Source of the DNA: a virus
IMG/VR virus record: IMGVR_UViG_3300048114_000266
Coordinates: 1-51,354 of that record
Direction: 5' to 3' (one strand)
DNA length: 51,354 nucleotides
This document shows, in pieces, positions 1 through 51,354 of this stretch. The notes beneath the pieces were generated by a model, which did no database searches, had not been told where the DNA came from, and worked only from the letters and a program-made list of their open reading frames with translations. How positions within the stretch are numbered: position 1 is the first letter of the stretch; every line of letters starts with the position of its first letter. The position numbers and the translations under genes were made by a program.

Positions 1-583
1 CCGCTTTCAGTTTCCCCCATGCGATTGCACCGACGATTAGGCCGGCCCCGATTATCGGCCACCCGACGGCGGCGATTATCAGCCCGGCGGTAATCGTCCC
101 CCATTTCAGCGCGCCCAAGACGTCGCCGCCCATGATTTTCCCGAACGTGATTGCTCCCGTGATTGCCGCCGCGCCGATTACGGGCCATTTGATAGCCGAC
201 ATGATTGCGCCGGCCGATATGCCGCCGCTTACCAGCCCACCGATACCGCCCGAAAGTAGACTTCCCAAGCCGCCGGATAGGATACCGCCGGCCGCCGCGC
301 CACCGCCAAGCCCCAACAGCCCGCCGAACTTCCCGGCGATACCTCCTAATGTGCTACGTAGAATCGTAAAGCGTTCGTCGGCGTTTTCGGCTTCTTCGGC
401 CGCTTCTTCGGCTTGGTCGGCCGTTTGGCCCATTTCGTCGCCAAGTTCGCCGACTTGCGACCCCGCCGACCGTGCCGTTTGACCAAGTCCCGAATATGAT
501 TCGTCAAGTTGGCCGACTTGGGCACGGGATTCTTCGACGCCCGTAACCTTCGCTTGGTATTCGATAGTGCCGATTTGAACCAT
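1..583 (-). CDS. Tape-measure-like tail protein, N-terminal segment; the gene crosses the contig junction and continues at 51354..50419
   Basis: ATG at 583-581 with an in-frame stop just upstream (611-613). Frame stays open to position 1 and is in phase with ORF 50419..51345 when the 127-bp terminal overlap is collapsed. Translation begins MVQIGTIEYQAKVTGVEESRAQVGQLDE, then Gly-rich hydrophobic repeats. Sits directly downstream of the G/GT chaperone pair. Confidence 0.55.
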   Translation of the reverse strand, partial: MVQIGTIEYQAKVTGVEESRAQVGQLDESYSGLGQTARSAGSQVGELGDEMGQTADQAEEAAEEAENADERFTILRSTLGGIAGKFGGLLGLGGGAAAGGILSGGLGSLLSGGIGGLVSGGISAGAIMSAIKWPVIGAAAITGAITFGKIMGGDVLGALKWGTITAGLIIAAVGWPIIGAGLIVGAIAWGKLKA

Positions 584-628
584 TTGGGCGTATAGCGTTC
601 CCCGACCGCCTTAGCCCTTCGGCGTGCG

Positions 629-1138
629 TTACCCGTTGCGTGACTTCGCCTTCCGTTCTTGGCGCTTCCGACGCCGTTCGATTTTTTCTTCGCGTAGTTC
701 TTCGCGTTCGGCGTGAATCGACAAGCGACGGTCGACTTCGCCTTCGGTCATGCCGTCGGTCGACGACTTCGTGACGATTGCCGTCGGCGCGGGCGCTTCG
801 AAGACGCTGTCGGGAGCGTGGCGGTAGACGGTCGCCGCGACCACGGCACCCACAAGGGCGACGAATGTCCCGGCGTATTCTAAGCCGGCTAACGCCGTGG
901 CTACGCCGACGAAGGTGAACGGTGCCCAAACGCACGCGGCGACGCGACGACGCCCCACGCGGCTACACGCACGCCGCGCTACGGCCGCCAAGTCGTGACG
1001 ACGTTCGACGTGAACGCCGCGCCGGACGTCGCCGCGTATGTCCCGGCGCGTCAGCCCCGCGTTTTTCGTAAGAATGTATTCCGCGACTTCGCCTTGTATC
1101 TGCATTCCGCGAACGGTGCGCGCGGGGTCGCCGCGCAC
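629..1138 (-). CDS. T-like extension ORF, probably expressed as a G-T fusion by -1 frameshift from the upstream chaperone-like gene; own start (GTG 1138 or ATG 1105) uncertain
   Basis: ORF track 629..1138 lies in the -1 frame relative to 1147..1575 and is open across that gene's stop. Located between the putative major tail protein and the tape-measure gene. Has a hydrophobic segment and a basic C-terminus. Confidence 0.4.
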   Translation of the reverse strand: MRGDPARTVRGMQIQGEVAEYILTKNAGLTRRDIRGDVRRGVHVERRHDLAAVARRACSRVGRRRVAACVWAPFTFVGVATALAGLEYAGTFVALVGAVVAATVYRHAPDSVFEAPAPTAIVTKSSTDGMTEGEVDRRLSIHAEREELREEKIERRRKRQERKAKSRNG

Positions 1139-1146
1139 CGCCCGCT

Positions 1147-1575
1147 TTATTTTCCCCGGTCTTCGCCGCTCCCCGCGCCGAACGGGTCCGGCACTTCTTC
1201 GGTAAGGGCTTCGAAGTCCGTCGACATGGACGATAAGAAGGTCGCAAGACCGGGCACGCCGTCTTCGTGCGCCCCGAACCAGTCGACGACCATGTATTCA
1301 AGCATGTCCGTGTAGTAGTCCGAAGAAAGCGATTGCTGGGGCGACCCGTCGTCGCCTTCGCTGATTGTTAGGTTATTTTCTAACACTTCGTTCTTCTTCC
1401 GAAGCGGGACGTCGGCCTTCAATTCGAACCAGTACGCCCGCGCTTCGTCGTCTTCGTCGGGGTCGCCGGTCGTGACCCACACGGTGCGCGTCGCGGACTT
1501 GTCGACGGTCGCGTCTTCGAACGACCCAATTTCGTACCCTTCCGGCGGTTCAGGTTCCGGGGCGTCGTTTGCCAT
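1147..1575 (-). CDS. Tail assembly chaperone-like acidic protein (G-like)
   Basis: ORF track, ATG start, 142 aa, strongly acidic; sits between putative major tail protein and tape measure; ends in the slippery site. Confidence 0.55.
   Translation of the reverse strand: MANDAPEPEPPEGYEIGSFEDATVDKSATRTVWVTTGDPDEDDEARAYWFELKADVPLRKKNEVLENNLTISEGDDGSPQQSLSSDYYTDMLEYMVVDWFGAHEDGVPGLATFLSSMSTDFEALTEEVPDPFGAGSGEDRGK
1150..1156 (-). other. Candidate -1 programmed ribosomal frameshift slippery heptamer G_GGA_AAA
   Basis: Minus-strand sequence CGG GGA AAA TAA at 1158-1147 places a canonical X_XXY_YYZ heptamer on the last two sense codons of ORF 1147..1575; the -1 frame continues GGG AAA ATA AAG CGG GCG GTG... 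into ORF 629..1138. Confidence 0.5.
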
Positions 1576-1617
1576 GTCCGACGGGACGGGTAGCCGGTGA
1601 AAAAGCGTGTCGGTGCG

Positions 1618-2628
1618 TTAGGCCGGCGCAAGGTACGACGTCGACACTTGGGTATCCGTGACCAAGATTTGCGCCGTGTTCGGCGTAATCGTCACTTCGA
1701 CTTCGTTCGCACCTTCTTCGGGAATGCTATGGGGCGCTTCCGACAGCCCGATACTCCCCGCTTCGTAGCGGAACACTTCGCCCGACGGCTTGGTAAACTG
1801 AATCGACGCCGACCCCGCGTCGTTCGCGTTCAGTAGTTCGGTATATAGCGAATCGTTCGTCACGGTAATCGTCGCTGTAAGTTCGTGTTCGGCGTTCGCA
1901 TACAGCACTTCGAACGGGTCGCGGCCGGACGCTTCCGCGATATAGTGTCGCGGGTCGGCGTTGGTCGTAAGTTCGTGTTCGAAGTTCGTGACGCGGGCGT
2001 AGGAGTTTCCGAAAAGCGAAAGGTTGCTATTGACGTCGTCGAAAATCCACGGGTTCCGGTCGTCAGCGTCGACGCCCGTGGTCGGCGAACTTCCGGGCGT
2101 GACGCCCATAGCAAGCATGTCTAAGTCCGTGGTAAGCCGCCCTTCGTTATCGACCGAAATGGTCACGCCCGGCGGGACGCCGCCCGTGAACGTCCGCACG
2201 AAGTCGTCGGCCCCGCCACGGCCGAAGTATGCCGCTTCGATAGTGACCGACGGCGGCTTCTTGTCGTTCAGTACGTCGATAGTGTGTAGCGTCGTACCCG
2301 TTTCGCTGACTTCCGACCCCGTCGCGTCTAAGTTCGTGTCGGCGGTGACGGTGTCGTTCCCGAAGGCAAGCGCCACGGGGAAGCCGTCGACCGGGATAAC
2401 GGGGAGCGTGCCACCGTCGTAAGTCCGTTGCCCCGGATACTTGTCGGACAATTCGCGGGACGCTTCGCCGCTAATCGACCGTTCTTCAAGCCAATCAATC
2501 GACGGGTCGGGAAGTTCAGTTTCGCCGCTAATCTTTCCGAACGTGCGCGTGACTGACGCCGCCGTACCTTGTTCGGATTCGACCCCGACCAAGATTTGAC
2601 TGTCGTGCCGAACATACGGGTCGGACAT
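1618..2628 (-). CDS. Putative major tail protein
   Basis: ORF track, 336 aa, acidic Thr/Ser-rich; assignment is by position upstream of the G/GT pair only. Confidence 0.5.
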   Translation of the reverse strand: MSDPYVRHDSQILVGVESEQGTAASVTRTFGKISGETELPDPSIDWLEERSISGEASRELSDKYPGQRTYDGGTLPVIPVDGFPVALAFGNDTVTADTNLDATGSEVSETGTTLHTIDVLNDKKPPSVTIEAAYFGRGGADDFVRTFTGGVPPGVTISVDNEGRLTTDLDMLAMGVTPGSSPTTGVDADDRNPWIFDDVNSNLSLFGNSYARVTNFEHELTTNADPRHYIAEASGRDPFEVLYANAEHELTATITVTNDSLYTELLNANDAGSASIQFTKPSGEVFRYEAGSIGLSEAPHSIPEEGANEVEVTITPNTAQILVTDTQVSTSYLAPA

Positions 2629-2743
2629 TCTTATCCCCGAATATCCGCCGTCGCGCCTTAACGTTTAGTTACGGGTCGGGCCGGTGTATATGCGACAAGT
2701 TTATATGCCTACCCGTCCAAGTGGGTAGTAGGTGCGAACCCCT

Positions 2744-3310
2744 ATGACCGAAACCCAATTCGACGACACGACCCGAACCGACCTTACGAACGCCGACGTC
2801 GCGACCGACGACACGGTGCGCGTCGTTTGCATGAACCCGGAAACCGGCGAAGAATTCGACGTCACGGGCGACGTCGCCACGACCTACGCCGACCACAAGT
2901 TCGCCGTCGAAGGCGACGACGGCGTCGTCGTTATCCTGAACGACGACACGAAGGAGGTTCGCGAAGGGTCGTTCGCTGACGGCTTCGACACCGTCGAAGG
3001 CTTCCGCCCGGTCTTCGTGGAATTCGCGACCGAAGGCGACCGCGAAAACGTCGACGCTGACGCCGACGACACGCTTGTCTACGATAACGTAGTTCACGGC
3101 GCGAACGAATCCACGGGCAAGGAATTCACGAAGACGAAGACGGTCGAACACACGGGCGAAGTCTACGCCGAAGACGGCGGCGTGACGGCGTTCCGCTCCC
3201 CGGACTTCGACGGCGTCTTCTTCGTCGACGACGGCGGTACGGTCGAATACGACCCCGCTGACGAAGCGCGCGACCGCTACGAAGTCGGGACGTCCGGCCG
3301 AATCGAATAG
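2744..3310 (+). CDS. Hypothetical acidic protein on the opposite strand, embedded in the structural operon
   Basis: ATG at 2744 (ORF track alternative start 2732) preceded by the conserved promoter-leader cassette in plus orientation; begins MTETQFDD. Confidence 0.55.
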   Translation: MTETQFDDTTRTDLTNADVATDDTVRVVCMNPETGEEFDVTGDVATTYADHKFAVEGDDGVVVILNDDTKEVREGSFADGFDTVEGFRPVFVEFATEGDRENVDADADDTLVYDNVVHGANESTGKEFTKTKTVEHTGEVYAEDGGVTAFRSPDFDGVFFVDDGGTVEYDPADEARDRYEVGTSGRIE

Positions 3311-3339
3311 GCCGTCGGATTCGTATAGCGGCTTTTGGT

Positions 3340-3789
3340 TTACGTTTCGACTGAACGCGACCGCGCTTCGAAGCCGATGGTGACTTCGTAGACGTAGGCC
3401 CCGAAGGTACTATCGTCTAACGGCGTGACGTCGGCGAAGACCATGCGGTCGAAGTCGCCCGGCGTGTCCGGTCGTGACCTGTTGGCTTCGACAATCCGCC
3501 GAAATTCGCTGAATAGTTCGTCGCGACGGTCTTCGTCGGACGCCTTAATTTCCGCGAATATCGTCGCGTCAAGGTCTTGGGACGATTGGAATAGGTCGGC
3601 GTATTCGATACCGAACGGGGAGGTTTCGGACACTTCGACGTAGTCGTATATGCTTAGGTCGCGCCCCTTCCCCAAGTCGTCGGACTTGTCGATTGTCGGT
3701 TCGTCGTTCGACGTGTTCGCCGCGACCCATTCGGCTTGCAGTAGGTCGCGGAATTCCTGAACGATTTTTGTAAGATTTGGTTGCGTCAT
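3340..3789 (-). CDS. Hypothetical head-tail region protein
   Basis: ORF track, ATG at 3789, 149 aa, acidic. Confidence 0.55.
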   Translation of the reverse strand: MTQPNLTKIVQEFRDLLQAEWVAANTSNDEPTIDKSDDLGKGRDLSIYDYVEVSETSPFGIEYADLFQSSQDLDATIFAEIKASDEDRRDELFSEFRRIVEANRSRPDTPGDFDRMVFADVTPLDDSTFGAYVYEVTIGFEARSRSVET

Positions 3790-3792
3790 GGT

Positions 3793-4347
3793 TTACCCAC
3801 GCCCTTCTAATTCGAATACTTCTTGCCCGTTTTGCCGGACGATAACGAAGCCCGATTGCAGTAGCGTACCCCGGTCGGTCGCTTCGTCGGCGACAATATC
3901 TTGGGATTGTTCGAACGCGAATTCGACCGTGTCTTCGATTGCCTTCCGCGCGGCGTCGGGGTCGTTCGACCCTTCGTAGTTTTCAAGAAATTGCTCCCCG
4001 GCTTGTTTGGCCGCTTCGAACCCGCGATTCAAGAAGAAGACGCCGTCGGTCCCCGATTCGGCAATCGCCCCGACGACAATCCACGCGACATTACGCTGGG
4101 CTTCTTCGATAGTGTCGGCGTTTTCCTCCCCGGCCGCCCGAAGCCCAGCGTCAAGGTCGGCCCATTTCCGTTGTACCCACCCTAATAGCGGTTCGAACGG
4201 CGGCGACGTCCCCGTGTAGGACGTGGGGAATTCGACATATACCGCGTAGTCCGCGCCGTAGCCGACCGTCGCGTCGACGTCAAGATTTTCGAATACTTCG
4301 TCGATTTGCGACGAATCGACTTCGACGGTGACATTCGCGCCGACCAT
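3793..4347 (-). CDS. Hypothetical head-tail region protein
   Basis: ORF track 3793..4398 starts on GTG; first ATG is at 4347, 2 nt after the upstream gene's stop. Confidence 0.5.
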   Translation of the reverse strand: MVGANVTVEVDSSQIDEVFENLDVDATVGYGADYAVYVEFPTSYTGTSPPFEPLLGWVQRKWADLDAGLRAAGEENADTIEEAQRNVAWIVVGAIAESGTDGVFFLNRGFEAAKQAGEQFLENYEGSNDPDAARKAIEDTVEFAFEQSQDIVADEATDRGTLLQSGFVIVRQNGQEVFELEGRG

Positions 4348-4349
4348 GC

Positions 4350-5168
4350 TTAGGTGCGCTTGTATTCCCGAATTGTGTCTTTCGCTGAACTTTCCCACGA
4401 CGACGCGGCGTCGGATAGCGACGGCGTGTTCTCCCCACCGCTGGGGACCATTTCACCGAATTGGTCACTCCCGACGATTTGGGCGGCCGCAAGGAGCGCG
4501 GTAGCGTCGCTTATATCGCCCGGCACGTAGTCGCTGACGCCGTCCCCGTCGCTGTCGTATTCAGTCACGTCGTGCGGGTAGCCGTAGCGATAGGACACGC
4601 GCACTTCGGCCATGCCGTCTTCTAACGTCGGGCCGTGGGTTTGCGTCCCGACCGGCGTCAGTAGTTGAATGTCGGGCCGGAGTATCCCCTTCCGATTCGA
4701 TACGACATAATGCCCGTCGGCCCGCCCTTCGTCTTCGGTAATGTCGTTTACCGACCGGGGATTCAGCACTTCGACCATGTCGCCTTCCGTCGACGTAATA
4801 GGTTTGATATGGGTATGGGGAAGGTCGACAAATCCGCGTTGGTCGACTTGGAAATTTTGGCGATTGTTCCGACCGCCGCGAATCCGACGTCGGCGGTGGC
4901 GCGTGTGCTTTTGCTTGTGCGACAGTTTGATTTTTAATTCGGCGTCGACGACCTTCCGGGTCCGCCAAGCGCGCTTCGTTTCGCTGTCGACCTTTTCGGA
5001 CTTGTTCGCGATTATCTTGTCGACTTGGTCTTGCGTCAGCGCCCCCTTCGACGCGTCGCTTACCGTTTCCGGTAGGTCTTGGTACTTCTTGTTACGAATG
5101 TGGGCGAAGACGTCTTCGGGAGCGCAATACACGACGTCTTCGTCGACTAATCGGGTGTCGACGGGCAT
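4350..5168 (-). CDS. Hypothetical head-tail region protein
   Basis: ORF track, ATG at 5168, 272 aa. Confidence 0.5.
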   Translation of the reverse strand: MPVDTRLVDEDVVYCAPEDVFAHIRNKKYQDLPETVSDASKGALTQDQVDKIIANKSEKVDSETKRAWRTRKVVDAELKIKLSHKQKHTRHRRRRIRGGRNNRQNFQVDQRGFVDLPHTHIKPITSTEGDMVEVLNPRSVNDITEDEGRADGHYVVSNRKGILRPDIQLLTPVGTQTHGPTLEDGMAEVRVSYRYGYPHDVTEYDSDGDGVSDYVPGDISDATALLAAAQIVGSDQFGEMVPSGGENTPSLSDAASSWESSAKDTIREYKRT

Positions 5169-5244
5169 ATCTACACGTTAGACGGTCGCGCGGCTATGTA
5201 AACCTTCGCGGCGAAGAAGAAGGCGGTCGGCGTATGGGCGACGT

Positions 5245-5523
5245 CTACTTGCCGCCTTGTTCGTGAATCAGTACGTTCACGGTCGCGTCGCCGGTCCCCG
5301 TGATTGTCGCTTGCGTCGACCCGACTGAAGACGGGTGCGCGGCGTCGGCCGTCTTCGATTGGGCGACGATTACGGGTTCGGCCGGAAGGTCGCCACCGAC
5401 GCCGGGAAGTTCGTCGGCGTAGGTAAGCGTGGCCGACCCCGACGAAAGGGTGACTTGTCCGGCCCACACGCGACCGCTCCCGTTCGGGTCGGCCTTGCCG
5501 CCTTTGACTTGTTCGAATGGCAT
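5245..5523 (-). CDS. Small protein downstream of the capsid gene (possible head decoration protein)
   Basis: ORF track, ATG at 5523, 92 aa, Gly/Thr/Ser-rich. Confidence 0.45.
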   Translation of the reverse strand: MPFEQVKGGKADPNGSGRVWAGQVTLSSGSATLTYADELPGVGGDLPAEPVIVAQSKTADAAHPSSVGSTQATITGTGDATVNVLIHEQGGK

Positions 5524-5530
5524 GGGTGGA

Positions 5531-6736
5531 TTACGCTAAGTTGTAGCGGCCGACGATACGACTGTCGGGGGCGCTTGCCGCAAGCGTCCCGTAGGCGTCG
5601 ACAGCGACGTCTTCTTGCGGCGTGGTGCGCGCAAGCGGGTGAAGCGTCGTGTCTTGAAGCATGGCCATGACGATAGTCGACATGTCCATGCCGACCAACA
5701 GACGCGACCCTTCGACGTCCGGGCACCCGTGCGATTCAAGCACCGGAACCCCGTCGATATTCAGCGCGCGGAACCCGAAGTTCAGTTCGTCGCCGGGCGA
5801 CGTGTAGCGCACGAAGTCGTCGACGGATTCTTTCAGGTCTTCGAAGGTCTTGTGGTCGGTGACGAAGACCAAGTCGTCGTAGTCGGCACCTTCGCGGCGA
5901 AGTTTCCGAATGTCCGTGCGGACGTCGCTTTCCGTGACGGTCGACCCCGACGCGTCGGTAAGCATGTTCGCTTCGTCGGCAAGGTCGAACAGTCCGTCGA
6001 AACTTGCGGCGTCGTTCCCGCTGACTCCCGCGACCGACCCGGTGCCCTGAATGATTTGGGCTTCTTCGTAGTGGCGAACGGAACGCACTAACGCTTCTTC
6101 CGTCAGCGAACGGGACGAACGAAGCGTCGACGTCGCCAATTGCAGGAAGTCGGTGACGGCCGTCTGACGGCCGTAGGGCACGACGCTGTATTCGTGCGTC
6201 GCGTAACTGTCGTCATTTTCGGGCCACGTTTCGTCGTTGCCCGAATTGCTACCGGGTTCGTGGAACCGGCCGACGTCGCCGTGTTCGGTAAGTTCGTCGG
6301 TCTTGTAGGTCGATTCTTGAATCGCGACGCGCGCCACCATGTCCGCAAGCGGCGTTTGCTTGCGGTCGGTGATTCGGACGTCGGGCGAAATGAAAATCGG
6401 GAGGCTAAACTGCGACGTGTCGGCCGCCTTCGACACGACTTCTTCGGCCGCCTTCCGAACCGACGCCCCGTCGCGAACCATGCGATTGAATTCGGTAAAG
6501 GCGTCGTCCCACCCGCCGTCGTACATTTTCGACACAAGGTCGACCACTTGGCCGCCCGTGTGGAAACCCATGTAGTCCTTGTAAAGGACTTCGTCGCCGG
6601 GAAGACCCGTTTCCTTCGAAACGGTATCCATCAGGTTCCCGAACGCGGCTTCGTGGGCTTCGACTTGTTCTTTCTTGCTAATCGTCCCGTTCCGTGCCGT
6701 CGAAGACTTGACGGTAGTATCGTAGTCGTTACGCAT
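5531..6736 (-). CDS. Major capsid protein (HK97-like by position and size)
   Basis: ORF track, 401 aa, ATG at 6736, immediately downstream of the scaffold/protease-like gene and portal. No fold search run. Confidence 0.6.
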   Translation of the reverse strand: MRNDYDTTVKSSTARNGTISKKEQVEAHEAAFGNLMDTVSKETGLPGDEVLYKDYMGFHTGGQVVDLVSKMYDGGWDDAFTEFNRMVRDGASVRKAAEEVVSKAADTSQFSLPIFISPDVRITDRKQTPLADMVARVAIQESTYKTDELTEHGDVGRFHEPGSNSGNDETWPENDDSYATHEYSVVPYGRQTAVTDFLQLATSTLRSSRSLTEEALVRSVRHYEEAQIIQGTGSVAGVSGNDAASFDGLFDLADEANMLTDASGSTVTESDVRTDIRKLRREGADYDDLVFVTDHKTFEDLKESVDDFVRYTSPGDELNFGFRALNIDGVPVLESHGCPDVEGSRLLVGMDMSTIVMAMLQDTTLHPLARTTPQEDVAVDAYGTLAASAPDSRIVGRYNLA

Positions 6737-6744
6737 TTTTCTGG

Positions 6745-8505
6745 TTAGTTGTCACCGCCGACCATGCGGGTGTTTGCGGACGCCGAATGTGCCGCTCCCG
6801 ACGCTTCGCTGTCGGCATTTTCGTCGTCGGTGACGCCGTCGTAGTCGACGCTAATGTCGTCGCCGTCACCGGACTTTTCGACTTGTTCGCGAAGGGCCTT
6901 TCGCGCGACTTCGGCGTCGTCGTGGCCCGTAATGTCCTTGACGATACGGTCGCCAAGTTGGTCCGGTTCCATCTTGTCCGCGTCGGGGTGTTCTTCGACG
7001 TCCGACCGAAGGTCGTCGACGTCGGACTTTAGGGCGCGCGCCCAATCCGGGGCGGCGTCCCAATCGACGCTGTCGGTGTCCGTCGACTTCGACACGTCGT
7101 CGCCGTCGCCACCGTCGGCGTCAGCGTCGGACTTGTCGACGTCGTCGGCGTCGCTGTCAGTATCGTCGTCGGACATGCTAATCCCGCCGTCGTCGCTACC
7201 GTCTTCGTCGTCTTCGCCCGACCCGTCTTCTTGGGTTTCGTCGCCGGTCCCTTCGCCCCCAGCGTCGCCGCCAAGGAATACGGAAAGGCCGGTGACTTGG
7301 CCTTCTTCGATACCTCCCGATTCGATAAGGGAGCGCACGAAGTCTTCGACAGTAGCGTCGCGCGACACCGACCCGTCGTCGACCATGCTACTGAATTCGG
7401 TAAGCATGGCCGACGCGGTGTCGGCGTTCATTTCCTGTTTGGTAGTCGTTTCCGTTCCGTCAGTCCCCGAATCACCGGGGTCGTCTTCGTCACTCATGCT
7501 AATGGTGTCGTAGTCGCACGAATCGGGTGTTTGGGCGGCAAGGTCGGCGACGTCGACGTCGACGACTTGCGCGGTCGCTTCTAACACTTCGACGTCGGGG
7601 CATTCGACCGAATCAGCGACGAAGTCGCGAATGTCTGATTCGTCGCGACCCGCTACTTCGGCAATTTCCCCGACCATGTCGGCGGCTTCGTCTTCCGATT
7701 CGGCAAGTTCCCGAATCTTGTCTTCGACGAATTCGCCGACGCCCTTCGACACCGATTCGTCCGCGTCGTCGGTTTCGCTCTTACTCATTTGCCCGTGCGA
7801 TTTGCCAAGAAGACTATCGACGTCGACGGGCTTCGCCCCGCCGTAAATCGACAGTCCGTTTAGGTCGCCCGACACGACGCGGTCCCACGTTTCGTCGTTA
7901 AACCGAATGCCCAAGACCCACGTACCTTCGGGGTATTCGCGGCTTTCCGTGCCGTCGGGCATTTCGAACGTCGTGTCTTGTTTTAGCGTCCAAGATTCGA
8001 CCGGCGTCCCCTTGCCGTCACGAAGGTCGTGGTCGCTGTCGACCTTGCGGTATTCGGAAAGGTATCGGTGGGCCGCGTCTTCGATAGCGGGCTTCGGAAT
8101 GACGTCGCCCTGTTTGTCGGCTTCTTTCGGGATTAGCACCGGGGCAAAGGCGATTTGCTTGACGTCGTCACCGCTGTCGTCGCGGTCTTTCTGAACGTAA
8201 AGCGTTGCCTCCGATTGCCAACGGTGCGACGACCCCGAAGGGTCGTCGGCGTCTTTCGCGATTACCCATTCGCTATCTTGTGCGGGCGTGTCTACCGGCG
8301 ACACGAATTCGACTTCTAAGCCGGTAAGGACTTCTTGGGCTTGCGGGTCGCTAAGGGCTTCTTTGCCTTCTTCTTCTAACCAGTTACAGAATTCTTCCGG
8401 GTCGTCTATGCCGGGTTCGTCCGACATAGCGGCTACGCACCCGTCAAAGGTGTCGAAGTCGTAGCCGGGGAAGGGTTTTCCGACTGGTTTTTGATTGTCG
8501 CCCAT
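6745..8505 (-). CDS. Scaffold or prohead-protease-like acidic protein
   Basis: ORF track, 586 aa, ATG at 8505; long low-complexity Asp/Ser/Gly tracts; lies between portal and capsid genes. Confidence 0.5.
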   Translation of the reverse strand: MGDNQKPVGKPFPGYDFDTFDGCVAAMSDEPGIDDPEEFCNWLEEEGKEALSDPQAQEVLTGLEVEFVSPVDTPAQDSEWVIAKDADDPSGSSHRWQSEATLYVQKDRDDSGDDVKQIAFAPVLIPKEADKQGDVIPKPAIEDAAHRYLSEYRKVDSDHDLRDGKGTPVESWTLKQDTTFEMPDGTESREYPEGTWVLGIRFNDETWDRVVSGDLNGLSIYGGAKPVDVDSLLGKSHGQMSKSETDDADESVSKGVGEFVEDKIRELAESEDEAADMVGEIAEVAGRDESDIRDFVADSVECPDVEVLEATAQVVDVDVADLAAQTPDSCDYDTISMSDEDDPGDSGTDGTETTTKQEMNADTASAMLTEFSSMVDDGSVSRDATVEDFVRSLIESGGIEEGQVTGLSVFLGGDAGGEGTGDETQEDGSGEDDEDGSDDGGISMSDDDTDSDADDVDKSDADADGGDGDDVSKSTDTDSVDWDAAPDWARALKSDVDDLRSDVEEHPDADKMEPDQLGDRIVKDITGHDDAEVARKALREQVEKSGDGDDISVDYDGVTDDENADSEASGAAHSASANTRMVGGDN

Positions 8506-8544
8506 ACTGTAAGCCGACCCTACGACGACTTAAAGACCGACCTA

Positions 8545-8558
8545 CCTAATATATAACC
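8545..8558 (-). promoter_or_regulatory. AT-rich TATA-like element of the capsid operon promoter
   Basis: Plus-strand taatatataa at 8547-8556 in the 275-bp portal/scaffold intergenic region, about 40-50 nt upstream of ATG 8505. Confidence 0.4.
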
Positions 8559-8780
8559 CGTCAAATCGGCGGCGTCGTGACTATACAGCGTTACTATACA
8601 GACGTCGAAAAGCCGCCGCGCCCCGTGACGAACGCGGCGGACACGACGACGACGCGGTGTCGGGCGTGAAAGGTTTGGTGCGAACCCTATGACTTGCCCG
8701 CGACCGACCGGACGGGTCGCCCCGTCACTTCGACGTAGCGTCGGCCCCATTAAAAGCATGTCGGGCGGAACGTCGACGCC

Positions 8781-11528
8781 TTACGTCAAGTGATTAACGT
8801 GGGTGTCGTAGCGGTCTATCCAATCGTATAGCGTGTTTGGCGACACCTTGCCCCGTTCTTCGACGTCGTATTCGTCGGCTTCGACTAACCGCCGATTGAA
8901 TTCCCGAAGCGCGCCCCGCTTCGAACCCGATTCTTCTAAGCATTCACGTAGGAGGTTCGGAACGTGATTGCCCAAGACGTCTTCTAATTCCTGCATACGC
9001 CGCGTGGGGTTCGTCGCCTTCGCGACGCGCTTGACGACGTCCGCATACGTTTCGTCGTGGGCCTTCGACGCTTCGACGGGTTCGACGTTCGCGTCGCCGG
9101 CTTCGAATTGGTCCGCGAAGTCGTCGGCCGACGGCACGTCGACGTCCGGCGCGTCGTCGCCGGTCCCCGGAACCCGCACGAACGTATGCCGTTCGTTCGG
9201 GTGAATCGTATGCTTGCGGAACGATAGGTTATCGAAGTATTCGTCGTGAACGTTCCGTTCAGCGTCGATTAGTTCGGGGAGCGTGACCGGCGTCCCGCCG
9301 TGGTCCGGGTTCGTCATGTCTTTCAGGTCTTCGCACGCGTCGGTCGTGCGACTGTCGTCGGGACCGACCCATTTGAACTTCGCGTCGTCAAGCCCACGGT
9401 CGCGATAGCCTTCTTCGCGCGCTTCGTTCAGTACCTTAGCCGATTCGGTGCGCGCTATCGTTTCCAAGTCGTCGGGGTCCGCACGGGGGAGCGCGTCGCT
9501 AAGATTGTCGACGATTGAATCTAACGACCACCCTTGCGGGTTCGTCAGCGCGTCGCTAAGCGTGTCTTGAATCGTAGTAGCCACACGTCCCGGCACCGAC
9601 GCGAAGTCGCTGAACACGGCCCCACGGTCGACGACGTCTTCTAACGCGGACATGACGAAGTCGGGGACGTCTTCGTCTTCGGCCCACGCCCGCTTTTCTA
9701 TGTCGTCAAGCGACTTCGGGGCTATCTGTCGGTCGAACGCCCGCAACAGCGTCGTGTCTAACTTCGCGACTTCGTCTTTCGTCAGTCGGTCGCGGTCGCC
9801 GTCCCCGTCACTCCCGTTTCCCGAATCACCCTTCGTCGTGGGGCCTTGTTCGACGGCGTCGAAGTCTATGTCGTCGAAGTTAACGCCGTCGTATTTGTCG
9901 ATAAGGTCTTGCACCGTTCCGGGGCCGACGCCGAAGACTTCCGCATGTGGGTCGTGGGTTTCCGGCGGGTTCGGCGGGTAAACGACGTCGCCGCCGTCAG
10001 TATTCCGCGCCCGTTTCACGTCGAAGACGACGCCGCCTTCGTCGGCAAGGTCGTCTAAGAAGCGTTCGAAGTCGCCCGATTCGTGGTCTACCGCTTCCCC
10101 GCCGACGTGATAGGTAAGCGGGACGCCACCCTTCGAACGGTCGACGCGAATGTCGGCTTCGTCGGGGTCGTCGACCGACCCGAATAGGCCACCGCCGCCA
10201 CCGCCACCGCCGACGTCGCCTTCTTCGATTGGTCCGTCTTCGACCACTAACTTGCCGTCGCGGAAGGTGACGTCGCGGCCGGCGTTGGCCATTTCCTTCC
10301 CGGCGGTCGCTTGCGCTTCGATAACGTCGGCGCGCGTCTGACGTTCGTCGGCGGTTTGCTCCCGTTCGAATTCGAAGGCAAGGTCGTCGCTAATTTCGGG
10401 CCACACGTATGCCCGGTTAAGGGCTTCTTCTAATTGGCGAAGGGTGACGCGGAAACCGCGCTGTTTGTATGCTCCTTGCTGGGATTCGTCGGTGGCGCGA
10501 TTGACGTTTTCGAAGTCGAAACCCGCATACGACGGGTTAACCTTGAAGACCGACCCCAAGACCGTGACCCAATACTTCGAACGGTCAAGAATTTGTAGTT
10601 CCTGATAATTGTGATTTATCGCTTCGAAGTTTACGGGCGTCTTCGAATAGCCGACGCGGTGGCGTTCCCCTTCGTCCAAGCGCATGGATTCGACGAAGGT
10701 TTCCCAATCTTCGTCGTTCGGTAGTCCGCCGTAATCGTCTAAGGCTTCCGGGGAAAGGACACCGGGCGGGCCGCCTTGCATTAGGTCTAACCGCTCCTTT
10801 TCTGCAAGTTCTTCTAACAATTCGACTTCGTTTTGGGCCTTTTCTAAGGGGCCTTGCCCATAAAATCGGTCGGGGCGCGACGACCATTCGACCCACACAA
10901 TATCGTTAACGTCGAATTCGTCGGTCTTCTTCCCCTTGCTTTGCGACACTTGCACGAAGCCTTCGGTAATCCCGTGCCGGTCGACTTGCTTGAATAGCGA
11001 CGCGCTGTCGACCGGGACAAGTTCGGCGACTTCGTCACTATCTTCGTAGTAGTGCTTGACAAGCGTCGCGTCGCCCAATTCCAACAGTACCCGCGTCGTC
11101 GCTTCAAGCATGTCGCGGAACGACGCTTGCGCGGGCGGCAATTGCCGCATGTGCCTTTCGACCTTCGCTAAGGCTTCGTCGGAAATGTCGGCGTCTTCGT
11201 CGCGGGGTTTAATCGACCAATTCGCGGCGGCGACGTCTTGCGATAGCGTGTCGATATAGGCTTGCACGACGGCGTTCGCGGATATGTCGCGCAAGAAGAC
11301 GGGGTCGTAGGGCTTCGTCTTGGCGTTACCCTGAACGGCGTCGCGAACGTCGTCGTTTACGTTCACGCGCCGGTTAATATCACCTCCCTTTTCCGCTGTT
11401 TCCGGGGAATTGTACCGCTTGCGGCGTCGTGACCGGACCCGCTGACGGCGTTCGCGACCGCTACGGGCGTCGCCGCCGTCCGCGAAGGGTGACGTAATCC
11501 CCTTGACAAATTTACTAAGGCGCGACAT
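8781..11528 (-). CDS. Portal protein fused to a MuF/SPP1-gp7-like head morphogenesis domain
   Basis: ORF track, 915 aa, ATG at 11528. C-terminal half carries IARTESAKV, WVGPDDSRTTDACEDL and HPNERHTF; a Gly8 tract (around 10186-10215) separates the halves. Confidence 0.6.
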   Translation of the reverse strand: MSRLSKFVKGITSPFADGGDARSGRERRQRVRSRRRKRYNSPETAEKGGDINRRVNVNDDVRDAVQGNAKTKPYDPVFLRDISANAVVQAYIDTLSQDVAAANWSIKPRDEDADISDEALAKVERHMRQLPPAQASFRDMLEATTRVLLELGDATLVKHYYEDSDEVAELVPVDSASLFKQVDRHGITEGFVQVSQSKGKKTDEFDVNDIVWVEWSSRPDRFYGQGPLEKAQNEVELLEELAEKERLDLMQGGPPGVLSPEALDDYGGLPNDEDWETFVESMRLDEGERHRVGYSKTPVNFEAINHNYQELQILDRSKYWVTVLGSVFKVNPSYAGFDFENVNRATDESQQGAYKQRGFRVTLRQLEEALNRAYVWPEISDDLAFEFEREQTADERQTRADVIEAQATAGKEMANAGRDVTFRDGKLVVEDGPIEEGDVGGGGGGGGLFGSVDDPDEADIRVDRSKGGVPLTYHVGGEAVDHESGDFERFLDDLADEGGVVFDVKRARNTDGGDVVYPPNPPETHDPHAEVFGVGPGTVQDLIDKYDGVNFDDIDFDAVEQGPTTKGDSGNGSDGDGDRDRLTKDEVAKLDTTLLRAFDRQIAPKSLDDIEKRAWAEDEDVPDFVMSALEDVVDRGAVFSDFASVPGRVATTIQDTLSDALTNPQGWSLDSIVDNLSDALPRADPDDLETIARTESAKVLNEAREEGYRDRGLDDAKFKWVGPDDSRTTDACEDLKDMTNPDHGGTPVTLPELIDAERNVHDEYFDNLSFRKHTIHPNERHTFVRVPGTGDDAPDVDVPSADDFADQFEAGDANVEPVEASKAHDETYADVVKRVAKATNPTRRMQELEDVLGNHVPNLLRECLEESGSKRGALREFNRRLVEADEYDVEERGKVSPNTLYDWIDRYDTHVNHLT

Positions 11529-11565
11529 TCGTTATTTCCCCAATCCCGACGCGAACGCTTTAAAC

Positions 11566-12597
11566 TTAGTCACGCTGTCTTTCCGCCGATTCGACGTCGC
11601 TGTCGTGGGTACAATCCCCGAATACATGATAGTAGTACGTCCCTTTCGTCACGTCGCAACGGTCGATAACAGACGATACAGGTTCGTCACCGCGCCCCTT
11701 GTGTTCGCGCCGTAGTGTCTCACACTTCGACTTCGTCACCCGGTCGACGTCGGGATTCGGGGCGTCGCCACCGTGTAGACACCGCCCGAAAACGTGCCGC
11801 CGAATCGACGATTCGTCGCGTTCCATGTCGCCGGCTAACGCCGCGACCGGAACGCCGCCGCGATAGCGGGCGCGCAAGCGGTCGCATTCGGCCTTTTCTA
11901 TCGGACCCGGCGCGTTGGGTTCGGCCGGCGCGACGTCGACGTCACCGTGCCCACACGCGCCCGTAGCGTGCCGGTGGGCCGTGCCGGTCCCGACAAGACA
12001 CGCACGGGCGACGTCGGCAATCGTCACGCTGTCGTTCCGCCGATAGGTGCGCCGTATTCGGGCACACGTTTCCGCTCCTAATTCGTCGCGGCCGTAGTCG
12101 TTCGGGAAGTCGTGGTCGCACCGACCGAAGACGTGTCGGTTCACCGCGTTAGACGAACGGTAAAATTCGTCGCGAAGGTCGTCGACAGACGCGCCTTCGC
12201 GGAACGTTTCGCGCAAGCCCCGGCATTCCGACCGCGTGATTCGGGGCGACGTCGTCGCGTCGACGGGCGTGTCGTGGGCGCACCCGCCGGTCGCATGTCG
12301 GAAGACGACCGACGGGTGTAGGTCGGGATACGTGTCGACGACGTCTTTGGTCCGGTCGGCGTCGGCCATGTCTTGACGTATAGCCGCGCATTCTTCGACC
12401 GTCAGCCCGTCGACGACCGCGTCGGGGTCGCCGTTAGATACGTACCCGCGAATCGCGTCGGGGTCGCGGTCGTCGCGGTCGACGCGGGCGTATCTGACAA
12501 TCGCTTCGGCTTGGTCGCGACTAAAGTCAGTCCGCGACGACAGCGTGTCGACCCGGTCGACGTCGCCGGGAGTTAGTTCGACGTCGTCTAAATCCAT
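11566..12597 (-). CDS. Protein built from five tandem Cys/His modules
   Basis: ORF track, 343 aa. Five repeats with the pattern C-x2-(I/L)R ... H-x3-G-x-C-x-H, for example HATGGCAHD, HVFGRCDHD, HATGACGHG, HVFGRCLHG, HVFGDCTHD. Confidence 0.55.
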   Translation of the reverse strand: MDLDDVELTPGDVDRVDTLSSRTDFSRDQAEAIVRYARVDRDDRDPDAIRGYVSNGDPDAVVDGLTVEECAAIRQDMADADRTKDVVDTYPDLHPSVVFRHATGGCAHDTPVDATTSPRITRSECRGLRETFREGASVDDLRDEFYRSSNAVNRHVFGRCDHDFPNDYGRDELGAETCARIRRTYRRNDSVTIADVARACLVGTGTAHRHATGACGHGDVDVAPAEPNAPGPIEKAECDRLRARYRGGVPVAALAGDMERDESSIRRHVFGRCLHGGDAPNPDVDRVTKSKCETLRREHKGRGDEPVSSVIDRCDVTKGTYYYHVFGDCTHDSDVESAERQRD

Positions 12598-12600
12598 TCG

Positions 12601-12900
12601 TCACGTCTGACAGTCGGCACAAATCTTGTCGTGATTCGCGTGCCGTTTGGCCGTCGGGAGTAAGCACCGCTTACACCGGATTACCGTAGGTTGCCCACCT
12701 TCGAAGACGTCGTCGCCGAATCGAAGTAACATTTCGGCGTGGTCTTGGCAGATATACGCCCGGTGGCCCGCCGTTCGGAACACGAACGTCACGGCTTCGT
12801 TCCCACACACGGCGTCGGTCGGGCCGTCAGCCCCGACGGGAGGTTCGCCGCATGTCGAATCAATCGCGTCGGTATCGACCCCGTAGTCGTCGCTTCCCAT
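12601..12900 (-). CDS. Small zinc-finger protein
   Basis: ORF track, 99 aa, several Cys pairs (CGEP, CGNE, CQDH, CKRC, CADC). Confidence 0.45.
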   Translation of the reverse strand: MGSDDYGVDTDAIDSTCGEPPVGADGPTDAVCGNEAVTFVFRTAGHRAYICQDHAEMLLRFGDDVFEGGQPTVIRCKRCLLPTAKRHANHDKICADCQT

Positions 12901-12942
12901 GCGGCGAAATGTCGGTCACAAGACGAAAAGCGTGCCGGTGGA

Positions 12943-13194
12943 TTAGTCGACGTCGAACGCGACGTCTACCGAATCGCACCCGTGGCATAGGCCGCCGTTA
13001 ACCCGTTCGTTTACGGCCAAGTAGAAGGCCGGCCGCGTCGTCGGAACCTGAATCGGGCCGTCGCATTCGCCACACGAAAGCGCGTCTTCGCTGACGGTGA
13101 CGACTTCCGGGCCGACGCTGACGTCGAATTCGCACCCGTAGGCAAGGGCTACCGCAAGCCCGCCCGAATCGAATAGGTCGTCGACGGCCGTCAT
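12943..13194 (-). CDS. Small Cys-containing protein
   Basis: Internal ATG at 13194 of ORF track 12943..13419 (the N-terminal part is Arg-rich and likely spurious); start overlaps the upstream stop; contains CGEC and CHGC. Confidence 0.4.
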   Translation of the reverse strand: MTAVDDLFDSGGLAVALAYGCEFDVSVGPEVVTVSEDALSCGECDGPIQVPTTRPAFYLAVNERVNGGLCHGCDSVDVAFDVD

Positions 13195-13751
13195 TACCGA
13201 CACGGAACGCGGTCGAAGTCGGCCCGCCCGTCCGATTCTTCGCCGCAATTCACGCACCGCGCGGTCGTGTGACCGTTCTGCAAGATTATGTAGTGTCCCT
13301 TGAACGGGAAGGCGCTGTCGACGTGAATGTCGTGGGGCTTCAAGCCGGCGTCTTCGACCGGCTTGCGCCCGTCCAAGTATTGCAGTAGCGCGGCGACGTG
13401 AACGCTGTCGACTTGCCACGTTTCCGATTGGAACGCAATACGCGCGTCGGCGACGTCGGCGTAAGCGGTGAATAGGCGGACCCTACTGTCGCCTTCGTGT
13501 TTCGACACGCCGGCCGGAACGACAATTTCCAAGCCGTCAAGCCGGCGTCTGAACCTCCATTCGTCGGCGTCGCGGTCGACCGGGTTCGATTCGACCGTGC
13601 CGTGTTCGACGGCCGCCTTCGCAAGCGCCCGATTCACCGGGCGGCGGTCGTGCGACACCCGAAAGTCGAAGTGGTCCGTCTTGTCGTAAGCCGCGAAGTC
13701 ACGCGGCGGGTCGCTGGGGTCCGGGGCGTTGGTCATGGGTGCGCTTGCCAT
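13194..13751 (-). CDS. Hypothetical protein
   Basis: ORF track, 185 aa, ATG at 13751 three nt after the upstream stop (alternative ATG 13736). Confidence 0.5.
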   Translation of the reverse strand: MASAPMTNAPDPSDPPRDFAAYDKTDHFDFRVSHDRRPVNRALAKAAVEHGTVESNPVDRDADEWRFRRRLDGLEIVVPAGVSKHEGDSRVRLFTAYADVADARIAFQSETWQVDSVHVAALLQYLDGRKPVEDAGLKPHDIHVDSAFPFKGHYIILQNGHTTARCVNCGEESDGRADFDRVPCR

Positions 13752-13754
13752 ATC

Positions 13755-14174
13755 TTAATCCCCCGACGTGTTTGCTTTATCGGTGCCGGTGTCTTCGCCC
13801 CAATCGTCACCGTACCGCATTTTCCGGGCGAACGACTTCGACGCGCCGTTCTTTGAGTTTTGTTTTTTGACTTCGTCGCGGTCGTAGCACCGACGGCACC
13901 GACCGCGATTTTCGACGCGGGAAAGTTCGCGAAGTACCCATTCAGTCCCGCCGCTATGTTCGACCTTGCACGCGGGCCGTGGGTGGGCGTCGTCGTGGGC
14001 TTCGGGCACGACGTTCCCGTCGTCGTCGTAGAAGACGACGTCGCCGTCGTCGTCAGTTTCGGGAACGTGAACGTCGCGGCTATGCTGGGACCGGACACGC
14101 ACGGCTACTTCTTCGCCGTCGTGATAGACGTCGGTAGCGATACTGTCGTCGGCGGTGGCGTGTGTGGTTGCCAT
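13755..14174 (-). CDS. Hypothetical acidic protein
   Basis: ORF track, 139 aa, ATG at 14174 preceded by a leader-cassette variant. Confidence 0.55.
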   Translation of the reverse strand: MATTHATADDSIATDVYHDGEEVAVRVRSQHSRDVHVPETDDDGDVVFYDDDGNVVPEAHDDAHPRPACKVEHSGGTEWVLRELSRVENRGRCRRCYDRDEVKKQNSKNGASKSFARKMRYGDDWGEDTGTDKANTSGD

Positions 14175-14230
14175 AGGTTCGCACCGTTAGCCCCTTCGTA
14201 ACCCCGGTATAAAATAGTGTCGCCGTTGGT
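14175..14230 (-). promoter_or_regulatory. Promoter-leader cassette (variant)
   Basis: Gene-strand order cgacact-ATTTTATA ... ggtgcgaacc-t-ATG. Confidence 0.5.
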
Positions 14231-14251
14231 TTGGTCGGTGTTAACCGAAGC

Positions 14252-14647
14252 CTACGGTCCCGAATTCGATTCGCCGACGCCCTTCGGAACTTCGAATTCG
14301 TCTTCGAATTCCGACCACGGGAGCGCGAACACGCGCCACTTGTCCGGCGGTTCGACGTCGCCACGGCCGACGTTCCGATACACCGCGAAGCCGTTCATGC
14401 TCCCCAGCACTTCGACCCGTTCCCCGGTGGATTCGCGGGACAAGACCATGCCGATTAGCGCGTCGACGTAGTCGGCGAAGTCGTGGGGTCGTTCGTGTTC
14501 GCCTTCGTCGCCGAAGTCGCCACGGAAGACGAACATTTCGCCGTCGTCTTCGTGGGCGATTGCTTGGACGTCGGCCGACGGGACCGTGATTTGCGCTTCG
14601 GCGTCGGCCGGGCGGCCGTCCGGGTCGTCTTCGAAGTCGTCAGTCAT
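14252..14647 (-). CDS. Hypothetical acidic protein
   Basis: Internal ATG at 14647 of ORF track 14252..14746, 5 nt from the upstream stop; begins MTDDFEDD. Confidence 0.5.
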   Translation of the reverse strand: MTDDFEDDPDGRPADAEAQITVPSADVQAIAHEDDGEMFVFRGDFGDEGEHERPHDFADYVDALIGMVLSRESTGERVEVLGSMNGFAVYRNVGRGDVEPPDKWRVFALPWSEFEDEFEVPKGVGESNSGP

Positions 14648-15356
14648 GGCTTTCACCCGCGTCGAAGTCGCCAAGTTCCCCGTCGTCGCTGTTTTGGGTA
14701 ACTGTCGTCGAAATTCCGGGGTCGCCACTTTCACTTTCACTTTCACCGCGCGGGGTTCCGGTGTCGGGGTCGACGTCAGCGAAGTCGATAACGACGTCGT
14801 GTTCGAAGTCGTCGGGGTCGTGGCCCGCCGCTTCTAACGCTCCCCGTGTTCGGTCTTCGCCGAAGACGTTTACCGCGACGTTCGCGACGGCTTGGGCCGC
14901 CGGCCCGTCGGTATGTCTTAGTATCCGCGTCAGCGTTTCGTCGGTGAATGAGTCTTCGCGGTGGCGTTCCGAATCGAAGTAGTATTCGACCGGCACGCGG
15001 ACAAGGCGACCGCGCGGATAGTCGTAGGACTTCGCCCCCGCCGACGTCCGAATGTCTTCGACTGTCGTCGGCAAGAAGGCGCATTCGAAGATAGTGTCGT
15101 CGGGCGACACGGGGAGAAATGGGTGGGCCTTGTAGGTGGTCAAGTCGAAGTCGTTGCTGTCGAAGTAGTCGACCGCCGTGAACGCCGCCACGCGCCACAC
15201 GTATAGCGGCCGATTCTTGACCAAGTCGATAACGACGTCGCCCCGTCGAATGTCGGACGGGAACGCGTCGACGTTTTCTTGCAGTATGCTCCTTGCGTCA
15301 CGTTCGGCGTCGTCGAATGACTTGTCGACAGCGCCTTCCGGTTCGTGGCTTGTCAT
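14640..15356 (-). CDS. Hypothetical protein
   Basis: ORF track, 238 aa. Confidence 0.55.
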   Translation of the reverse strand: MTSHEPEGAVDKSFDDAERDARSILQENVDAFPSDIRRGDVVIDLVKNRPLYVWRVAAFTAVDYFDSNDFDLTTYKAHPFLPVSPDDTIFECAFLPTTVEDIRTSAGAKSYDYPRGRLVRVPVEYYFDSERHREDSFTDETLTRILRHTDGPAAQAVANVAVNVFGEDRTRGALEAAGHDPDDFEHDVVIDFADVDPDTGTPRGESESESGDPGISTTVTQNSDDGELGDFDAGESHD

Positions 15357-15443
15357 GGTTCGGTCGGTCGCGTCGGTCGCGACGCTGTCGACTTCGCCGG
15401 GTGGGTTTGAAAGCGTGTCGGTAGTAAACCGATTGGTGGAGGG

Positions 15444-15641
15444 TTATTCTAAGTCGGCGCGCCGGACAAGACACCCGGACAAGCCGGATTGGCCTTGGCT
15501 GTTAGGGTCGCAAACCCAAGTCCCGGTCGCGCCACATTCGACGCACCGATACTTTCCGGTTCCGCCACGAACCGTTATTCGCTCATACACTTCTTCGACT
15601 TCCCCACCGCATTCGCAAACGAAGCCGTGTTCGTCGGACAT
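15444..15641 (-). CDS. Mini zinc-ribbon protein
   Basis: ORF track, 65 aa, CEC...CVEC pairs. Confidence 0.45.
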   Translation of the reverse strand: MSDEHGFVCECGGEVEEVYERITVRGGTGKYRCVECGATGTWVCDPNSQGQSGLSGCLVRRADLE

Positions 15642-15642
15642 T

Positions 15643-16020
15643 CTACCGGCCCCCGTAATTCGGGAAGCGTTTTTCCATTAGTTCGGCAAAGCGTTCGCGG
15701 GCATAGGCCCCCCAATCCCGACCGTCGTGTTCGACGACGTCGGTGTCGGAACCGATTAGGTCGAAGTCGTGGTCGTGCGAATCCGACTTTCGCCAACCAC
15801 CTTCGACGTCGCGGTCGTTCCGTGCGTCGCGGTAAGGGTATTGGTAATACCATTCTTCGCGGTAAACCCGAAGCGACCGCGTGTCGGCGTCGCGAACGAA
15901 CTTTTCGACCACGACGTCACTTTCAGTCTTCGCCAGCATTACGACGACGCCGTCGCGGGGTCGGTATTCGTATAGGCGGGCGCAGGTATTTTCTCCCGGC
16001 GTTGCGGTTTCTTGTGGCAT
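15643..16020 (-). CDS. Hypothetical protein
   Basis: ORF track, 125 aa, ATG at 16020 directly preceded by the promoter-leader cassette. Confidence 0.55.
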   Translation of the reverse strand: MPQETATPGENTCARLYEYRPRDGVVVMLAKTESDVVVEKFVRDADTRSLRVYREEWYYQYPYRDARNDRDVEGGWRKSDSHDHDFDLIGSDTDVVEHDGRDWGAYARERFAELMEKRFPNYGGR

Positions 16021-16075
16021 GGGTTCGCACCTACTACCCCCTAACTGCCATACGTACTTAAGCCTGTCGGCGTTA
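16021..16075 (-). promoter_or_regulatory. Promoter-leader cassette
   Basis: Gene-strand gccgacagg-CTTAAGTA-cgtatggcagttagggggtagtaggtgcgaaccc-ATG. Confidence 0.6.
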
Positions 16076-16293
16076 CACTACACTTCCCGAACCCACATGA
16101 CGCGACATTCGTAACCTTCCGACACTTTGGACATAATCCAATCTACTTGTGAATTGCTAAGGGCGTCGCGGCCTTTCGGTTTAATGCCGACAGGTTTATT
16201 ACCGTGGGGTGCGTATCTACACCCGGACACCGACGCGGTGGCCCGGCGACCCGTCCGACCGGCGTGGTCGTCGACGACAGCAAACCCGTGACC

Positions 16294-16725
16294 ATGACGA
16301 CCAACTACGACGACCTACGACACCGTATCGGCGTATTGCGCGGCGGCCAACTATCGGTAAAAGTCCCGGCCGACGTCATTCCCGAAGTTAACGACGCCCA
16401 TTCGTTCCGTACCATATCGGAACGGGAAGGCGAAGACGGCGTCGTGACCGTGACGCTTGAAGAAGGGTTTACGCGCTTGGAGGTTCACGGCGTGACCGCC
16501 GTCTTCGACGGCTATCGCTACTTCCCGCGTGACCCCGACACCGTCGACTACGACCTTCGGGGCGACGTCGGCGACGCGAAGGTCGGCTTCGAAAGTGACG
16601 ACGGCCACGCCCCACTAACCGAAGACGTCCAAACCATGCACCCGGTTCGGAACATGACCGTTCATAGCCTTGTGAACGGCTTCGAACGCGGGAACGTCGA
16701 ACCGCTCCCGAAGCGGAACGACTGA
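16294..16725 (+). CDS. Hypothetical protein
   Basis: First ATG (16294) of ORF track 16204..16725; upstream gccgacagg-TTTATTA at 16185-16200 resembles the shared BRE/TATA. Confidence 0.5.
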   Translation: MTTNYDDLRHRIGVLRGGQLSVKVPADVIPEVNDAHSFRTISEREGEDGVVTVTLEEGFTRLEVHGVTAVFDGYRYFPRDPDTVDYDLRGDVGDAKVGFESDDGHAPLTEDVQTMHPVRNMTVHSLVNGFERGNVEPLPKRND

Positions 16726-16768
16726 CGTCAGCGCCCCCGCTCTTTCCTCCTTGACCGCGTAGCGACGG

Positions 16769-18244
16769 CTATGCCTTGTCGACGTGCGACGACGTCGACG
16801 ACCCCGAAGACGACGACCGGCGGCTTTCCGTATAGATAGCGTACCGAAGCGCGTCGGCCGCGTGGTCGTCGACGTCGCTACCGCCGACGTCTTCTTCGGT
16901 GTAGCCAAGCAATTCCTTCCGCGTTTCTTCGCACCGTTCAGCGACCAACAGCCCCGGCCGACCGTCGGCGTCTTCCCGAAGTCGATACCGGACTTCGTCA
17001 ATCCCGGCGTCGACTGACTTGTCGGCCTTGCCCGCTTTCCACCCGCGCGACCGCATTTTCTGAATGTCGCCGGGTTCGTGTTCGGAATGGATTCGGCCGC
17101 TTGGCTTGTCTGAAAGCCAATATTCGTCGTGTCGCGGCCCGCCGATTATGTCTTCGACGTGCGTCCCCGAACGGTAAAATTCGTCTACGACGATATATTG
17201 CCCGGCGTGGGTCTTCGCTATTTCAAGCATGACGCGGGGGTCGTCCCACCCGGCGTCGTAGCCATACATGCGCCACGACCCGCCGATTGCCGTATCGTAT
17301 TCGGGGATTGTCCCGTCGGATTCGACGTCGACGACGTGACTATGCCGGCGGAAGTCCGAATACACACGGCCTTCGTCGGCTTCGAATGACCCGTGTAGTG
17401 CTTGGTTTTCCCTCCCCGTTCCGCCGTGAATCCGCCGGATTCGCGCCCGGTCGTCTTCCGTTAGGAATGGGTTATTATCGGTCGACGCGGTGATTAACTT
17501 CGTCCGAATGTTCAGCGTATTTCCGTCGGCGGGGTCGACACCTTGTTCTAAAATGTCCCATGCGTCGTTAAACCCGTTCCCGGTCGTCGTGATTAGGATA
17601 CAGCGCGGGCCGGCGGGCTTGTAGTCTAAGCGTTCGCCTATCGTCTTCCGAACGCCGTTCAGGTCGTCGTAATATGCGGCTTCGTCAAGCCACGCGAATG
17701 AGAATTTGCCACCGTCGTAGCGGTTCGGCTTGTCGGCCGACGCCAAGATAATGACCGACCCGTTTATCAGCGTGATTACGCCGTCTTGTTTGCTGAACGA
17801 CCGGACGATTGGGGAGTTTTCCGGGTCGCCGTCGCCCAAGAATGGGTCTAAATTCTCCCCCGGAAGTTCTTCGAAAAGGACGGGGTACGTCGTCTTTTTC
17901 GATTCGGCGTAGGTCTTCCCCATAGCCAAGACGCGCGCCGGGGCGAAGTCGTTCGCCAAAGCGACTTCGATACAGGTTCGCGCCCCGGTGACTGACTTCC
18001 CCGAACGGTAGCCGGCGACTATGCCGATAATGTCGAAGTCCCCGGAATAGACGGCCGTCCGCGCTTCCCGCTGGGGTTTCCAAAACGCCCACGTAATATC
18101 TATGTCAGTCCCGTCGACGTCGACGACCGCGCCTTCGCGCCGTAGAAGTTCGACGTCTTCGTCGGATAGGTCGGCCGCGCCCGGCGCGAATATCGGCGTG
18201 CCGTCGGGCGCTGTTAGCCGCGTCGGTTCGGAAGTCGTCGACAT
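16769..18244 (-). CDS. terL: Terminase large subunit
   Basis: ORF track, 491 aa; Walker A GYRSGKS, Walker B-like WLDEAAYY, C-terminal acidic nuclease-like region ending DHAADALRYA. Confidence 0.8.
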   Translation of the reverse strand: MSTTSEPTRLTAPDGTPIFAPGAADLSDEDVELLRREGAVVDVDGTDIDITWAFWKPQREARTAVYSGDFDIIGIVAGYRSGKSVTGARTCIEVALANDFAPARVLAMGKTYAESKKTTYPVLFEELPGENLDPFLGDGDPENSPIVRSFSKQDGVITLINGSVIILASADKPNRYDGGKFSFAWLDEAAYYDDLNGVRKTIGERLDYKPAGPRCILITTTGNGFNDAWDILEQGVDPADGNTLNIRTKLITASTDNNPFLTEDDRARIRRIHGGTGRENQALHGSFEADEGRVYSDFRRHSHVVDVESDGTIPEYDTAIGGSWRMYGYDAGWDDPRVMLEIAKTHAGQYIVVDEFYRSGTHVEDIIGGPRHDEYWLSDKPSGRIHSEHEPGDIQKMRSRGWKAGKADKSVDAGIDEVRYRLREDADGRPGLLVAERCEETRKELLGYTEEDVGGSDVDDHAADALRYAIYTESRRSSSSGSSTSSHVDKA

Positions 18245-18507
18245 ACTGTCGAATCACGCACGTTCAAGGTTAGTCGTTTCGGACGTTCGACCACGCACGA
18301 CCGACCACGGCCCCGACGACGAACGTAGCGCCCGCATAAGCGGCTTCGGTTCGGGCTTGTGCTACGTGTCCCGTTCGGTCGGCCGGCCCGAACACGCCGA
18401 CCACGGCCGCCCGTGCGACGTCGCTGTCGGCGGACGCCCCGAACGCGAAGCCGGCGAAGAAGCCGACGACTGACGAATGCCATTCGGGGACCGACGGCGG
18501 GAAGAAC

Positions 18508-18771
18508 TTACCCACCCTTGCCACCGCCGACGACGGCGTCTTTGGCCGCGCTGAATGCTCCCCGACCGAACGCCCACACGACGGCGGTCGTAATCGCAAG
18601 CGCGTCGGTCGTGGCTAACCATAGGGGCACCTTCTTCCCTTGCCACACGTAGGCGAACGTCGTCACTATCGCGAACGCGACAAGCGCGCCGGCTATCCAA
18701 TCGTTCGTATAGGGGTGGCGCGTCGACGACGAATTCGTTTCCCCGTCCGATTCGTCAGCGTCGTCGTTCAT
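18508..18771 (-). CDS. Small membrane protein
   Basis: Internal ATG at 18771 of ORF track 18508..19272 (upstream part is Arg-rich, likely spurious); two hydrophobic helices. Confidence 0.4.
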   Translation of the reverse strand: MNDDADESDGETNSSSTRHPYTNDWIAGALVAFAIVTTFAYVWQGKKVPLWLATTDALAITTAVVWAFGRGAFSAAKDAVVGGGKGG

Positions 18772-18803
18772 ACCGAACGGGAAGCGGCCGCGAAGGAAAT
18801 AGG

Positions 18804-19607
18804 TTAGTCGTCGATACGGCCGTCGTGGGTCACGTCGACGTCGCGGTCGTCGACCCCGACCGCCTTCGACACGACGCTTTCGATACTGTCGTGAACGCTG
18901 TCGGCGTCGTCGTCGGCGACGCCGTAGACGTCGACCGTGTAGGCGTGGCCGGCCGGGAAGTCGATACGGGCACACTTCCCGACTTCTTCTTCGCGCGACC
19001 CCTTCGTGACGACACCGCGTTCGAACACGGCGCGGACTTCGACCGTGCGGTCGCGGCGGGCGTGGTATCCCTGAACGCGGTCGCCTTCCCAATCGACGCT
19101 GACGTCGTCTATGCGCATGGTTTTGAGGTTCCCCGACCGCTTCGAACGGTAGTGAACCGTGACCGAAACGCCGTCTTGAACCGCTCCCGTGACCGGCGCG
19201 GATTCGGGGAAGTCGACGCGGTAAACGGCGTCGACGTCGCCCACGCAACGGTACGAATCGCCGCGCGACCATAGGCGGCCGTCGTCGGTGTAGGCGTAGG
19301 CGTCACCGTCGTCGTGGAACGTGTAGGCGCTGACGCTGTCGAAGTCGACGTCGGACGGGAAGCGGTCGGCGTCGAACGAAGACGCCCGCGTGGGCTGAAT
19401 CGCACGCACGACCTTCGTGTTCCCGTGCGACGTCGTATATTCGAATTCGATAGCCGTCTTTCCCGCGTCGTCGCGCCGGGAACCGTCGACGAACGACAGC
19501 CCCGTAAACCGGGAATACTGCAAGTCGTCGGCGTCGACTTCGGTTCGGCGTTCGCGGTATTCGGCGGCAATCTTGTCGTCGGTCGGCTTGGTTGCGTTTT
19601 CAGGCAT
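18804..19607 (-). CDS. Hypothetical protein
   Basis: ORF track 18804..19628; ATG at 19607 sits directly on the promoter-leader cassette; begins MPENATKPTDD. Confidence 0.55.
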   Translation of the reverse strand: MPENATKPTDDKIAAEYRERRTEVDADDLQYSRFTGLSFVDGSRRDDAGKTAIEFEYTTSHGNTKVVRAIQPTRASSFDADRFPSDVDFDSVSAYTFHDDGDAYAYTDDGRLWSRGDSYRCVGDVDAVYRVDFPESAPVTGAVQDGVSVTVHYRSKRSGNLKTMRIDDVSVDWEGDRVQGYHARRDRTVEVRAVFERGVVTKGSREEEVGKCARIDFPAGHAYTVDVYGVADDDADSVHDSIESVVSKAVGVDDRDVDVTHDGRIDD

Positions 19608-19664
19608 GGGTTCGCACCTACTACCCACTAACGGGGCTACGGTAATAAGTGTGTCGCTGTTGGC
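19608..19664 (-). promoter_or_regulatory. Promoter-leader cassette
   Basis: Gene-strand cagcgacacaCTTATTAccgtagccccgttagtgggtagtaggtgcgaaccc-ATG. Confidence 0.6.
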
Positions 19665-19907
19665 CTACCCGTCTTCAAGTTCGCGTATCTTCCGATAACA
19701 CGCGCCGACGACGTCGCTTCGCGGTTCGCGGTCTTCTTCGTCGGCCAATTCGACTTCGGCGTCGTAGTAGGCTTGTGCCCGGTCGGGGTCGGCAATCCCA
19801 CGAATCAGCGCGGCGATAGTCATGTCATTCTTTTCAGATAGCATTTTCTTCGGTTCGCTATCGTAGCCCGGCCCGTCGGCGGCCGCGCGCTGATTCGCTG
19901 ACGGCAT
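19665..19907 (-). CDS. Small hypothetical protein
   Basis: ORF track, 80 aa; start overlaps the upstream stop by 1 nt. Confidence 0.45.
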   Translation of the reverse strand: MPSANQRAAADGPGYDSEPKKMLSEKNDMTIAALIRGIADPDRAQAYYDAEVELADEEDREPRSDVVGACYRKIRELEDG

Positions 19908-20131
19908 TAGTTTCGGGCCGTCAGTTTGACGCGGTCGGCACTATCGTCGGGGACAGCGCCGTCGGGCACGACGTAGACTTCGCCCGTCTTTTCCAAGTAG
20001 TCGAACGCTTCTTCGACGTCAGCGTCGTCGTAGTCGGCCGCGACTTGGGCCTTGACGTCGTCGACCGGCCGCCCCTTTGGGCCGCCGCCGGCAATCGCGT
20101 CTTTCAGCGCGGCAAGGGCGTCGCGGTTCAT
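19907..20131 (-). CDS. Small hypothetical acidic protein
   Basis: ORF track, 74 aa; ATGA overlap with the upstream gene. Confidence 0.45.
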   Translation of the reverse strand: MNRDALAALKDAIAGGGPKGRPVDDVKAQVAADYDDADVEEAFDYLEKTGEVYVVPDGAVPDDSADRVKLTARN

Positions 20132-21978
20132 TCGTCACCTCCTACGCCCTTGTCCCAATCGACGGGCGTCCCGCAACGTGGGCACCGTGGCCCGGCGTGC
20201 CCGCCGCATTCGTCACACGCGGCTTCGTCATGTTCGTCGCACGAACACGACGGGACGAAGAAGTCTTCGGGTAGCGACTTCCGTTCGCACCCGTGGCACA
20301 CGTAGGCCGTGACCGGCTTCGCGGCCGGCGTCGACGCGCCGACGTCTACCCGGACGTTCCAAATCCCGAAGCCCGTGTCGACTTCGTGCCATTCGCCGGC
20401 CTTGCCGTCACGTTGGGCGGCTAACGTCCCGTCGCCTTTGTCTTGTACCGCGATATGCACGTCGGCCGCTCCTTGCCGTCGCCGACTGTATGGGACGAAT
20501 TGGTCGAAGACGTCATTCCGTGGGAAGTTCAAGTCGCTTTCCGTGCCGAATTCCTTGCGGAAGTCTTCGATTTGTTCGGTCGTCGCCGGTTCGAAGCCCC
20601 ACGGTTCCCGCGCTTTCGCCCGGTCGATAATCGCGTCTAATTGGTCGCTTGTCCGGTCGTCGTCGGGGCCTTCCCACGCGATTCGGTAGGGTTCCGGCGT
20701 GTGTTGGGACATGATAGCCTGAACTATACGAAGGGCGTGTCGCGGGCCTTCGATTGGGTCGTGCGCCCATTCTTCCCCGTCGACGTCAGTCGCCGCATAT
20801 GTCCCTTCGGTCGATTCTTCGAAGTGACCTATACAGTCAGCGCAAAACGGTAGGTCAAGCGTGAACCCGCTTGGCAATTGATAGCGGCGAACCGTGTCGG
20901 TGTCGTTCGTACATTCGAACGTGACACACTTCGACCGAACCGGGACGTCGTTATTTTCGGCGATTGCGTCGGCGATTTGTTCGGCGACTTCGCGGGGGTC
21001 GCTGTCGGTCAAGAAGACGTCTATATTGCCTTCGACCCATTCTTCTATCGGGCCGACAGGCGGCCGGTCGGGACTTTCCAAATTGTCGACGGTGTCGTCT
21101 AAGGCGACACGAATGTCAGACGCGACCCGTTCGGCGACGTCTTCGGGCGTGTGTTCGTCGGTGATACCTTCCGACGCAAGGTCGTCGTACCGGGCGGCAA
21201 GGTCTTCGAACGCTTCGACCATGTCGACCGGGGCCGACGGGCCAATTTCTTGGTCGCGCCAACCGTCGGGGAAGTCCGACAGTCGGACGCCCAAGTCTTG
21301 AAGGCGGTCGTCAGCCCCGTCGCGGTCGGGGTCGGGAAGCGCGTGGTCGTAGTCGTCGACGACGTCGCGGAAGATACGAAGCGCGGACACCGACCGAAGT
21401 TCGTCGTGTAGCCGCGTGTCGACGTCGCCCAAGAAGGCGGCGACCGTGTCTTCGGACACGCCGACGACGTCGTCGGGGACGTCACGCACCGGGACTTCGA
21501 CGGGTTCGACGCGCGTTTCGACCGGACGAAGGTGAATCGTTAGTTCGTCAGTCGCTTGGGCGATTGTCGACCGCACGGCTTCGTCGGCACTAAGGCCGGG
21601 TTCGACGTCGACGTCGCCGTATTTCGCCCCGCCGTATGCCTTCGTCACGCGGACGTCGCCTTTTTCGATAAGCCGATTCACGAACGTCGGCCCCGTCGAC
21701 GGTTCGCCCATGCCGCCGTTCGCGAACGTTACGCGAACGTAATAGCGGGGTTCGTGGTCTTTCTCCCCCGGCGCGTGCGACCCCATTAGGTTCACCGACG
21801 CGATTCGGTCGTCGTCGGCGGCGGCCGCTTTGATAGCCGCGTGTAGTGCCGCATTCGTGGCGTGGTCGTCGCGCACACGCCGCCGGAAGTAGTCGTCGGC
21901 CGATACGGGGCGGAACGTGTCGCGGCCGTCAGCGCGTCGCGTGGCGGGCGCGTCGGCGACGTCGTCTTCGTCGGTCAT
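20128..21978 (-). CDS. Large hypothetical protein with C-terminal Cys-rich zinc-binding region
   Basis: ORF track, 616 aa; C-terminus CHGCERK ... CSCDEHDEAACDECGGHAGPRCPRCG. Confidence 0.6.
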   Translation of the reverse strand: MTDEDDVADAPATRRADGRDTFRPVSADDYFRRRVRDDHATNAALHAAIKAAAADDDRIASVNLMGSHAPGEKDHEPRYYVRVTFANGGMGEPSTGPTFVNRLIEKGDVRVTKAYGGAKYGDVDVEPGLSADEAVRSTIAQATDELTIHLRPVETRVEPVEVPVRDVPDDVVGVSEDTVAAFLGDVDTRLHDELRSVSALRIFRDVVDDYDHALPDPDRDGADDRLQDLGVRLSDFPDGWRDQEIGPSAPVDMVEAFEDLAARYDDLASEGITDEHTPEDVAERVASDIRVALDDTVDNLESPDRPPVGPIEEWVEGNIDVFLTDSDPREVAEQIADAIAENNDVPVRSKCVTFECTNDTDTVRRYQLPSGFTLDLPFCADCIGHFEESTEGTYAATDVDGEEWAHDPIEGPRHALRIVQAIMSQHTPEPYRIAWEGPDDDRTSDQLDAIIDRAKAREPWGFEPATTEQIEDFRKEFGTESDLNFPRNDVFDQFVPYSRRRQGAADVHIAVQDKGDGTLAAQRDGKAGEWHEVDTGFGIWNVRVDVGASTPAAKPVTAYVCHGCERKSLPEDFFVPSCSCDEHDEAACDECGGHAGPRCPRCGTPVDWDKGVGGDE

Positions 21979-22358
21979 TCGTCGACCCCCGATTCGGTGG
22001 CGCGGTTCGGGTCCGTTTCGTCGGGCGTGTAGTAGAACACGCGGACTTCGCTGGGGCCGTCGAACGTCAGTCGCCGGACAAGCGCCCCGTCGGGAACGTG
22101 GGGAAGTTCATCGACGACGCGGTCGGCGACGTCCCCAGCAATTTCGGGGTCGATTGCCCCGACCGCTTCTTCGGCGTCGTCGGGCGCGACTGAATCGCGG
22201 AAGACGTTCGCGAACATGTCTTCGACCACGCGTTCGATTTGGTCGTCGGGGAGGTTCACGCCGATTCGGGCGTTCGGCCCCGCGTCACGGTACTTCGATG
22301 GATTGCGGAACGCGCCGATAGCCGCGCGGACACGTTCGCGTAGGGTTCGCGTCACCAT
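21975..22358 (-). CDS. Hypothetical protein
   Basis: ORF track, 127 aa; upstream caccgacacgc-TTATTCTA about 30 nt before the ATG. Confidence 0.5.
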   Translation of the reverse strand: MVTRTLRERVRAAIGAFRNPSKYRDAGPNARIGVNLPDDQIERVVEDMFANVFRDSVAPDDAEEAVGAIDPEIAGDVADRVVDELPHVPDGALVRRLTFDGPSEVRVFYYTPDETDPNRATESGVDE

Positions 22359-22415
22359 ACGGTACGCGACTACCGACGGGCGTAGAATAAGCGTGTCGGT
22401 GTTACACCGCGCGGG

Positions 22416-22706
22416 CTAAGCGTCGGCGTAGGGAGCCTTTAGACGTTCGTCCGTCGCTTCGATTCGGACTTGGCGGTCGCCCCGTGTGGCGTACACGGGG
22501 AATTCGTGGGTCGACAGTTCATTAAAGACGTGGTCGGTGTCTTCAGCGTTCCAACTATCGCCAAGTTCGATTACGACGTCGCCCGCAATCCCGATAATGT
22601 CGTAATCGGGCTTTCCGTGAACGTTCGCGTCGAACCACGCTTCGACTTGCCGTTTCCAATAGTCGACATTTTCGACGGTCGTGTGTTCGAATGTGTTTTC
22701 GGTCAT
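22416..22706 (-). CDS. Hypothetical protein
   Basis: ATG at 22706 within ORF track 22416..22718; begins MTENTFEHTT; preceded by the cassette. Confidence 0.55.
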   Translation of the reverse strand: MTENTFEHTTVENVDYWKRQVEAWFDANVHGKPDYDIIGIAGDVVIELGDSWNAEDTDHVFNELSTHEFPVYATRGDRQVRIEATDERLKAPYADA

Positions 22707-22765
22707 AAGGGTTCGCACCTACTACCCACTAACGGCCATACGTACTTAAACCTGTCGCCGGTACA
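22707..22765 (-). promoter_or_regulatory. Promoter-leader cassette
   Basis: Gene-strand ggcgacagg-TTTAAGTA-cgtatggccgttagtgggtagtaggtgcgaaccctt-ATG. Confidence 0.6.
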
Positions 22766-23002
22766 CTACCCGTCGGCTTCGTCGGCGGCTTCGACAAGGG
22801 TGCGCGCTTCGGCAATCTTGTCGTCGACGCGCCCTTTGTGACTTCGAACGGTCCCGACAGCGACGCCAAGCGCGTTCGCGACGTGGGTTTCGGTCGCCCC
22901 AATTTCATACATGGCCACGAAGACGAACGCTTGCCGTTGCGATAGCGTCGTGTTTGATTCTATTACGTCGACGCGGTCGGTCAAGTCGTCGACGTCAGTC
23001 AT
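22766..23002 (-). CDS. Small HTH regulator (sigma-70 region-4-like helix-turn-helix)
   Basis: Internal ATG at 23002 of ORF track 22766..23272, overlapping the upstream stop as ATGA; contains LSQRQAFVFVAMYEIGATETHVANALGVAVGTVRSHKGR. Confidence 0.5.
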   Translation of the reverse strand: MTDVDDLTDRVDVIESNTTLSQRQAFVFVAMYEIGATETHVANALGVAVGTVRSHKGRVDDKIAEARTLVEAADEADG

Positions 23003-23535
23003 TCGTCTTCGTCGCTGTCGTCGTCTTCGCCCCCGCCCCACGTTGCGCCGTCGAAGCCGGACGTGTCTTCGTCGGGTAGGTCGGTCCCGTCGGCCCGACG
23101 CTGAAGTATCTCCCGAACGCGGCCGGTGACTTCCGTAACGTCGACGTCGTCGGGAACGCCGTCGCGGGCGAATTCGTCGACCCATTCGTCGACCGTCGTG
23201 TCGTCTTCGTCGTCTAACGCCGGGCATTCGAAGCCGCGACACATGCCCGGCCGGTCGTCGTAGACGCCACACTTCCCGTCGTCAGTCAAGTGTTCGCATT
23301 CGAACGAAATATTCCGGCCGCCGTCCGGGGCTTCGGTCACGAACCACCGCATATCAGGGACCGACCCGTCGGCCAACAGTAGTTGGTCAAAGCCGTCGTG
23401 ATTCAGGAAAAACGAATCGTAGCGTTGGCCTTCGCTAAGTCCGGCGAAGGATATTTGGCCTAACCTAAAACTACAACAGCGCCCACCGCAATCGGCGCAC
23501 GGGTTCACCGCGTCTTCGGTCGACATACCCGCCAC
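22999..23535 (-). CDS. Cys-cluster protein (YkgJ/CxxCxxCC-like putative metal-binding)
   Basis: ORF track, 178 aa; N-terminal CADCGGRCCSF, further Cys in ECEHLTDDGKCGVYDDRPGMCRGFEC, acidic tail. Confidence 0.55.
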   Translation of the reverse strand: MAGMSTEDAVNPCADCGGRCCSFRLGQISFAGLSEGQRYDSFFLNHDGFDQLLLADGSVPDMRWFVTEAPDGGRNISFECEHLTDDGKCGVYDDRPGMCRGFECPALDDEDDTTVDEWVDEFARDGVPDDVDVTEVTGRVREILQRRADGTDLPDEDTSGFDGATWGGGEDDDSDEDE

Positions 23536-23569
23536 GACGCGCGACGTCGGGTTTAGCGTGTCGGTGGGA

Positions 23570-23974
23570 TTAGTCGGCCGTCGCGGGCACCTTCGCGTCT
23601 ACGAACCACACACGCGGCCGTAGCGACACGCTATCGTAGACGACCGCTTGGGCGTCGACGGTGTCACCATATCGTCGGTCGACGCACCCGCGTAGGTAGC
23701 CCAAGACGTCGTCGGTCGCGTCGCCGTCAGCGTCGACCATGACTTCGAAGCCGAATTCGCTGTCGCCGTCGAACGCGCCTTCGACGTGCCATTCGACCGG
23801 GTCTAACACGACGCTGTCGACGCGGACGTGTTCGCGAATGTCGCCGGCTATCAGGTCGCCGTATTGGGTTCGAAGCGACGACACGACCACCCGACGCACG
23901 GCGTCGAACGTTTGGGGGTCGGGAGGGACTTCGAAGATAAAATCGGCGTGGTCGTCAATTTCCTTCGTCACCAT
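23570..23974 (-). CDS. Hypothetical protein
   Basis: Internal ATG at 23974 of ORF track 23570..24145 (upstream part Arg-rich); begins MVTKEIDDHADF. Confidence 0.5.
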   Translation of the reverse strand: MVTKEIDDHADFIFEVPPDPQTFDAVRRVVVSSLRTQYGDLIAGDIREHVRVDSVVLDPVEWHVEGAFDGDSEFGFEVMVDADGDATDDVLGYLRGCVDRRYGDTVDAQAVVYDSVSLRPRVWFVDAKVPATAD

Positions 23975-24039
23975 TATTCGGGCATTTGCCCGGTGGTAAC
24001 TTATGGTTCGGTGTCGCCGTGTCGACGCCGGCCGCGACG

Positions 24040-25233
24040 TCAGTCGAAGATTTGGTGCGTGTTCACGGCCAAGACCTTGCCGTCGTCGCGGTCGGGAAGG
24101 TCGACCCACGCGGGGGCGTAGTCTTCGGCGGTCGAACGGTCGCACACGCCGACGGCCTTTTCTTCGAAGTGAACGCCGTCGCCGGGGACGTCACCGAAGA
24201 CGACGTCGCCGTCGGCTTTCTCCCCGTCGGCCGCCCGGACGTCGATATTCGTGAAGTCGGTCGTGATTGCGACAGCGACGCACACGGGCACGTCGTCGGC
24301 GGCTTCCCACGCGGCGGCGATTGCGTAGGGGTCGAAGGACACGTCGGTCGGCTTGAACACGCCCGTCGGGTGGCGGCGGGCGAAGTCGACTTCGTCGCTG
24401 TCGTCGTCAGCGTCTTCGAACTTGGCAAGCATGTCGCGACCGACGCGGTCGACCGTGTCCGAATCGTCAGCGAAGTCGAACATGTGGCCGTGAATTTCGA
24501 CCGATTCGACGGTGCCGGTGTCGGGGTCGACGACGAAAGCACCGTGGCGACCGTTCGCGACCGTGCGAAGGTCGGCCCGCTCCCGAAGGACGTCAAGCGC
24601 GTCGCGAACGTCGTCGACGACGTCGTAATGTTCGGCGACGATACGGTCGGGTTCGAACCATTCCGCAAGGCCGGTCGCGAAGTCGAAGTCGGCCCCGTCG
24701 TCGCGCGTCGACACGAACCGGATAACGTGACGGTCGTCGTCGTTCATGGGTTCGTTCACCGCAAGGGCGAACGGGTCCGTGACGTCGGCGGCGGCGTCGT
24801 CAAGGTTGCGGCGGGCGCGTTCGTGGGCCGGCTTGTCAGCGTCGCCGTCGTCGGCGTCGGCGACTTCGACGACCGTGTCTTCCGGGTCGCCCTTGCGCGT
24901 GTGTTGGGTGACGTAGTCGCGACGCTTGTTCGACTTCGCCGCGCCGACCGTGATTGCGTCGGGGGATTTGTCGGACGCCGCGACGAAGAAGTATAGCGTT
25001 TGGTCGGTGTCGTCGTCGCTGACGTAGTGGCCACGAAGGGCGACTTCGGCCGAAGCGTTCCCTTGGCCGTGCCCGTTCACGTAATCGGTCGACACGACGT
25101 CGCCTTCGACGACGCGGTCGGTCTTGGTCGTGTATCCGCCCGTCAGCGACACGCGAAGGGTGTCGCCTTCTTCGACGCTGTCGGCAAGTTCCGCGAACGT
25201 TACGAAGTCGTCGGCTTCGGTGGTTTCGGTCAT
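24040..25233 (-). CDS. Hypothetical acidic protein
   Basis: ATG at 25233 within ORF track 24040..25245; begins MTETTEADDF; preceded by the cassette. Confidence 0.6.
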   Translation of the reverse strand: MTETTEADDFVTFAELADSVEEGDTLRVSLTGGYTTKTDRVVEGDVVSTDYVNGHGQGNASAEVALRGHYVSDDDTDQTLYFFVAASDKSPDAITVGAAKSNKRRDYVTQHTRKGDPEDTVVEVADADDGDADKPAHERARRNLDDAAADVTDPFALAVNEPMNDDDRHVIRFVSTRDDGADFDFATGLAEWFEPDRIVAEHYDVVDDVRDALDVLRERADLRTVANGRHGAFVVDPDTGTVESVEIHGHMFDFADDSDTVDRVGRDMLAKFEDADDDSDEVDFARRHPTGVFKPTDVSFDPYAIAAAWEAADDVPVCVAVAITTDFTNIDVRAADGEKADGDVVFGDVPGDGVHFEEKAVGVCDRSTAEDYAPAWVDLPDRDDGKVLAVNTHQIFD

Positions 25234-25296
25234 GGTGGTTCGCACCTACTACCCACTAACGGCCATACGTACTTAAACCTGTCGCCGGTACACTAC
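25234..25296 (-). promoter_or_regulatory. Promoter-leader cassette
   Basis: Plus-strand sequence 25234-25296 is near-identical to 22707-22768. Confidence 0.6.
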
Positions 25297-25408
25297 CCAC
25301 GCCCCAATTCCGGCCCGATTTGTGCGCGAACGTGCCCACCCGAATCGAAAACGCTGGGGCGACGTTCCGCGCTTGTTCACGACTATGCACCAATCGCGGC
25401 GTAGGAGG

Positions 25409-25567
25409 TTAGGGGCGCGCGCCACACGACCGACAGACGTCGACGGGTACGACGCAAGACGGCGCGGCGTGGGGTTCGAAACTGACGTCGTCGACGCTGA
25501 CGACGTCGCCGTTCCGTAGTTCGAACGCCGTCACGACGTCACCGCCACATTCGGGGCACGGCGTCAT
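25409..25567 (-). CDS. Mini zinc-ribbon protein
   Basis: Internal ATG at 25567 of ORF track 25409..25873; MTPCPECGG ... CRSCG. Confidence 0.4.
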   Translation of the reverse strand: MTPCPECGGDVVTAFELRNGDVVSVDDVSFEPHAAPSCVVPVDVCRSCGARP

Positions 25568-25866
25568 GCGAAGCCGGCGAAGGTGACGACCGTGCCGACG
25601 AAGACGACGAACGCGACCACGCCCGCGATTGCTCCCCCGCCGACGGCAATTGCGGCGGACATGACGACGGCGGGAAGGTCTAATTCCTGAATGAAACAGT
25701 AGCGTAGATACGCGGGTATGCCTTCGCGGTGGGTCGCGTCGGGCTTCAGACGGTGGCGATAGTCGACCACATGCACGAAGACGAACGTCGCGACGAATAG
25801 GAGCGTGCCGAACGCCGCGCCTATCTTCGCCGCCCCGACGACGGTCGCGGGGAGCGCGCCCGTCAT
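25564..25866 (-). CDS. Small membrane protein
   Basis: Internal ATG at 25866 of ORF track 25564..26136; hydrophobic helices; ATGA overlap with the next gene. Confidence 0.45.
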   Translation of the reverse strand: MTGALPATVVGAAKIGAAFGTLLFVATFVFVHVVDYRHRLKPDATHREGIPAYLRYCFIQELDLPAVVMSAAIAVGGGAIAGVVAFVVFVGTVVTFAGFA

Positions 25867-26105
25867 TCGCCACCCCACGACACCGCGACGACGTCGACGT
25901 CTGAATACAGGTCGCCGTCTTCGCCTTGCAGTTTTAGAATTTTGTTCGGTATCGCTTCCCATGACGGATAATAGCCGACCGACCCGTCGTCGAAGGTGAC
26001 TTCGTAGCCCCACACGACCGGCCATTCGAAGTCGTGAACGACGTCGCCCGGCCACGCGTCGTCGGGTGCATGGTGGCCGTGCGCCGTCGGGAGCGCGCCC
26101 GTCAT
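25863..26105 (-). CDS. Small hypothetical protein
   Basis: ORF track, 80 aa; shares its first codons (MTGALP) and about 25 nt of upstream sequence with the 25866 gene. Confidence 0.45.
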   Translation of the reverse strand: MTGALPTAHGHHAPDDAWPGDVVHDFEWPVVWGYEVTFDDGSVGYYPSWEAIPNKILKLQGEDGDLYSDVDVVAVSWGGE

Positions 26106-26254
26106 TCGTCGCCACCGTCTTCGGCCATTTCTTCAAGTATTTCGAACCATTCCGCCCACCTTTTGACTTCCCAACATACCGGACAATACGGCTTCGGGTC
26201 GTATGTCCGTCGGATTATCGCCCCGGCGTGCCCGCATTCGACTTCGACCGTCAT
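26102..26254 (-). CDS. Mini zinc-ribbon protein
   Basis: Internal ATG at 26254 of ORF track 26102..26299; MTVEVECGH ... CPVC; ends DGGDE. Confidence 0.4.
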   Translation of the reverse strand: MTVEVECGHAGAIIRRTYDPKPYCPVCWEVKRWAEWFEILEEMAEDGGDE

Positions 26255-26376
26255 TCGTCTTCGCCCCCGTCGTGGTCGGGGTCTTCGACCCACCCGCAAC
26301 TACCGCAATAGATATACGACGGGTCGTTCGACGCGCGTATCGCATTCACCGCGCCACATTCGGGGCACGACGTCAT
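26251..26376 (-). CDS. Mini zinc-ribbon protein (41 aa; below the ORF-track size cut-off)
   Basis: Hand translation MTSCPECGAVNAIRASNDPSYIYCGSCGWVEDPDHDGGEDE; start and stop both overlap neighbours as ATGA. Confidence 0.4.
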   Translation of the reverse strand: MTSCPECGAVNAIRASNDPSYIYCGSCGWVEDPDHDGGEDE

Positions 26377-27224
26377 TTGTCTTCGCCCCCGTCGTCGTCG
26401 CTGTCGCCGTCAGCGTCCGCGCTGTCGGCGTCGTCGACGTCGTCGGGAAGGTCGACACCGACCGACGTTATATCGACGTTCACGGTCGCGCCTTCGCCTT
26501 CGACGCTGACGTCGTGGTCGCCTTTGACGTTCACGTCTTGGCCTTCGCTAATCCGCTTGTATGTCTGAATCAGGTTCGCGACGCGGGCTTCTTTCCGTTC
26601 GACGGCTTCGTCGCCGAAGTCGACCCACGACTTGCCGGGGACCGGGTCAAGGTCGCCCCGGTAGTTGCACGGTTCCAAGACCTTCGGCTTGACCCGAATT
26701 TCGCCGTCGCACGTCCCGCCGGGTGGCGTTTTCTGTCGGTACTTCTTGCCACACTTCGGGCACTTGTAGATACTGACTTGTTCGACGCCGGGCGTCTTGT
26801 CGACGGCGCGCGCCAAGCGCATGTATTCGAAGCCTATCATGCTTTCCAGCATTTCGGCCATTTCTTCGACGCCGATACGCTCCCCGTCGGCCGTTTCGAC
26901 AAGGGCTTCGAATTCTTCGACGTCGTCGTCGTTCATGCGCTTACTGTAAAGGAGGTGTCGGGCGTTCCCGTTTTTCCACCCTTCCGGCGCACCGCCGGCC
27001 CCGCCGTGTTTCGAACATATCCCTGTATCGCGGTCGGTTCCCCACCCGGCGCGTAGCGTGCAATATGGAATATCTTCGCGCTTCCGACCGTTATTCGCTG
27101 TCGCGTCGGTCTTCGGATAGCCACAAATCGGATACCCGTTTTCGGGGTGAACCGGCACGCCGTCGTCGTTCGTCGGTACGTCGTCGTGAACGCCTTGCCA
27201 TACGCGGTCGGTGTCGCTTGCCAT
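26373..27224 (-). CDS. Hypothetical Cys-containing protein
   Basis: ORF track, 283 aa; CGYP ... CTLRAGWGTDRDTGICSKHGG and KCPKCGKK motifs; acidic tail. Confidence 0.55.
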   Translation of the reverse strand: MASDTDRVWQGVHDDVPTNDDGVPVHPENGYPICGYPKTDATANNGRKREDIPYCTLRAGWGTDRDTGICSKHGGAGGAPEGWKNGNARHLLYSKRMNDDDVEEFEALVETADGERIGVEEMAEMLESMIGFEYMRLARAVDKTPGVEQVSIYKCPKCGKKYRQKTPPGGTCDGEIRVKPKVLEPCNYRGDLDPVPGKSWVDFGDEAVERKEARVANLIQTYKRISEGQDVNVKGDHDVSVEGEGATVNVDITSVGVDLPDDVDDADSADADGDSDDDGGEDK

Positions 27225-27309
27225 AGGTATGTTACCCGATTGACTGAACGATACGGGTCGTTATTGGATTGCTTAGGCGTCGGGAGTGAAAAGGTGTCGG
27301 TGCCCGCGA

Positions 27310-27684
27310 TTAGGCGTCGACGTCGGGGTCGATAGCGTCAGCGACAGCGTCGCGCACCTTGTCGACAGTCGCTTCGTTCCACGACGCGGGGAAGACGACG
27401 GTCGCGTCGGCGACGTCATGCACGGGGAGCGATTCGGCGGCGTCGCGGTCGCCGGCCGATTGGCGCGGGCCGACGCCGATAGCCGACCGGAAGCCGTCGA
27501 CGTCCGCGACGTTTCGAAGTTCGTGTCGGGCGTAGTGTAGCGCGTCGGGTTCGACTGACAGCCCGACAGCGACGAAGGCGGCGTCGGTCTTGTCGACCGC
27601 GTCTTGTAGTTCGCGACCGAAGGCTTCCCATACGGTCGGGTCGTCGGCGTTACGTAGGTCGTCGGCGAAGTCGTGGGCGTTCAT
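27310..27684 (-). CDS. Hypothetical acidic protein
   Basis: ATG at 27684 within ORF track 27310..27696; preceded by the cassette. Confidence 0.55.
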   Translation of the reverse strand: MNAHDFADDLRNADDPTVWEAFGRELQDAVDKTDAAFVAVGLSVEPDALHYARHELRNVADVDGFRSAIGVGPRQSAGDRDAAESLPVHDVADATVVFPASWNEATVDKVRDAVADAIDPDVDA

Positions 27685-27743
27685 GGTGGGTCGCACCTAC
27701 TACCCACTAACGGGGCCACGGTAATAAAGGTGTCGGCGTTACA
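27685..27743 (-). promoter_or_regulatory. Promoter-leader cassette
   Basis: Gene-strand acgccgacacc-TTTATTA-ccgtggccccgttagtgggtagtaggtgcgacccacc-ATG. Confidence 0.6.
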
Positions 27744-28013
27744 CTACACGTCGGCGTCGGGTACGCGGAAGCGTTCGGTTCCGTCGTCGGTTTCGAATTC
27801 CACGACGCCGGCGGGAATGTCGAATTCCCCGGTAGCGTGTGCGGAATACGGTAGTTCCGTCTGATTCGATTCGGCGGGCACGGTGAACCCGAACCCACGG
27901 GTGCGATAGTCGACGGTGACGTCTTCGAAGCGTTCGGGTAAGACGACCTTCCCGCGTTCGCCACGTTCGACCGTCGGTAATTCGTCGCTGTCGTCGGCGG
28001 TAGCGTCGGACAT
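27744..28013 (-). CDS. Hypothetical protein
   Basis: Internal ATG at 28013 of ORF track 27744..28040. Confidence 0.5.
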   Translation of the reverse strand: MSDATADDSDELPTVERGERGKVVLPERFEDVTVDYRTRGFGFTVPAESNQTELPYSAHATGEFDIPAGVVEFETDDGTERFRVPDADV

Positions 28014-28212
28014 GTGCGGACACACGGAAGCCCGCGACAAGAAGTTTGTCGGTCGTTACACCACGCCCGAATCAGGTCGTGGCGTGTGGTCGACTTGCGT
28101 ATCGCCGCATAGCCGACATTTCAGGAATTGCTCCCCGTGTTTCGTGTAGCGACCCTTACGCCGGGCGGATTCGATTAGGCGCTTGTCGGTCTTGTCGTGG
28201 TGGCACATGGGG

Positions 28213-28431
28213 CTACTGAACGCTTGGCGAATGGTCGTCGTCGTCGGTCGTCACGCGGTCGACGGCGTCTTCGAAGCGTTCGGCGGCGACGTCGTTCACG
28301 TCGTCGACGCTGTCGTCGGGTGCGCCCACGACGTCGACTTCGACTTCCGTGCCGTCGAAGTCCGACGACGACGTCTTCGCGCTGACGCTGACGCGCGCTT
28401 GTCCTTCCGGGGTTTCGCTGTCGTGACTCAT
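28213..28431 (-). CDS. Small hypothetical acidic protein
   Basis: Internal ATG at 28431 of Arg-rich ORF track 28213..28779; ATGA overlap with the upstream stop. Confidence 0.4.
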   Translation of the reverse strand: MSHDSETPEGQARVSVSAKTSSSDFDGTEVEVDVVGAPDDSVDDVNDVAAERFEDAVDRVTTDDDDHSPSVQ

Positions 28432-28814
28432 TCGTCGGCCCCGTGATTGTTCGACGGCACCCGTAGGGTGAACTTCGACGGCGCGTATATCTCCCCGTGT
28501 TCGTGTAGGTCGCGAATGACGTCGAAGGCCGTGCCTAACGTGAATACGTCGGCGGTGTCTTCGATTACGTGGGCGACGGGTGCGCCGTCTTCGGCCTTGT
28601 CTTCGTTCGCGCGAATCGCTTCGACGACGTGTTCGGCGACGCTGGGGTTCGCTTCCGCCGGGCGAATCGACCGCGTGCCGTCTTCGCGTTCGACGACGAC
28701 GCGGTCGGCCCCGCCAAGTAGTGCCCCAGCGACGGCGTGGGTAGCGTCGTAGGCGGCGGCGTCGCTTCCGACGTGCCACGGTTCGCCGTCGACTTCGACT
28801 TCGTATCCCGTCAT
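28428..28814 (-). CDS. Hypothetical protein
   Basis: Internal ATG at 28814 of ORF track 28428..29078; begins MTGYEVEVDGEPWHV. Confidence 0.5.
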   Translation of the reverse strand: MTGYEVEVDGEPWHVGSDAAAYDATHAVAGALLGGADRVVVEREDGTRSIRPAEANPSVAEHVVEAIRANEDKAEDGAPVAHVIEDTADVFTLGTAFDVIRDLHEHGEIYAPSKFTLRVPSNNHGADE

Positions 28815-29521
28815 TCGCCTTCGCCCCCGTCGTCGACCGGCATGTATCCGTGTTCCATGTTCGGCGTCTTCGGTGGCACGCGTGACACCTTCGATAGTTC
28901 GCCGTCGCGTGGTCGAAGGACGTCGATATACCCGTCGGCGTCGTCGTCGCGAAGGTCGTAGACGATAGCGTCGTCGGGGTCGCCGGTATCCCCAGCGTAG
29001 TAGTCGACGCGGTCGCCGACGTCGACGTCGGGTTCGTTCGGCGGTTCGACGCCTTCGATAGCGTCGTCGTCGACCCATACGACGTCGCGGTCGTTCAGGA
29101 ATTCGCCGATACTGTCGTCGGTCGATTCGCCCTTCGTCTTGTGGTCGCCGTCGATATACCGACGAAGTAGGTAATTGTCCGCGTCGCTTCGGACGTATAG
29201 CCCGGTGAACGACGACGGGCCGTGTAGGGATTCGCGGACGGATAGGGCGACCAAGTCGTGCGGGTCGCTTGGGCCGGTCGTGCCGTAGAATTGCGTGGGG
29301 AAGTGAACGTGATAGTTCCCGCCGACGCCCTTAATGTAGCCGGTAATGTGGTCGGGTTCCCAATCCTCCTTGTCGACGCTGTCGTCGCCAAGGAACGATA
29401 GCGGGACGTCGGGGACGTGCGCCTTCGCGACGCACGACACGGTCGTTTCGCCGACGTCGTAGGCGTCGCGACCCTTGTCGGTGGCGACCCACGCCGCTTC
29501 GGTGTCGTCTTCGTCAGTCAT
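28811..29521 (-). CDS. Hypothetical protein
   Basis: Internal ATG at 29521 of ORF track 28811..29641; N-terminal DTEAAWVATDKGRDAYD resembles a segment of the 37841..39358 protein. Confidence 0.55.
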   Translation of the reverse strand: MTDEDDTEAAWVATDKGRDAYDVGETTVSCVAKAHVPDVPLSFLGDDSVDKEDWEPDHITGYIKGVGGNYHVHFPTQFYGTTGPSDPHDLVALSVRESLHGPSSFTGLYVRSDADNYLLRRYIDGDHKTKGESTDDSIGEFLNDRDVVWVDDDAIEGVEPPNEPDVDVGDRVDYYAGDTGDPDDAIVYDLRDDDADGYIDVLRPRDGELSKVSRVPPKTPNMEHGYMPVDDGGEGE

Positions 29522-29730
29522 GCGTCTTCGCCCCCGATTAGTTCGACGTCGGCGTCGATTGCGTCGAACAAGACGTCGATGGCTTCGTGCGCCGTGTCGC
29601 CGGCCGCGCGGACGTCGTGGCCTTCGGCTTCGGCACGCCACGCTGTCGTTTCGTCGTCGCCGTCCCGCACGGGGACTTCTTCGACAGTTAGTTCGAACTT
29701 CGGTAGATTGCCGTGTTTTGGGTCGGTCAT
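29518..29730 (-). CDS. Small hypothetical protein
   Basis: ORF track, 70 aa, ATG start. Confidence 0.5.
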   Translation of the reverse strand: MTDPKHGNLPKFELTVEEVPVRDGDDETTAWRAEAEGHDVRAAGDTAHEAIDVLFDAIDADVELIGGEDA

Positions 29731-29732
29731 GG

Positions 29733-30398
29733 TTAGGCGTCGTCTTCGTCTGTTGGTTGGTCGTCGGCCGGTTCGACGTCGACTTGCGTAATGTCGACGG
29801 CGGGGATTGTCCCGACGACGTCGAAGCCGTGGTCGGCCATAGTGTCGACGACGTCGTCTTCGTCTATGTCGCCGCTATCGACCAAGAAGCGGCCGCGCCC
29901 ACGTTCGGCGTTGTATTGGGCGGACTTGACCCGGCCGTCGTCGACAGCGTTCACCGCGCGGCGAAGCGTGTCTTCGTCGACGCCGCCGTCGGTCATGTAG
30001 GTGTCTCCCGGTTCGTCAGTCGGGAAGTCCGTGTCGCTGTCGTCGATTGCGTCATGGTTCGATAACGCTTCGCGAAGTAGGTCGCGGTCGCCGCTCCCGT
30101 CTTCGACGGCTAACGGCGTCGCCGTGCGTGGCGTGTCCGCAATCAGATACACGCCGTTGGGGAACGGGCCGGGCGTGTCGTCGACCGCGTCGACCTTGTT
30201 CCAATCGACGGAAATGGGGCACCCGTCGGTTAGGTCGGGGTGTTTGCCTTCGGCGTGGGCTTGCATAGCCCGAACCGCCGCGTCGCGGGCGTGGCGTGCG
30301 ACGTTCCGCGCTTCGTCTTTGTCGGGGCCGACGACTTCGATAGTCACCGATACGTCCGAACCTTCGGTCGAAATGCCGCCGAATGTCTTCTTCGTCAT
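29733..30398 (-). CDS. Hypothetical acidic protein
   Basis: ORF track, 221 aa. Confidence 0.55.
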   Translation of the reverse strand: MTKKTFGGISTEGSDVSVTIEVVGPDKDEARNVARHARDAAVRAMQAHAEGKHPDLTDGCPISVDWNKVDAVDDTPGPFPNGVYLIADTPRTATPLAVEDGSGDRDLLREALSNHDAIDDSDTDFPTDEPGDTYMTDGGVDEDTLRRAVNAVDDGRVKSAQYNAERGRGRFLVDSGDIDEDDVVDTMADHGFDVVGTIPAVDITQVDVEPADDQPTDEDDA

Positions 30399-30733
30399 GT
30401 GTCTTCAGTAGCGTCGAATTCGTTCGTTTCGTCACGGGTGACGTCCAAGTCGCTGACGTCGCCGAACCGTTCGACCATGACCACGGCGGATTTGCGGACG
30501 TGCCGAACTTCGTCGTAGATTCGAATGGCTTCGGCGTCGCCCGCGTCTTGGTCGCCCAAGCCGTGCCGTGGCGGGGACACCGACGCGCGGTAGCCCGCAA
30601 GGTCGTCTTTGTCGTCAGTCGTCACGACGACGTCGACATGGGCGAATGCGCGCCCTTCGTCAGTAACGTCGGGGTGGTCGAAGAATAGCCGGAACGCCCG
30701 GCCCGTATCGAAGATTTGGTCGAACGTGTTCAT
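30395..30733 (-). CDS. Hypothetical protein
   Basis: ORF track, 112 aa; ATGA overlap with the upstream gene. Confidence 0.5.
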   Translation of the reverse strand: MNTFDQIFDTGRAFRLFFDHPDVTDEGRAFAHVDVVVTTDDKDDLAGYRASVSPPRHGLGDQDAGDAEAIRIYDEVRHVRKSAVVMVERFGDVSDLDVTRDETNEFDATEDT

Positions 30734-31101
30734 GGGTGGGGGTCGTAGGCGTCTTGTGCGAATTCAGTCACGTCGTCGGGGTGAACGTCGATACCGACGA
30801 ACGTCGTCAGATACGACGCAAGGGCTTCGGTCGCCTTGTCGGTCGCGACGTAGGTATTCGTCCGCTTGTCGCGTTCGCCCTTGTAGATAAATCCATTCCG
30901 AACCAAGTCGTCAAGGTTCGGGTAAAGGCGGCCGTGATTGACTTCTTCGCCACGGATTACCTCTAAGTCGCGCTTAATCGCTAAGCCGTGCGGTCGGTCG
31001 TCGGGGGACGCACCGGGAGAGCCACCAAGCCGCATGATTGCGATAGCGGCCTGTTGTTGAAAGGCGGTAAGGTGCGCCCAATCGCTCACTTTCGGGTTCA
31101 T
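30730..31101 (-). CDS. Winged-helix transcription regulator (PadR/MarR-like)
   Basis: ORF track, 123 aa; GRLYPNLDDLVRNGFIYKGERDKRTNTYVATDKATEAL reads as recognition helix plus wing; a palindromic site lies just upstream. Confidence 0.55.
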   Translation of the reverse strand: MNPKVSDWAHLTAFQQQAAIAIMRLGGSPGASPDDRPHGLAIKRDLEVIRGEEVNHGRLYPNLDDLVRNGFIYKGERDKRTNTYVATDKATEALASYLTTFVGIDVHPDDVTEFAQDAYDPHP

Positions 31102-31124
31102 ACTGCATTACACCCTTCGGCGTA

Positions 31125-31148
31125 ACACCGACAAAAGCGTGTCGGTGT
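31125..31148. promoter_or_regulatory. Perfect 9-bp inverted repeat with 6-bp spacer (candidate operator)
   Basis: ACACCGACA-aaagcg-TGTCGGTGT, 24-47 nt upstream of the winged-helix gene start (31101). Confidence 0.55.
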
Positions 31149-31310
31149 CGTTATAGGTGACGCCTAACTTCGACGTATCCCGATTGCGTGACCCGTCGAA
31201 GTACCGTGACCGTCGCATTCGGGGCGCTGTCGGGGCGCGTGTGGCGTTCGTTCGTCGGTAGGTCGTCTTGGTCGCGATAGACCGTCGGCGGGAACACGGT
31301 CATGCTACGG

Positions 31311-31469
31311 CTACGTGACGGCGCGCACGCTGTCGTCGTTCCGAACCAAGTCGCGAACACAAGGAGCGCACACGTCGACGGGTCGCGGGTCGCGGTCGTC
31401 GTCGACGTAATAGATTCTATGCGGGGCCGTTTCGACGCTGTCGCGGTCGCATTCGTCGCACGTTCCCAT
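31311..31469 (-). CDS. Mini zinc-ribbon protein
   Basis: Internal ATG at 31469 of Arg-rich ORF track 31311..31946; MGTCDECDRD ... CAPC. Confidence 0.35.
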   Translation of the reverse strand: MGTCDECDRDSVETAPHRIYYVDDDRDPRPVDVCAPCVRDLVRNDDSVRAVT

Positions 31470-31510
31470 ACGACGACGTCGGTGGGCGCTGTTGTAGTCG
31501 TTCGGGGTCG

Positions 31511-31930
31511 CTAATCGACGTCCCACCACACGTCTAAGACCGTCGCGACGTCGTCGTCTTCGGGCGCGTCGTCGGGCCAATCTTCTTCGGTGACGACGTA
31601 GCCTTCGATTATGTCGTCTAACGGGTCGCCCGCGTCGAAGCGGTCTTGCCAAATCCGTTCGGTGTCGTCGCCCGATAGCCGGGGCGCGACGAACCGAAGT
31701 TCTTGACAGTCGACGGCGTCGACGACGGCCGTCAGTAGGTCGGACATGCGCGTGTCGCCTTCGGCTTCGACGTAGGCGATTCGAACGCGGCCGTCGCCCG
31801 GTTCGATAATCGCTTCGGCGTCCCCCAGCGTCGCGCGGTAGGCGTCGCCGTCGCGGTCCCGAATCGGGAGAAATTGGTACTTGCCGACCCACGGGTCGAT
31901 ACGGTCGAATTGTAAGGTTTCGTCTGTCAT
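31511..31930 (-). CDS. Hypothetical acidic protein
   Basis: Internal ATG at 31930 of ORF track 31511..32137; begins MTDETLQFDR. Confidence 0.5.
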   Translation of the reverse strand: MTDETLQFDRIDPWVGKYQFLPIRDRDGDAYRATLGDAEAIIEPGDGRVRIAYVEAEGDTRMSDLLTAVVDAVDCQELRFVAPRLSGDDTERIWQDRFDAGDPLDDIIEGYVVTEEDWPDDAPEDDDVATVLDVWWDVD

Positions 31931-31953
31931 AAACTGAATGTCGCAATACGAAC

Positions 31954-32196
31954 TTAGCGACGGCGTCGGCGGCGGCCGCCGGTCAAGTCGTCGGTCTTGT
32001 CGGGCTGATTCGCCGGTTCGGTGTCGGCCGGGCCGACGTCGTCTTCGGCGATTACGTCGCCCGTGACCGGGCACGAATACGTAATCGTCGCGTCGTCTTC
32101 GTCGTGTTCTTCGACCGGGCATTCGTCGCTTCCGCACGTCCCGCTGATTGATTGGATAACGCCGCGCGCATTCCGTTCGACTGTATGGCTTGGCAT
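31954..32196 (-). CDS. Small Cys-containing protein
   Basis: ORF track, 80 aa. Confidence 0.45.
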   Translation of the reverse strand: MPSHTVERNARGVIQSISGTCGSDECPVEEHDEDDATITYSCPVTGDVIAEDDVGPADTEPANQPDKTDDLTGGRRRRRR

Positions 32197-32198
32197 GG

Positions 32199-33821
32199 CT
32201 ATCTGTTGGTTTCGAACCGTGACGCCGGCCGTTGCGACCCGGTGACGTGGTCGATGACCTTCGTCGACACGGTCGGCATTTTGCCGTCGCGTTCGTACCG
32301 CTCCCGTGACGCCACGACGTCGACCTTGTCGGTCGGCGCGGGGCCGACGTCGACCGCTACGACGTGCGTCCCGCCGTGGCTACGGTAGTGGTCGACCCCG
32401 ACGACTTCGCCTTCGAAGACCGTGCCGTTATCGTCGGCCCATACGGTCGCGCTGTCGCCGACTTCGGCCGCGTAGACGTTCGCCGCTATGCCTTCCGAAT
32501 CCATCGTCGTGGCGTCGAAGACCGTCTTCGCGCCGTCGGCGGTCGGGTGGGCCATGCGCGGATTGTTCGGCGCGCGTAGCGTCAGCGTGTCGGTCGCGTC
32601 GGGTTCCGTCGTGATTGGTTCGTACCGGGAGCAATCCGGCGCGTGGTCGTATGGGGCCGGCGCGTACCGGCCGCAAAACGCACACTTGTCGACGTCGCCG
32701 CCGGCCGCGTCGGGGCCGCCGTCGAAGCGGTCGTCGCGATAGTCGACGCCGCCGTCGGTCGCTGTCGGGCGGTCGATACGGTCGTGTGCGAAGACGTCGT
32801 CGGGGTCGACGGTCGTGCCGTCGATATGGTAGCGCGCCCATTCGGAAGACCGTGCGCCGTCGTCGTCTTCGTGGTCGTCGAACCACCCTTGCGTAACAAG
32901 AATGACGTGTTCGTCGGTGTCTTCGAAGTAGTGAATGAATACTTCGGCGGGGACGGTGTAATAGGGCTGAACCGCCGCGTTCCCTCCCGAATAGGCGCGG
33001 AAGTCGATACGGAACGGTTCGCCCGGTTCGGGCGATTCGCCGCCGTCGGTCGCGGCTTCGGGGCTATCAGTTTCACTTTCACCGCGCGGGGTGTCGTGGT
33101 CTTCGTCGCTGTCGACGAACGCTTCGAAGACGTCGGCCGCGCTGTCGCGAAGGTCGTCGCGCACCATGTGGTCGCGGTCGTCTTCGTCGGCGTGGTAGAC
33201 GTCGGCGCGAAGGACACGGCCAAGCCGGGACATTTGACCCTTCGGCCCGCGCGTCGATATGACCGGCGACCCGTGGGCGGGCACGCCGAAGCGGTGAATG
33301 CCGACGGGTTCGCCGTCCGACGTTTCGTCGCCCGTGTCGAACGTGACTTCGAATAACTCCCCGTTCGCGTAGTTGTATTTGACCGACGTGACGGTGCCCC
33401 GAATCGTCTTCCGATTGCCCTTCGCGCGGGTCGACATGTGTTCGACTTCGATAGTGTCGCCGCGTGCGACGTCGCCGACGTCGAACGCAAGTTCGCCGTT
33501 ATCCGCGAAGTCGCCTTCGACGTCCGGTTCGACGTCGCGAACGACGCGCATGTCGACGCCCGTCGTGAACCGGCCGCCCGAATCCGTCGACTTGACGAAG
33601 CCGCCGTCGGTAATCAGGAACGAATACGACCGGGCGTTCGCGCGGTCTAACGACGCTTCGACGACGGTGCCGTCGTAGTCGCCGTAATCGACGCCGACCT
33701 TGTCGACCGTTAGATTCGACTTCGGGAGGAAAGACGCGCCGGACACGCTGACTTCGTCGCCGACTTCGATTTGTTCGACAGACGTCACGGCTTCGGTCGT
33801 GGTTTCGGTGGGTTCGGTCAT
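32199..33821 (-). CDS. Large hypothetical protein
   Basis: ORF track, 540 aa; begins MTEPTETTTE on the cassette. Confidence 0.6.
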   Translation of the reverse strand: MTEPTETTTEAVTSVEQIEVGDEVSVSGASFLPKSNLTVDKVGVDYGDYDGTVVEASLDRANARSYSFLITDGGFVKSTDSGGRFTTGVDMRVVRDVEPDVEGDFADNGELAFDVGDVARGDTIEVEHMSTRAKGNRKTIRGTVTSVKYNYANGELFEVTFDTGDETSDGEPVGIHRFGVPAHGSPVISTRGPKGQMSRLGRVLRADVYHADEDDRDHMVRDDLRDSAADVFEAFVDSDEDHDTPRGESETDSPEAATDGGESPEPGEPFRIDFRAYSGGNAAVQPYYTVPAEVFIHYFEDTDEHVILVTQGWFDDHEDDDGARSSEWARYHIDGTTVDPDDVFAHDRIDRPTATDGGVDYRDDRFDGGPDAAGGDVDKCAFCGRYAPAPYDHAPDCSRYEPITTEPDATDTLTLRAPNNPRMAHPTADGAKTVFDATTMDSEGIAANVYAAEVGDSATVWADDNGTVFEGEVVGVDHYRSHGGTHVVAVDVGPAPTDKVDVVASRERYERDGKMPTVSTKVIDHVTGSQRPASRFETNR

Positions 33822-33879
33822 AGGGGTTCGACCTACTACCCACTTGCACCCGGTGGTACATAAAGGTGTCGCCGTTGGT
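33822..33879 (-). promoter_or_regulatory. Promoter-leader cassette (variant)
   Basis: Gene-strand cggcgacacc-TTTATGTA-ccaccgggtgcaagtgggtagtaggtcgaacccct-ATG. Confidence 0.55.
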
Positions 33880-34356
33880 CTAAACGGGGTAAGCGGGTAG
33901 CGTCGGAAGCCGTGGGTGCGTGTAGTAGTCGCCCATGACGCCGTGTTTGTATAGCGTGGGCGACGTCGCGCCCCAATCGGACAAGAATGATTGGTCGGTT
34001 TCCCAATCGTAGCCGTCCGCCGACTTCGCTATTACGTCGACGTCTTGCAGGGACACCGTGAATTCGGTCGTGCCGTGGGGCTGGGGCGTTAGCCTGATTT
34101 GCTCCTTGTCGGTGTATTCGTGGGGAACGCGGGACATGCGCCGGACGTTTTCGGTGCCGCCGACCGTCGGGACGCTGTCGACCAAGTCGTCGATTACGCG
34201 GTCGGGCGTGTCGAAGAAGTCGCGTTCGTGGCGCACCCGAATGTAGTGGTTCCCGTCGGGGAGGTACGGGAGCGTGGCGGCGACTATCAGCGCGTCGCGT
34301 TCGCGAAGTCCCAAGTCACGCAAGTCGTCGACCGTCGTAGGCTTGTGCTTACTCAT
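33880..34356 (-). CDS. Hypothetical protein
   Basis: Internal ATG at 34356 of ORF track 33880..34470; begins MSKHKPTT. Confidence 0.5.
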   Translation of the reverse strand: MSKHKPTTVDDLRDLGLRERDALIVAATLPYLPDGNHYIRVRHERDFFDTPDRVIDDLVDSVPTVGGTENVRRMSRVPHEYTDKEQIRLTPQPHGTTEFTVSLQDVDVIAKSADGYDWETDQSFLSDWGATSPTLYKHGVMGDYYTHPRLPTLPAYPV

Positions 34357-34574
34357 TTGTACGGGCCGAATTCTTCGTCGCCGTGTTCGTCTTCGAAGAC
34401 GCCGATAGCGTATAGGGCCAAAGCCCCGACCCCAGCGACCGATAGCCCGCCGACCGCTACGCCGGCCCACATGCCGGCCACGCGCATGGCTAAGCCCGAC
34501 GCCCCAGCGACGAATGCCACGACACCCGCGACAGCGATAGCGGCCACGGGGACGGCTATGTGCTTGGTATTCAT
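34353..34574 (-). CDS. Small membrane protein
   Basis: ORF track, 73 aa, two hydrophobic helices. Confidence 0.45.
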   Translation of the reverse strand: MNTKHIAVPVAAIAVAGVVAFVAGASGLAMRVAGMWAGVAVGGLSVAGVGALALYAIGVFEDEHGDEEFGPYK

Positions 34575-35377
34575 GTGTTCGTGTCTAACAAGGGCGCTTG
34601 CATGAATTTAGTGTTCACCCGGCCGTCGTCGCGTTCGGTAAAGACGTGGTACGGGTTCCCGTGGCCGGTGACGAACCGCACGTAGTCTTCGCTGATTGCG
34701 TCGACAATATTCGGCATGTATTTGTTCGACATGCGGGCTTCGGTGAACGATTCGGGCGGGTCTTGAAGCCATTCGAAGCCGTCGTCGTCGTGTAGTTTCA
34801 CGCGGGCGCTGTCGTTATCGCCCTTGCCTTCAAGGACGAACGTACCGACGTCGTCGTCAGACGCGACGAAGTTCCCTTGCCCGCTCCCCGCGCCGGATAG
34901 TTCCGCGACGTCGGTCCCACGGTCCCACCGTTCGACGGGAATGGTCACGAAGACGTTATACCCGTGTTCGTCTTTGACCGGCGGGACGTCGACCGGCGAC
35001 CCCTTGACGCTGTCGGGGTCGACACCCGACATTTCGTATTCGACGCCGTCGGCCTTGAAGTCTAAACTGTAATTATCCCAATTGTAATCTAACTGAACGA
35101 CGTCGGCGTTTTTCGCGATACCAAGCAATTCGTCTAACTTGCCGGTGTCGACGCCAATCGCGAAGGTGTCTTCGACTTCGTAGTGTTCGAAGTCGGTCGC
35201 GTCGACGGCTTGCCGCGACAGCGCCACGTTCGCCGCGTCTTTCTTGCGAACGCGAAGGCGGTCGGGTTCGAATTCGAACACGGCTTCTAAGTCGGGCGAC
35301 ACGGCGTCGACGCCTTCGGTAATCGTTTCCCAAATGCTTGCGTCGGCAATCGTTTCGACAGTAGGTTCGTTTGTCAT
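34571..35377 (-). CDS. pcna: PCNA-like sliding clamp
   Basis: ORF track, 268 aa. The segment RLRVRKKDAANVALSRQAVDATDFEHYEVE...FAIGVDTGKLDELLGIAKNADVVQL follows the pattern I recall for haloarchaeal PCNA N-terminal domains; alignment done by eye only. Confidence 0.55.
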   Translation of the reverse strand: MTNEPTVETIADASIWETITEGVDAVSPDLEAVFEFEPDRLRVRKKDAANVALSRQAVDATDFEHYEVEDTFAIGVDTGKLDELLGIAKNADVVQLDYNWDNYSLDFKADGVEYEMSGVDPDSVKGSPVDVPPVKDEHGYNVFVTIPVERWDRGTDVAELSGAGSGQGNFVASDDDVGTFVLEGKGDNDSARVKLHDDDGFEWLQDPPESFTEARMSNKYMPNIVDAISEDYVRFVTGHGNPYHVFTERDDGRVNTKFMQAPLLDTNT

Positions 35378-35438
35378 AGGTTTTCGGTCGGTCGTCGGGT
35401 ACGGGGGACGAAGCCCCGCCGACCGCGTCGGTCGGATA

Positions 35439-35521
35439 TGCGACGGGCCGGATTCGAACCGGCGAACCCCTACGGGACACGGTCTTAAGCCGTGCGCGTT
35501 TGGCCACTTTGCTACCGTCGC
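35439..35521 (-). tRNA. tRNA-Leu, anticodon UAA
   Basis: Hand fold of GCGACGGTAGCAAAGTGGCCAAACGCGCACGGCTTAAGACCGTGTCCCGTAGGGGTTCGCCGGTTCGAATCCGGCCCGTCGCA: 7-bp acceptor stem, anticodon stem CACGG/CCGTG with loop CTTAAGA, long variable arm, T-arm GCCGG-TTCGAAT-CCGGC. The D-stem is weak. Confidence 0.7.
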
Positions 35522-35599
35522 GCGGGCCGGGTATTAGTTCGTCAGCGCCCCCGGCTTCTTGCCGACGGTTCACGGCTTTTCGGTGCCGTCGACGGCGCA

Positions 35600-35716
35600 T
35601 AGTCGCGGGTGGATTCGAACCACCGTCGTAGGCTTACTTTCGGGCACGCCCCCTTCGACCTTCGTTCAGCGTGCCCGTCCAAAGGCCCACATGATTGGCC
35701 ACTACACCACGCGACT
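35600..35716 (-). tRNA. tRNA-Gln, anticodon UUG, with a 44-nt intron
   Basis: Exon 1 AGTCGCGTGGTGTAGTGGCCAATCATGTGGGCCTTTGG and exon 2 AGCCTACGACGGTGGTTCGAATCCACCCGCGACTA give a perfect acceptor stem, anticodon stem TGGGC/GCCTA and T-arm GGTGG-TTCGAAT-CCACC. The insert sits at the canonical 37/38 position. Confidence 0.7.
35635..35678 (-). other. tRNA intron
   Basis: Contains a 9-bp inverted repeat CGGGCACGC ... GCGTGCCCG, compatible with a splicing helix. Confidence 0.6.
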
Positions 35717-35765
35717 GCAAGCGTTGGTTTCGAATCTATCCGGTTAAGGCATGTCGGTCGCCGGC

Positions 35766-36224
35766 CTACCCACTATCAGACACGGGGGCGACCCCGTCGT
35801 CGTCTAAGTCCGTGGCCGTGCGTCTGACGAATTCCCGAACCGCTTCGACGTCCGGGCGGCCCGGCGTGTCTTGTAACGTCGCGACCGTCGCTTGGTCGAC
35901 CGCCGCGTCGAATTCGGGAGCGTTCGCCGCTTCTTCGAAGGCGACACGGTGGTCGTCGACCTTTTCGATAGCGACGTCGGCCCATTCGGGTAGGTCTTCG
36001 TCGTCGATTGCGTCAAGCGTGGCCGCGTAGACGCGGGGTTCGGGCACGTTCACTTCGGCCGCAAGCGTCGGCACGTCGACTTCGGGGACGCTGACGTCGA
36101 ATTTTACCTTCGTCCGAAGTTCGTTCGTCCCCAATTCGGACGCCTTTGGCTTCGTCTTGCGGATTTTCAGGTCGCCCGTTTTCCAATCGACGACTACCCA
36201 CCCGGTAATCTCCTTGTCAGTCAT
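35766..36224 (-). CDS. Hypothetical protein
   Basis: ORF track, 152 aa; ATGA overlap with the upstream gene. Confidence 0.5.
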   Translation of the reverse strand: MTDKEITGWVVVDWKTGDLKIRKTKPKASELGTNELRTKVKFDVSVPEVDVPTLAAEVNVPEPRVYAATLDAIDDEDLPEWADVAIEKVDDHRVAFEEAANAPEFDAAVDQATVATLQDTPGRPDVEAVREFVRRTATDLDDDGVAPVSDSG

Positions 36225-37642
36225 TCGTACCGACCCCGAAGTTCAAGGCCGCCGGTATAGTCGGGAATGTGGGCATACGCGTCGTCGACTAACGCCGTAA
36301 TCAGGTCGTCTTTGTCGGGCTGTTGGCCGACGTCGACCTTCGGGCGTTCGGCCGCTATGACTTTCAGCGCGTTATACGGCAAGAAGCCGTCGTCGTCGGC
36401 CGCGTCGAAGGCTTCGCGACGGTCTTGCACGGGAATGTCTCCGCGCCCGAATTCGATTCGAAGGTCGGGACCGTCGTCGTTCAGTACGTCAGCGTGGTGG
36501 GGGCCGTCGTCTTCGTCGTCGGCGTATTCGTGGTTTGCGTCGGGGCCGACACGCGGGTCGTGTTCTTCCCAATTGTCGACGCCAATCCACATGTCGCACG
36601 GCTTGCAGTAGCGTTGCGCCCCAGCGTCAGATAGTTGGCCGTGGTTAACGCGGGCACCATTCGAAGTTTCGCCGGGTGGCCCGCCGCTATCCGTGTCGGT
36701 ATCCGCTCCCCGTTCGGCCAAGTCGTCGGCGACGTCGGCGTCGGTCGCGTCTTCTTCTTGCATGTCGATTTGTTCGGCCGCGCTTTCCGATTCGGGGTCG
36801 GGTTCGTCGTCGGGAAGCGCGTCGTCGACGTCACCGCCGTCGATATAGTCGACGCCGTCGTCGGGTTCGTGGTCGGCTAAGGCCGTCTGATTCGGGTCGT
36901 GACGTGGGTCGTCTTCGCTGATTGGGTCGCCGGGTTCGACTATGTCGACGTCGTCGCGAACGGTGTCGTAGTCTTCGGCCCACCCCGGCACGTCCGGGTC
37001 TTCTTCGGTCGCTTCGGTGCCCGTCGTGAACACGTTCCGCGTCACGTAGGCGTAGCCGATAATCGCGGGGCGACTGTCGCCCGCGCCGTTCGGGTGAATG
37101 ACCCACACGCGGGTACGAAGCGGTTCGATAACGGGCGGCGGATTGCTGTCGGAAACGGGGATTTTGAGGTTCAGCCCACGGTCCCGACATTCTTCGATAT
37201 AGTCTTCGGGCGTTTCCCAATTGGTCGCGCCGACCGACATTAGGACGTCGTGGGACCGGGCCGACGTTATGTCGGCGTAGTGGTCGCCGTCGAAGCCGTA
37301 CCGCGACAGACGGTCGAAGTGGTCGGGAATGTCTTCGCCGGGCGTGGTCGTGTTCCCGTCGGCGTGATAGTGGGCCGCGAACGAATTGCCGGGGAATGCT
37401 TTCCACCCCGGAATAATCGCCCCGCGCCCCGTGTGTTCGCGGTATTCGACGGGTTCGTCTAATTCCACGAAGCGCGGTATCTCCCCACCTTCGGCCGACA
37501 GCGCGGCGACGTCGCTACGAATGTAGCATGATTGTGGCTTTAGGTGGCCGCAACCACGTTCCCGGTTATCTATGCTTTCGCGTTCGTCGCCGTCGGTCGC
37601 CTTGCCTAAGACTTCGTCGACGGCGTCGGTTAGTGTCGTCAT
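36221..37642 (-). CDS. Large acidic protein with a C-terminal motif shared with the TFB-like protein
   Basis: ATG at 37642 within ORF track 36221..37651; C-terminus PYNALKVIAAERPKVDVGQQPDKDDLITALVDDAY. Confidence 0.55.
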   Translation of the reverse strand: MTTLTDAVDEVLGKATDGDERESIDNRERGCGHLKPQSCYIRSDVAALSAEGGEIPRFVELDEPVEYREHTGRGAIIPGWKAFPGNSFAAHYHADGNTTTPGEDIPDHFDRLSRYGFDGDHYADITSARSHDVLMSVGATNWETPEDYIEECRDRGLNLKIPVSDSNPPPVIEPLRTRVWVIHPNGAGDSRPAIIGYAYVTRNVFTTGTEATEEDPDVPGWAEDYDTVRDDVDIVEPGDPISEDDPRHDPNQTALADHEPDDGVDYIDGGDVDDALPDDEPDPESESAAEQIDMQEEDATDADVADDLAERGADTDTDSGGPPGETSNGARVNHGQLSDAGAQRYCKPCDMWIGVDNWEEHDPRVGPDANHEYADDEDDGPHHADVLNDDGPDLRIEFGRGDIPVQDRREAFDAADDDGFLPYNALKVIAAERPKVDVGQQPDKDDLITALVDDAYAHIPDYTGGLELRGRYE

Positions 37643-37700
37643 GGTTCGCACCTTGCGACCTATCGTTTCGTCGTAGGGGGTAAAAGCGTGTCGGTAATAT
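37643..37700 (-). promoter_or_regulatory. Promoter-leader cassette (variant)
   Basis: ggtgcgaacc box directly abuts ATG 37642; accgacacgc-TTTTAcc and TATATTA lie further upstream. Confidence 0.45.
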
Positions 37701-37840
37701 ACTGTTTGGTTTGATTGTCCTACGCTTCGACAGTCGGGGAGCGTGACGAAGCGCGTGTGCGCCCCGTGACGGGGTTCGGTGGTCGGTGGGTAGTGTAGGG
37801 CGTAGAAGAAGGCGGGCGTGCGTGCGGCGTGCGTGGCCGC

Positions 37841-39358
37841 CTATTCGTCGTCGTAGTCGACGCCGGGGAGGTTCGTTAGGTTCCACCCGTTCGACGACAT
37901 GCCCGTCCCGGCCGAATGCGTGTCGTCGCACGACGGGCACGAAAGACCCAGCGACCGACTGACTTCCGTGCGGCGGCCGGCCGAATAGTGGGACGTGCGT
38001 AGCATGGGAACCTTGTCAGCGCCACACGTCGGGCACGTCGACAGCGCGTCGAAGACGTCGCGACCCTTGTCCGTGGCGACCCACGCCGCGTCGGGGTCGT
38101 CGACGTCGGTATCGCGGTCGTCGGCGCGGGCAATCAGCCCCGTGTCTTCGGCGTCGCGTAGCACCGTGCGGAAGTAGCGGAACTTGTGGGCGAACCCCTT
38201 CGGGCGGCGTAGTCCCGTGCCGGGCTTTCCCGTGTCGCCGCGCCCCGTCGAAACGCGACCTTGTTCGCCGGTCTTGACCGGGCCGACGTCTTCGGGGTCG
38301 ACTTCGTCGTCGCTGTCGAACATGCCGCCGTCGGTCGCGGCGTCGACGCCCGCCACGTAGTTGCCCCAGTAAATCACGTCGCGAAGAAGCGACGTGATAT
38401 GATTCGCGTCGAAGGACTTGTGTTCAGACATGCGCGCTTCGACGTCGTCGGGAAGGTCGGCGTCGTCGACCGACCACACGGTCGCGCCTTCGCACGACGG
38501 GCACACGTCGCCGAAGTGTTCGTGCGTCTTCTTGGCCGGCGTTTCCCATTCGTCGCCGCAACGGGAGCATTCGAACGTGTCGACGTAGGCTTCGGCGGTC
38601 TTGTTCATGTCGTCGTCGTATTCCGGGCTGACGTGGGCCTTGTCGTTCACCGCGCCGACGTATTTCTCAAGCGCAAGCGTGCGAACGACGTTCGCGAACG
38701 TCGTCAAGTCGTCGTCTTCGTAGTCGTCGACCTTCGCTTCCCATTCGTCGACGTCTTCGAAGTCAGTCGACACGCCGTCGTCGGGAATAGTGGCGCGGTA
38801 GAAGGTCGGCGCGTCGGCGTCGGTCGGGTCGACGTCGTCGCGGTCGGTCATGCGGCGGCCGACGACGACTTCGAAGGGGCAATCGTCTTCCGGGCACGTA
38901 TGCCGCGCCGTGTGGTCGTCGTCATATTCGGCTTCGTGGCCGCCGTGAACGGGGCACGTCACGCGGCCGGCGAACGATAGCGATTCGACGGGCGCGTCGC
39001 GGTCGTAGGATTCGACCACCTTGTGAACGATTTGGCCATCTTCGACCGTCGTGTGCGTGTTCCGTTCGTGGCGGACCATGAACGTCGTGTCGCTGTCGCT
39101 GACGTGACGAAGGTAGTGGTCACGGTCGCCGTGTTCGTCGTCAAGCACCGCGTCGACGGTGACTTCGCCGCCGTCAGCGACGGCGTTCCGGGCGCGGAAT
39201 TCAGCGATTGCGGCTTCGGCGTTGGCCCGAAGCGTGTCGACGGCCGGGGCGTCGTCGGGGAGGTTCGCCGCGACGGGGGCGACTTCGTTAATGTAGGCCG
39301 CAAGGCGGGCGGTCGAAAACCGTTCGACGTCGACGTCGGCTTCGGTGGTTTCGGTCAT
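37841..39358 (-). CDS. Large hypothetical protein with several Cys pairs
   Basis: ATG at 39358 within ORF track 37841..39370; begins MTETTEADVDV; motifs CPVHGG, CSRCGDE, CPSCEG, CPTCGAD. Confidence 0.6.
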   Translation of the reverse strand: MTETTEADVDVERFSTARLAAYINEVAPVAANLPDDAPAVDTLRANAEAAIAEFRARNAVADGGEVTVDAVLDDEHGDRDHYLRHVSDSDTTFMVRHERNTHTTVEDGQIVHKVVESYDRDAPVESLSFAGRVTCPVHGGHEAEYDDDHTARHTCPEDDCPFEVVVGRRMTDRDDVDPTDADAPTFYRATIPDDGVSTDFEDVDEWEAKVDDYEDDDLTTFANVVRTLALEKYVGAVNDKAHVSPEYDDDMNKTAEAYVDTFECSRCGDEWETPAKKTHEHFGDVCPSCEGATVWSVDDADLPDDVEARMSEHKSFDANHITSLLRDVIYWGNYVAGVDAATDGGMFDSDDEVDPEDVGPVKTGEQGRVSTGRGDTGKPGTGLRRPKGFAHKFRYFRTVLRDAEDTGLIARADDRDTDVDDPDAAWVATDKGRDVFDALSTCPTCGADKVPMLRTSHYSAGRRTEVSRSLGLSCPSCDDTHSAGTGMSSNGWNLTNLPGVDYDDE

Positions 39359-39420
39359 AGTGGTTCGCACCTACTACCCACTAACAGGGCTACGGTAATA
39401 AAGGTGTCGGCGTTGCACCA
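39359..39420 (-). promoter_or_regulatory. Promoter-leader cassette
   Basis: Gene-strand cgccgacacc-TTTATTA-ccgtagccctgttagtgggtagtaggtgcgaaccact-ATG. Confidence 0.6.
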
Positions 39421-39441
39421 CGGGTTAGGTATTGCCTGATT

Positions 39442-39458
39442 GGTATATTAGCGACATA
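39442..39458 (+). promoter_or_regulatory. BRE/TATA-like promoter of the TFB-like gene
   Basis: cgacatac-TTTTATG about 35 nt upstream of ATG 39489. Confidence 0.45.
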
Positions 39459-39488
39459 CTTTTATGCCGGTCGGCGGTACGTGTCGGT

Positions 39489-40538
39489 ATGGAAACGGAA
39501 CCAGATACCGACGCGACCGACCGGATTCGTTCGATTGCCGAACGGGTCGGGTTCGACGACAGTATCGGCGACTTGGCTACCCAAGTGTTCACGAACGCCG
39601 TCGAAGAAGGCGTCGTCACCGCCGTCGTCGACCGCGACGAAAGCGGTCGCTTCGAAGGTGAAACGCGGAACTACCCGGCGGCCGCATACCCGGCGGCCGT
39701 GTATGCCGCCGCGCGGATTCGTGACATTCCGACCAAGCCGTCCGAAGTCGCTGACGCGGCCGACGTCGACGCTGACGTCGACGCTGTCGGTGACTATTAC
39801 AAGGACATGCTTGGGGCGCTACCCTACACCGTCGAACCGGAAGACCCGGTCGATTGGGTGCGCCGGCTTTGCGACGACTTGGACGTGTCCCCCGGCTTCG
39901 AAACCGACGCCGTCGACTTGTGCGGCGACGCTGTCGGTGCGAACCTGCATAACGGCAAGGCCGTGTCCGGGTTCGCCGCCGCCGTCGTCTACGCGACGTC
40001 GGAATATCGCGACGCTGACGTCGGGCAAGACCGTATCGCCGAAGTCGCCGACGTGTCGCCCGTGACGATTCGGAACCAGTACCGCGACGTCTTGGAATTG
40101 TGGGAACGGGCGGCCGAACCGGGCGACCCCGACGTGATTCGGGCCGCCGTTAACGACGTGTGTGACCGTATCGACGGGCTTCCCTCCCGCGTGCGGGCCG
40201 ACGTCGCCGACCTTGCCGCCGACGCTATCGACGCCGACGCCGACTTCGTCAGTAACACCGACCCCGACGGCGTGGCGGCCGGTATCGTCTACGTGGCGGC
40301 GAAAGACGCCCGCGTCGACGTCAGTCAAACCGAAGTCGCTGACGTCGCGGGCGTGTCGAAGTCGACCGTCGTGAACCGGGTAAACGACGTCCGCGATTGG
40401 CGGCGTCGGAAGGACTTCGAAGCGAAGGAATACAATACGCTAAAGCAAATCGCGGCCGACCACGGCGTCGACGTCGGGCAACAGCCCGAACGCCCCTATC
40501 TTATCGACCGCTTAGTCGAAGCGGGTGTCGACGCATGA
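39489..40538 (+). CDS. TFB/TFIIB-core-like transcription factor with no N-terminal zinc ribbon
   Basis: First ATG of ORF track 39432..40538. SGFAAAVVYATSEYRDADVGQDRIAEVADVSPVTIRNQYRDVLEL closely follows the pattern I recall for the second cyclin repeat and HTH of archaeal TFB; two further similar modules are present. The N-terminus has no Cys pairs. Confidence 0.6.
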   Translation: METEPDTDATDRIRSIAERVGFDDSIGDLATQVFTNAVEEGVVTAVVDRDESGRFEGETRNYPAAAYPAAVYAAARIRDIPTKPSEVADAADVDADVDAVGDYYKDMLGALPYTVEPEDPVDWVRRLCDDLDVSPGFETDAVDLCGDAVGANLHNGKAVSGFAAAVVYATSEYRDADVGQDRIAEVADVSPVTIRNQYRDVLELWERAAEPGDPDVIRAAVNDVCDRIDGLPSRVRADVADLAADAIDADADFVSNTDPDGVAAGIVYVAAKDARVDVSQTEVADVAGVSKSTVVNRVNDVRDWRRRKDFEAKEYNTLKQIAADHGVDVGQQPERPYLIDRLVEAGVDA

Positions 40539-40945
40539 ACGGCAAGAAGCGCGTCGAAGTCGAATTTATCGACCCCGACGAAGGCGGGTTTAGCATGACG
40601 TCGGGGGCGTCGCCGTCGGCGGCCGAATATGACACGGTGTCCGTCGAATTCGAATTGCACGAACTTGAACGGGTCCGCGACCGTGTCTTCGACGTAATAG
40701 CCGCCGCCCATTCGGATAACAAGCGTGTCGCTGGGGTCGTCGTCGGCGTTCGCGAATACCTTCGGCTATACGCGCTTATCAGTCACGAAATGGGCGACAC
40801 GTCAGCCCCAGCGACGAAGGCGCACGTCGAAGACCTAATCGGGCGTCCCGTGACGGTCGTCGGCGGGTCGACCGTCAGCGTCGAATACGAAGACGACGAC
40901 GGGCGTCTTGCCGAACACGTCTTCGAAATGGGTGGTCGCGAATGA
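40535..40945 (+). CDS. Hypothetical protein
   Basis: Internal ATG at 40535 of ORF track 40397..40945; ATGA overlap with the TFB-like gene stop. Confidence 0.5.
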   Translation: MNGKKRVEVEFIDPDEGGFSMTSGASPSAAEYDTVSVEFELHELERVRDRVFDVIAAAHSDNKRVAGVVVGVREYLRLYALISHEMGDTSAPATKAHVEDLIGRPVTVVGGSTVSVEYEDDDGRLAEHVFEMGGRE

Positions 40946-41217
40946 CCGACATGCCGCCCATGCCGACGGCTACCGAAGCGGTGACTATCGAAGTCGACGA
41001 CCCGACCGACCCCGAAGCGTATGCGCGTGCCGCGTACCGGGCGCAAGCGTCGGCCATGATTACCGAAATGATGTATGGCCATTCCGCGATAACTGTCGAC
41101 GACGACGGTATTCACGTCGCTGTCGGCGTCGAAAGCCTTCCGGGGACCGACACCGACACCTACGGGAAAGCACCGATTGAAGCCATTCGGGAGCAAAGGG
41201 GTGAATCGAATGACTGA
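40942..41217 (+). CDS. Small hypothetical protein
   Basis: ORF track, 91 aa; ATGA overlap. Confidence 0.45.
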   Translation: MTDMPPMPTATEAVTIEVDDPTDPEAYARAAYRAQASAMITEMMYGHSAITVDDDGIHVAVGVESLPGTDTDTYGKAPIEAIREQRGESND

Positions 41218-41878
41218 CGAAGACGATATTCCGACGGTCGACGTCGACGACCTTCCCGAAGGCGCGTTAGACAATATCGACGTCGCGACAGTCGGGGACA
41301 CCGACCGCTTCCCGCCCGACATGTCCGTCGAAGACTTCAGCGACCCGAATGAATCGCTTGTTCGGTCGTTCGACGACGATATTGCCAAGGCGGTTCAGTC
41401 CGCCGTGTGGCATACGATTGTCGACGGCGCGGGGCACGAAGCCTTCGTCGACGACCTAACGGCCGAATCCATGCGCGACGCTATCGAACGGCTTCAGTCG
41501 AACGGCTTCGCGACCGAACGACTGTCGGCGACCGACGTTTGGGGAGAAAGTGACGGCCGGCCGTCGGGCGCGGCGTTTTTCATGGGTGACGACGTCGCTG
41601 ACGACTTCGAAGACGTCGTCGACGAATGGGTGCGAATCGACGACGGTGACGACGCCGACGACTTTGACCGTGTGAAGTTCGACGGCTACCTTGCCGAACG
41701 GGTCGAAGACGGACTTCCGTCGCACCTTGTCGTCTTGGTCGACGTCGACGCAATCGCCCGCGTGCCGCCCCACGCCCGTCACGTTCCGGTCGGATTGGAT
41801 ACGACCCCCAGCGTATCCTCCCCGATTGTCGTCGCCCAAGAAGACGGTATCGCCGTGATTAACGTCGCCCAACAGTAG
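41210..41878 (+). CDS. Hypothetical acidic protein
   Basis: Internal ATG at 41210 of ORF track 41177..41878; begins MTDEDDIP. Confidence 0.5.
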   Translation: MTDEDDIPTVDVDDLPEGALDNIDVATVGDTDRFPPDMSVEDFSDPNESLVRSFDDDIAKAVQSAVWHTIVDGAGHEAFVDDLTAESMRDAIERLQSNGFATERLSATDVWGESDGRPSGAAFFMGDDVADDFEDVVDEWVRIDDGDDADDFDRVKFDGYLAERVEDGLPSHLVVLVDVDAIARVPPHARHVPVGLDTTPSVSSPIVVAQEDGIAVINVAQQ

Positions 41879-41892
41879 CGTAAGCGAACCCT

Positions 41893-42309
41893 ATGACAGC
41901 ACTACAAGACTTTGCGGAATGGTTCAAGGCGCGGGAAACGAAAATCGAAGCGTGGTATAGCGACGGCGTCGGCCGCTTCGCGTTCCGCGTGACCGTCGAC
42001 GGCCAAGCGTTCGTATGTGCGGCCCGGTCGTCGCCACCGAAGGACGGGAAGACGTCGATAATGGCCCGTGTCGCGGGGAAGGCGCAAACGTCAGACGCGC
42101 TTATCGCCCTTCGATTGCCGGGCGGGATTCGTGTCTTCGACCCGGTGACGGTCTTGGATACCGGGGAGCGTGACACGCCCGCCCAATCCGACCGTCGCGA
42201 ACGCGACGAATCATGGGTCGCGGTCGACCTATCCGTCGCTTGCACGTTCAGCGAATGGTACGACGGTGACGCGAAGCCGCTTCGGTTCGCCGACGTCACC
42301 GAAGCCTAA
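41893..42309 (+). CDS. Hypothetical protein
   Basis: ORF track, 138 aa; a short gcgaaccct leader precedes the ATG. Confidence 0.5.
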   Translation: MTALQDFAEWFKARETKIEAWYSDGVGRFAFRVTVDGQAFVCAARSSPPKDGKTSIMARVAGKAQTSDALIALRLPGGIRVFDPVTVLDTGERDTPAQSDRRERDESWVAVDLSVACTFSEWYDGDAKPLRFADVTEA

Positions 42310-42338
42310 GATTCGCGAACGCCGGGAAAGATTCAGTC

Positions 42339-42351
42339 CTTTTTGTTTTTT
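42339..42351 (+). terminator. Oligo-T tract, candidate archaeal transcription terminator
   Basis: ccTTTTTgTTTTTTc about 30 nt downstream of the stop of 41893..42309. Confidence 0.45.
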
Positions 42352-42431
42352 CACGCTGACGACGTAGGAGTATGACGGGGTCGTAGCCACCGGCTAACGA
42401 CCCCGTTAGTGTAGGTCTAAGCGTTTGTGTT

Positions 42432-42485
42432 GTTACTACTACACTACACTACACTACTACTAACTAACACTATACTACTACACGA
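42432..42485. repeat. AT-rich low-complexity ACTAC pentanucleotide tract
   Basis: ttactactacactacactacactactactaactaacactatactactacac, immediately upstream of the promoter of the 42535 gene. Confidence 0.7.
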
Positions 42486-42493
42486 CCACTTAA

Positions 42494-42506
42494 CCGACAC
42501 TTATTT
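42494..42506 (+). promoter_or_regulatory. BRE/TATA-like promoter of the regulator gene
   Basis: ccgacac-TTATTT about 30 nt upstream of ATG 42535. Confidence 0.5.
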
Positions 42507-42534
42507 GCAGTTAGTGGTCTTTTGGTGGTCTTGC

Positions 42535-43191
42535 ATGTCGAAAGACGGTTTGGTGCGACTTCCCCGAATCAGCGAATCGCTCCGTGACGAATTCCGCGAC
42601 GACGTCGAAGACCGCTTCGGAACGGTACGCGGTCACTACCGTTCGGAAGTCGAAAAAGCCCTTCGTGAATACCTGAACGGGTCGCACGGCGGGGATACTG
42701 ACGACCGCCTTCGCCGGTTAGAAAACGCGGTCGAACGTATCGACGAACGAACCGCCGCCCTACACGCTGACGAATCGGGAAAAAACAAAAAGGATTCAGA
42801 CGTTTCCCCCACGACCCAAAATCGGATTGAATCAATCCGTGACCGTGTCGAACGCGAATCGGGAACCGGCCCCGTTCACGAAGCGGTCGTGCGGCAAGCA
42901 ATCGAAGACGTCGCCGGCCATAGTGACCCGACCATTCGGCGGTACATGCAAATGCTTACCGATAGGGAAATACTGTATCCCCACCCGAACCGCGACACGA
43001 AGTTCGTTTACGGGGAAGAAGAATATGCGTGCATGATTCAAAGCATGGCCGAATCGGGAGCAATCACCGAAAGCGAATATTGGGACGTCGTCACCGGCAT
43101 GGGCGGCGAAAACGACTTCCGCAATATCTTGGAACGCGCCGGCTACGACGACGGCGGTGACGACAAGCCCGCCGGTCGAACCTTTCAGTAG
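42535..43191 (+). CDS. Putative DNA-binding regulator (N-terminal RHH-like, C-terminal winged-helix-like)
   Basis: Internal ATG at 42535 of ORF track 42427..43191. N-terminus LVRLPRISESLRDEFRDDVEDRFG fits a strand-helix-helix pattern; C-terminus HEAVVRQAIEDVAGHSDPTIRRYMQMLTDREILYP fits a winged helix. Confidence 0.5.
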   Translation: MSKDGLVRLPRISESLRDEFRDDVEDRFGTVRGHYRSEVEKALREYLNGSHGGDTDDRLRRLENAVERIDERTAALHADESGKNKKDSDVSPTTQNRIESIRDRVERESGTGPVHEAVVRQAIEDVAGHSDPTIRRYMQMLTDREILYPHPNRDTKFVYGEEEYACMIQSMAESGAITESEYWDVVTGMGGENDFRNILERAGYDDGGDDKPAGRTFQ

Positions 43192-43228
43192 CGACACGCA
43201 CTTGCCGACCGTTCCCGTTAGTTAGGCC

Positions 43229-43729
43229 ATGTCTTCCGCGAAGGGCGATAGGTGGGAACGGCATTACGTGAACGCGCTTAGTGCCGACGACCCCGACGAC
43301 GATAGCGACGACGTCGAACGGGTCGGTATCGACGACTTCGCGTTAGTCGAACCGTTCACGGCGTTACGCCTTCCCGCTTCCGGCGCGGGGCGTTCCGCCG
43401 ACCTTCCCGACATTCATGCGTGGCTTTGCCCCGACGCCCATACAGTCCGACAGTACGCCGCCGAATCGAAGGCGGGGGCCGACCGGGTGTATTTGGATAA
43501 CGACGAAGTAGACGCGCTTGTGCGCTACGCTGACGACACGGGGGCGACGCCGGTCGTGTTCGTTCATATCGACCACGAACACGCACATGACGACTTAGGC
43601 GGCGATTACGTCGTCGCTATTGACGAACTACATTCGACAGCGTCGGGCTACACGTTCACGAAGACCCGCGACGCCCCGACAGCCCGGACGTTCGCCGAAT
43701 GGGTCGACGACCCCCAATCGGTCGCTTAG
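43229..43729 (+). CDS. hjc: Holliday junction resolvase (Hjc-like)
   Basis: ORF track, 166 aa. GDRWERHYVNAL ... LRLPASGAGRS ... PDIHAW ... AAESKAG ... VYLDNDEVDALVRYADDTGATPVVFVHI follows the pattern I recall for archaeal Hjc (G.xFER ... SGS ... PD ... E.K ... Y ... P..AV). Confidence 0.55.
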   Translation: MSSAKGDRWERHYVNALSADDPDDDSDDVERVGIDDFALVEPFTALRLPASGAGRSADLPDIHAWLCPDAHTVRQYAAESKAGADRVYLDNDEVDALVRYADDTGATPVVFVHIDHEHAHDDLGGDYVVAIDELHSTASGYTFTKTRDAPTARTFAEWVDDPQSVA

Positions 43730-44160
43730 TCGCCACGGTCGCGGTCGCTTCGTCCCTCCCGATACAGGTTCGGCCGGTCAAGGTCGACCCCAAGTTCTTC
43801 GGCGATTGCCGCTTGGTTAGAAATAGACACTTCTTGGCGGCGTTCCATTTTCCGAACGTCGCCGTGTATGTCTTCGACTTCGTCGCGAAGGTCGGCGTGC
43901 ATTTCTTCGAATTCTTCGCGTAGTTCCGTGTTCGCTTCGTCAAGGCGGTCGAACCGACTTTCTGAATCGGCAAGGTGGCCGTCCGACGTCGGGTCGTCTT
44001 CGTCGCCGAAGACGCGCCGATACACCGGGACCGCGAAGGTAAAGTGCCGTCTGACTAACCACGCCACGACGACCACAAGGCCGCCTAAGACGAACGTCAC
44101 CGCCCAAAGCCCCAGCGACGACGGCGCAATCGGGCCGACTTGCAGTAGTGTCGACGTCAT
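43726..44160 (-). CDS. Membrane-anchored coiled-coil protein, last gene of the tail operon
   Basis: ORF track, 144 aa; N-terminal hydrophobic helix, then charged helical region. Confidence 0.5.
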   Translation of the reverse strand: MTSTLLQVGPIAPSSLGLWAVTFVLGGLVVVVAWLVRRHFTFAVPVYRRVFGDEDDPTSDGHLADSESRFDRLDEANTELREEFEEMHADLRDEVEDIHGDVRKMERRQEVSISNQAAIAEELGVDLDRPNLYREGRSDRDRGD

Positions 44161-44164
44161 AGTA

Positions 44165-46261
44165 TCACCTCCCCGTCCGGCCTTCGACAGTAGTTTCGAC
44201 CATATGCCCCGACGAATCCGTATTGTCGACGATTACGCCGACCGATTGTTCGCCACCCGTCGAATTCGTGTAGGAGGCAAGCGGCGACCCGGTTTCGTCG
44301 TCGAAGACGGTAGACCCGTCGCCCGACAGTATCGTCGATTGGGTCGTGTAGCCGCCCGAATTGTCGAACGTGACAAGTTCGACGTTCACGCCCGTCGGCA
44401 TGGCTTGGGCTAACCCGGTCGTCAGCGTCGCTTTGTCTATTTCCATAGTTTCGCCGTCGGCTAAACTATCGACCACGACGACGGCTTGCGTCGTGTTCCC
44501 GACGTTCCGCGACAGCGACCCCGACACGCGGTCGTGTGGTCGGCTAAGTTCCGGTCTTTGAATGGTTCCCGCCGCGTCGACTAAGGTAGACCCCGTGATA
44601 GTATCTAACCGTTCGTGCAAGACGGCACGCCGGTAGTTTACGCCACCCGACCCGTCGGCTTCCCCACGAAGGCTTAGGATAGTGCCGCCGCCGACTGAAT
44701 ACGATTGGCCATATTCCCGCCCGGCGTCCGCACTTCCGTCGACCGGGGCCGAAATGGTCGTGTTCCCCCACGAACGATTTGCCGGGAATGCGACCGCCGC
44801 GCCCCCTTTTGGAATGAACGACCCGAACGTTTCGAAGTCGGAAGTAGAATCTATATTTCCGTATAGTGTAAGCAGTCCGTCGACCCGAAAGTCGGTAGTG
44901 ACGCGACTGCCGCCACCCGTGTTCGGGTGGTCGCCCGTTACGTAAATCCCCGACTGTGGCGAAAATCCGACCGGAACCGCGACGTCTTTCGAAGACAGTC
45001 CACCCGACCCGTCAGCGTACCCCAAAATCGAAAGGAATGGTTGGCCGGCCACGCCGAACGAATACGACACTTCGTCGCCCGAATTTTCGATTCCTGAAAG
45101 GGGGTGGTCGAACGAACTTCCCCGGAAGGATACGTCACCGCCGACGATAAGTTCGCTGAACACGCGGACGTATTCGCGTTGCACGCCGCCCGAACCGTCG
45201 GCGTCGACGGCGGCCCACAATTGCGAAGACCCACCCGCCGAAAGGCCCACGCCGACGGCGGAACCCGCCGACGCATTCGAATCGACCGGGGCTTCGGCAA
45301 GGGAATTTCCGGGCGTTCTGTTTGCGGGGAACGATATGGCCGCCCCACCCTTCGGGATAAATGCCCCGAACGTTTTGAAATCCCCATTAATATCTATATT
45401 ATCGTAAGATGATATTGCCCCATTTACTTGAAGCGACCCCGTGAATTGGTTATCGGCGGAGGCTTCGCTATTTGACCCGGTGACATACATCCCTCCGCCC
45501 CCGTGTATTTGGCCGTATATGTCGACGCTACCAGATATTTGGTTATCCGCTTGTGCGTCGGGGTGCGACCCGGTTACAAGAAGCCCGCTGTCGTATGTCG
45601 TCGGCTTAGCGAATTGCACTTCGCCGTTTTGGATACCTCCCGACCCGTCCGATTCGGTGTAGATTTTCGCGAATTCTTCGCCGTCGACCGCGAACGTGTA
45701 TGATACTTCCGTCCCGGCGGACGTGTTCGATTCGACTTGAATGTCGAATAACGGGCCGAATTGCGTCGTTCCCGGCGTCGCTTCGAACCCCGACGACAGT
45801 AGTGCCGAAGCCGCCGGGTGCGCCCGCCAATTGTGAATATCGCCTTCGGTGACGTCGCCGGCCGCGTGGGGGACCGCTACAAGAGCCAACAGTAGCCCGT
45901 CCGACGGCGTTTCGGGAGGTTCGGGGTTCGGGGCCGGCGTACCTTCCGCGACGGCGTAGGTGCCCGCACTACTGTCGAAATACACCAAGTCGACGCGACG
46001 GTCGTCTTGGCCCGACGTCGTCGTTTGCGGCCCGGTCGACAGCGTGAACGACGTCGACGACGGGGAGTAGGTAGCACTATCATACGACAAGTTCGTCGCG
46101 GCGGCTACCTGAATCCCCATAGCGGTATTGGGGTCGGGCGTCACTTGCGCGTCGCCGTTGTTTTGGATACCATTACCGACGAACGCTTCGGTAATCGCTT
46201 CTAAATATCGGCCGAAGAAGGTTCCCCCTTGTGGGGCTTCGAACGGTTCGGCTTCGGGCAT
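44165..46261 (-). CDS. Tail fibre or receptor-binding-like protein with internal repeats
   Basis: ORF track, 698 aa; duplicated block DFKTFGAFIPKGGAAISFPANR / DFETFGSFIPKGGAAVAFPANR; Gly/Ser/Thr-rich. Confidence 0.6.
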   Translation of the reverse strand: MPEAEPFEAPQGGTFFGRYLEAITEAFVGNGIQNNGDAQVTPDPNTAMGIQVAAATNLSYDSATYSPSSTSFTLSTGPQTTTSGQDDRRVDLVYFDSSAGTYAVAEGTPAPNPEPPETPSDGLLLALVAVPHAAGDVTEGDIHNWRAHPAASALLSSGFEATPGTTQFGPLFDIQVESNTSAGTEVSYTFAVDGEEFAKIYTESDGSGGIQNGEVQFAKPTTYDSGLLVTGSHPDAQADNQISGSVDIYGQIHGGGGMYVTGSNSEASADNQFTGSLQVNGAISSYDNIDINGDFKTFGAFIPKGGAAISFPANRTPGNSLAEAPVDSNASAGSAVGVGLSAGGSSQLWAAVDADGSGGVQREYVRVFSELIVGGDVSFRGSSFDHPLSGIENSGDEVSYSFGVAGQPFLSILGYADGSGGLSSKDVAVPVGFSPQSGIYVTGDHPNTGGGSRVTTDFRVDGLLTLYGNIDSTSDFETFGSFIPKGGAAVAFPANRSWGNTTISAPVDGSADAGREYGQSYSVGGGTILSLRGEADGSGGVNYRRAVLHERLDTITGSTLVDAAGTIQRPELSRPHDRVSGSLSRNVGNTTQAVVVVDSLADGETMEIDKATLTTGLAQAMPTGVNVELVTFDNSGGYTTQSTILSGDGSTVFDDETGSPLASYTNSTGGEQSVGVIVDNTDSSGHMVETTVEGRTGR

Positions 46262-46294
46262 GTGGCGAAGTATCCGCTACCGCGTCTTAGTAGT

Positions 46295-47353
46295 TTAGGG
46301 CGTGTAGTAGTCGGGGAACGCGCCCGGCGACCCCGGTATTGCAGAAATATCTACTCCCCTATATGTGAATTCTCCCGTGGTGTCACCAAACACCGAAAGC
46401 GACCCGTCTTGGGGCAAATAGGCGAACCCGTATCGGTACGTATTCCCTGAAATATATTGGACGTATGCGAAGAAGGTTCTACCGTATGGTGTCGGCGTCG
46501 AAAACCCACCTATATTATTCAGGTCGACAGACGATATTAGTTCGCCGTTTGGCGAATATTTGTTCAATTCCCCGCGCCAATATGCCGTTACCACGCCACC
46601 AAACCCGACGCTGACGGTGTTTAGTGGAATGGGTGACTTTGACTTCGACCATTTGTGATTTAGGTCGGCGTCGAATGCGTGAACGTCGTCACTCCCGCCC
46701 ACAATTACATTCCCGTATGGCCCCACGTTCACACTATTTATGTGTTGGTCGGGAATTTTGTAATTCCCCAATAACGACCCACCATTCGAATCTATGTTTA
46801 CAATTTTGTCGCCGTTGCTATAATATATTGAATTGTCCGGGGTCGAATATCGAATATCACCTATACCCCTTGAACTATCATTACTATCAGATATTGACCA
46901 ATCCACGCCGCTACCGTCTTCGAAGACTCTCCCCACCCGGATGGGTGAATTTTGACCGCCCCACGCGATAAAGTAGACACCGCCCCCAATTCCGGCGGCA
47001 ATTGATTCAGCGTCAAGTACGGGACCGCTACCGAATTGCACGTCTTTCGACCAAATCACGGATAAATCTTCAGTTAATTTATATATGGTAGACGAAGACC
47101 TACCCGTGGCAAATACATGTCCTTGTGGGGTGGCGCGAATTTTATCGACCGGATTTTCTAATGTCGCTCCCGTATCTTGGACGCCGCCCGGTGAAAATTT
47201 GGCAATATTGTTCGGCGGGCTTGCGTTAATGCCGTCCCTATAAACCCCATAGACGGGCCAACTTGGTGGGTCCGGGTATCTTCGGATTGCGCCAAGATTG
47301 TAAAGCCGCTGTCGTTCCCGATAGTCACTAAGGTCGGATTGGGAAGCGGGCAT
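46295..47353 (-). CDS. Tail or baseplate-associated protein
   Basis: ORF track, 352 aa, ATG at 47353. Confidence 0.55.
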   Translation of the reverse strand: MPASQSDLSDYRERQRLYNLGAIRRYPDPPSWPVYGVYRDGINASPPNNIAKFSPGGVQDTGATLENPVDKIRATPQGHVFATGRSSSTIYKLTEDLSVIWSKDVQFGSGPVLDAESIAAGIGGGVYFIAWGGQNSPIRVGRVFEDGSGVDWSISDSNDSSRGIGDIRYSTPDNSIYYSNGDKIVNIDSNGGSLLGNYKIPDQHINSVNVGPYGNVIVGGSDDVHAFDADLNHKWSKSKSPIPLNTVSVGFGGVVTAYWRGELNKYSPNGELISSVDLNNIGGFSTPTPYGRTFFAYVQYISGNTYRYGFAYLPQDGSLSVFGDTTGEFTYRGVDISAIPGSPGAFPDYYTP

Positions 47354-48465
47354 TAGGCTATCTTAAAGAAGGATTCGACGTTAAACTTCGTGTCGTCGCC
47401 GAAGACGAATTCTTGCGTCGGCGACACCCACACAAGCCGCCCCGAATCGTCGATTATCCCCACTTGCCCGACGTCGAACGGCCGTTCGTTTGCTGGGGCG
47501 GCATTCGACGGGACGTCGCCCATAATAATTGCACGGTCGCGGTCGGATTCGGCGGTCGCGTCGACCGTGAACACTTGGTCGTATAACGACGTCATGGTCG
47601 CGTCTTCGTCACCCCCCGAACGCCCGAACGCCCATGTCGCGAATTCGACGGTATTTCCGGGGACTTGCACGGCGTCGGCGAACGCGGCTTCGCCGGCATT
47701 CGTGACGACTGAATTCCCGACGCCGTCGCCTTCGAACGTGACGATTACCCCGGCGCGGACTTCGGTGTCGCTGTCGACTTCGACGTCGACGGTGGCGCGG
47801 GCCATTAGGCCGCCGCCTTGTGATTCGGCCGATATTTCGAAGACGTCGTCTTCGTCGGGTAAGAATTCGGTAGACGCGAAGACGCCCCGGACGTGCGACT
47901 TGTTCAACTTGGGCTTTAGTCGCGACGTCACGCCGGTCGACGCGATTCGGTTCCCTAAACTGTCGTCTGATAGTTCGGCGTCTGTCCCGTCGTCGCCGTA
48001 GGCTATCGTCGTTATGCCATTTTCCACGCCCGATATTAGTTCAGCAATCACACGCCGCCCCGTGCGGGTCACTACCGCCGACTGTTGGGCCGTGTTCGTC
48101 ACTTCGAAGTCGCTCTTATCGTCCCCGAATGTTCCGATACCGAATGAATTGTCGGCGGACCAAATACCGAACGCGATAGTGTCGCCGTAGTCGACCGATT
48201 CTTCCCGCCCACGCGCTTCCCAAGCGCCCTTATCGTCCCCGAATGTGCCGCGCCCGAATCCTTTGTCGGGGTCGTTATGTCCGAAGACGATTTGGTCGCC
48301 GGTCGAACGGGTGTCGACCGTCGCTTCGGCCGATACTTCGATATACGAAACGCCGAATTTCAGGTCGCGGGTTCGGCCTTCGTCGACTTGGATAAACCGG
48401 CCAAATTCGTCGCGTATCTGTCGGCGATTGTCCGCGACAAGCGAATCAATATCTTTGGTCGTCAT
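47353..48465 (-). CDS. Tail protein with repeated FG(R/I)GTFGDDK motifs
   Basis: ORF track, 370 aa; GFGRGTFGDDKGAWE and SFGIGTFGDDKSDFE. Confidence 0.55.
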   Translation of the reverse strand: MTTKDIDSLVADNRRQIRDEFGRFIQVDEGRTRDLKFGVSYIEVSAEATVDTRSTGDQIVFGHNDPDKGFGRGTFGDDKGAWEARGREESVDYGDTIAFGIWSADNSFGIGTFGDDKSDFEVTNTAQQSAVVTRTGRRVIAELISGVENGITTIAYGDDGTDAELSDDSLGNRIASTGVTSRLKPKLNKSHVRGVFASTEFLPDEDDVFEISAESQGGGLMARATVDVEVDSDTEVRAGVIVTFEGDGVGNSVVTNAGEAAFADAVQVPGNTVEFATWAFGRSGGDEDATMTSLYDQVFTVDATAESDRDRAIIMGDVPSNAAPANERPFDVGQVGIIDDSGRLVWVSPTQEFVFGDDTKFNVESFFKIA

Positions 48466-48467
48466 GG

Positions 48468-49931
48468 TTAGATTGACACCGTCCCCGACAGCGATATAGT
48501 GACGTATCCGTCGCTATTCCGGCCGACAGACGTCACTTCGAACGACCCATTAATCCCGTCGGGCGGCCACACGACCGGGACGATTTGGCCGGGATTCACG
48601 TCTAAGAATTCGGGGTTCGCTAATGTAAAGGATAGTGCCCCGTCTTCCCATGCGTTTTCGTTCAGGAATCCACGCGCCCGGCGGCGTAGTTGCGTCCGCG
48701 TTCGAAGGGTCGGGTCACTAATTGGTTCTTCTTTGGGCGCTTCGGTGTTATAGAATTCAATCGAACCGGCGTCTTCGTAGGAGGCTTGTAGGTCGCCCCG
48801 GCCTTCGACGCTGACGCGATTGCGGACGTCAAAGTCGCGGTCTATGTCGACGTTCACGACATTAATCGACGGGTCTTCGTATTCGATACTGACGTCGGCC
48901 ACGGTATCGCCCGACGACAGATAGTGTAATACCGCGTCTTCGTCGACGTAAGGCGTGACACCGTCTTCAAGCGCGAAGTTTTCGACCATTTGAAGAATGG
49001 ACGAATTCACGCTTCGGGTCGTGACGTAATCGGTGCCCGGATTGTCGACGGTCACACCGACATTTCTGTCGTTAAGTCCGAACGGTACTGATTCGGCATA
49101 GTCAACAGCAAACGCCCGCGTTTCGGGGGTCTGTTCCCCGGTCGAAAATTCGAACCGAAGTGTAAGCGGGTCGCCTCCTTGCGTTACTGTCGCGTCGTCG
49201 ACCGGGAATTCGAAGCGTTCGAATTCCCCCGACCCGGTCAAATCGAATTCCCATTCGTAGGATATTCCGCCCGCGTCGACAAGCGTCACCGTCCCGTCGA
49301 AAATCCCGCCGTCGTCGTTAATTATCGCCCGGACATTCAGTTTCGAAATGCGCCGTTCGGGGGCTTCTTGTGGCGACACGTCGACGTATTCAGCATAATA
49401 TGAACCCGAAGACCCGTCGGGTATTTCGGCATAAATAGCGTTCCCGCCGGAATTGGGCAAGTCCGAATCCGTGTCTAACAGGCGGAAATTATCAACATTC
49501 GACGACCACCCGCTAAGCGACGACCCGTCGGTGATTGTTTCGGTGCCGACAGACGGGTCGCGTTCTTTCGCTATCGCTTGTTCGACCATTTCCCCGGTCG
49601 TCATTTCGATAAACGGCCGCGACACCTTCGCGTATTCCAATTGTGCCGCCTTCGATTCGACTTCGACGTCTATCGTAAGGTTTCGACTGTTGGTCGACGA
49701 CGGCTTGCCTATCACCTCCCCGAACCACTTTCTGACGAATGTGCCCGCGTCGTTCCGGTCTTCTTCGTAAATGACGACTTCGTCACCTGATTCGAATAGC
49801 GAACGATTCGACGCCGTGTTCGCGACTGTAATGACCGCCGTCCCTATTTCCCCGTTCGACGGCGTTTCGTAGTCGACCGTGACGACGTTAACGGCGGCCG
49901 TTCCGTCGACTTCTATCTTGTAGTTCGGCAT
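48468..49931 (-). CDS. Tail protein (distal tail or tail-tip candidate)
   Basis: ORF track, 487 aa. Confidence 0.55.
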   Translation of the reverse strand: MPNYKIEVDGTAAVNVVTVDYETPSNGEIGTAVITVANTASNRSLFESGDEVVIYEEDRNDAGTFVRKWFGEVIGKPSSTNSRNLTIDVEVESKAAQLEYAKVSRPFIEMTTGEMVEQAIAKERDPSVGTETITDGSSLSGWSSNVDNFRLLDTDSDLPNSGGNAIYAEIPDGSSGSYYAEYVDVSPQEAPERRISKLNVRAIINDDGGIFDGTVTLVDAGGISYEWEFDLTGSGEFERFEFPVDDATVTQGGDPLTLRFEFSTGEQTPETRAFAVDYAESVPFGLNDRNVGVTVDNPGTDYVTTRSVNSSILQMVENFALEDGVTPYVDEDAVLHYLSSGDTVADVSIEYEDPSINVVNVDIDRDFDVRNRVSVEGRGDLQASYEDAGSIEFYNTEAPKEEPISDPTLRTRTQLRRRARGFLNENAWEDGALSFTLANPEFLDVNPGQIVPVVWPPDGINGSFEVTSVGRNSDGYVTISLSGTVSI

Positions 49932-49935
49932 GGTG

Positions 49936-50415
49936 TTAGGACACGTATGCGTCTAAGAAAGTCCATTCAAGCGTGGCCGAATATGTCCGTCCCGGCGATT
50001 CGTCCATGCTTTCCGACGGGTCGAATGCTGTAATGACGCCGTCAATTTCGCGACCGTCGTAGACCAACGTGTCGAAGCCGTTATCGACGTCGAACCCCCA
50101 TTCTTTCGACGCCCGCATTAGTTCGTCGCGGAAACCATAATCGTCGTCGTCGGGGGTGGCGGGCGACGACCCGTCGTAAACTCCCGAATTTGGGTAGTCG
50201 TCGGGTGTCATTCCCTGAATGTCTATGCTGATAGTGTAGCGTTGCAAGTCAAGCACTAACTTCCCGCCAAGAATTTCCCGCGACGCCGCCGATATGACTG
50301 AATCCATGACCAAGCCGTTTTCGACCGACGTTTCGACGTTATCGGCCTTCAATCGGAATTCTTCGCTCCCGTCGTTCCGGCGAAGCCGAACCGCTAAATC
50401 GGAATTGTCGGCCAT
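49936..50415 (-). CDS. Tail protein immediately downstream of the tape-measure gene
   Basis: ORF track, 159 aa. Confidence 0.55.
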   Translation of the reverse strand: MADNSDLAVRLRRNDGSEEFRLKADNVETSVENGLVMDSVISAASREILGGKLVLDLQRYTISIDIQGMTPDDYPNSGVYDGSSPATPDDDDYGFRDELMRASKEWGFDVDNGFDTLVYDGREIDGVITAFDPSESMDESPGRTYSATLEWTFLDAYVS

Positions 50416-50418
50416 AGT

Positions 50419-51354
50419 CTAACGAACCCCCGCGCGGTCGTTAGTCTTGTCACCGACACGTTCCGCAATCTTGTCGGCAAGTTCTTCTAACGTCCGGCGG
50501 TCGACGTTCGTCGGGTCGAATTCGCCCGACAAGTCGATTGTAATGCCGTCGATTGCGACCGACGTCCCGCCGCCACCGCCGCCCGACGCGGCCGCACTAA
50601 CAAGCGGTTCGGGAATGACGGCTTCGCCCTTGTGAATTTGGGCGACGCCGTCGGATTCTACCATGCCGCCCGAAGCCATTCCCCGGACTTGTTCGCCCGC
50701 CCATTCACCAAGCCCGTGAATCGGGTTATTCGTCATTACGTTTTCTATCGTATTCGCCGCTCCGGGGTTATTTTCAGCGAATCGTGAACCCGCCCTTCGT
50801 GCCGGACCCCACCCGTCGCCACCGCCGGCTATTTCGGCAAGGATTTGGCCCGCCGTCAGCGTCGGCCATACGATTGCGCCGACTATCATACCGCCCGTGA
50901 TAGTCCCGAACCCGATTGCGGCGGCTATCAGCCCGCCCGTGACCGCGCCGAACGGTATCGACTTCAATAGTTGGCCGCCCGATATGACCTTGAACGACAT
51001 GGCCCCGACGACTAACGCCGCGCCGATTACGGGCCACCCCAGCGCGCCGACGATTATGCCGGCCCCAATCGTCGCCCACGACAGCGCGCCGACGACGTCG
51101 CCCGCTTTCAGTTTCCCCCATGCGATTGCACCGACGATTAGGCCGGCCCCGATTATCGGCCACCCGACGGCGGCGATTATCAGCCCGGCGGTAATCGTCC
51201 CCCATTTCAGCGCGCCCAAGACGTCGCCCGCTTTCAGTTTCCCCCATGCGATTGCACCGACGATTAGGCCGGCCCCGATTATCGGCCACCCGACGGCGGC
51301 GATTATCAGCCCGGCGGTAATCGTCCCCCATTTCAGCGCGCCCAAGACGTCGCC
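50419..51354 (-). CDS. Tape-measure-like tail protein, C-terminal segment (same gene as 1..583)
   Basis: ORF track 50419..51345; the TTG start there is an artefact of the window edge. Contains two identical 42-aa repeats plus one diverged copy, then a Gly-rich C-terminus. Confidence 0.55.
   Translation of the reverse strand, partial: GDVLGALKWGTITAGLIIAAVGWPIIGAGLIVGAIAWGKLKAGDVLGALKWGTITAGLIIAAVGWPIIGAGLIVGAIAWGKLKAGDVVGALSWATIGAGIIVGALGWPVIGAALVVGAMSFKVISGGQLLKSIPFGAVTGGLIAAAIGFGTITGGMIVGAIVWPTLTAGQILAEIAGGGDGWGPARRAGSRFAENNPGAANTIENVMTNNPIHGLGEWAGEQVRGMASGGMVESDGVAQIHKGEAVIPEPLVSAAASGGGGGGTSVAIDGITIDLSGEFDPTNVDRRTLEELADKIAERVGDKTNDRAGVR
51103..51354. repeat. Two perfect tandem copies of a 126-bp in-frame repeat inside the tape-measure-like gene; a further copy forms the window start (1-127)
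   Basis: The string gacgtcgcc-cgctttcag recurs at 51094, 51220 and 51346, giving a 126-bp period; encodes the 42-aa unit LGALKWGTITAGLIIAAVGWPIIGAGLIVGAIAWGKLKAGDV. Confidence 0.8.

Follow-up and report, generated by a model that had tools for sequence, protein, structure and literature searches.

The window analyzed here, the whole stretch of 51,354 nucleotides of IMG/VR record IMGVR_UViG_3300048114_000266, carries an exact 127-base terminal direct repeat (positions 1-127 are identical to positions 51228-51354). A tape-measure-like gene is split and its two halves are located at opposite ends of the window. Thus, the window corresponds to a complete genome of about 51.2 kb that was assembled as a circle, and the initial annotation was justified in speaking of a whole genome. 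An independent Logan assembly (SRR32281932) shows 100% identity to the window across 12,733 bases. A nucleotide search with the window against a phage collection gave no match and two early-gene queries against IMG/VR returned no relatives. The genome belongs to an uncultivated tailed virus of haloarchaea, an archaeal virus of salt lakes, and has the following features:

1..127, no strand: copy of the 127-base terminal direct repeat, inside the 126-base tandem repeat of the tape-measure-like gene
1618..2628, minus strand: tail tube protein (Pfam Phage_tube_2)
5531..6736, minus strand: major capsid protein, 50% identical to its HCTV-2 and HHTV-2 counterparts
6745..8505, minus strand: prohead protease of the S78 type
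8781..11528, minus strand: portal protein fused to a MuF-like domain
16769..18244, minus strand: terminase large subunit (Pfam Terminase_6N), 44% identity to Humcor1 and 42% to BJ1
34571..35377, minus strand: PCNA-like sliding clamp, weak Pfam match, conserved among the clade relatives
35439..35521, minus strand: tRNA-Leu with anticodon UAA, reading UUA/UUG
36221..37651, minus strand: early protein with the highest conservation in the clade (58-70% identity), no assigned function
39432..40538, plus strand: virus-encoded TFB (TFIIB homologue), marker gene of the GAG-avoiding clade
43229..43729, plus strand: Hjc Holliday-junction resolvase, the sole nuclease domain detected
51067..51354, no strand: 126-base tandem repeat (2.3 copies, 96% matches), continuing into the terminal repeat

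Pfam and tblastn reveal the features of archaeal Caudoviricetes, namely HK97-type terminase, portal, protease, capsid and tail tube together with TFB, PCNA and Hjc. By capsid protein, the nearest cultured relatives are HCTV-2 and HHTV-2 (Saparoviridae), which share 31-55% identity with the window in the genes for capsid, portal, protease and tail. In a test of the Saparoviridae core genes, capsid, portal and protease of the window show 41-50% identity to those of HCTV-2 and HHTV-2, its terminase has no match in either virus, and hardly any early genes occur in both the window and these two viruses. The GC content is 61% in the window and 67-68% in HCTV-2 and HHTV-2. Judged from these sequence comparisons, the virus is probably outside Saparoviridae and belongs to a separate family-level group.

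All 33 viral TFB homologues found are located on metagenomic viral contigs and none is cellular. Scans of 185,579 species-representative genomes detected no provirus of the clade. The capsid profile gave no match at all, and the terminase profile matched only remotely related proviruses (41-45% identity), which are located in Halorubrum, Haladaptatus, Halopelagius and Haloarchaeobius and all have normal GAG.

Neither Pfam nor tblastn identified a DNA methyltransferase in the window. Among all window genes of at least 120 aa, Hjc is the only one with a nuclease or methyltransferase domain in Pfam. PHROGs searches with 20 proteins lacking an assigned function and PDB sequence searches with four large proteins added no further nuclease or methyltransferase.

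GATC had been reported in the initial annotation to be absent from a large sample of the sequence, and CTAG and AGCT had been checked less carefully. In the full 51,354 bases, the count is 0 for each of the three words. Base composition predicts 179 copies of each, in agreement with the 150-200 given previously for GATC, and a maximal-order Markov model predicts 90 (GATC), 99 (CTAG) and 61 (AGCT). Dinucleotide-preserving shuffles yield 275.8 ± 15.7 two-strand matches for GATC, taken here as about 138 sites, since each palindrome is counted on both strands. For a codon-aware null, the proteins and the virus's own biased codon usage were kept fixed in 52 coding sequences called in this work (41.8 kb, 300 replicates). 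The expectations are 93 ± 9 for GATC, 54 ± 6.5 for CTAG and 51 ± 6 for AGCT, and the lowest values in any of the 300 replicates are 63, 38 and 33, respectively.

Codon choice depends on the neighboring codon. For Ile, ATC dominates if the last base of the preceding codon is A or T (112 and 107 cases), whereas it is used in 0 of 129 cases if this base is G and in 2 of 97 cases if it is C. Asp is encoded by GAT in 63 and 59 cases before A and T, in 0 of 296 cases before C and in 2 of 951 cases before G. CTN codons for Leu never follow xAG codons. The strong selection against GATC proposed earlier is directly visible in this dependence.

The absence of GATC is thus real, but a view restricted to this word understates the effect, as GATC is one of more than 12 purged words. 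CGAG/CTCG, CANTG, CCWGG, GCWGC, CCGCGG, CCCGGG, GGCGCC and ACCGGT also have a count of 0. For CGAG, 267 ± 14 copies are expected under the codon-aware null, with 267-708 as the range of expected counts. CATC/GATG (13 copies), GCAG/CTGC (25 copies) and CCAG/CTGG (40 copies) are depleted 14-25 times. Of the 64 palindromic 6-mers 37 are absent, compared with 851 of all 4,096 6-mers. The avoided words are enriched for palindromes and for classical restriction-modification specificities. They overlap with the predicted motifs of restriction-modification gene families in haloarchaea; GGCGCC, CCCGGG, CTCGAG, CANCATC, GATC and CTAG are among these motifs (PMC6471742).

A trinucleotide is nearly eliminated as well. 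GAG/CTC is present in 143 copies, corresponding to an observed/expected ratio of 0.08. Both GAG and CTC rank with the most frequent words in haloarchaeal DNA and in ordinary haloviruses (1.0-1.6), and the ratio for GAG is 1.0-1.55 in all haloarchaeal chromosomal or proviral loci fetched. GGGAG accounts for 90 of the 143 copies and has a ratio of 0.52. A function of the residual GGGAG as Shine-Dalgarno sequence was rejected, as only 2 of the 143 GAGs lie in the 20 bases preceding a start codon. In eleven other fetched clade loci longer than 10 kb, derived from ten contigs, the ratio for GAG is 0-0.36. It is 0-0.01 in L034, L013, L014 and L041, and L034 has no GAG in 21 kb (476 ± 17 expected). 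The few GAGs remaining in L013 and L014 are found in A/T-rich, Shine-Dalgarno-like contexts. L037 tolerates CGAGW (203 of its 228 GAG copies) and L035 tolerates AAGAG/ATGAG. CAG/CTG is also eliminated in most clade members. GAA/TTC is enriched 2.3-fold in the window and AAG is enriched as well (1.51). A full-text literature search found no published description of GAG or trinucleotide avoidance in haloviruses.

The depletion of GAG/CTC is equal across the three frames and is just as strong on the antisense strand. Thus, the signal resides in double-stranded DNA and not in translation or RNA. GAA accounts for 98% of Glu codons, CAA for 81% of Gln codons and CTC for 3% of Leu codons. Asp (GAC 93%), Val (GTC 67%) and Phe (TTC 89%) are still of the typical high-GC haloarchaeal type. 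UUA/UUG makes up 28% of the Leu codons in the window and about 2% in HCTV-2 and HHTV-2, as CTC and CTG are avoided in the window. Compared with these two viruses, Gln is used 0.46-fold, Leu 0.68-fold and Asp 1.54-fold.

In haloviruses, the loss of GATC, CTAG and AGCT has been described before (HF1 group, HRTV-7, Hardycor1). GATC and CTAG are absent from the HF1-group viruses HF1, HF2, Serpecor1, Hardycor2, HRTV-5, HRTV-7 and HRTV-8, which has been interpreted as evasion of Dam/Mrr, Zim and other restriction-modification systems (PMC7230728). As in the window, many palindromic 6-mers are also absent from this group. AGCT is absent from HRTV-7, as confirmed here on its first 25 kb. In contrast to the window virus, the HF1 group consists of myoviruses of an unrelated family, most of them with an N6 methyltransferase (PMC7230728), and GAG/CTC is normal in HRTV-7 (1.24). 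The published analysis covered palindromic avoidance only (PMC7230728). On the host side, GATC methylation of the Dam type is frequent among Halorubraceae, almost all Halobacteria methylate CTAG and the Mrr of Haloferax restricts GATC-methylated DNA (PMC7230728, PMC6471742, PMC10609329).

In 50 kb each of HCTV-2 and HHTV-2, GATC and AGCT have counts of 0 and CTAG of 0-2. The same palindrome loss is therefore published for haloviruses and measured in these relatives, and its presence in the window is a further case of a documented trait. GAG/CTC (1.07 and 1.52), CATC (1.8-2.0) and CCAG (1.2-1.7), on the other hand, are not depleted in HCTV-2 and HHTV-2; the non-palindromic purge is absent there. 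Hardycor1, a siphovirus of Halorubrum coriense, lacks AGCT and CTAG, strongly avoids the non-palindromic words CATC, CCAG and CAGC and is enriched in CpG (PMC7911831); the ratios determined here are 0.03 for CATC, 0.02 for CCAG, 0.24 for CAG and 1.64 for CpG. It differs from the window by over-represented GATC (2.03) with a putative Dam methylase, by the absence of TGCA and by a GAG/CTC ratio of 1.46.

Within the clade, single words are switched on and off between relatives with 56-82% terminase identity. The ratio for GATC is 0 in the window, L010, L014, L034 and L036 and 0.76-3.0 in the other ten clade loci, with values of about 1.0-1.2 in seven of these. Within this clade, GATC is among the most changeable of the purged words. 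Among the fetched clade loci, CTAG is kept only in L013 (0.89) and L035 (0.40). These two partial loci have an N6/N4 methyltransferase in common and also keep GATC. The partial locus L012, with a GATC ratio of 1.97, contains a homologue of an HCTV-2 methyltransferase. The correlation of methyltransferases and sites is based on two or three partial loci, and HCTV-2 is a counter-case, as it encodes three methyltransferases and still lacks GATC, CTAG and AGCT.

Most likely (probability of about 0.75), the virus, which has no detectable methyltransferase, protects its DNA passively by carrying none of the short words read by sequence-specific nucleases of the host. Classical restriction enzymes would cut unmethylated sites and Mrr-like type IV enzymes would cut sites methylated by the previous host; a genome free of sites would escape both. 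Sites are eliminated mainly through synonymous recoding according to the neighboring codon and partly via amino-acid replacement. The viral tRNA-Leu(UAA) probably compensates in part for the unusual codon usage. The host restriction system or methylation-dependent nuclease suggested in the initial annotation as selecting agent is a supported assumption, which fits the published halovirus data and the clade relatives. We infer that nucleases exert the selection, and likewise which of them are involved.

For GAG/CTC, the signal is of the same kind as the palindrome loss and has no known cognate enzyme; no haloarchaeal enzyme with GAG or CGAG as its recognition site is known to us. Ordinary 4-6 bp systems, even in combination, could hardly deplete a trinucleotide 12-fold or remove it completely. 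Our best guess is a set of host systems with a common GAG core, which could be half-sites of type I systems or the site of an enzyme that cuts frequently. Applied to GAG/CTC only, this becomes an explanation in its own right, in which a host enzyme or enzyme family, for example a frequent-cutting nickase or restriction enzyme, has an effective non-palindromic GAG specificity of 3-4 bp, or diverse type I systems share a GAG half-site. It is possible, with the odds against it. Every GAG would be costly to the virus, and the clade would have removed all of them. The low ratios in the window and the eleven other loci, the complete absence in L034, the count of exactly 0 for CGAG and the restriction of the remaining GAGs of L013 and L014 to Shine-Dalgarno-like contexts are consistent with such an enzyme. 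The tolerated contexts are lineage-specific, however (GGGAG in the window, CGAGW in L037, AAGAG/ATGAG in L035), and suggest several targets of 4-5 bp rather than a single one of 3 bp. To our knowledge, no GAG-type enzyme with a 3-4 bp site has been described from archaea, which also argues against this explanation.

Enzymes with such short sites do exist in chlorella viruses, where Nt.CviQII (R^AG, with M.CviQII) and Nt.CviPII (^CCD) recognize non-palindromic words as short as the GAG/CTC purged from the window (PMC3017599). These viruses differ from the window virus in having eukaryotic algal hosts and in protecting themselves by methylation instead of avoidance. R^AG furthermore includes AAG, which is enriched in the window, and no homologue of the nicking or modification enzymes of chlorella viruses was detected there. 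For the type I version, two families of type I genes in haloarchaea have GAGN6VTGAC, GAGN4RTAA and GAGN5TAC as predicted specificities (PMC6471742). Type I recognition also requires the second half-site, so selection on each single GAG would be weak.

The loss of GAG is conserved in the clade while palindrome avoidance varies, so a cause carried by the virus and not by the host would fit too. A frequent-cutting nuclease encoded by the clade might shred the host chromosome, rich in GAG/CTC, and spare the viral genome by site avoidance. GAG avoidance tracks the clade with its TFB, PCNA and 476-aa core protein, whereas the host-dependent palindromes vary; GAG/CTC is very common in ordinary halovirus and haloarchaeal DNA, and most early genes have no assigned function. 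This scenario is nevertheless improbable. Hjc is the only nuclease domain among the genes of at least 120 aa, the lineage-specific contexts would need co-evolving enzyme specificities and we know of no precedent for a viral nuclease with self-protection by avoidance.

A context-dependent mutational bias, for example from G to A at GAG or CAG, would act without selection on words. The clade-wide dinucleotide signature (AG/CT about 0.5, CA/TG about 0.55, CpG about 1.75, AA/TT about 1.35) and the predominance of transitions among the replacements (GAG to GAA, CAG to CAA, CTC to CTT) are in line with it. It is very improbable in view of the counts of exactly 0 for a dozen unrelated words, including many palindromes, and of the sharp contrasts between neighbors: CGAG is absent and GGGAG has a ratio of 0.52, and ATC occurs freely after A or T and never after G. 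Single words are also switched between close relatives, and back-mutation would hold the equilibrium well above zero.

GAG/CTC as the PAM of a host CRISPR-Cas system is hardly to be expected. A PAM would give a strand-symmetric target of three bases, and its removal would block spacer acquisition and interference. The usual PAM of haloarchaeal type I-B systems is TTC, however, and this word (as GAA/TTC) is enriched in the window. Selection per PAM would be weak because a matching spacer is needed too, and lineage-specific contexts of 4-5 bp do not fit a fixed PAM.

Adaptation to the tRNA pool of the host or mimicry of its composition is scarcely plausible. The extreme bias of the Glu, Gln and Leu codons would suit it; the equal depletion in three frames and on the antisense strand contradicts it. 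Moreover, the Asp, Val and Phe codons are of the ordinary type, the haloarchaeal loci have normal GAG ratios and the need for an own tRNA-Leu(UAA) points to a mismatch with the host, not a match. A sequencing, cloning or assembly artefact is negligible, as no support for it was found, an independent assembly is identical over 12.7 kb, the same protein is present in JGI and Logan data, the pattern recurs in related contigs of many unrelated samples and the intact reading frames have homologues in cultured viruses.

With passive protection by site avoidance, a genome that lacks a dozen short words would be a negative image of the nucleases of its hosts. As close relatives differ word by word, the clade offers a natural experiment in which words can be assigned to defence systems and viral methyltransferases. 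Word profiles could also help to assign hosts to uncultivated haloviruses. The near-total loss of the normally preferred Glu codon illustrates how far defence pressure at the DNA level can reshape codon usage, amino-acid composition and tRNA content, and the loss of GAG points to an undescribed short-motif recognition system in haloarchaea or their viruses. A far-reaching version of this, which is rather doubtful, is that a family-level clade of haloarchaeal siphoviruses, represented by 11 independent contigs sharing viral TFB, PCNA and the 476-aa core protein, was purged of GAG/CTC by an undescribed nuclease, nickase or restriction-modification family with a GAG core of 3-4 bp, encoded by the host or the virus. 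If true, the enzyme would be an archaeal counterpart of the frequent cutters of chloroviruses, and its cost to the virus would be visible in rewritten Glu, Leu and Gln codons, a shifted amino-acid composition and the acquisition of tRNA-Leu(UAA).

GATC, CTAG and AGCT are each absent from all 51,354 bases of the window by direct count. The initial annotation had noted an apparent absence of GATC and was less certain about CTAG and AGCT. The expectation is 179 copies of each word from base composition (61% G+C) and 90, 99 and 61, respectively, from a maximal-order Markov model. Dinucleotide-preserving shuffles contain 275.8 ± 15.7 two-strand matches of GATC, corresponding to ~138 sites, each palindrome being counted once per strand. 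For a codon-based null, genes were called with a simple codon-likelihood caller (our own calls; 63 genes, 89% of the window). Synonymous codons were then resampled in the 52 best genes with the proteins fixed and with the virus's own, already biased usage. This null predicts 93 ± 9 GATC, 54 ± 6.5 CTAG and 51 ± 6 AGCT. The lowest replicates still hold 63, 38 and 33 copies, respectively, versus none observed. Thus, the absence of all three words is confirmed and lies far beyond chance.

Selection against the site, as initially proposed, is visible in codon choice, which depends on the neighboring codon. After codons with a final A or T, isoleucine is encoded by ATC in 112 and 107 cases; after C-ending codons ATC is used in 2 of 97 cases (where it would create CATC) and after G-ending codons in 0 of 129 (where it would create GATC). 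Likewise, GAT encodes aspartate in 63 and 59 cases where A or T follows, in 2 of 951 where G follows (GATG) and in 0 of 296 where C follows (GATC). AGCT would arise from an xAG codon followed by a leucine CTN codon, and no such pair occurs.

On its own, the absence of GATC, CTAG and AGCT is an ordinary, already documented trait of haloviruses. None of the seven HF1-group isolates contains GATC or CTAG, and HRTV-7 also lacks AGCT (PMC7230728). In Hardycor1, AGCT, CTAG and TGCA are missing, and CAGC, CATC and CCAG are strongly avoided (PMC7911831). These absences were attributed to restriction-modification and Mrr-type defences (PMC7230728, PMC7911831). Of 182 Halobacteria, 155 have an orphan methylase for CTAG (m4C), and 15 of 20 Halorubraceae have a GATC (m6A) methylase (PMC10609329); GATC-methylated DNA is restricted by Haloferax Mrr (PMC6471742). 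Our own counts of GATC/CTAG/AGCT resemble those of the window: 0/0/0 in HCTV-2 and 0/2/0 in HHTV-2 (50 kb each) and 0/0/0 in HRTV-7 (25 kb). The suggestion of a host restriction system or a methylation-dependent nuclease is therefore supported, as it is the accepted explanation for haloviruses; for this genome we infer the agent.

The three words were named correctly, but the extent was underestimated. The purge is much wider.

Words purged from the window (counts on both strands)
CGAG/CTCG: 0 observed, 664 ± 22 expected by shuffles
CANTG: 0 observed, 178 expected
CCWGG: 0 observed
GCWGC: 0 observed
CCGCGG: 0 observed, Markov expectation 47
CCCGGG: 0 observed, Markov expectation 27
GGCGCC: 0 observed, Markov expectation 25
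ACCGGT: 0 observed, Markov expectation 19
CATC/GATG: 13 observed, observed/expected 0.04
GCAG/CTGC: 25 observed, observed/expected 0.04
CCAG/CTGG: 40 observed, observed/expected 0.07
CAGG/CCTG: 57 observed, observed/expected 0.10

Overall, 37 of the 64 palindromic 6-mers and 851 of all 4,096 6-mers are absent from the window. The trinucleotide GAG/CTC stands out most, at 143 copies versus ~1,860 expected (0.08); CAG/CTG is at 0.27. Depletion of GAG and CTC extends to each of the three coding-strand frames as well as to the antisense strand, evidence that selection acts on the DNA. The surviving GAGs are evenly spread along the genome and 90 of the 143 are found in GGGAG. Only two are Shine-Dalgarno-like, both in a perfect GGAGGTGA located 10–11 bases upstream of the starts of minus-strand genes:

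20139-20141 (CTC on the plus strand), upstream of the gene at 19907-20131
44169-44171 (CTC on the plus strand), upstream of the gene at 43726-44160

CpG is at 1.74 of expectation in the whole window. TCGA (792 copies, 4.4-fold), GTCGAC (249 versus 17) and GACGTC (229 versus 17) are over-represented, likely due to recoding away from AG/CT and CA/TG words towards NCG, CGN, GAC and GTC.

Codon usage differs strongly from that of HCTV-2 and HHTV-2. GAA makes up 98% of the glutamate codons (18% in HCTV-2/HHTV-2) and CAA 81% of the glutamine codons (5%). Among leucine codons, CTC accounts for 3% and TTA plus TTG for 28%, versus 41% and 2%. This shift is forced by avoidance of CTC and CTG and is matched by the sole tRNA gene of the window, a tRNA-Leu(UAA) (35439-35521, minus strand), which reads the codons standing in for them. 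A scan of ten related or reference loci found no tRNA gene. Gln, Trp, Met and Leu occur at 0.46–0.68-fold and Asp at 1.54-fold the frequency in HCTV-2/HHTV-2, which suggests that the pressure extends to the protein level, the comparison being one of different viruses and not of orthologues.

The gene content of the window includes the following features, assigned by Pfam except for the capsid protein:

1618-2628, tail tube protein
5531-6736, capsid protein (50% identity to the Haloarcula viruses HCTV-2 and HHTV-2)
6745-8505, S78 prohead protease
8781-11528, portal-MuF fusion
16769-18244, minus strand, terminase large subunit
30730-31101, PadR
34571-35377, PCNA
39432-40538, plus strand, TFIIB/TFB homologue
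43229-43729, plus strand, Hjc resolvase

In a comparison of 5531-18244 with loci L002 and L003, the capsid, portal, protease and tail genes resemble those of HCTV-2 and HHTV-2 (Saparoviridae). The terminase has no detectable match to theirs and is 44% identical to that of Humcor1 and 42% to that of BJ1. The genome is therefore a mosaic and was not filed in Saparoviridae. The stretch from the terminase to the portal gene (11566-16725) contains approximately eight small genes, of which one runs in the opposite direction; several are conserved only within the clade of GAG-avoiding relatives. An exact 127-base direct repeat at the window ends and a tape-measure-like gene with its two halves at opposite ends indicate a complete, circularly assembled genome of ~51.2 kb. 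The direct repeat lies within a 126-base (42-codon) tandem repeat, 96% identical (51067-51354 and 1-127), inside the tape-measure-like gene. Its true copy number is uncertain, since it sits exactly where the circular assembly opened. A nucleotide search of a phage collection gave no match to the window; an independent assembly from Logan agrees with it exactly over 12,733 bases. All 33 homologues of the TFB at E ≤ 1e-20 are located on metagenomic viral contigs, several of 42–52 kb, and none is cellular. TFB is a marker of the clade, and its presence suggests that the virus redirects host transcription initiation. The best-conserved early protein has a confident core in the predicted model and no fold match. 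Clade-core proteins are encoded at 36221-37651, 26373-27224, 41893-42309 and 43726-44160. Apart from Hjc, no nuclease or methyltransferase domain was detected in the window genes.

Searches with the capsid, terminase, TFB and core proteins recovered a clade of related metagenomic contigs (~42–52 kb); mostly partial loci of up to 21 kb were compared. Among the source metagenomes are SRR32281932, JGI 3300042629, 3300046062, 3300007029, SRR9010616, SRR34348074, ERZ27300274 and ERZ10759792.

GAG/CTC observed/expected in clade loci > 10 kb
L004 / L012 (same contig): 0.36 / 0.34
L037: 0.30
L035: 0.14
Window: 0.08
L005, L007, L011, L015, L036: 0.03–0.05
L013, L014, L041: 0.01
L034: 0 copies in 21,080 bases, 476 ± 17 expected from shuffles

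Among the short fragments, L006 and L008 (4–6 kb) contain no GAG and L010 (6.6 kb) has GAG at 0.16. In more distant haloviruses, proviruses and host DNA the ratio is 1.0–2.0. Lineages differ in the context they tolerate: the window keeps GGGAG, L037 keeps CGAGW and L035 keeps AAGAG/ATGAG. Of the 228 GAGs in L037 (ENA ERZ10759792, a contig of 49.8 kb), 203 belong to CGAG, mainly as CGAGA or CGAGT. CGAG is absent from the window and GGAG from L037. The few survivors in L013 and L014 are in A/T-rich contexts, several of them AAGAGGT or TGAGGT, which are Shine-Dalgarno-like. Two contigs of a different halovirus group with a distant homologue of the 476-aa early protein, L038 (ENA ERZ23491536, 38 kb) and L039 (JGI 3300023197, 34 kb), are high in GAG (1.9), whereas CAC/GTG is depleted to 0.13–0.18 and GCAG to 0.01–0.07. 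Deep trinucleotide depletion may thus occur more widely in haloviruses, affecting different words in different lineages.

The palindromes switch between relatives. GATC is at 0 in the window, L010, L014, L034 and L036, and at 0.76–3.0 in the other ten clade loci (~1.0–1.2 in seven of these). Only L013 (0.89) and L035 (0.40) contain CTAG, and these two share an N6/N4 methyltransferase (58% identity); CATG, TGCA and GTAC are likewise variable. A homologue of an HCTV-2 methyltransferase is encoded in L012. The link between methyltransferases and site retention rests on few cases, mostly partial loci. Some members encode a C5 cytosine methyltransferase: in L034 (9150-9848, minus strand) it adjoins the TFB gene, and L035 (1395-2812, minus strand) has it besides the N6/N4 enzyme. 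In the window, an unrelated protein of 509 aa (37841-39370) takes the place beside the TFB gene.

Exact zeros, enrichment of palindromes, symmetry of strands and frames, the codon-context mechanism and word-by-word switching between relatives fit purifying selection by sequence-specific nucleases. Every site would independently add its own risk of lethal cleavage. A site-free genome would escape classical restriction and, after passage through a methylating host, methylation-dependent (type IV) restriction as well. Complete avoidance could therefore be superior to carrying a methyltransferase.

We know of no cognate enzyme for GAG/CTC. Several 4–5 bp systems with a common GAG core are one candidate, favored by the differences in tolerated context between lineages. 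Type I systems sharing a GAG half-site are another, and such half-sites are predicted for haloarchaeal type I families (PMC6471742). A further candidate is a frequent cutter resembling Nt.CviQII, a nickase of chloroviruses (R^AG; PMC3017599). The nuclease might also be encoded by the clade itself, but Hjc is the only nuclease domain found in the window. Mutational bias, codon adaptation, PAM avoidance and an artefact are each contradicted by specific results.

Our literature searches found no description of GAG or trinucleotide avoidance in haloviruses. The main interest is that a non-palindromic trinucleotide has been all but eliminated throughout the clade, accompanied by recoding of Glu, Leu and Gln and by a compensating tRNA. 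The loss of GAG/CTC points to a candidate short-motif recognition system.

Follow-up and report, generated by a model that had tools for sequence, protein, structure and literature searches.

A 127-bp terminal repeat that is very probably an assembly by-product: circular closure of a 51.2-kb haloarchaeal virus genome within its tape measure gene

The 127-bp sequence found at both ends of the IMG/VR record IMGVR_UViG_3300048114_000266 (51,354 nucleotides; the whole of this stretch is referred to here as the window) is very probably a by-product of the assembler and not a feature of the virus, and the genome of this haloarchaeal virus, of about 51.2 kb, closes into a circle. The record represents a new virus, as yet uncultured, that is related to the Haloarcula siphoviruses HHTV-2 and HCTV-2, and it is a useful, if unsurprising, addition to this group. 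In practice, the record is best treated as a closed genome of 51,227 bp, after removal of the final 127 bp and rotation of the start to a point outside the tape measure gene. If the contig is left untrimmed, gene callers split or miss the tape measure gene, and the repeat risks being reported as a biological direct terminal repeat (DTR). The one under-determined place in the assembly is the number of 126-bp units within this gene, which matters only for the inference of tail length or for comparisons among tape measures.

Positions 1 to 127 of the window are identical to positions 51228 to 51354 at 127 of 127 bases, a match with a chance probability of about 4^-127, and this is the sole exact overlap between prefix and suffix within the range of 100 to 400 nt. 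The start copy consists of one base (C) followed by a 126-bp unit, here called R (positions 2 to 127), which is the second of two exact units in the tandem repeat described below. The end copy is a redundant duplicate of positions 1 to 127, and trimming it leaves the 51,227-bp circle. The contig ends cut a minus-strand gene within codon 195. In the frame that opens at ATG 583, position 1, which is the same base as position 51228, is the first base of a codon. With the overlap collapsed, this frame continues at position 51227 as far as the stop at 50419, for a total of 1,392 nt (i.e., 463 amino acids plus a stop codon). If the ends are abutted without collapsing the overlap, the frame shifts after ...WGKLKAG and then encounters stop codons. 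The 5' part of the gene (1 to 583, minus strand) encodes residues 1 to 194 and the first base of codon 195, and the 3' part (50419 to 51227, minus strand), which joins position 1 once the overlap is collapsed, encodes the conserved C-terminal domain and ends with the stop codon at 50421 to 50419. In the ORF list of the uncollapsed window, a minus-strand ORF of 308 aa with a TTG start is found at 50419 to 51345.

The split gene is identified as the tail tape measure gene by sequence comparisons and by its position. The joined protein matches the tape measure family phrog_15478 (E value of 1.5e-9) over its C-terminal 78 residues only, and a Pfam search with the joined protein matched no family. 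With filters off, a BLASTP search aligned residues 1 to 455 with HHTV-2 gp49, which is annotated as a tape measure protein (22.6% identity; E value of 1.6e-16). The termini of the joined protein (MVQIGTIEY...AGVR) are the same in four full-length homologs (P0001, P0003, P0005, and P0006), found in other assemblies with the gene in the interior of a contig, and the N and C ends of the joined protein are colinear with these homologs. As in a classical siphovirus tail module, the gene is located after the tail tube gene and a frameshifted pair of chaperone genes and before the distal tail genes. The tail tube protein (1618 to 2628, minus strand) matches PF18906 (E value of 4.9e-23) and is 41% identical to HHTV-2 gp46. 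The chaperone pair comprises ORF1 (1147 to 1575, minus strand; 142 aa) and an open -1 frame overlapping it (629 to 1297, minus strand; listed as ORF 629 to 1138), which is similar to HHTV-2 gp48 and has matches to two families of tail assembly chaperones, phrog_35486 and phrog_25860. Immediately after the tape measure gene come two genes (48468 to 50415, minus strand) that encode proteins of 159 aa (49936 to 50415) and 487 aa (48468 to 49931). They are homologous to HHTV-2 gp50 and gp51, which likewise follow the tape measure gene in that genome. The downstream order is tape measure gene, 159-aa gene, 487-aa gene, a fiber-like 370-aa gene, and the baseplate gene.

The tail module has other features that can be read from the sequence. 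A slip site, G GGA AAA (1156 to 1150), lies in phase directly before the stop codon of chaperone ORF1 (1149 to 1147) and, together with the open -1 frame, gives the layout of programmed -1 frameshifting of the classical G/GT type, in this case in a virus of archaea. In the HHTV-2 annotation, the two chaperone ORFs are given as separate genes. Farther along the module, the G+C content falls to 0.545 to 0.556 at positions 46001 to 50000, compared with about 0.60 to 0.64 elsewhere. This region covers the genes for the 352-aa, the fiber-like 370-aa, and the 487-aa proteins and may be a recently exchanged host recognition module. Six of about 21 related loci also start within the tape measure gene. 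We considered whether tape measure genes are preferred breakpoints in the assemblies of this family, but these loci are short contigs that were selected for the C-terminal motif, and the count is uninformative for this reason.

Twelve proteins of the window are encoded in the same order on one continuous segment of HHTV-2 (L007, 3513 to 26087). The head genes of this segment are those for the portal (3513), protease (9727), capsid (11399), and two head-tail proteins (13409 and 14248); they are followed by the genes for the tube (15579), chaperone (17134), tape measure (18549), 159-aa protein (18830), 487-aa protein (19280), 370-aa protein (21520), and baseplate (26087). The first seven of these proteins are encoded at the start of the window and the last five at its far end. 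Because the colinear order spans both window ends, the contig ends are neighbors in the genome of a cultured relative. Each of the core genes was found once, namely those for the large terminase (16769 to 18244, minus strand; Pfam Terminase_6N), the portal fused to a MuF-like domain (8781 to 11528), the prohead protease (6745 to 8505), the major capsid protein (5531 to 6736; 50% identity to the capsid proteins of HHTV-2 and HCTV-2), the tail tube, and the tape measure. The genome size of 51.2 kb compares with 49.3, 52.6, and 54.3 kb for relatives. Taken together, the restored frame, the synteny, the single core genes, and the matching size leave little room for a false join. The original prediction had stated that the contig ends are identical over exactly 127 bp, that the reading frame is rescued only when the overlap is collapsed, that the split gene encodes a tape measure, and that the window is a circular or circularly permuted genome of about 51,227 bp opened inside a gene. 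The identity is indeed exact, with 127 as the only overlap length at 100 to 400 nt; the collapsed junction yields the 463-aa ORF and the direct join a shifted frame; the tape measure assignment agrees with the phrog_15478 match, the place in the tail module, the gp49 alignment, and the termini of the homologs; and closure is borne out by the restored frame and by colinearity with HHTV-2 across the junction.

The overlap was also predicted to coincide with a 126-bp tandem repeat, and TRF detected such a repeat at 51067 to 51354 (period of 126 bp, 2.3 copies, 96% matches). The terminal 127-mer has a third occurrence at 51102 to 51228, which brings the count to three in the window and to two in the collapsed circle. 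This third occurrence, which comprises the preceding C and the first exact unit R (51103 to 51228), is a real internal copy and creates the loop in the assembly graph discussed below. The circle contains two nucleotide-identical 126-bp (42-aa) units, at 51103 to 51228 and 51229 to 51354 (the same bases as 2 to 127), which together with a shared lead-in of 9 nt form an exact period-126 run of 261 bp (51094 to 51354). Diverged units lie in register with R on either side, including two older units at 50851 to 51102 (63% and 64% identical to R) and a further one at 128 to 253 (56% identical to R). The occurrence of units with 100% identity among neighbors with 56 to 64% identity fits a recent, possibly still unstable, duplication. 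The duplication in the tape measure gene is in frame and recent, and it is an ordinary feature of tape measures. The two identical units amount to an exact repeat of 135 bp, just longer than a k of 127, and this is the only exact repeat of such size in the genome; no other exact repeat in the circle is longer than about 62 bp. Nine 127-mers occur twice in the circle, with starts at 51094 to 51102 that are repeated at 51220 to 51228.

To characterize the point at which the contig opens, a de Bruijn graph with a k of 127 was built in simulation from the collapsed circle. The graph has a single in-branching vertex, the 127-mer starting at 51094, and a single out-branching vertex, which is window positions 1 to 127 and also the last 127 bases. 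The contig walk begins and ends on this same vertex, which explains both the length of the overlap and the position of the cut. The 135-bp exact repeat in the tape measure gene creates both branch vertices, with a small loop between them. In the proposed mechanism, the contig would be a closed walk that leaves the out-branching vertex along the long unique edge (128 to 51093), passes through the 135-bp shared segment, goes once round the small loop, passes through the shared segment again, and stops on meeting the start vertex for the second time. Such a closed walk in a de Bruijn assembler at a k of 127 would spell the same k bases at its start and end. We infer that an assembler of this type and a k of 127 were used for this contig. 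End overlaps of 127 bp have been described as a SPAdes artifact and called artificial (PMC5923482), and in another phage report, a 127-bp repeat was removed and read as circular permutation (PMC8104045). The initial remark that 127 is a k commonly used by assemblers agrees with the documented artifact, and the overlap is also the sole out-branching vertex of the graph.

As in the overlaps of circular contigs produced by SPAdes or metaSPAdes at a k of 127, the prefix of the window equals its suffix exactly, the overlap has the length of the largest standard k, and removal of one copy gives continuity of both gene and genome. Unlike the usual k-mer end overlap, the opening point is not arbitrary and falls on a branch vertex, the 127-mer is present a third time internally, and the loop count (i.e., the copy number of the unit) is not fixed at a k of 127. 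We also considered whether the overlap length could be set by the repeat period alone (126 versus 127 bp). This was rejected, as the sequence from position 128 onward departs from the next unit with the very first base. It is k that fixes the length of the overlap; the period determines only the location of the branch vertex.

The genome resembles those of HHTV-2 and HCTV-2 (Saparoviridae, Halohivirus) in size (51.2 kb versus 52.6 and 54.3 kb), in the colinear structural module, and in closing as a circle, as is expected if it is permuted. At the protein level, the capsid is 50% identical to its counterparts in these two viruses, the portal and the tube are each 41% identical, and the products of the genes after the tape measure gene are 32 to 37% identical. 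The window differs from them in the terminase type and in the central module of the tape measure, and there is no match at the nucleotide level. The genome is mosaic: the module from portal to baseplate (1 to 11528 and 44165 to 51227) is 30 to 50% identical to HHTV-2, and the terminase is 41 to 44% identical to its best matches, Humcor1, HSTV-1, and BJ1, and to Halorubrum tailed viruses. The comparison with the HHTV-2 terminase gave an E value of 0.019, and the enzyme is not of the HHTV-2 type. HHTV-2 and HCTV-2 are listed as having circularly permuted double-stranded DNA (PMC3950731 Table 1), and Humcor1, HSTV-1, and BJ1 are reported as headful or permuted, with the genome type of BJ1 flagged in the same table as not firmly established. 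The sequence of the window assembles as a closed circle without unique ends. In the virion, the DNA is most likely a linear molecule with terminal redundancy and circular permutation that result from headful packaging. Since the HHTV-2 terminase is barely similar, this view of packaging rests on the more distant Humcor1, HSTV-1, and BJ1.

Two other accounts of the contig ends were weighed against assembly of a circular sequence. In one, the 127 bp are a true DTR that marks the physical ends of a nonpermuted linear genome, as in HCTV-5 and HVTV-1. The presence of the same sequence at both contig ends has the appearance of a DTR, and some haloarchaeal siphoviruses do possess DTRs (583 bp in HCTV-5 and 585 bp in HVTV-1; PMC3950731 Table 1). 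This is the trait that the window shares with those viruses; unlike their DTRs, the repeat here lies within a coding sequence, has the length of a standard assembler k, and sits on a branch vertex of the k=127 graph. Ends at these positions would interrupt an essential structural gene, with each virion carrying it as two fragments until circularization, and the relatives by capsid and by terminase are reported to be permuted and are not DTR viruses. We consider a true DTR extremely improbable. In the other account, the closure is false: a shared 127-mer would link different copies of the tape measure repeat (from two strains, tandem proviruses, or a larger replicon), which would make the contig chimeric or fragmentary. 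The path joining the ends does run through a repeated k-mer, where graph assemblers misjoin, and the hydrophobic array described below is present in several different halovirus tape measures. However, the join restores the frame and gives a protein that is colinear from end to end with its homologs, the core genes are single, and the gene order across the junction is that of HHTV-2. The size of 51.2 kb fits those of the relatives, and no other segment occurs twice. A false closure is accordingly very unlikely.

At least two adjacent 126-bp units are present in the sample, and two is a lower bound beyond which the graph counts no further. Simulated circles with two, three, four, and six units have identical sets of 127-mers and of 128-mers, which is why two copies represent a lower bound, and a simulated circle with one unit lacks 117 of the 127-mers. 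The real genome would have the form U-P-(M-P)n-D with n of at least 1 (i.e., two or more units). Permitted sizes of the circle start at 51,227 bp and continue with 51,353 and 51,479 bp, etc., for which the tape measure would have 463, 505, and 547 aa, etc., respectively. The shortest word that separates two units from at least three has 137 nt (AGACGTCGCC + R + C) and exists only if there are at least three units. Because a word of this length suffices, reads of 150 nt or read pairs could have guided the assembler, and the single traversal of the loop may be right. The uncertainty in copy number that had been raised at the outset was therefore justified, and it is now narrowed to two or more copies, with two, three, four, and six indistinguishable at a k of 127.

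It is possible, although we regard it as unlikely, that the closure is right and the copy number is wrong or variable, with at least three units in the genome or in part of the population and with a longer genome, tape measure, and tail. The indistinguishable 127-mer and 128-mer sets allow for this, as does the complete identity of the assembled units next to neighbors with 56 to 64% identity, which suggests a recent and possibly unstable duplication. The tape measures of relatives also vary widely in length (369 to 730 aa), and one of them, of 666 aa (L013), has internal tandem repeats of its own. On the other hand, reads of at least 137 nt and read pairs separate two copies from three or more and are information that assemblers use, so the single traversal may be based on evidence, and 463 aa is within the range of most relatives (388 to 476 aa). 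We found no second assembly of the same virus with which to compare closure or copy number in IMG/VR, GenBank phages, an exact-protein look-up, or GTDB. An exact 45-mer across the 127/128 boundary had 0 matches in IMG/VR, and neither a tblastn search with the tape measure nor a blastn search with positions 44000 to 51227 gave a match among GenBank phages. The exact-protein look-up of the neighboring 487-aa protein returned nothing on record, and GTDB genomes scanned with the tape measure alignment contained no relatives. The protein, IMG/VR, and metagenome searches yielded relatives at no more than 62% identity, most of them with a different central region.

The repeated units are part of a longer hydrophobic array in the tape measure protein. 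Residues 133 to 328 (50827 to 51227, continuing at 1 to 187, minus strand) can be divided into 14 units of 14 residues that keep strict register, with Trp or Phe at the start of every unit (e.g., WPIIGAGLIVGAIA and WGTITAGLIIAAVG), and a 42-bp period is seen at 50871 to 50953. Three such units make up one 126-bp repeat (42 residues). The 196 residues of the array include 41 Gly, 35 Ala, and 31 Ile residues, and 13 are charged. At an E value of 1e-3 or less, 29 representative clusters among 1.84 billion proteins match the array. The six array proteins that were inspected are acidic and mostly of tape measure size (318 to 526 aa), with terminal domains unlike those of this protein, and among the closer relatives of this tape measure, most differ in the central region. 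Array carriers include P0002 (L043, 7600 to 9114), whose gene lies downstream of a tail tube gene; P0004 (L004, 10001 to 12193), whose 691-kb contig carries an integrase in the surrounding provirus-like region; and P0007 to P0025. A PDB sequence search found no match. The AlphaFold2 model of the 308-aa ORF (50422 to 51345) has a mean pLDDT of 51 and helices broken about every 42 residues, and it is too unreliable for use.

Both hydrophobic segments and periodic repeats that begin with an aromatic residue are known from tape measures. The tape measure of phage TP901-1 contains repeats of 11 or 18 residues with Trp or Phe at their start, and deletions in it shorten the tail in proportion (PMC5099701); about half of the tape measures in a survey contain tandem repeats (PMC13585406). 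As in TP901-1, the repeats of the present virus are in frame, periodic, led by aromatic residues, and located inside the tape measure, with length variation by duplication. They differ from those of TP901-1 in the period of 14 residues, the higher-order unit of 42 residues, the very hydrophobic composition rich in Gly, Ala, and Ile, and the rarity of the array. A related tape measure of 666 aa (L013, 4001 to 5998; IMGVR_UViG_3300019926_000156) carries several copies of its own, unrelated tandem repeat (...IGVVTGVFNRV...GVLRSGI.AY...), representing an independent case of tape measure lengthening by duplication in the same virus group.

As a general rule, tail length scales with tape measure length, and at an assumed value of about 0.15 nm per residue, each extra 42-aa unit would add about 6 nm to the tail, and a 463-aa tape measure would correspond to a tail of roughly 70 nm. 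A more far-reaching proposal is that the identical units mark an array that is now expanding and contracting, in which case tails in the natural population of this virus would differ in length by increments of about 6 nm, a polymorphism masked in short-read assemblies, and that the hydrophobic array, with its glycine-zipper-like units, is a distinct module of haloarchaeal viruses, swapped between otherwise unrelated tape measures and possibly inserting into the membrane during genome delivery. We regard this proposal as doubtful.

In the nonstructural half of the genome, five large minus-strand ORFs encoding 401 to 616 aa (20128 to 21978, 24040 to 25245, 32199 to 33821, 36221 to 37651, and 37841 to 39370) have no Pfam or PHROG match at an E value of 1e-3 or less. 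ARAGORN identified a tRNA-Leu with the anticodon TAA at 35439 to 35521 (minus strand), which lies inside the listed ORF 35073 to 35600. Seven promoter-like elements were found on the minus strand, each directly upstream of an ATG, at 19574 to 19668, 22675 to 22769, 25202 to 25296, 27653 to 27747, 33822 to 33874, about 37607 to 37725, and 39327 to 39421. They consist of GTAGTGTAACGGCGACAC; a sequence similar to an archaeal TATA box, TTTATTAC or TTTAAGTA; a stretch of about 10 nt; the strongly conserved TTAGTGGGTAGTAGGTGCGAACC; another 3 to 4 nt; and ATG ACC GAA ACC. Two of the copies share 62 nt exactly. The seven elements look like a repeated viral promoter with a conserved leader and first codons, heading transcription units of nonstructural genes.

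Follow-up and report, generated by a model that had tools for sequence, protein, structure and literature searches.

Predicted programmed −1 ribosomal frameshifting in the tail chaperone genes of an uncultivated haloarchaeal siphovirus

We analysed a stretch of viral DNA of 51,354 nucleotides (IMG/VR record IMGVR_UViG_3300048114_000266; 'the window' refers to this whole stretch) and find that its pair of tail chaperone genes, at 1575..629 on the minus strand, is very probably expressed by programmed −1 ribosomal frameshifting of the lambda G/GT type. We favour this reading of the sequence because homology spans the junction of the two reading frames, the slip site is kept among relatives, an RNA hairpin 3′ of it covaries, the downstream part of the pair has no conserved start and the pair lies between the genes for the tail tube and the tape measure. 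The same frameshift has already been inferred and annotated for the haloviruses HCTV-1, HCTV-2, HCTV-5, HVTV-1 and HVTV-2, of which the window is a new, uncultivated relative. Added here are the range of slippery heptamers across the family, a covarying hairpin in the clade of the window and a likely mis-annotation of HHTV-2 gp47/gp48.

Genome and gene neighbourhood

The window begins and ends with an exact direct repeat of 127 nt (1–127 = 51228–51354), which shows that the assembly closes into a circle of about 51.2 kb. It is best explained as the circle of an uncultivated haloarchaeal siphovirus related to the Saparoviridae. Its capsid protein shares 50% identity with the capsid proteins of HCTV-2 and HHTV-2, both haloviruses of the Saparoviridae, and its tail tube is 41–45% identical to the annotated tubes of HCTV-2 (45%), HHTV-2, HCTV-5 and HVTV-1/2. 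Neither a megablast search of GenBank phages with the first 6 kb of the window nor a tblastn search of phages with the reconstructed fusion of the two chaperone parts (G and T) returned a match; the cultured relatives were reached via tail tube and capsid protein searches, not via the fusion. The clade to which the window belongs is separate from HCTV-2 and is known from metagenomes only. The features of the locus, all on the minus strand, are as follows.

1618..2628, minus strand: tail tube (major tail) gene, 336 aa, directly upstream of the chaperone pair (PF18906 Phage_tube_2, E = 4.9e-23; phrog_290, E = 1.5e-24)
1147..1575, minus strand: G-like tail assembly chaperone ORF, 142 aa, pI 4.05, frame 0, ending GGA AAA TAA
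1150..1156, minus strand: slippery heptamer G_GGA_AAA (X_XXY_YYZ form), comprising the last two sense codons of G and the preceding Arg wobble base
1147..1149, minus strand: frame-0 stop codon TAA, abutting the heptamer
1109..1145, minus strand: predicted RNA hairpin 3′ of the slip site, from fold energy, pairing across loci and covariation
629..1150, minus strand: T part, the −1 frame extension of 173 codons, from the re-read A at 1150 to 632, with its stop at 631..629
1..583, minus strand: 5′ part of the tape-measure gene (ATG 583..581), which wraps round the circular contig
50419..51354, minus strand: 3′ part of the tape-measure gene (51354..51228 duplicates 127..1)

The gene order on the minus strand is thus tube (2628..1618), G (1575..1147), T (to 629) and tape measure (from 583). 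The original prediction had placed the pair between a putative major tail protein and the tape measure, and both neighbours are now identified, the first by its PF18906 match and the second by a match of the reconstructed 463-aa protein to phrog_15478, tail length tape measure protein (E = 1.5e-9). The tape-measure protein is short and built mostly from repeats of about 40 aa that are hydrophobic and rich in glycine; GALKWGTITAGLIIAAVGWPIIGAGLIVGAIAWGKLKAGDV is present in them as two identical copies. Opposite to the surrounding minus-strand head–tail module lies a plus-strand ORF (2732–3310) that encodes a very acidic protein of 192 aa; it is probably a real gene, because no other among the ten ORFs compared reaches its codon score of +0.454 per codon.

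Slip site and reading frames in the window

The 3′ end of the G ORF reads GAA GAC CGG GGA AAA TAA. The heptamer G_GGA_AAA lies where the original prediction had located it, on the last two sense codons before TAA (heptamer 1156..1150, stop 1149..1147), and it is the sole canonical in-frame heptamer within the 148-nt overlap of G and T. The −1 frame, said to be open through the site into the listed ORF 629..1138, is stop-free from 1297 to 632; it passes through the slip site and contains that ORF, and a −1 stop between 1156 and 1138, which had been named as possible counter-evidence, is absent. A −1 shift at the heptamer gives a computed product of 315 aa, close to the approximately 310 aa anticipated, with the junction at residue 142.

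Canonical heptamers are found in frame at 11 of the 8,024 codon positions (0.14%) of 19 confident genes of the window. GGGAAAA at 1156..1150 alone sits at a gene end, and the −1 ORF behind it, with 173 codons, is the longest (0–96 behind the others), which argues that the slip site is more than a chance occurrence. Another in-frame canonical heptamer, GGGAAAG at 38225–38231 on the minus strand, lies mid-gene in 37841..39370, and the −1 frame is open there for 69 codons.

Codon usage gives a compatible picture of the frames. When a log-likelihood is trained on 14 long window genes, its preference passes from frame 0 to frame −1 around position 1125, and the −1 ORF scores +0.147 per codon while all of the ORFs that overlap it, on both strands, score negative. 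The overlapping ORFs 504..935 (minus), 963..1301 (minus), 995..1315 (plus) and 1038..1205 (plus) were therefore rejected as non-coding by codon usage.

Proteins and homology of the fusion

Comparison with the chaperones of related haloviruses, as the original prediction had proposed, shows the fusion to be homologous across its junction to the joined chaperones of HCTV-2 and HCTV-5. It matches phrog_35486 (E = 8.6e-22) in a single stretch, residues 12–203, that crosses the junction at residue 142, and phrog_25860 (E = 2.7e-12) over residues 21–311, which align to positions 46–314 of the 322-position profile. Both families consist of joined, frameshift-annotated chaperones; phrog_35486 represents the HCTV-5/HVTV-1 type (251 aa) and phrog_25860 the HCTV-2 type (322 aa), assignments that we checked with the HCTV-2 and HCTV-5 fusions. 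The T ORF alone matches the C-terminal parts of these profiles (phrog_35486, E = 1.2e-13; the second chaperone PHROG, E = 1.4e-3). The G ORF alone matched no PHROG or Pfam family, and there was no Pfam match for the pair.

The two parts of the fusion differ in character. T has a pI of 10.9 and G one of 4.05; most neighbouring structural proteins fall between 4.1 and 4.5, and the proteome as a whole lies near pI 4. T is laid out as two hydrophobic helices followed by a long charged C-terminal helix. The hydrophobic helices (fusion residues ~212–250) form a predicted hairpin that resembles a membrane hairpin, and this segment is absent from the HCTV-5/HVTV-1 type. The AlphaFold2 (AF2) model of T (pLDDT 90) resembles only HHTV-2 gp48 and the joined chaperone of HCTV-2. 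The model of G appears to resemble tail assembly chaperones of bacterial phages, among them those of HK97 (2ob9) and Mu (FS-gp41) and including known frameshift products. In one G homologue (protein P0001, L023 1501–2058), about 45 aa are inserted that contain two CxxC pairs and resemble a zinc ribbon.

Relatives of T were collected by an exhaustive HMMER search of 1.84 billion representative proteins and relatives of G by a search with the G ORF alone; a word-indexed protein search with the whole fusion returned one match only, as low-complexity words filled its candidate list. T yielded 27 cluster representatives, all of 77–195 aa, and G yielded 17, all of 136–185 aa and ending in GK, GN or KK. 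There is no in-frame fused G–T homologue among these 27 T and 17 G representatives. Because all T and G relatives stay short, the split between the two is ancestral and not a sequencing error.

Slip site and downstream start across related loci

We compared 21 distinct loci, comprising four cultured haloviruses and contigs from IMG/VR, JGI, ENA and Logan. One metagenome scan contributed a single extra locus to this set, and a scan of genomes for proviruses found none. A canonical X_XXY_YYZ heptamer is present at the homologous place in 16 of the 21 loci, in seven versions: GGGAAAA (nine loci), TTTAAAC (two loci) and, in one locus each, AAAAAAA (L002, an A7 run), CCCAAAA, AAAAAAG, AAAAAAC (HCTV-2) and GGGAAAG (HCTV-5). 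The original G/GT-type reading is thus supported by a site that relatives either conserve or swap for another slippery heptamer. The remaining five loci have partial sites that retain just the A_AAN slip: G_GAA_AAC in HHTV-2, L018 and L019, A_TTA_AAC in L029 and A_GTA_AAA in L027. The stop codon abuts the heptamer in 16 of the 21 loci, follows one codon later in four and lies 27 nt later in HCTV-5.

Where the heptamer changes, its first base, the wobble base of the codon before, varies in step with the two bases that come next (CGG-GGA, CGA-AAA, CGC-CCA, GAT-TTA), the pattern expected if the X_XXY_YYZ form were itself under selection. The slip sites fall into the same columns in an alignment of seven reconstructed fusions, in which an invariant A-x-R comes right after the slip site and a DIRG motif further on. 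Conservation of the −1 frame begins at this point, with the motif K-[IV]-x-x-A-[VI]-R-G starting at the slip site itself. Just past the site, the mean pairwise identity of the −1 frame peptide is 0.64 compared with 0.48–0.51 in the other two frames, and the variation falls mostly at third codon positions of the −1 frame. Three codons upstream of the shift point, the −1 frame is closed in L023, L026 and HCTV-5, and entry must therefore be at the heptamer.

A T start is available in the window at GTG 1138 or at ATG 1105, 8 nt and 41 nt, respectively, after the stop. The original statement that T has no convincing start of its own thus holds across the relatives, none of which shares a conserved one, but not for the window taken by itself. 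At +4, GTG stands in 8 of the 21 loci and GTA, GTC, GTT, CTA, ATA or ATC in the others; at +15, ATG is found in five and is otherwise replaced by Leu, Phe, Val or other codons. In L034, L018 and HCTV-5, none of ATG, GTG and TTG is present up to 24 codons from the site, and the T starts chosen by gene callers are spread over about 60 alignment columns. The downstream ORF is without a positionally conserved start among the 21 loci, which is a comparative statement and not a property of the window alone. At L034 (1870–2430), the gene caller put a reverse-strand gene over the T ORF, which shows how a frameshifted extension drops out of automatic annotation.

A covarying hairpin 3′ of the slip site

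A stem-loop 3′ of position 1147 had been suggested as something to look for, and a predicted hairpin that covaries among relatives was found at 1145..1109. The full stem in the window pairs 1145..1132 with 1122..1109, and the hairpin counts 16 pairs. Its minimum free energy (MFE) is −31.2 kcal/mol (z = −2.8 compared with dinucleotide shuffles), which is in the lowest 0.03% of 7,991 sense-strand segments of 45 nt from this genome. An 11-bp core (1142..1132 with 1122..1112) is common to 16 loci of the clade of the window; it leaves out the three outermost pairs of the stem in the window, which lack conservation. The window-specific extension starts 4 nt after the heptamer and the conserved core 7 nt after it.

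Support from RNAalifold had been weak: with no structure given, it returned a weak consensus of seven pairs on 14 loci, and on five loci its covariation term was slightly unfavourable. We therefore specified the structure of the helix explicitly and compared it with slid-partner controls. Over the 16 loci, core positions pair in 86.9% of cells compared with 34–51% when the partners are slid, five pairs are altered on both sides and none of 500 shuffles reaches the covariation score. At L034 there are four consecutive compensatory pairs, GGUACUACG/CGUAGUACC compared with GGCGGUGCG/CGCACCGUU in the window (two G–U pairs), and the arms GGCGGU/ACCGCC of L026 become GGCCGU/ACGGCC in L027 via synonymous changes. 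The hairpin overlaps the conserved peptide A-V-R-G...R-T, and part of its conservation could be driven by the protein.

The element appears to be a feature of the clade. No structure comparable to it follows the sites of HCTV-2 and HCTV-5; in the HHTV-2 group there is, at most, a stem of longer range. A long-range stem noted with the HHTV-2 site, GGCGGUN...NACCGCC, shows compensatory changes. A search of positions 900..1400 of the window, on either strand, with the curated frameshift-element families of Rfam 15 gave no match up to E = 1. Upstream of the slip site, inspection of the aligned sequences by eye for a Shine–Dalgarno-like stimulator revealed nothing conserved. The G+C-rich hairpin probably stimulates the slip.

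Proposed mechanism and alternative explanations

We propose that most ribosomes would stop at TAA 1149..1147 and release the acidic G protein of 142 aa, and that a minority would slip back by one nucleotide at G_GGA_AAA. In this event, the P-site tRNA-Gly, on GGA, and the A-site tRNA-Lys, on AAA, would re-pair in the −1 frame with GGG and AAA, and the hairpin at 1145..1109, 4–7 nt downstream, probably impedes translocation and so stimulates the slip. Slipped ribosomes would read on to 632 and make a G–T fusion of 315 aa, a minor product beside the major G, of which the C-terminal 173 residues would be a basic domain with a hydrophobic helical hairpin. Both the occurrence and the efficiency of the slippage we infer from sequence. 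By analogy with lambda, G and GT would together chaperone the tape-measure protein, recruit the tube protein and stay out of the virion.

Among the findings that weigh against frameshifting are the possible T starts in the window and the partial sites in 5 of the 21 relatives. The first of these fits an arrangement of two separate genes, in which T would initiate at GTG 1138 or ATG 1105, for example by termination–reinitiation, and the heptamer would be incidental. The distances of 8 nt (GTG) and 41 nt (ATG) past TAA suit such an arrangement, GenBank and RefSeq list HHTV-2 gp47 and gp48 separately, and gene callers call T alone everywhere. However, neither start is conserved and L034, L018 and HCTV-5 are startless within 24 codons; protein conservation in the −1 frame already sets in at the slip site, before any start is reached; the heptamer persists despite base changes; and the fusion outscores its separate parts on the profiles of joined chaperones. 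We consider separate initiation of T improbable.

The same fusion could arise at the level of the mRNA if RNA polymerase realigned on G4A4 and left some transcripts one base short, and the longer A runs of some relatives (A7 in L002, A6 in L026 and HCTV-2) would lend themselves to this. The window and most of its relatives, however, have only GGGG followed by AAAA, or TTTAAAC, and runs as short as these are too short for efficient transcriptional realignment. What is conserved is the codon-phased X_XXY_YYZ form, including its wobble covariation, and not the length of the run, and the conserved hairpin stands at a spacing typical of ribosomal frameshifting; we regard transcriptional slippage as highly improbable. 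Least weight of all, next to none, goes to a single long chaperone gene broken by a one-base homopolymer indel or an assembly error. Homopolymers are prone to indels and the window is a metagenomic assembly, but the two-frame layout recurs in 21 independent loci, including four cultured viruses of the Sanger/454 era, and the 27 T and 17 G representatives include no in-frame fused homologue. Programmed −1 ribosomal frameshifting is thus the best-supported reading.

Comparison with known systems

The frameshift in the tail chaperone genes is conserved among long-tailed phages (Xu, Hendrix and Duda 2004, as summarised in PMC5009743). According to reviews that cite Pietila 2013 and Sencilo 2013, −1 frameshifting 'appears to be utilized' by HVTV-1, HCTV-1, HCTV-2 and HCTV-5; these reviews present it in haloviruses as inferred only (PMC5009743, PMC8211752). 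The record of HVTV-2 carries the annotation 'putative programmed translational -1 frameshift'.

In HCTV-2 (Saparoviridae, KC292028), gp40/gp41 stand in the same order of tube, G, T and tape measure. The joined coding sequence is 322 aa long compared with 315 aa for the fusion of the window, and its heptamer abuts the stop as in the window, but is a different one, A_AAA_AAC. The T parts share the DIRG motif, the hydrophobic helices and the charged C-terminal helix, although the fusions are only about 23% identical and no strong hairpin follows the HCTV-2 site. HCTV-5, HVTV-1 and HVTV-2 (Druskaviridae) have a homologous joined G–T fusion, and their −1 frame motif GK-VRAAIRG matches GK-IKRAVRG of the window. 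The HCTV-5 type, with the heptamer G_GGA_AAG in HCTV-5, differs in that 27 nt separate the site from the stop that follows it, no hairpin was detected after the site and T lacks the hydrophobic segment of about 50 aa present in the window, the fusion being 251 aa long.

HHTV-2 gp47/gp48 (L009 4532–5475; genes 47 and 48 of KC292024 / NC_021340) are annotated as separate in both GenBank and RefSeq. They are homologous to the joined chaperone of HCTV-2, and their site, G_GAA_AAC TGA, is non-canonical in the P-site codon. The annotation as separate genes is likely to be a mis-annotation.

The G and GT genes of lambda occupy the same gene position as the pair in the window, and the lambda heptamer, G_GGA_AAG, is nearly that of the window, G_GGA_AAA. 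In both, the shift lies near the 3′ end of G and leads to a minor fusion product, as we propose for the window. They differ in that there is no detectable sequence similarity between them, the T domain of the window is lineage-specific and the host translation system is archaeal. The lambda slip site is not known to need a downstream structure, whereas the window has a conserved hairpin.

The only −1 programmed frameshift shown experimentally in Archaea is that of fucA1 of Saccharolobus (S.) solfataricus (PMC8211752). Its heptamer, A_AAA_AAT, is followed by a putative stem-loop, similar to the arrangement in the window (PMC8211752). Unlike the window, fucA1 is a crenarchaeal gene for a cellular enzyme, its two halves make up one enzyme and it is unrelated to virion assembly.

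Implications

The finding leaves knowledge of tail assembly unchanged, and its consequences are first of all for annotation. We recommend that the two 'hypothetical proteins' of the window, and those of about twenty related metagenomic loci, be annotated as a G/GT pair joined by ribosomal slippage; the same annotation applies to gp47/gp48 of HHTV-2. The clade also offers a compact natural set of variants for reporter tests, with seven heptamers and hairpins that carry compensatory changes.

A more far-reaching, combined reading, which we put forward as speculative and unlikely to hold in full, is that the clade of the window has the first clear archaeal-virus cassette of heptamer, abutting stop and covarying G+C-rich hairpin at canonical spacing, and also that T is a strongly basic, lineage-specific domain whose helical hairpin is membrane-like, and not a tube-binding domain of the lambda kind. 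If this were true, T would either mask the hydrophobic, glycine-rich repeats of the tape-measure protein or hold tail assembly at the membrane.

Follow-up and report, generated by a model that had tools for sequence, protein, structure and literature searches.

A probable moron-like accessory gene behind its own promoter-like cassette at the neck-tail junction of an HHTV-2-like haloarchaeal virus

Background

Accessory genes within structural operons are well documented for bacteriophages and little described for archaeal tailed viruses. In lambdoid and HK97-type phages, Hendrix, Juhala and colleagues are said to have described such genes as morons, i.e. autonomous promoter-gene-terminator units that lie between genes of the late operon. 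Our literature search found no described accessory gene inside the structural operon of an archaeal tailed virus. Here we ask what to make of a gene for a 188-aa protein that lies on the plus strand among minus-strand structural genes in the virus record IMGVR_UViG_3300048114_000266, the whole 51,354-nt stretch of which was analysed (hereafter the window). An earlier note had viewed this gene as a moron-type insertion expressed from a full copy of a repeated promoter-leader cassette. Related loci are labelled with L-numbers (L002 etc.) and proteins of its family with P-numbers (P0005 etc.).

The virus and the setting of the gene

The window has a GC content of about 61% (0.610), and its predicted proteins are acidic. 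Among 50,697 phage records the sole DNA match was HHTV-2 (Haloarcula hispanica tailed virus 2, Saparoviridae), with 65% identity in the head-tail genes. The HHTV-2 prohead protease, capsid, gp42, gp43, gp44 and tail tube are matched in this order on the minus strand, while the far end of the window matches HHTV-2 gp50 and gp51 (tail proteins) and the end of the tape measure. The tape-measure region contains a 126-nt (42-codon) tandem repeat that occupies 51067-51354 and continues at 1-241, with 96% matches within the array and 80% between 1-241 and 51102-51342. Since this repeat runs off the end of the sequence into its start, the contig is cut inside the tape-measure gene, and the window represents the circularly permuted and probably complete genome of an HHTV-2-like haloarchaeal siphovirus. 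The genes that frame the present question are:

1618..2628, minus strand: tail tube (major tail) protein gene (Pfam Phage_tube_2 PF18906, E 4.9e-23; 41% identity to HHTV-2 tail tube gp46)
2744..3310, plus strand: coding sequence of the 188-aa acidic protein (ATG 2744, TAG 3308-3310), called on coding score, homologues and AlphaFold2 fold
3340..3789, minus strand: neck gene, HHTV-2 gp44-like (phrog_19972), last of the head/neck unit and convergent with the 188-aa gene
3793..4398 and 4350..5168, minus strand: neck/connector-like genes (Neck1-like, adaptor-like)
5531..6736, minus strand: major capsid protein gene
16769..18244, minus strand: large terminase gene

Elsewhere, the non-structural region carries a tRNA-Leu(UAA) at 35439-35521 on the minus strand, on which ARAGORN and Rfam agree, and a second tRNA match of 117 nt at 35600-35716 on the same strand, which was found by Rfam only and may contain an intron. 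The tail module of the related locus L002 codes for a PQQ-like beta-propeller protein (Pfam PQQ_2; 1819-2799, minus strand), presumably a tail fibre or receptor-binding component.

Coding status of the opposite-strand frame

The coding score, the homologues and the Pfam and HHTV-2 matches of the flanking genes bear out the earlier observation of a real gene on the opposite strand, between the tail tube and the neck/capsid genes. When the 25 plus-strand ORFs with the listed total coding scores are compared per codon, it comes first (0.99); this score and the GC3 (0.82) exceed those of the other ranked plus-strand ORFs and of the training genes (first six of 14 compared). An in-frame GTG at 2732 would give an alternative version of 192 aa. 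We also considered the converse situation, namely that the plus-strand frame is a shadow of a minus-strand gene at 2669..3151 (160 aa) that occupies the position of HHTV-2 gp45 and leaves the operon uninterrupted. This frame is indeed open, and HHTV-2 has a same-strand gene in this slot, but the minus-strand ORF shows a per-codon score of just 0.40 and a GC3 of 0.64, HHTV-2 gp45 has no match here, and all database homologues match the plus-strand product, which an independent gene caller annotated on 9 contigs. The coding statistics and these homologues led us to reject the minus-strand gene, and we regard this explanation as most improbable.

The ratio dN/dS of the 188-aa gene ranges from 0.38 to 0.67 and is 0.55 against L002, whereas seven neighbouring structural genes in the same comparison give 0.16-0.43, all below this value. 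Constraint on the protein is real and is looser than on its structural neighbours. The composition of the gene is native: its GC is 0.626 against 0.610 in the window, and it heads the ranked plus-strand ORFs in native codon usage. Its dS against L002 (0.35) is lower than in the flanks (0.63-1.0), which may reflect just strong codon bias; recent transfer of the gene, which the lower dS had brought up, was dropped given that identity along the region barely exceeds that of the flanks. The nucleotide identity of the gene to L002 is only slightly above flank level, which implies that the flipped arrangement is old in this lineage.

The protein and its family

The predicted 188-aa protein is soluble and very acidic, with a pI of 4.05 and no hydrophobic or membrane segment. 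An AlphaFold2 model based on a 15-sequence alignment (pLDDT 87.8) predicts two all-beta domains, at about residues 24-95 and 109-187, with a disordered acidic linker between them. Four non-self homologues were recovered from a database of 5.8 billion clusters. When 1.84 billion representatives were searched with a profile, 14 proteins including the query were returned, and the family has 13 credible members. The family profile (P0001-P0015) matches full-length members across both domains, with E from 5e-87 (self) to 1e-37. Two long repeat proteins, P0016 and P0017, match only a beta-hairpin repeat at motif level and were excluded. Each beta domain is also known as a stand-alone protein in the family, and a zinc ribbon lies between the domains in P0008 and in place of the N-terminal domain in P0005.

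All contigs on which the family was found belong to tailed viruses with proteins of the halophile type (acidic); searches of the IMG/VR and GTDB genomes recovered no member. The 188-aa protein had no match in Pfam, PHROGs, NCBIfam or PADLOC, nothing below E 0.6 in a PDB sequence profile search and nothing meaningful in a tblastn search of 50,697 phage records, and a Foldseek search of PDB with a first, low-confidence model gave no match with E <0.02. In BFVD the best matches were weak, with E from 3e-5 to 4e-3, and comprised uncharacterised proteins of HCTV-2, HHIV-2 (including VP18) and HHTV-2. Being tiny, uncharacterised and recovered from such contigs only, the family is a candidate host-interaction factor. 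Our best guess, offered tentatively, is that it might be a non-virion protein that binds a host or viral macromolecule via an SH3/Sm-like small barrel.

The slot between the neck and tube genes across related loci

We compared the interval between the neck and tube genes (the slot) in 20 distinct informative loci, which were collected from the contexts of family members and from tube-anchored searches of IMG/VR and JGI metagenomes. The following states were observed:

Slot empty (about 50-90 nt): L011, L012, L017, L020, L021, L022, L024
Same-strand gene resembling HHTV-2 gp45: HHTV-2, L016
Unrelated same-strand genes (zinc-ribbon or other): L010, L015, L018, L023
188-aa family, same strand as the tube gene: L014, L008/L009, L030, L027 (four virus lineages)
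188-aa family, flipped and led by the cassette: window, L032 (identical protein), L002-L007 (72% identity)

Four of these states occur among the loci nearest to the window, as judged by a tube identity of 62-75% or, for loci that include the capsid gene, a capsid identity of 78-84%. In L011 and L012, which are close relatives, only about 50-60 nt separate the neck gene from the tube gene; L023 (tube 75% identical), L010 and L015 have unrelated genes in place of the 188-aa family. Outside the slot, one family member converges on the end of a portal gene (L029), and another lies upstream of a gene block whose last gene is a portal gene (L031). HMM searches found no paralogue of the 188-aa protein in the window or among the other slot genes. 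This is the pattern of a hypervariable slot in which, judging from gene content, the 188-aa gene would be a dispensable accessory.

Zinc-ribbon (CxxC...CxxC) proteins recur in the slot (L010 1-190, L015 121-320, L018 2738-3925, L023 3718-3921), and a similar zinc ribbon is the one fused into the family members P0005 and P0008. Such recurrence might reflect a common pool of small zinc-binding accessory modules for this slot.

The repeated placement of the family might also be read as a sign of a tail-related role, for instance in assembly or as a decoration, itself dispensable, of the tube or neck; the protein would then belong functionally to the structural module, and its orientation would be incidental. 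In favour of this, and against neutral cargo, at least five virus lineages have the family immediately upstream of their tube gene (the window, L002-L007, L014, L008/L009, L030 and L027); further, the best BFVD fold matches to haloarchaeal virus proteins include HHIV-2 VP18, which carries a VP designation. Against it, the gene is absent from L011 and L012, where the neck directly adjoins the tube, unrelated genes substitute for it in L023 (tube 75% identical), L010 and L015, and two members are located elsewhere, in L029 beside the portal gene and in L031 at a non-structural site. Moreover, the gene has a promoter-like cassette of its own, evolves under a dN/dS above that of all structural neighbours and matches no tail family of PHROGs or Pfam. 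A tail-related role is hence unlikely in our estimate, and we retain the 188-aa gene as an accessory.

These comparisons also bear on the proposal of a moron-type insertion. The gene is absent, replaced, on the same strand or flipped, rather than fixed in position and orientation in all relatives; a ubiquitous presence coupled with a structural role, which the earlier note had held to speak against its proposal, was not found. The accessory nature, patchy distribution and cassette-led arrangement of the gene, together with the empty slot of L011 and L012, agree with that proposal. The part concerning insertion fares less well, in that the composition of the gene is native and not foreign as in a classical moron, and the family recurs in the slot in four same-strand lineages. 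From its distribution it looks like a recurrent resident of the slot whose orientation was flipped in this lineage, and not like a one-off insertion.

A repeated promoter/leader cassette

The region upstream of the 188-aa gene contains one of eight copies of a cassette in the window:

2676..2743, plus strand: full promoter/leader cassette before the 188-aa gene, from the 8-way alignment
16020..16072 (about 16042), minus strand: copy heading a unit that runs into the portal, protease and capsid genes
19607..19659 (about 19629), minus strand: copy heading a unit with the large terminase
22677..22760, minus strand: copy with 54 nt in common with 2720-2773
25235..25287, minus strand: copy before a gene starting MTETTEA
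27686..27738, minus strand: copy
33822..33874, minus strand: copy with a 1-nt deletion in the core, before a gene starting MTEPTET
39360..39412, minus strand: copy before a gene starting MTETTEA

The copy at 2676..2743 is of full length and comprises an upstream conserved block, a BRE/TATA-like element GCGACAAG-TTTATATG (2692-2707), the core AGTGGGTAGTAGGTGCGAACC (2720-2740), CCT and the ATG. The 21-nt core recurs, with at most one mismatch, at six minus-strand sites, against an expectation of 0 from shuffled sequences; the eighth copy, in which the core has lost one nucleotide, was found with an 11-nt core (33831-33841, minus strand). The earlier claim that a full copy precedes the gene is thus upheld, with 8 copies against 0 expected. 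In the 8-way alignment the copies share a BRE/TATA-like GCGACA-NN-TTTAnnnn, a spacer, the core, 2-4 nt and the ATG, and similarity reaches the first codons. All eight copies directly precede an ATG, and the start peptide MTET, which the earlier note had likened to that of the early genes, follows three of them (2744, 25233 and 39358); MTE follows five of the eight, and the other starts are MNAH, MPQET and MPEN. What did not hold is the use of the cassette as a marker of early genes, since copies also head the large-terminase unit and the portal/protease/capsid unit. It is better described as a putative general promoter and start module of the minus-strand units. The tail unit carries no copy. 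RNAalifold detected no conserved secondary structure in the cassette (consensus -3.3 kcal/mol, 0 compensatory pairs), and searches of the cassette against the phage collection and of a 16-nt core against IMG/VR returned single matches at chance level only.

A ninth, partial copy, consisting of the promoter half only (CCGACAGGTTTATTACCGTGG), lies at 16187-16207 on the plus strand and points away from the 16042 cassette, with which it is placed back to back. Behind it follows a plus-strand ORF at 16204..16725 (173 aa) with a moderate coding score of 0.51 per codon, in a gap that has no good minus-strand ORF. This ORF had no match in NCBIfam, the sole library scanned, and is probably a second opposite-strand gene. 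Separately, plus-strand ORFs of 368, 233, 138, 254 and 166 aa at 39432-43729 diverge from the 39382 cassette and form the only sizeable plus-strand gene block of the genome.

Transcription signals around the slot

A region of 115 nt, which contains both the cassette and a TTAAGG box, lies between the divergent 188-aa and tube genes; the 188-aa gene converges at its other end on the gp44-like neck gene across a gap of 29 nt. Two further candidate signals were noted:

2656..2661, minus strand: TTAAGG box, divergent from the cassette and 27 nt before the tube ATG (2628); a candidate promoter element (TATA-like) for the tail unit
3333..3347, plus strand: short T-runs (TTTT, TTT, TTT), a weak candidate for an archaeal oligo-T terminator, just past the stop of the 188-aa gene and overlapping the stop of the neck gene

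Of 17 regions upstream of the tube gene, 12 show a (C/T)TAAG box at 22-27 nt from the ATG, regardless of what the slot contains, with no distance available for L016, L020 and L022, which were read from a position that is not a start codon; the exceptions L030 and L018 have CTATTA and TCAAGA, respectively, at this position. Haloarchaeal TATA boxes are centred some 27 nt before the transcription start, and the majority of mRNAs in these organisms lack a leader. At such a distance the box is well placed to be the tube gene's own promoter. If so, the slot would be a natural break between two units and could admit cargo in either orientation; it is probably the boundary between the head/neck unit and the tail unit, with a tolerance for genes on both strands. 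As regards transcript ends, L002 has only T3 runs after the homologue, while the same-strand homologues are followed by T4-T6 runs and then by the tube promoter box. A scan for terminators of the bacterial type found nothing.

On the minus strand no T-run follows the stop of the neck gene, and relatives with an empty slot likewise lack a terminator there, so that late read-through from the head unit would run antisense to the 188-aa gene. This raises the question of whether transcription itself matters as much as the protein, with convergent or antisense firing gating the read-through from neck to tube, or late read-through silencing the unit. The plausibility of such antisense read-through, also in view of the empty-slot relatives, and the retention of the flipped layout in two lineages whose flanking genes have diverged to a dS of about 0.6-1.0 are compatible with this idea. 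It is countered by the conservation of the protein and its confidently predicted fold, and by the four lineages with a same-strand gene, in which gating of this kind is impossible. We deem it quite improbable.

The cassette in related viruses and signs of exchange

In L002-L007 the same cassette stands before the homologue with 72% identity, and no second copy occurs there in 20 kb of structural genes; homologous cassettes precede the slot genes of L023, L014, L030 and L027. A TATA-like box was found before every family member with upstream sequence to inspect, at 21-22 nt from the ATG in L014, L008, L030 and L027, 28 nt in L031 and 36 nt in the window and L002. A TATA-like octamer 21-22 nt before the ATG corresponds to leaderless geometry, and the unrelated slot gene of L023 also shows a distance of 22 nt. 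The element TAGTATGGTGCGA includes the ATG (MVR...) in L014 and in this unrelated L023 gene (alignment A5), while L030 and L027 keep the start as ATGG(T/C)GCGAC with a diverged upstream half; in all copies of the window and L002 its counterpart is TAGTA-GGTGCGA, with the ATG 10-12 nt further downstream. By its sequence the cassette is a predicted promoter-plus-start module that is conserved in the clade and uniform in form within a genome.

At the level of the core, the relatives have TATGGTGCGA with an internal ATG that serves as the start (MVR...; L023 3318-3394, L014 425-470, L030 4960-5015, L027 620-665). A 1-nt difference abolishes this internal ATG in the window and L002, and all eight copies of the window are without it.

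Several observations relate to exchange of the genes behind the cassette. In related genomes homologous cassettes are followed by different cargo: L023 has a near-identical cassette in the same slot before unrelated genes of 117 and 67 aa, and the L015 contig begins at the start-codon sequence seen behind the 16042 cassette of the window. Within the window, 2720-2773 (plus strand) and 22677-22730 (minus strand) are 89% identical over 54 nt, which cover the core, the start codon and ten codons (30 nt). The 188-aa protein begins MTETQFDDTT and the 96-aa protein encoded at 22416..22706 begins MTENTFEHTT; the match ends after these 10 codons, the two proteins are otherwise unrelated, and their upstream promoter halves differ. 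This suggests gene conversion or recombination with a junction that would lie inside the ORFs. The ends of four Logan contigs (L008, L009, L028 and L029) fall 12-45 nt upstream of a family member, a pattern that a repeat at this place would produce. One could go further and picture a portable promoter-plus-start-codon module that captures, converts and flips cargo at the neck/tail junction, such that the first codons of unrelated proteins (MTE..., MVR...) are encoded by the cassette and the convergent transcription of the flipped copy separates head-unit and tail-unit expression in time. Taken as a whole, we consider this scenario doubtful.

Proposed organization and significance

Taking these lines of evidence together, we consider it likely that the 188-aa gene is a moron-like accessory gene that forms an expression unit by itself, within a hypervariable slot where the head/neck and tail units of a haloarchaeal siphovirus meet. 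Under this proposal: 1) the host TBP, TFB and RNA polymerase would start transcription about 23-24 nt downstream of the TATA box, near 2730, leaving a leader of about 13 nt before the ATG at 2744; 2) transcription might end at the T-runs of 3333-3347, which overlap the neck gene's stop; 3) the gene would probably be co-regulated with the seven other cassette-led units and not by read-through of the structural operon; 4) the cassette, including the first codons, is probably a recombination module that would move or convert such cargo. In this lineage and in one sister lineage the cargo is found flipped and behind the standard cassette of the genome.

The unit as such would be an ordinary moron-like accessory gene, with no pointer to a surprising mechanism. 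The locus offers a clean comparative example, in which one slot is seen in five states across 20 distinct related loci together with a repeated promoter/start cassette conserved across viruses. The most useful by-products of the analysis are this series of states of the hypervariable slot and the conserved cassette, which could be used for mapping archaeal virus promoters and testing cassette-mediated gene shuffling.

Comparison with known systems

One close reference is HHTV-2, whose genes 39-46 present the same order of capsid, connector genes, gp44, slot and tail tube, with protein identities of 26-51% over the aligned parts. It differs in that its slot holds an unrelated, same-strand gene, the 103-aa gp45, and in that no cassette copy is detectable.

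Like the morons of lambdoid and HK97-type phages, the unit is a single accessory gene between structural genes that are adjacent in relatives, and it has its own promoter-like element, a candidate terminator, a patchy distribution and a place outside the conserved set of virion genes. Unlike morons, its putative promoter is of the archaeal type (TATA/BRE) and is a copy of the virus's own cassette rather than an import, its base composition and codon usage are native, and its orientation is opposite to that of the operon.

A second parallel, and the closest precedent in print for the cassette, is the halovirus HGTV-1, which has conserved TATA-containing motifs before many ORFs. These motifs were proposed to take part in transcription regulation and gene shuffling and were compared to promoter stem-loops in phages of the T4 type (PMC3950731, which cites Sencilo et al. 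2013 and Arbiol et al. 2010). The window virus differs from HGTV-1 in being an HHTV-2-like siphovirus and not a myovirus, and its cassette differs from both sets of motifs in that no conserved inverted repeat or stem-loop accompanies it, in that it spans the leader, the start-codon region and the first codons, and in its mere 8 copies. What they have in common is a repeated promoter motif before many genes of a haloarchaeal tailed virus with variable cargo behind it; as in HGTV-1, the cassette is a plausible substrate for recombination and gene shuffling, one copy sharing its 10 first codons with an unrelated gene.

Follow-up and report, generated by a model that had tools for sequence, protein, structure and literature searches.

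Tandem arrays of imperfect tri-helical helix-turn-helix (HTH) repeats, joined by short linkers within one chain, are known from the archaeal proteins Cbp1 and Cbp2, and the viral protein described here has the same arrangement. Cbp2 is described as being stabilised by a Cys7-Cys28 disulfide and as possessing a basic linker (PMC3597662). However, Cbp proteins are chromosomally encoded in crenarchaea, comprise two to three units and lack a C/H/C/H set of residues, whereas the multi-HTH protein of the present study is viral, consists of five units and has linkers with net charges of 0, -2, -3 and -2 instead of basic ones. A sequence relationship between the two was nevertheless detected, the best PDB match of a profile made from the units being Cbp2 (2LVS; E = 4.4e-5, with two stretches matched). 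In the cultivated Halorubrum tailed virus HRTV-4, gp12 contains one C/H/C/H unit and gp13 one C/H/C/C and one C/H/C/H unit; the latter protein, named only 'DNA binding protein, HTH domain' in RefSeq, is also the BFVD structural match R4TKB2 (238 aa). In contrast to the five-unit gene adjacent to the portal gene studied here, those two genes encode one or two units and are located in a left-arm block of small genes that is not portal-adjacent.

Other described systems resemble the multi-HTH protein in single aspects. HTH domains of the HTH_7/HTH_23 type (resolvase, Tc3, IstA transposase) do not carry a Cys/His clamp, and the multi-HTH ORF is devoid of a catalytic domain, whereas tri-helical arrays of the Myb/SANT, paired-domain and Reb1 types are eukaryotic, metal-free and without detectable sequence relationship. 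Arrays of C2H2 zinc fingers share the logic of small metal-stabilised tandem modules with a recognition helix each and with variable copy number. However, C2H2 fingers have a beta-beta-alpha structure and the pattern C-x2-4-C...H-x3-5-H, whereas the units described here are modelled as three helices without any strand and present the pattern C...H-x4-C-x-H, so that both order and spacing of the ligands differ. Subunits of the small terminase TerS each combine one HTH with a ring-forming oligomerisation domain, and the TerS gene usually lies directly upstream of TerL; here, TerL is 4.2 kb away and the model displays five HTH units and no coiled-coil core.

The window, i.e., the whole stretch of 51,354 nucleotides that was analysed, represents a haloarchaeal tailed virus whose G+C content is about 60% and whose proteins are very acidic; it is distantly related to HHTV-2 and HCTV-2 (Saparoviridae). 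In the multi-HTH ORF, an acidic N-terminal domain is followed by five units of about 45 aa at a spacing of about 55 aa (Table 1). The first cysteines of the units are found at residues 70, 125, 178, 238 and 292 (period 53-60 aa), each unit displays the motif C-x2-[IL]-R and, after 27-34 further residues, H-x2-G-x-C-x-H, and the units are joined by linkers of 9-14 residues. The initial annotation had proposed five tandem Cys/His modules, and all five were recovered by motif and above chance in shuffling. Its example strings are correct and so is its first half-motif, C-x2-(I/L)R, but the second, written as H-x3-G-x-C-x-H, was one residue too long.

Table 1. Positions of the multi-HTH ORF, its parts and further features in the window.
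Feature	Position	Strand	Remarks
Portal-Mu F fusion	8781..11528	-	immediately downstream of the multi-HTH ORF; neighbour in every orthologous locus examined
TATA-like box TTTAAAG	11558..11564	-	directly after the multi-HTH stop codon; ~30 nt upstream of the portal ATG
Multi-HTH ORF	11566..12597	-	343 aa; ATG start, TAA stop
Unit 5 (aa 287-332)	11602..11739	-	C292/H324/C329/H331; R296
Unit 4 (aa 233-276)	11770..11901	-	C238/H268/C273/H275; R242; least conserved; net charge +2
Unit 3 (aa 173-218)	11944..12081	-	C178/H210/C215/H217; R182; net charge +4
Unit 2 (aa 120-163)	12109..12240	-	C125/H155/C160/H162; R129
Unit 1 (aa 65-109)	12271..12405	-	C70/H101/C106/H108; R74; helix 3 conservation 0.92, highest of its helices
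N-terminal domain (aa 1-64)	12406..12597	-	three predicted helices; no Cys/His ligands; net charge -10
ZnF99 (99 aa, Cys-rich, Zn-ribbon-like)	12601..12900	-	3 nt before the multi-HTH start; conserved upstream of orthologues
Small-ORF run	12943..16020	-	several C-x2-C pairs; last four genes form a cassette conserved in L003 and L014-L017
ORF of ~86 aa	12943..13190	-	SCGECDG...CHGCDS
orf185	13194..13751	-	C-terminus CVNCG...
ORF of 65 aa	15444..15641	-	CECGG...CVECG
AT-richer segment	~16020..16200		holds CTTAAGTA ~35 nt ahead of the following ORF on the minus strand; possible divergent promoter region
Plus-strand ORF	16204..16725	+	173 aa, acidic; breaks the minus-strand block just downstream of TerL
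TerL	16769..18244	-	
Acidic protein of 616 aa	20128..21978	-	several C-x2-C pairs near the C-terminus; no PHROG match
AT-rich tandem repeat	42434..42481		TACTACTAACTAACACTACAC, 2.3 copies
Tandem repeat of 126 bp (TRF)	51067..51354		2.3 copies
Terminal direct repeat, 127 bp, exact	1..127 and 51228..51354		

The repeat was examined by comparison with 20,000 shuffles of the protein. The pattern H-x4-C-x-H occurs five times, compared to a mean of 0.0165 and a maximum of two in shuffled sequences, and C-x2-[IL]-R likewise occurs five times (mean 0.09, maximum 3). In local alignments of the units with each other, all ten pairs exceeded their shuffled controls, with z values from 3.8 to 16.6 and with at most one of 500 shuffles reaching the observed score, and the repeat is therefore statistically supported by self-alignment. 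A search of 5.8 billion proteins yielded 34 homologues, all of them metagenomic, with 37-80% identity and nearly all of about 340 aa. In this set, 18 of the 20 ligand positions (10/10 Cys, 8/10 His) are invariant or at least 90% conserved; C238 is invariant wherever unit 4 exists, C273, H268 and H275 are at least 90% conserved, and the same degree of conservation, invariant or at least 90%, holds for the arginine after the first cysteine and the glycine before the second one. Among 170 extracted units, C, R, G and C were present in 170 and each His in 169, a result that is partly enforced by the regular expression used for extraction. As the repeat is statistically supported and the ligands are conserved, neither of the two outcomes that the initial annotation had named as speaking against the array was obtained. 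The N-terminus, including a conserved AEAIVRF motif, is kept across the 34 homologues. Copy number drifts among orthologues: P0034 and the more distant P0182 have four units and lack unit 4, and P0024 has six.

Modelling with AlphaFold2 and the homologue alignment gave three helices per unit and a three-helix N-terminal domain (mean pLDDT 82.3, pTM 0.47), the latter value meaning that the units are predicted to be well defined and their mutual orientation to be undefined. A model of a single unit, based on 107 unit sequences, reached a pLDDT of 92.7, with helices at residues 4-15, 20-27 and 31-38 followed by an ordered tail. The structures listed for this model were the HTH domains of IstA transposase (7.6) and Tc3 transposase (6.7), followed by sigma region 4, LuxR-type, resolvase/invertase and Myb domains (5-6.6) and the HTH of the G20C small terminase (5.5). 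The modelled units thus show the three-helix bundle with a helix 2-turn-helix 3 arrangement by which a tri-helical HTH is defined, and their predicted fold is an ordinary one of the resolvase/Tc3/homeodomain-like kind. When the full-length model was compared to the PDB with Foldseek, no significant match was obtained (best E value 0.096, Cbp2 2LVS at rank 6 of the list), probably due to the fact that the relative orientation of the units is undefined.

Searches against family collections complemented this picture. With the whole protein, no family of Pfam, NCBIfam or PHROGs was found at threshold, and matches to HTH families were either below threshold or absent; the best Pfam scores were 14.7 bits for TetR_N and 14.6 bits for HTH_20, both under the cut-off. 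Single units also gave sub-threshold matches only in Pfam, below the gathering thresholds of HTH_7 (PF02796) and HTH_23 (PF13384). However, the unit profile finds canonical HTH_7/HTH_23 arrays, such as P0089 at an E value of 2.4e-23, a bacterial-type array without Cys/His that matches Pfam HTH_7 with an E value of 2.9e-74, and P0040, a relative with six C/H/C/H units in locus L008, passes the whole-protein Pfam thresholds for both HTH_7 (68.6 versus 23.8 bits) and HTH_23 (53.5 versus 24.6). The earlier description of the modules as being of an unrecognised type therefore holds at the level of Pfam, NCBIfam and PHROG families at threshold but not at the level of the fold, which is modelled as an ordinary HTH and whose profile leads to HTH_7/HTH_23 and to Cbp2. 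The predicted fold together with the profile links to HTH arrays indicates a divergent member of the HTH superfamily rather than a new fold, and the module adds a Cys/His clamp to an HTH and does not represent a zinc finger of new fold. Two other readings of the motif were discarded: a nuclease of the HNH or His-Me type, suggested by H-x2-G-x-C-x-H, does not fit an all-helical fold of 45 aa repeated five times, and a Rieske-like Fe-S site belongs to another fold with other motifs.

In the model, the first cysteine is placed in the first turn of helix 1, the first histidine in the last turn of helix 3 and the C-x-H pair in the tail that follows the invariant glycine; from topology only, this would bring the four ligands of a unit close together. 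We defined the family by C-x3-R in helix 1 and, 27-34 residues later, H-x2-G-x-C-x-[HC], which spans the end of helix 3 and the tail, and all five units of the multi-HTH ORF are C/H/C/(H|C)-clamped HTHs in this sense. Of 633 units in 180 proteins, 503 are of the C/H/C/H type and about 84 of the C/H/C/C type. The fourth ligand is Cys instead of His in about 13% of the related units. Orthologous units are among them, as seen in units 1 and 5 of the orthologue P0182, which have C-x-C where the multi-HTH ORF has C-x-H. Units that have lost nearly all ligands occur mostly in proteins without any complete set, among them the bacterial-type HTH_7/HTH_23 arrays. Because the ligands are invariant, occur in an all-or-none fashion and exchange His for Cys at a single position, we infer that the four residues of each unit form a structural tetrahedral metal site, most plausibly for Zn(II). 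In the literature on zinc-binding or tandem HTH proteins of haloviruses, the Cys/His signature was not encountered, and the paper on the taxonomy of archaeal tailed viruses (arTVs) mentions neither TerS nor a clamped HTH module. The C/H/C/(H|C) clamp on a repeated HTH in haloarchaeal viruses is thus an apparently undescribed ligand set on a common fold.

With the ligand columns removed, conservation within every unit is highest in helix 3 (0.65-0.92, compared to 0.44-0.77 for helices 1 and 2). The five recognition helices are unlike one another, yet each is conserved between orthologues, and a composite, non-repetitive target would therefore be expected, which fits the absence of a repeat array in the DNA. 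A search for such a target among tandem and dispersed repeats around the locus produced GAC/GTC-rich, codon-driven matches only and no candidate site. While the whole multi-HTH protein has a net charge of -19, its units are near-neutral to basic within a proteome of pI 4-5. Conservation and modelled fold suggest that the multi-HTH protein is a sequence-specific DNA binder.

Relatives of the units are widespread. When 1.84 billion representatives were searched exhaustively, the unit profile retrieved 687 proteins at E values of 1e-3 or below. Hundreds of metagenomic protein clusters contain the clamped module, a single protein having 1-12 units; where the context was examined, it was mostly virus-like. 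A word-indexed search with the 46-column unit profile gave no matches, and the HRTV-4 members surfaced only when a more canonical relative was used as query. With the multi-HTH protein as query, tblastn gave no match in isolated phages and archaeal viruses or in plasmids, and a scan of genome contigs from 185,579 species-representative genomes, by full-length alignment and clade-specific patterns, yielded no relative and hence neither a provirus nor a host. The longest array, P0039 (711 aa), comprises 12 units, eleven of which are C/H/C/C and one of which has C-x-H. Four units are fused to a BRCT domain in P0050 (37.2 bits, Pfam cut-off 21.3), and the BRCT match of P0060 is sub-threshold at 17.3 bits, both proteins being about 550-565 aa long. 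In the metagenomic contig of L008, which also carries a TnpB gene, seven consecutive paralogous genes at 7133-11329 encode 1, 1, 6, 3, 2 and 1 C/H/C/H units and one weaker unit; they match the DNA-binding PHROGs 664, 3855, 6831 and 32656 and adjoin genes for a ParB-like protein and MCM. This block is a local expansion of the module family in a halovirus-like element, and similar blocks of small genes were seen in L012 and L013. Family members other than the portal-adjacent group are located among early, replication-type or regulatory genes. Names given by the source were absent from all 11 members listed for a first batch of clusters, and in the second batch every label was an automatic one, for example 'predicted transcriptional regulator' or 'IS30 family transposase'.

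The genomic position of the multi-HTH ORF is well conserved. On the minus strand, the order is TerL, a plus-strand ORF and a probable promoter region, a run of small ORFs, ZnF99, the multi-HTH ORF, the portal-MuF gene, the protease and the major capsid protein. The initial annotation had placed the gene between the portal gene and an early-gene block; adjacency to the portal is correct, but on the other side there are small Cys-rich ORFs and then TerL. The small zinc-finger gene that it described as following the array does exist, but it precedes the multi-HTH ORF in the direction of transcription. The synteny of a gene for a zinc-finger protein of about 100 aa, the multi-HTH gene and the portal gene was found in all 11 distinct loci examined, and each orthologous locus fetched (L002, L003/L004/L007, L005, L006, L011 and L014-L017) showed either these three genes or the longer order in which genes for about 185 and 86 aa precede them. 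The locus of the four-unit orthologue P0182 is likewise syntenic, its 95-aa neighbour being a ZnF99 homologue. ZnF99 is also homologous to gp30 of HHTV-2 (phrog_23116; L001 13127-13561), which is encoded 3 nt upstream of TerL in that virus. The position directly upstream of TerL is the usual one for a small terminase gene. In HHTV-2, TerL lies directly beside the portal gene, with neither a multi-HTH gene nor a run of small ORFs between them. As a separate observation, the C-terminal ~85 residues of the portal protein (aa 824-908) match phrog_37024 and, weakly, HTH_28/HTH_23, and the portal may carry an HTH-like tail.

At the junction between the multi-HTH and portal genes, a TTTAAAG box was found 29-31 nt before the portal ATG in all nine loci whose junctions were aligned (the window, L002, L003, L005, L011 and L014-L017), TTAAAG being invariant. 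The box often overlaps the multi-HTH stop codon, and an A-rich 'AACGA' precedes the portal ATG. Haloarchaeal TATA boxes of genes with very short leaders have such a spacing. The arrangement suggests that the head-morphogenesis operon has a promoter of its own that begins at the end of the multi-HTH ORF, and a box with TATA geometry abutting the stop codon would make the multi-HTH ORF the last gene of one transcription unit.

Taken together, we favour, with a probability of about 0.6, a beads-on-a-string DNA binder of five metal-stapled HTH modules that acts on an extended site. In this protein, an acidic helical N-terminal domain would be followed by five tri-helical HTH modules on short linkers, and the four ligands of each unit would hold one structural metal ion, most likely Zn(II). 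By tying the tail and the last part of helix 3 to the beginning of helix 1, this ion would stabilise a minimal bundle of 45 residues. The five differing recognition helices would read one long composite site of about 40-60 bp rather than an array of direct repeats. Made from a transcription unit that ends at its own stop codon, the factor would act at the TATA-like promoter of the head operon (portal) located there. We tentatively propose a regulatory or architectural role at this abutting promoter, with a late-promoter regulator as the first candidate; such a role is favoured because relatives occupy regulatory neighbourhoods and because the gene ends exactly at a conserved putative promoter. 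Proximity to a promoter is, however, circumstantial evidence of regulation, and a location beside the portal gene would suit packaging as well. Weighing against the reading as a whole are the net charge of -19 and the neutral to acidic linkers, the lack of any Pfam score above threshold and of a significant Foldseek match for the full-length model, and the failure to find a candidate target site around the locus.

The main rival of a promoter-bound regulator is a role in packaging, in which five HTH modules and a Zn-ribbon partner would take the place of a small terminase and mark viral DNA for TerL and the portal. The fixed adjacency to the portal across orthologous loci, the ZnF99 homologue gp30 adjoining TerL in HHTV-2 and the lack of a recognisable TerS (no TerS family match in Pfam, PHROGs or NCBIfam) make packaging the strongest competitor, although we consider it unlikely. 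In a specific version for this clade of haloarchaeal siphoviruses, which is less likely still, the five covalently linked HTHs would replace the ring of 8-12 single-HTH TerS subunits and provide packaging specificity jointly with the Zn-ribbon partner, whose homologue in HHTV-2 occupies the TerS position. For a host-directed, Cbp-like factor that binds CRISPR repeats or other loci of the host and thereby subverts defence or transcription, one may argue that the only solved protein with significant profile similarity is the CRISPR repeat-binding Cbp2 and that paralogue clusters and arrays of 1-12 units suggest the fast diversification typical of host-interaction genes. However, the similarity to Cbp2 is at a generic HTH level and the position of the gene is conserved inside the morphogenesis region, so that we regard such a function as very improbable.

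Two further alternatives concern the modules themselves. Instead of binding structural zinc, the Cys and His residues might sense metal or redox state, in the manner of ArsR/SmtB or of zinc-containing anti-sigma factors, or form disulfides like the one described for Cbp2. ArsR-type HTH_20 and HTH_5 are among the best sub-threshold Pfam matches, but the models contain no beta-hairpin, wing or dimerisation helix, and each unit has two Cys and two His at fixed spacing, invariant throughout the units of every array, with replacement of His by Cys at one position only, as expected of a tetrahedral structural site. In haloarchaea, the cytoplasm is reducing, which also speaks against this alternative, and we judge a sensor or disulfide function to be improbable. 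The modules might also bind proteins instead of DNA, in the way of SANT domains or of sigma region 4 when it contacts anti-sigma factors, and serve as a scaffold, for example in head or portal assembly. Such a function seems slightly more improbable again, as the recognition helix is the most conserved element, the closest sequence relatives (Cbp2 and the HTH_7/HTH_23 arrays) are DNA binders and family members are scattered among non-structural genes.

Should the clamp bind zinc, it would be a distinct and apparently undescribed way to build a minimal HTH, in which a metal staples the beginning of helix 1 to the tail and to the end of the recognition helix. As a block of variable copy number (1-12 units) in haloarchaeal viruses, the module would be an HTH-based counterpart of zinc-finger arrays at multimolar salt. 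It offers an annotation handle for several hundred unannotated metagenomic protein clusters and, in a group of archaeal tailed viruses, a candidate for a late-gene switch or for the missing packaging-specificity factor. If the protein is simply another viral HTH regulator, the annotation is useful but unsurprising.

The ends of the window carry an exact direct repeat, and the contig probably closes into a circle, giving a complete genome of about 51.2 kb. The 127-bp overlap may have arisen as a k-mer artefact of the assembly; a real overlap would fit a circular or circularly permuted genome. Several minor features of the genome are included in Table 1. The coding strand switches at about 40 kb, and the sign of the AT skew reverses there; at 46-48 kb, G+C falls to 0.545. 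The region 42434-48000 may be an origin or a regulatory region.
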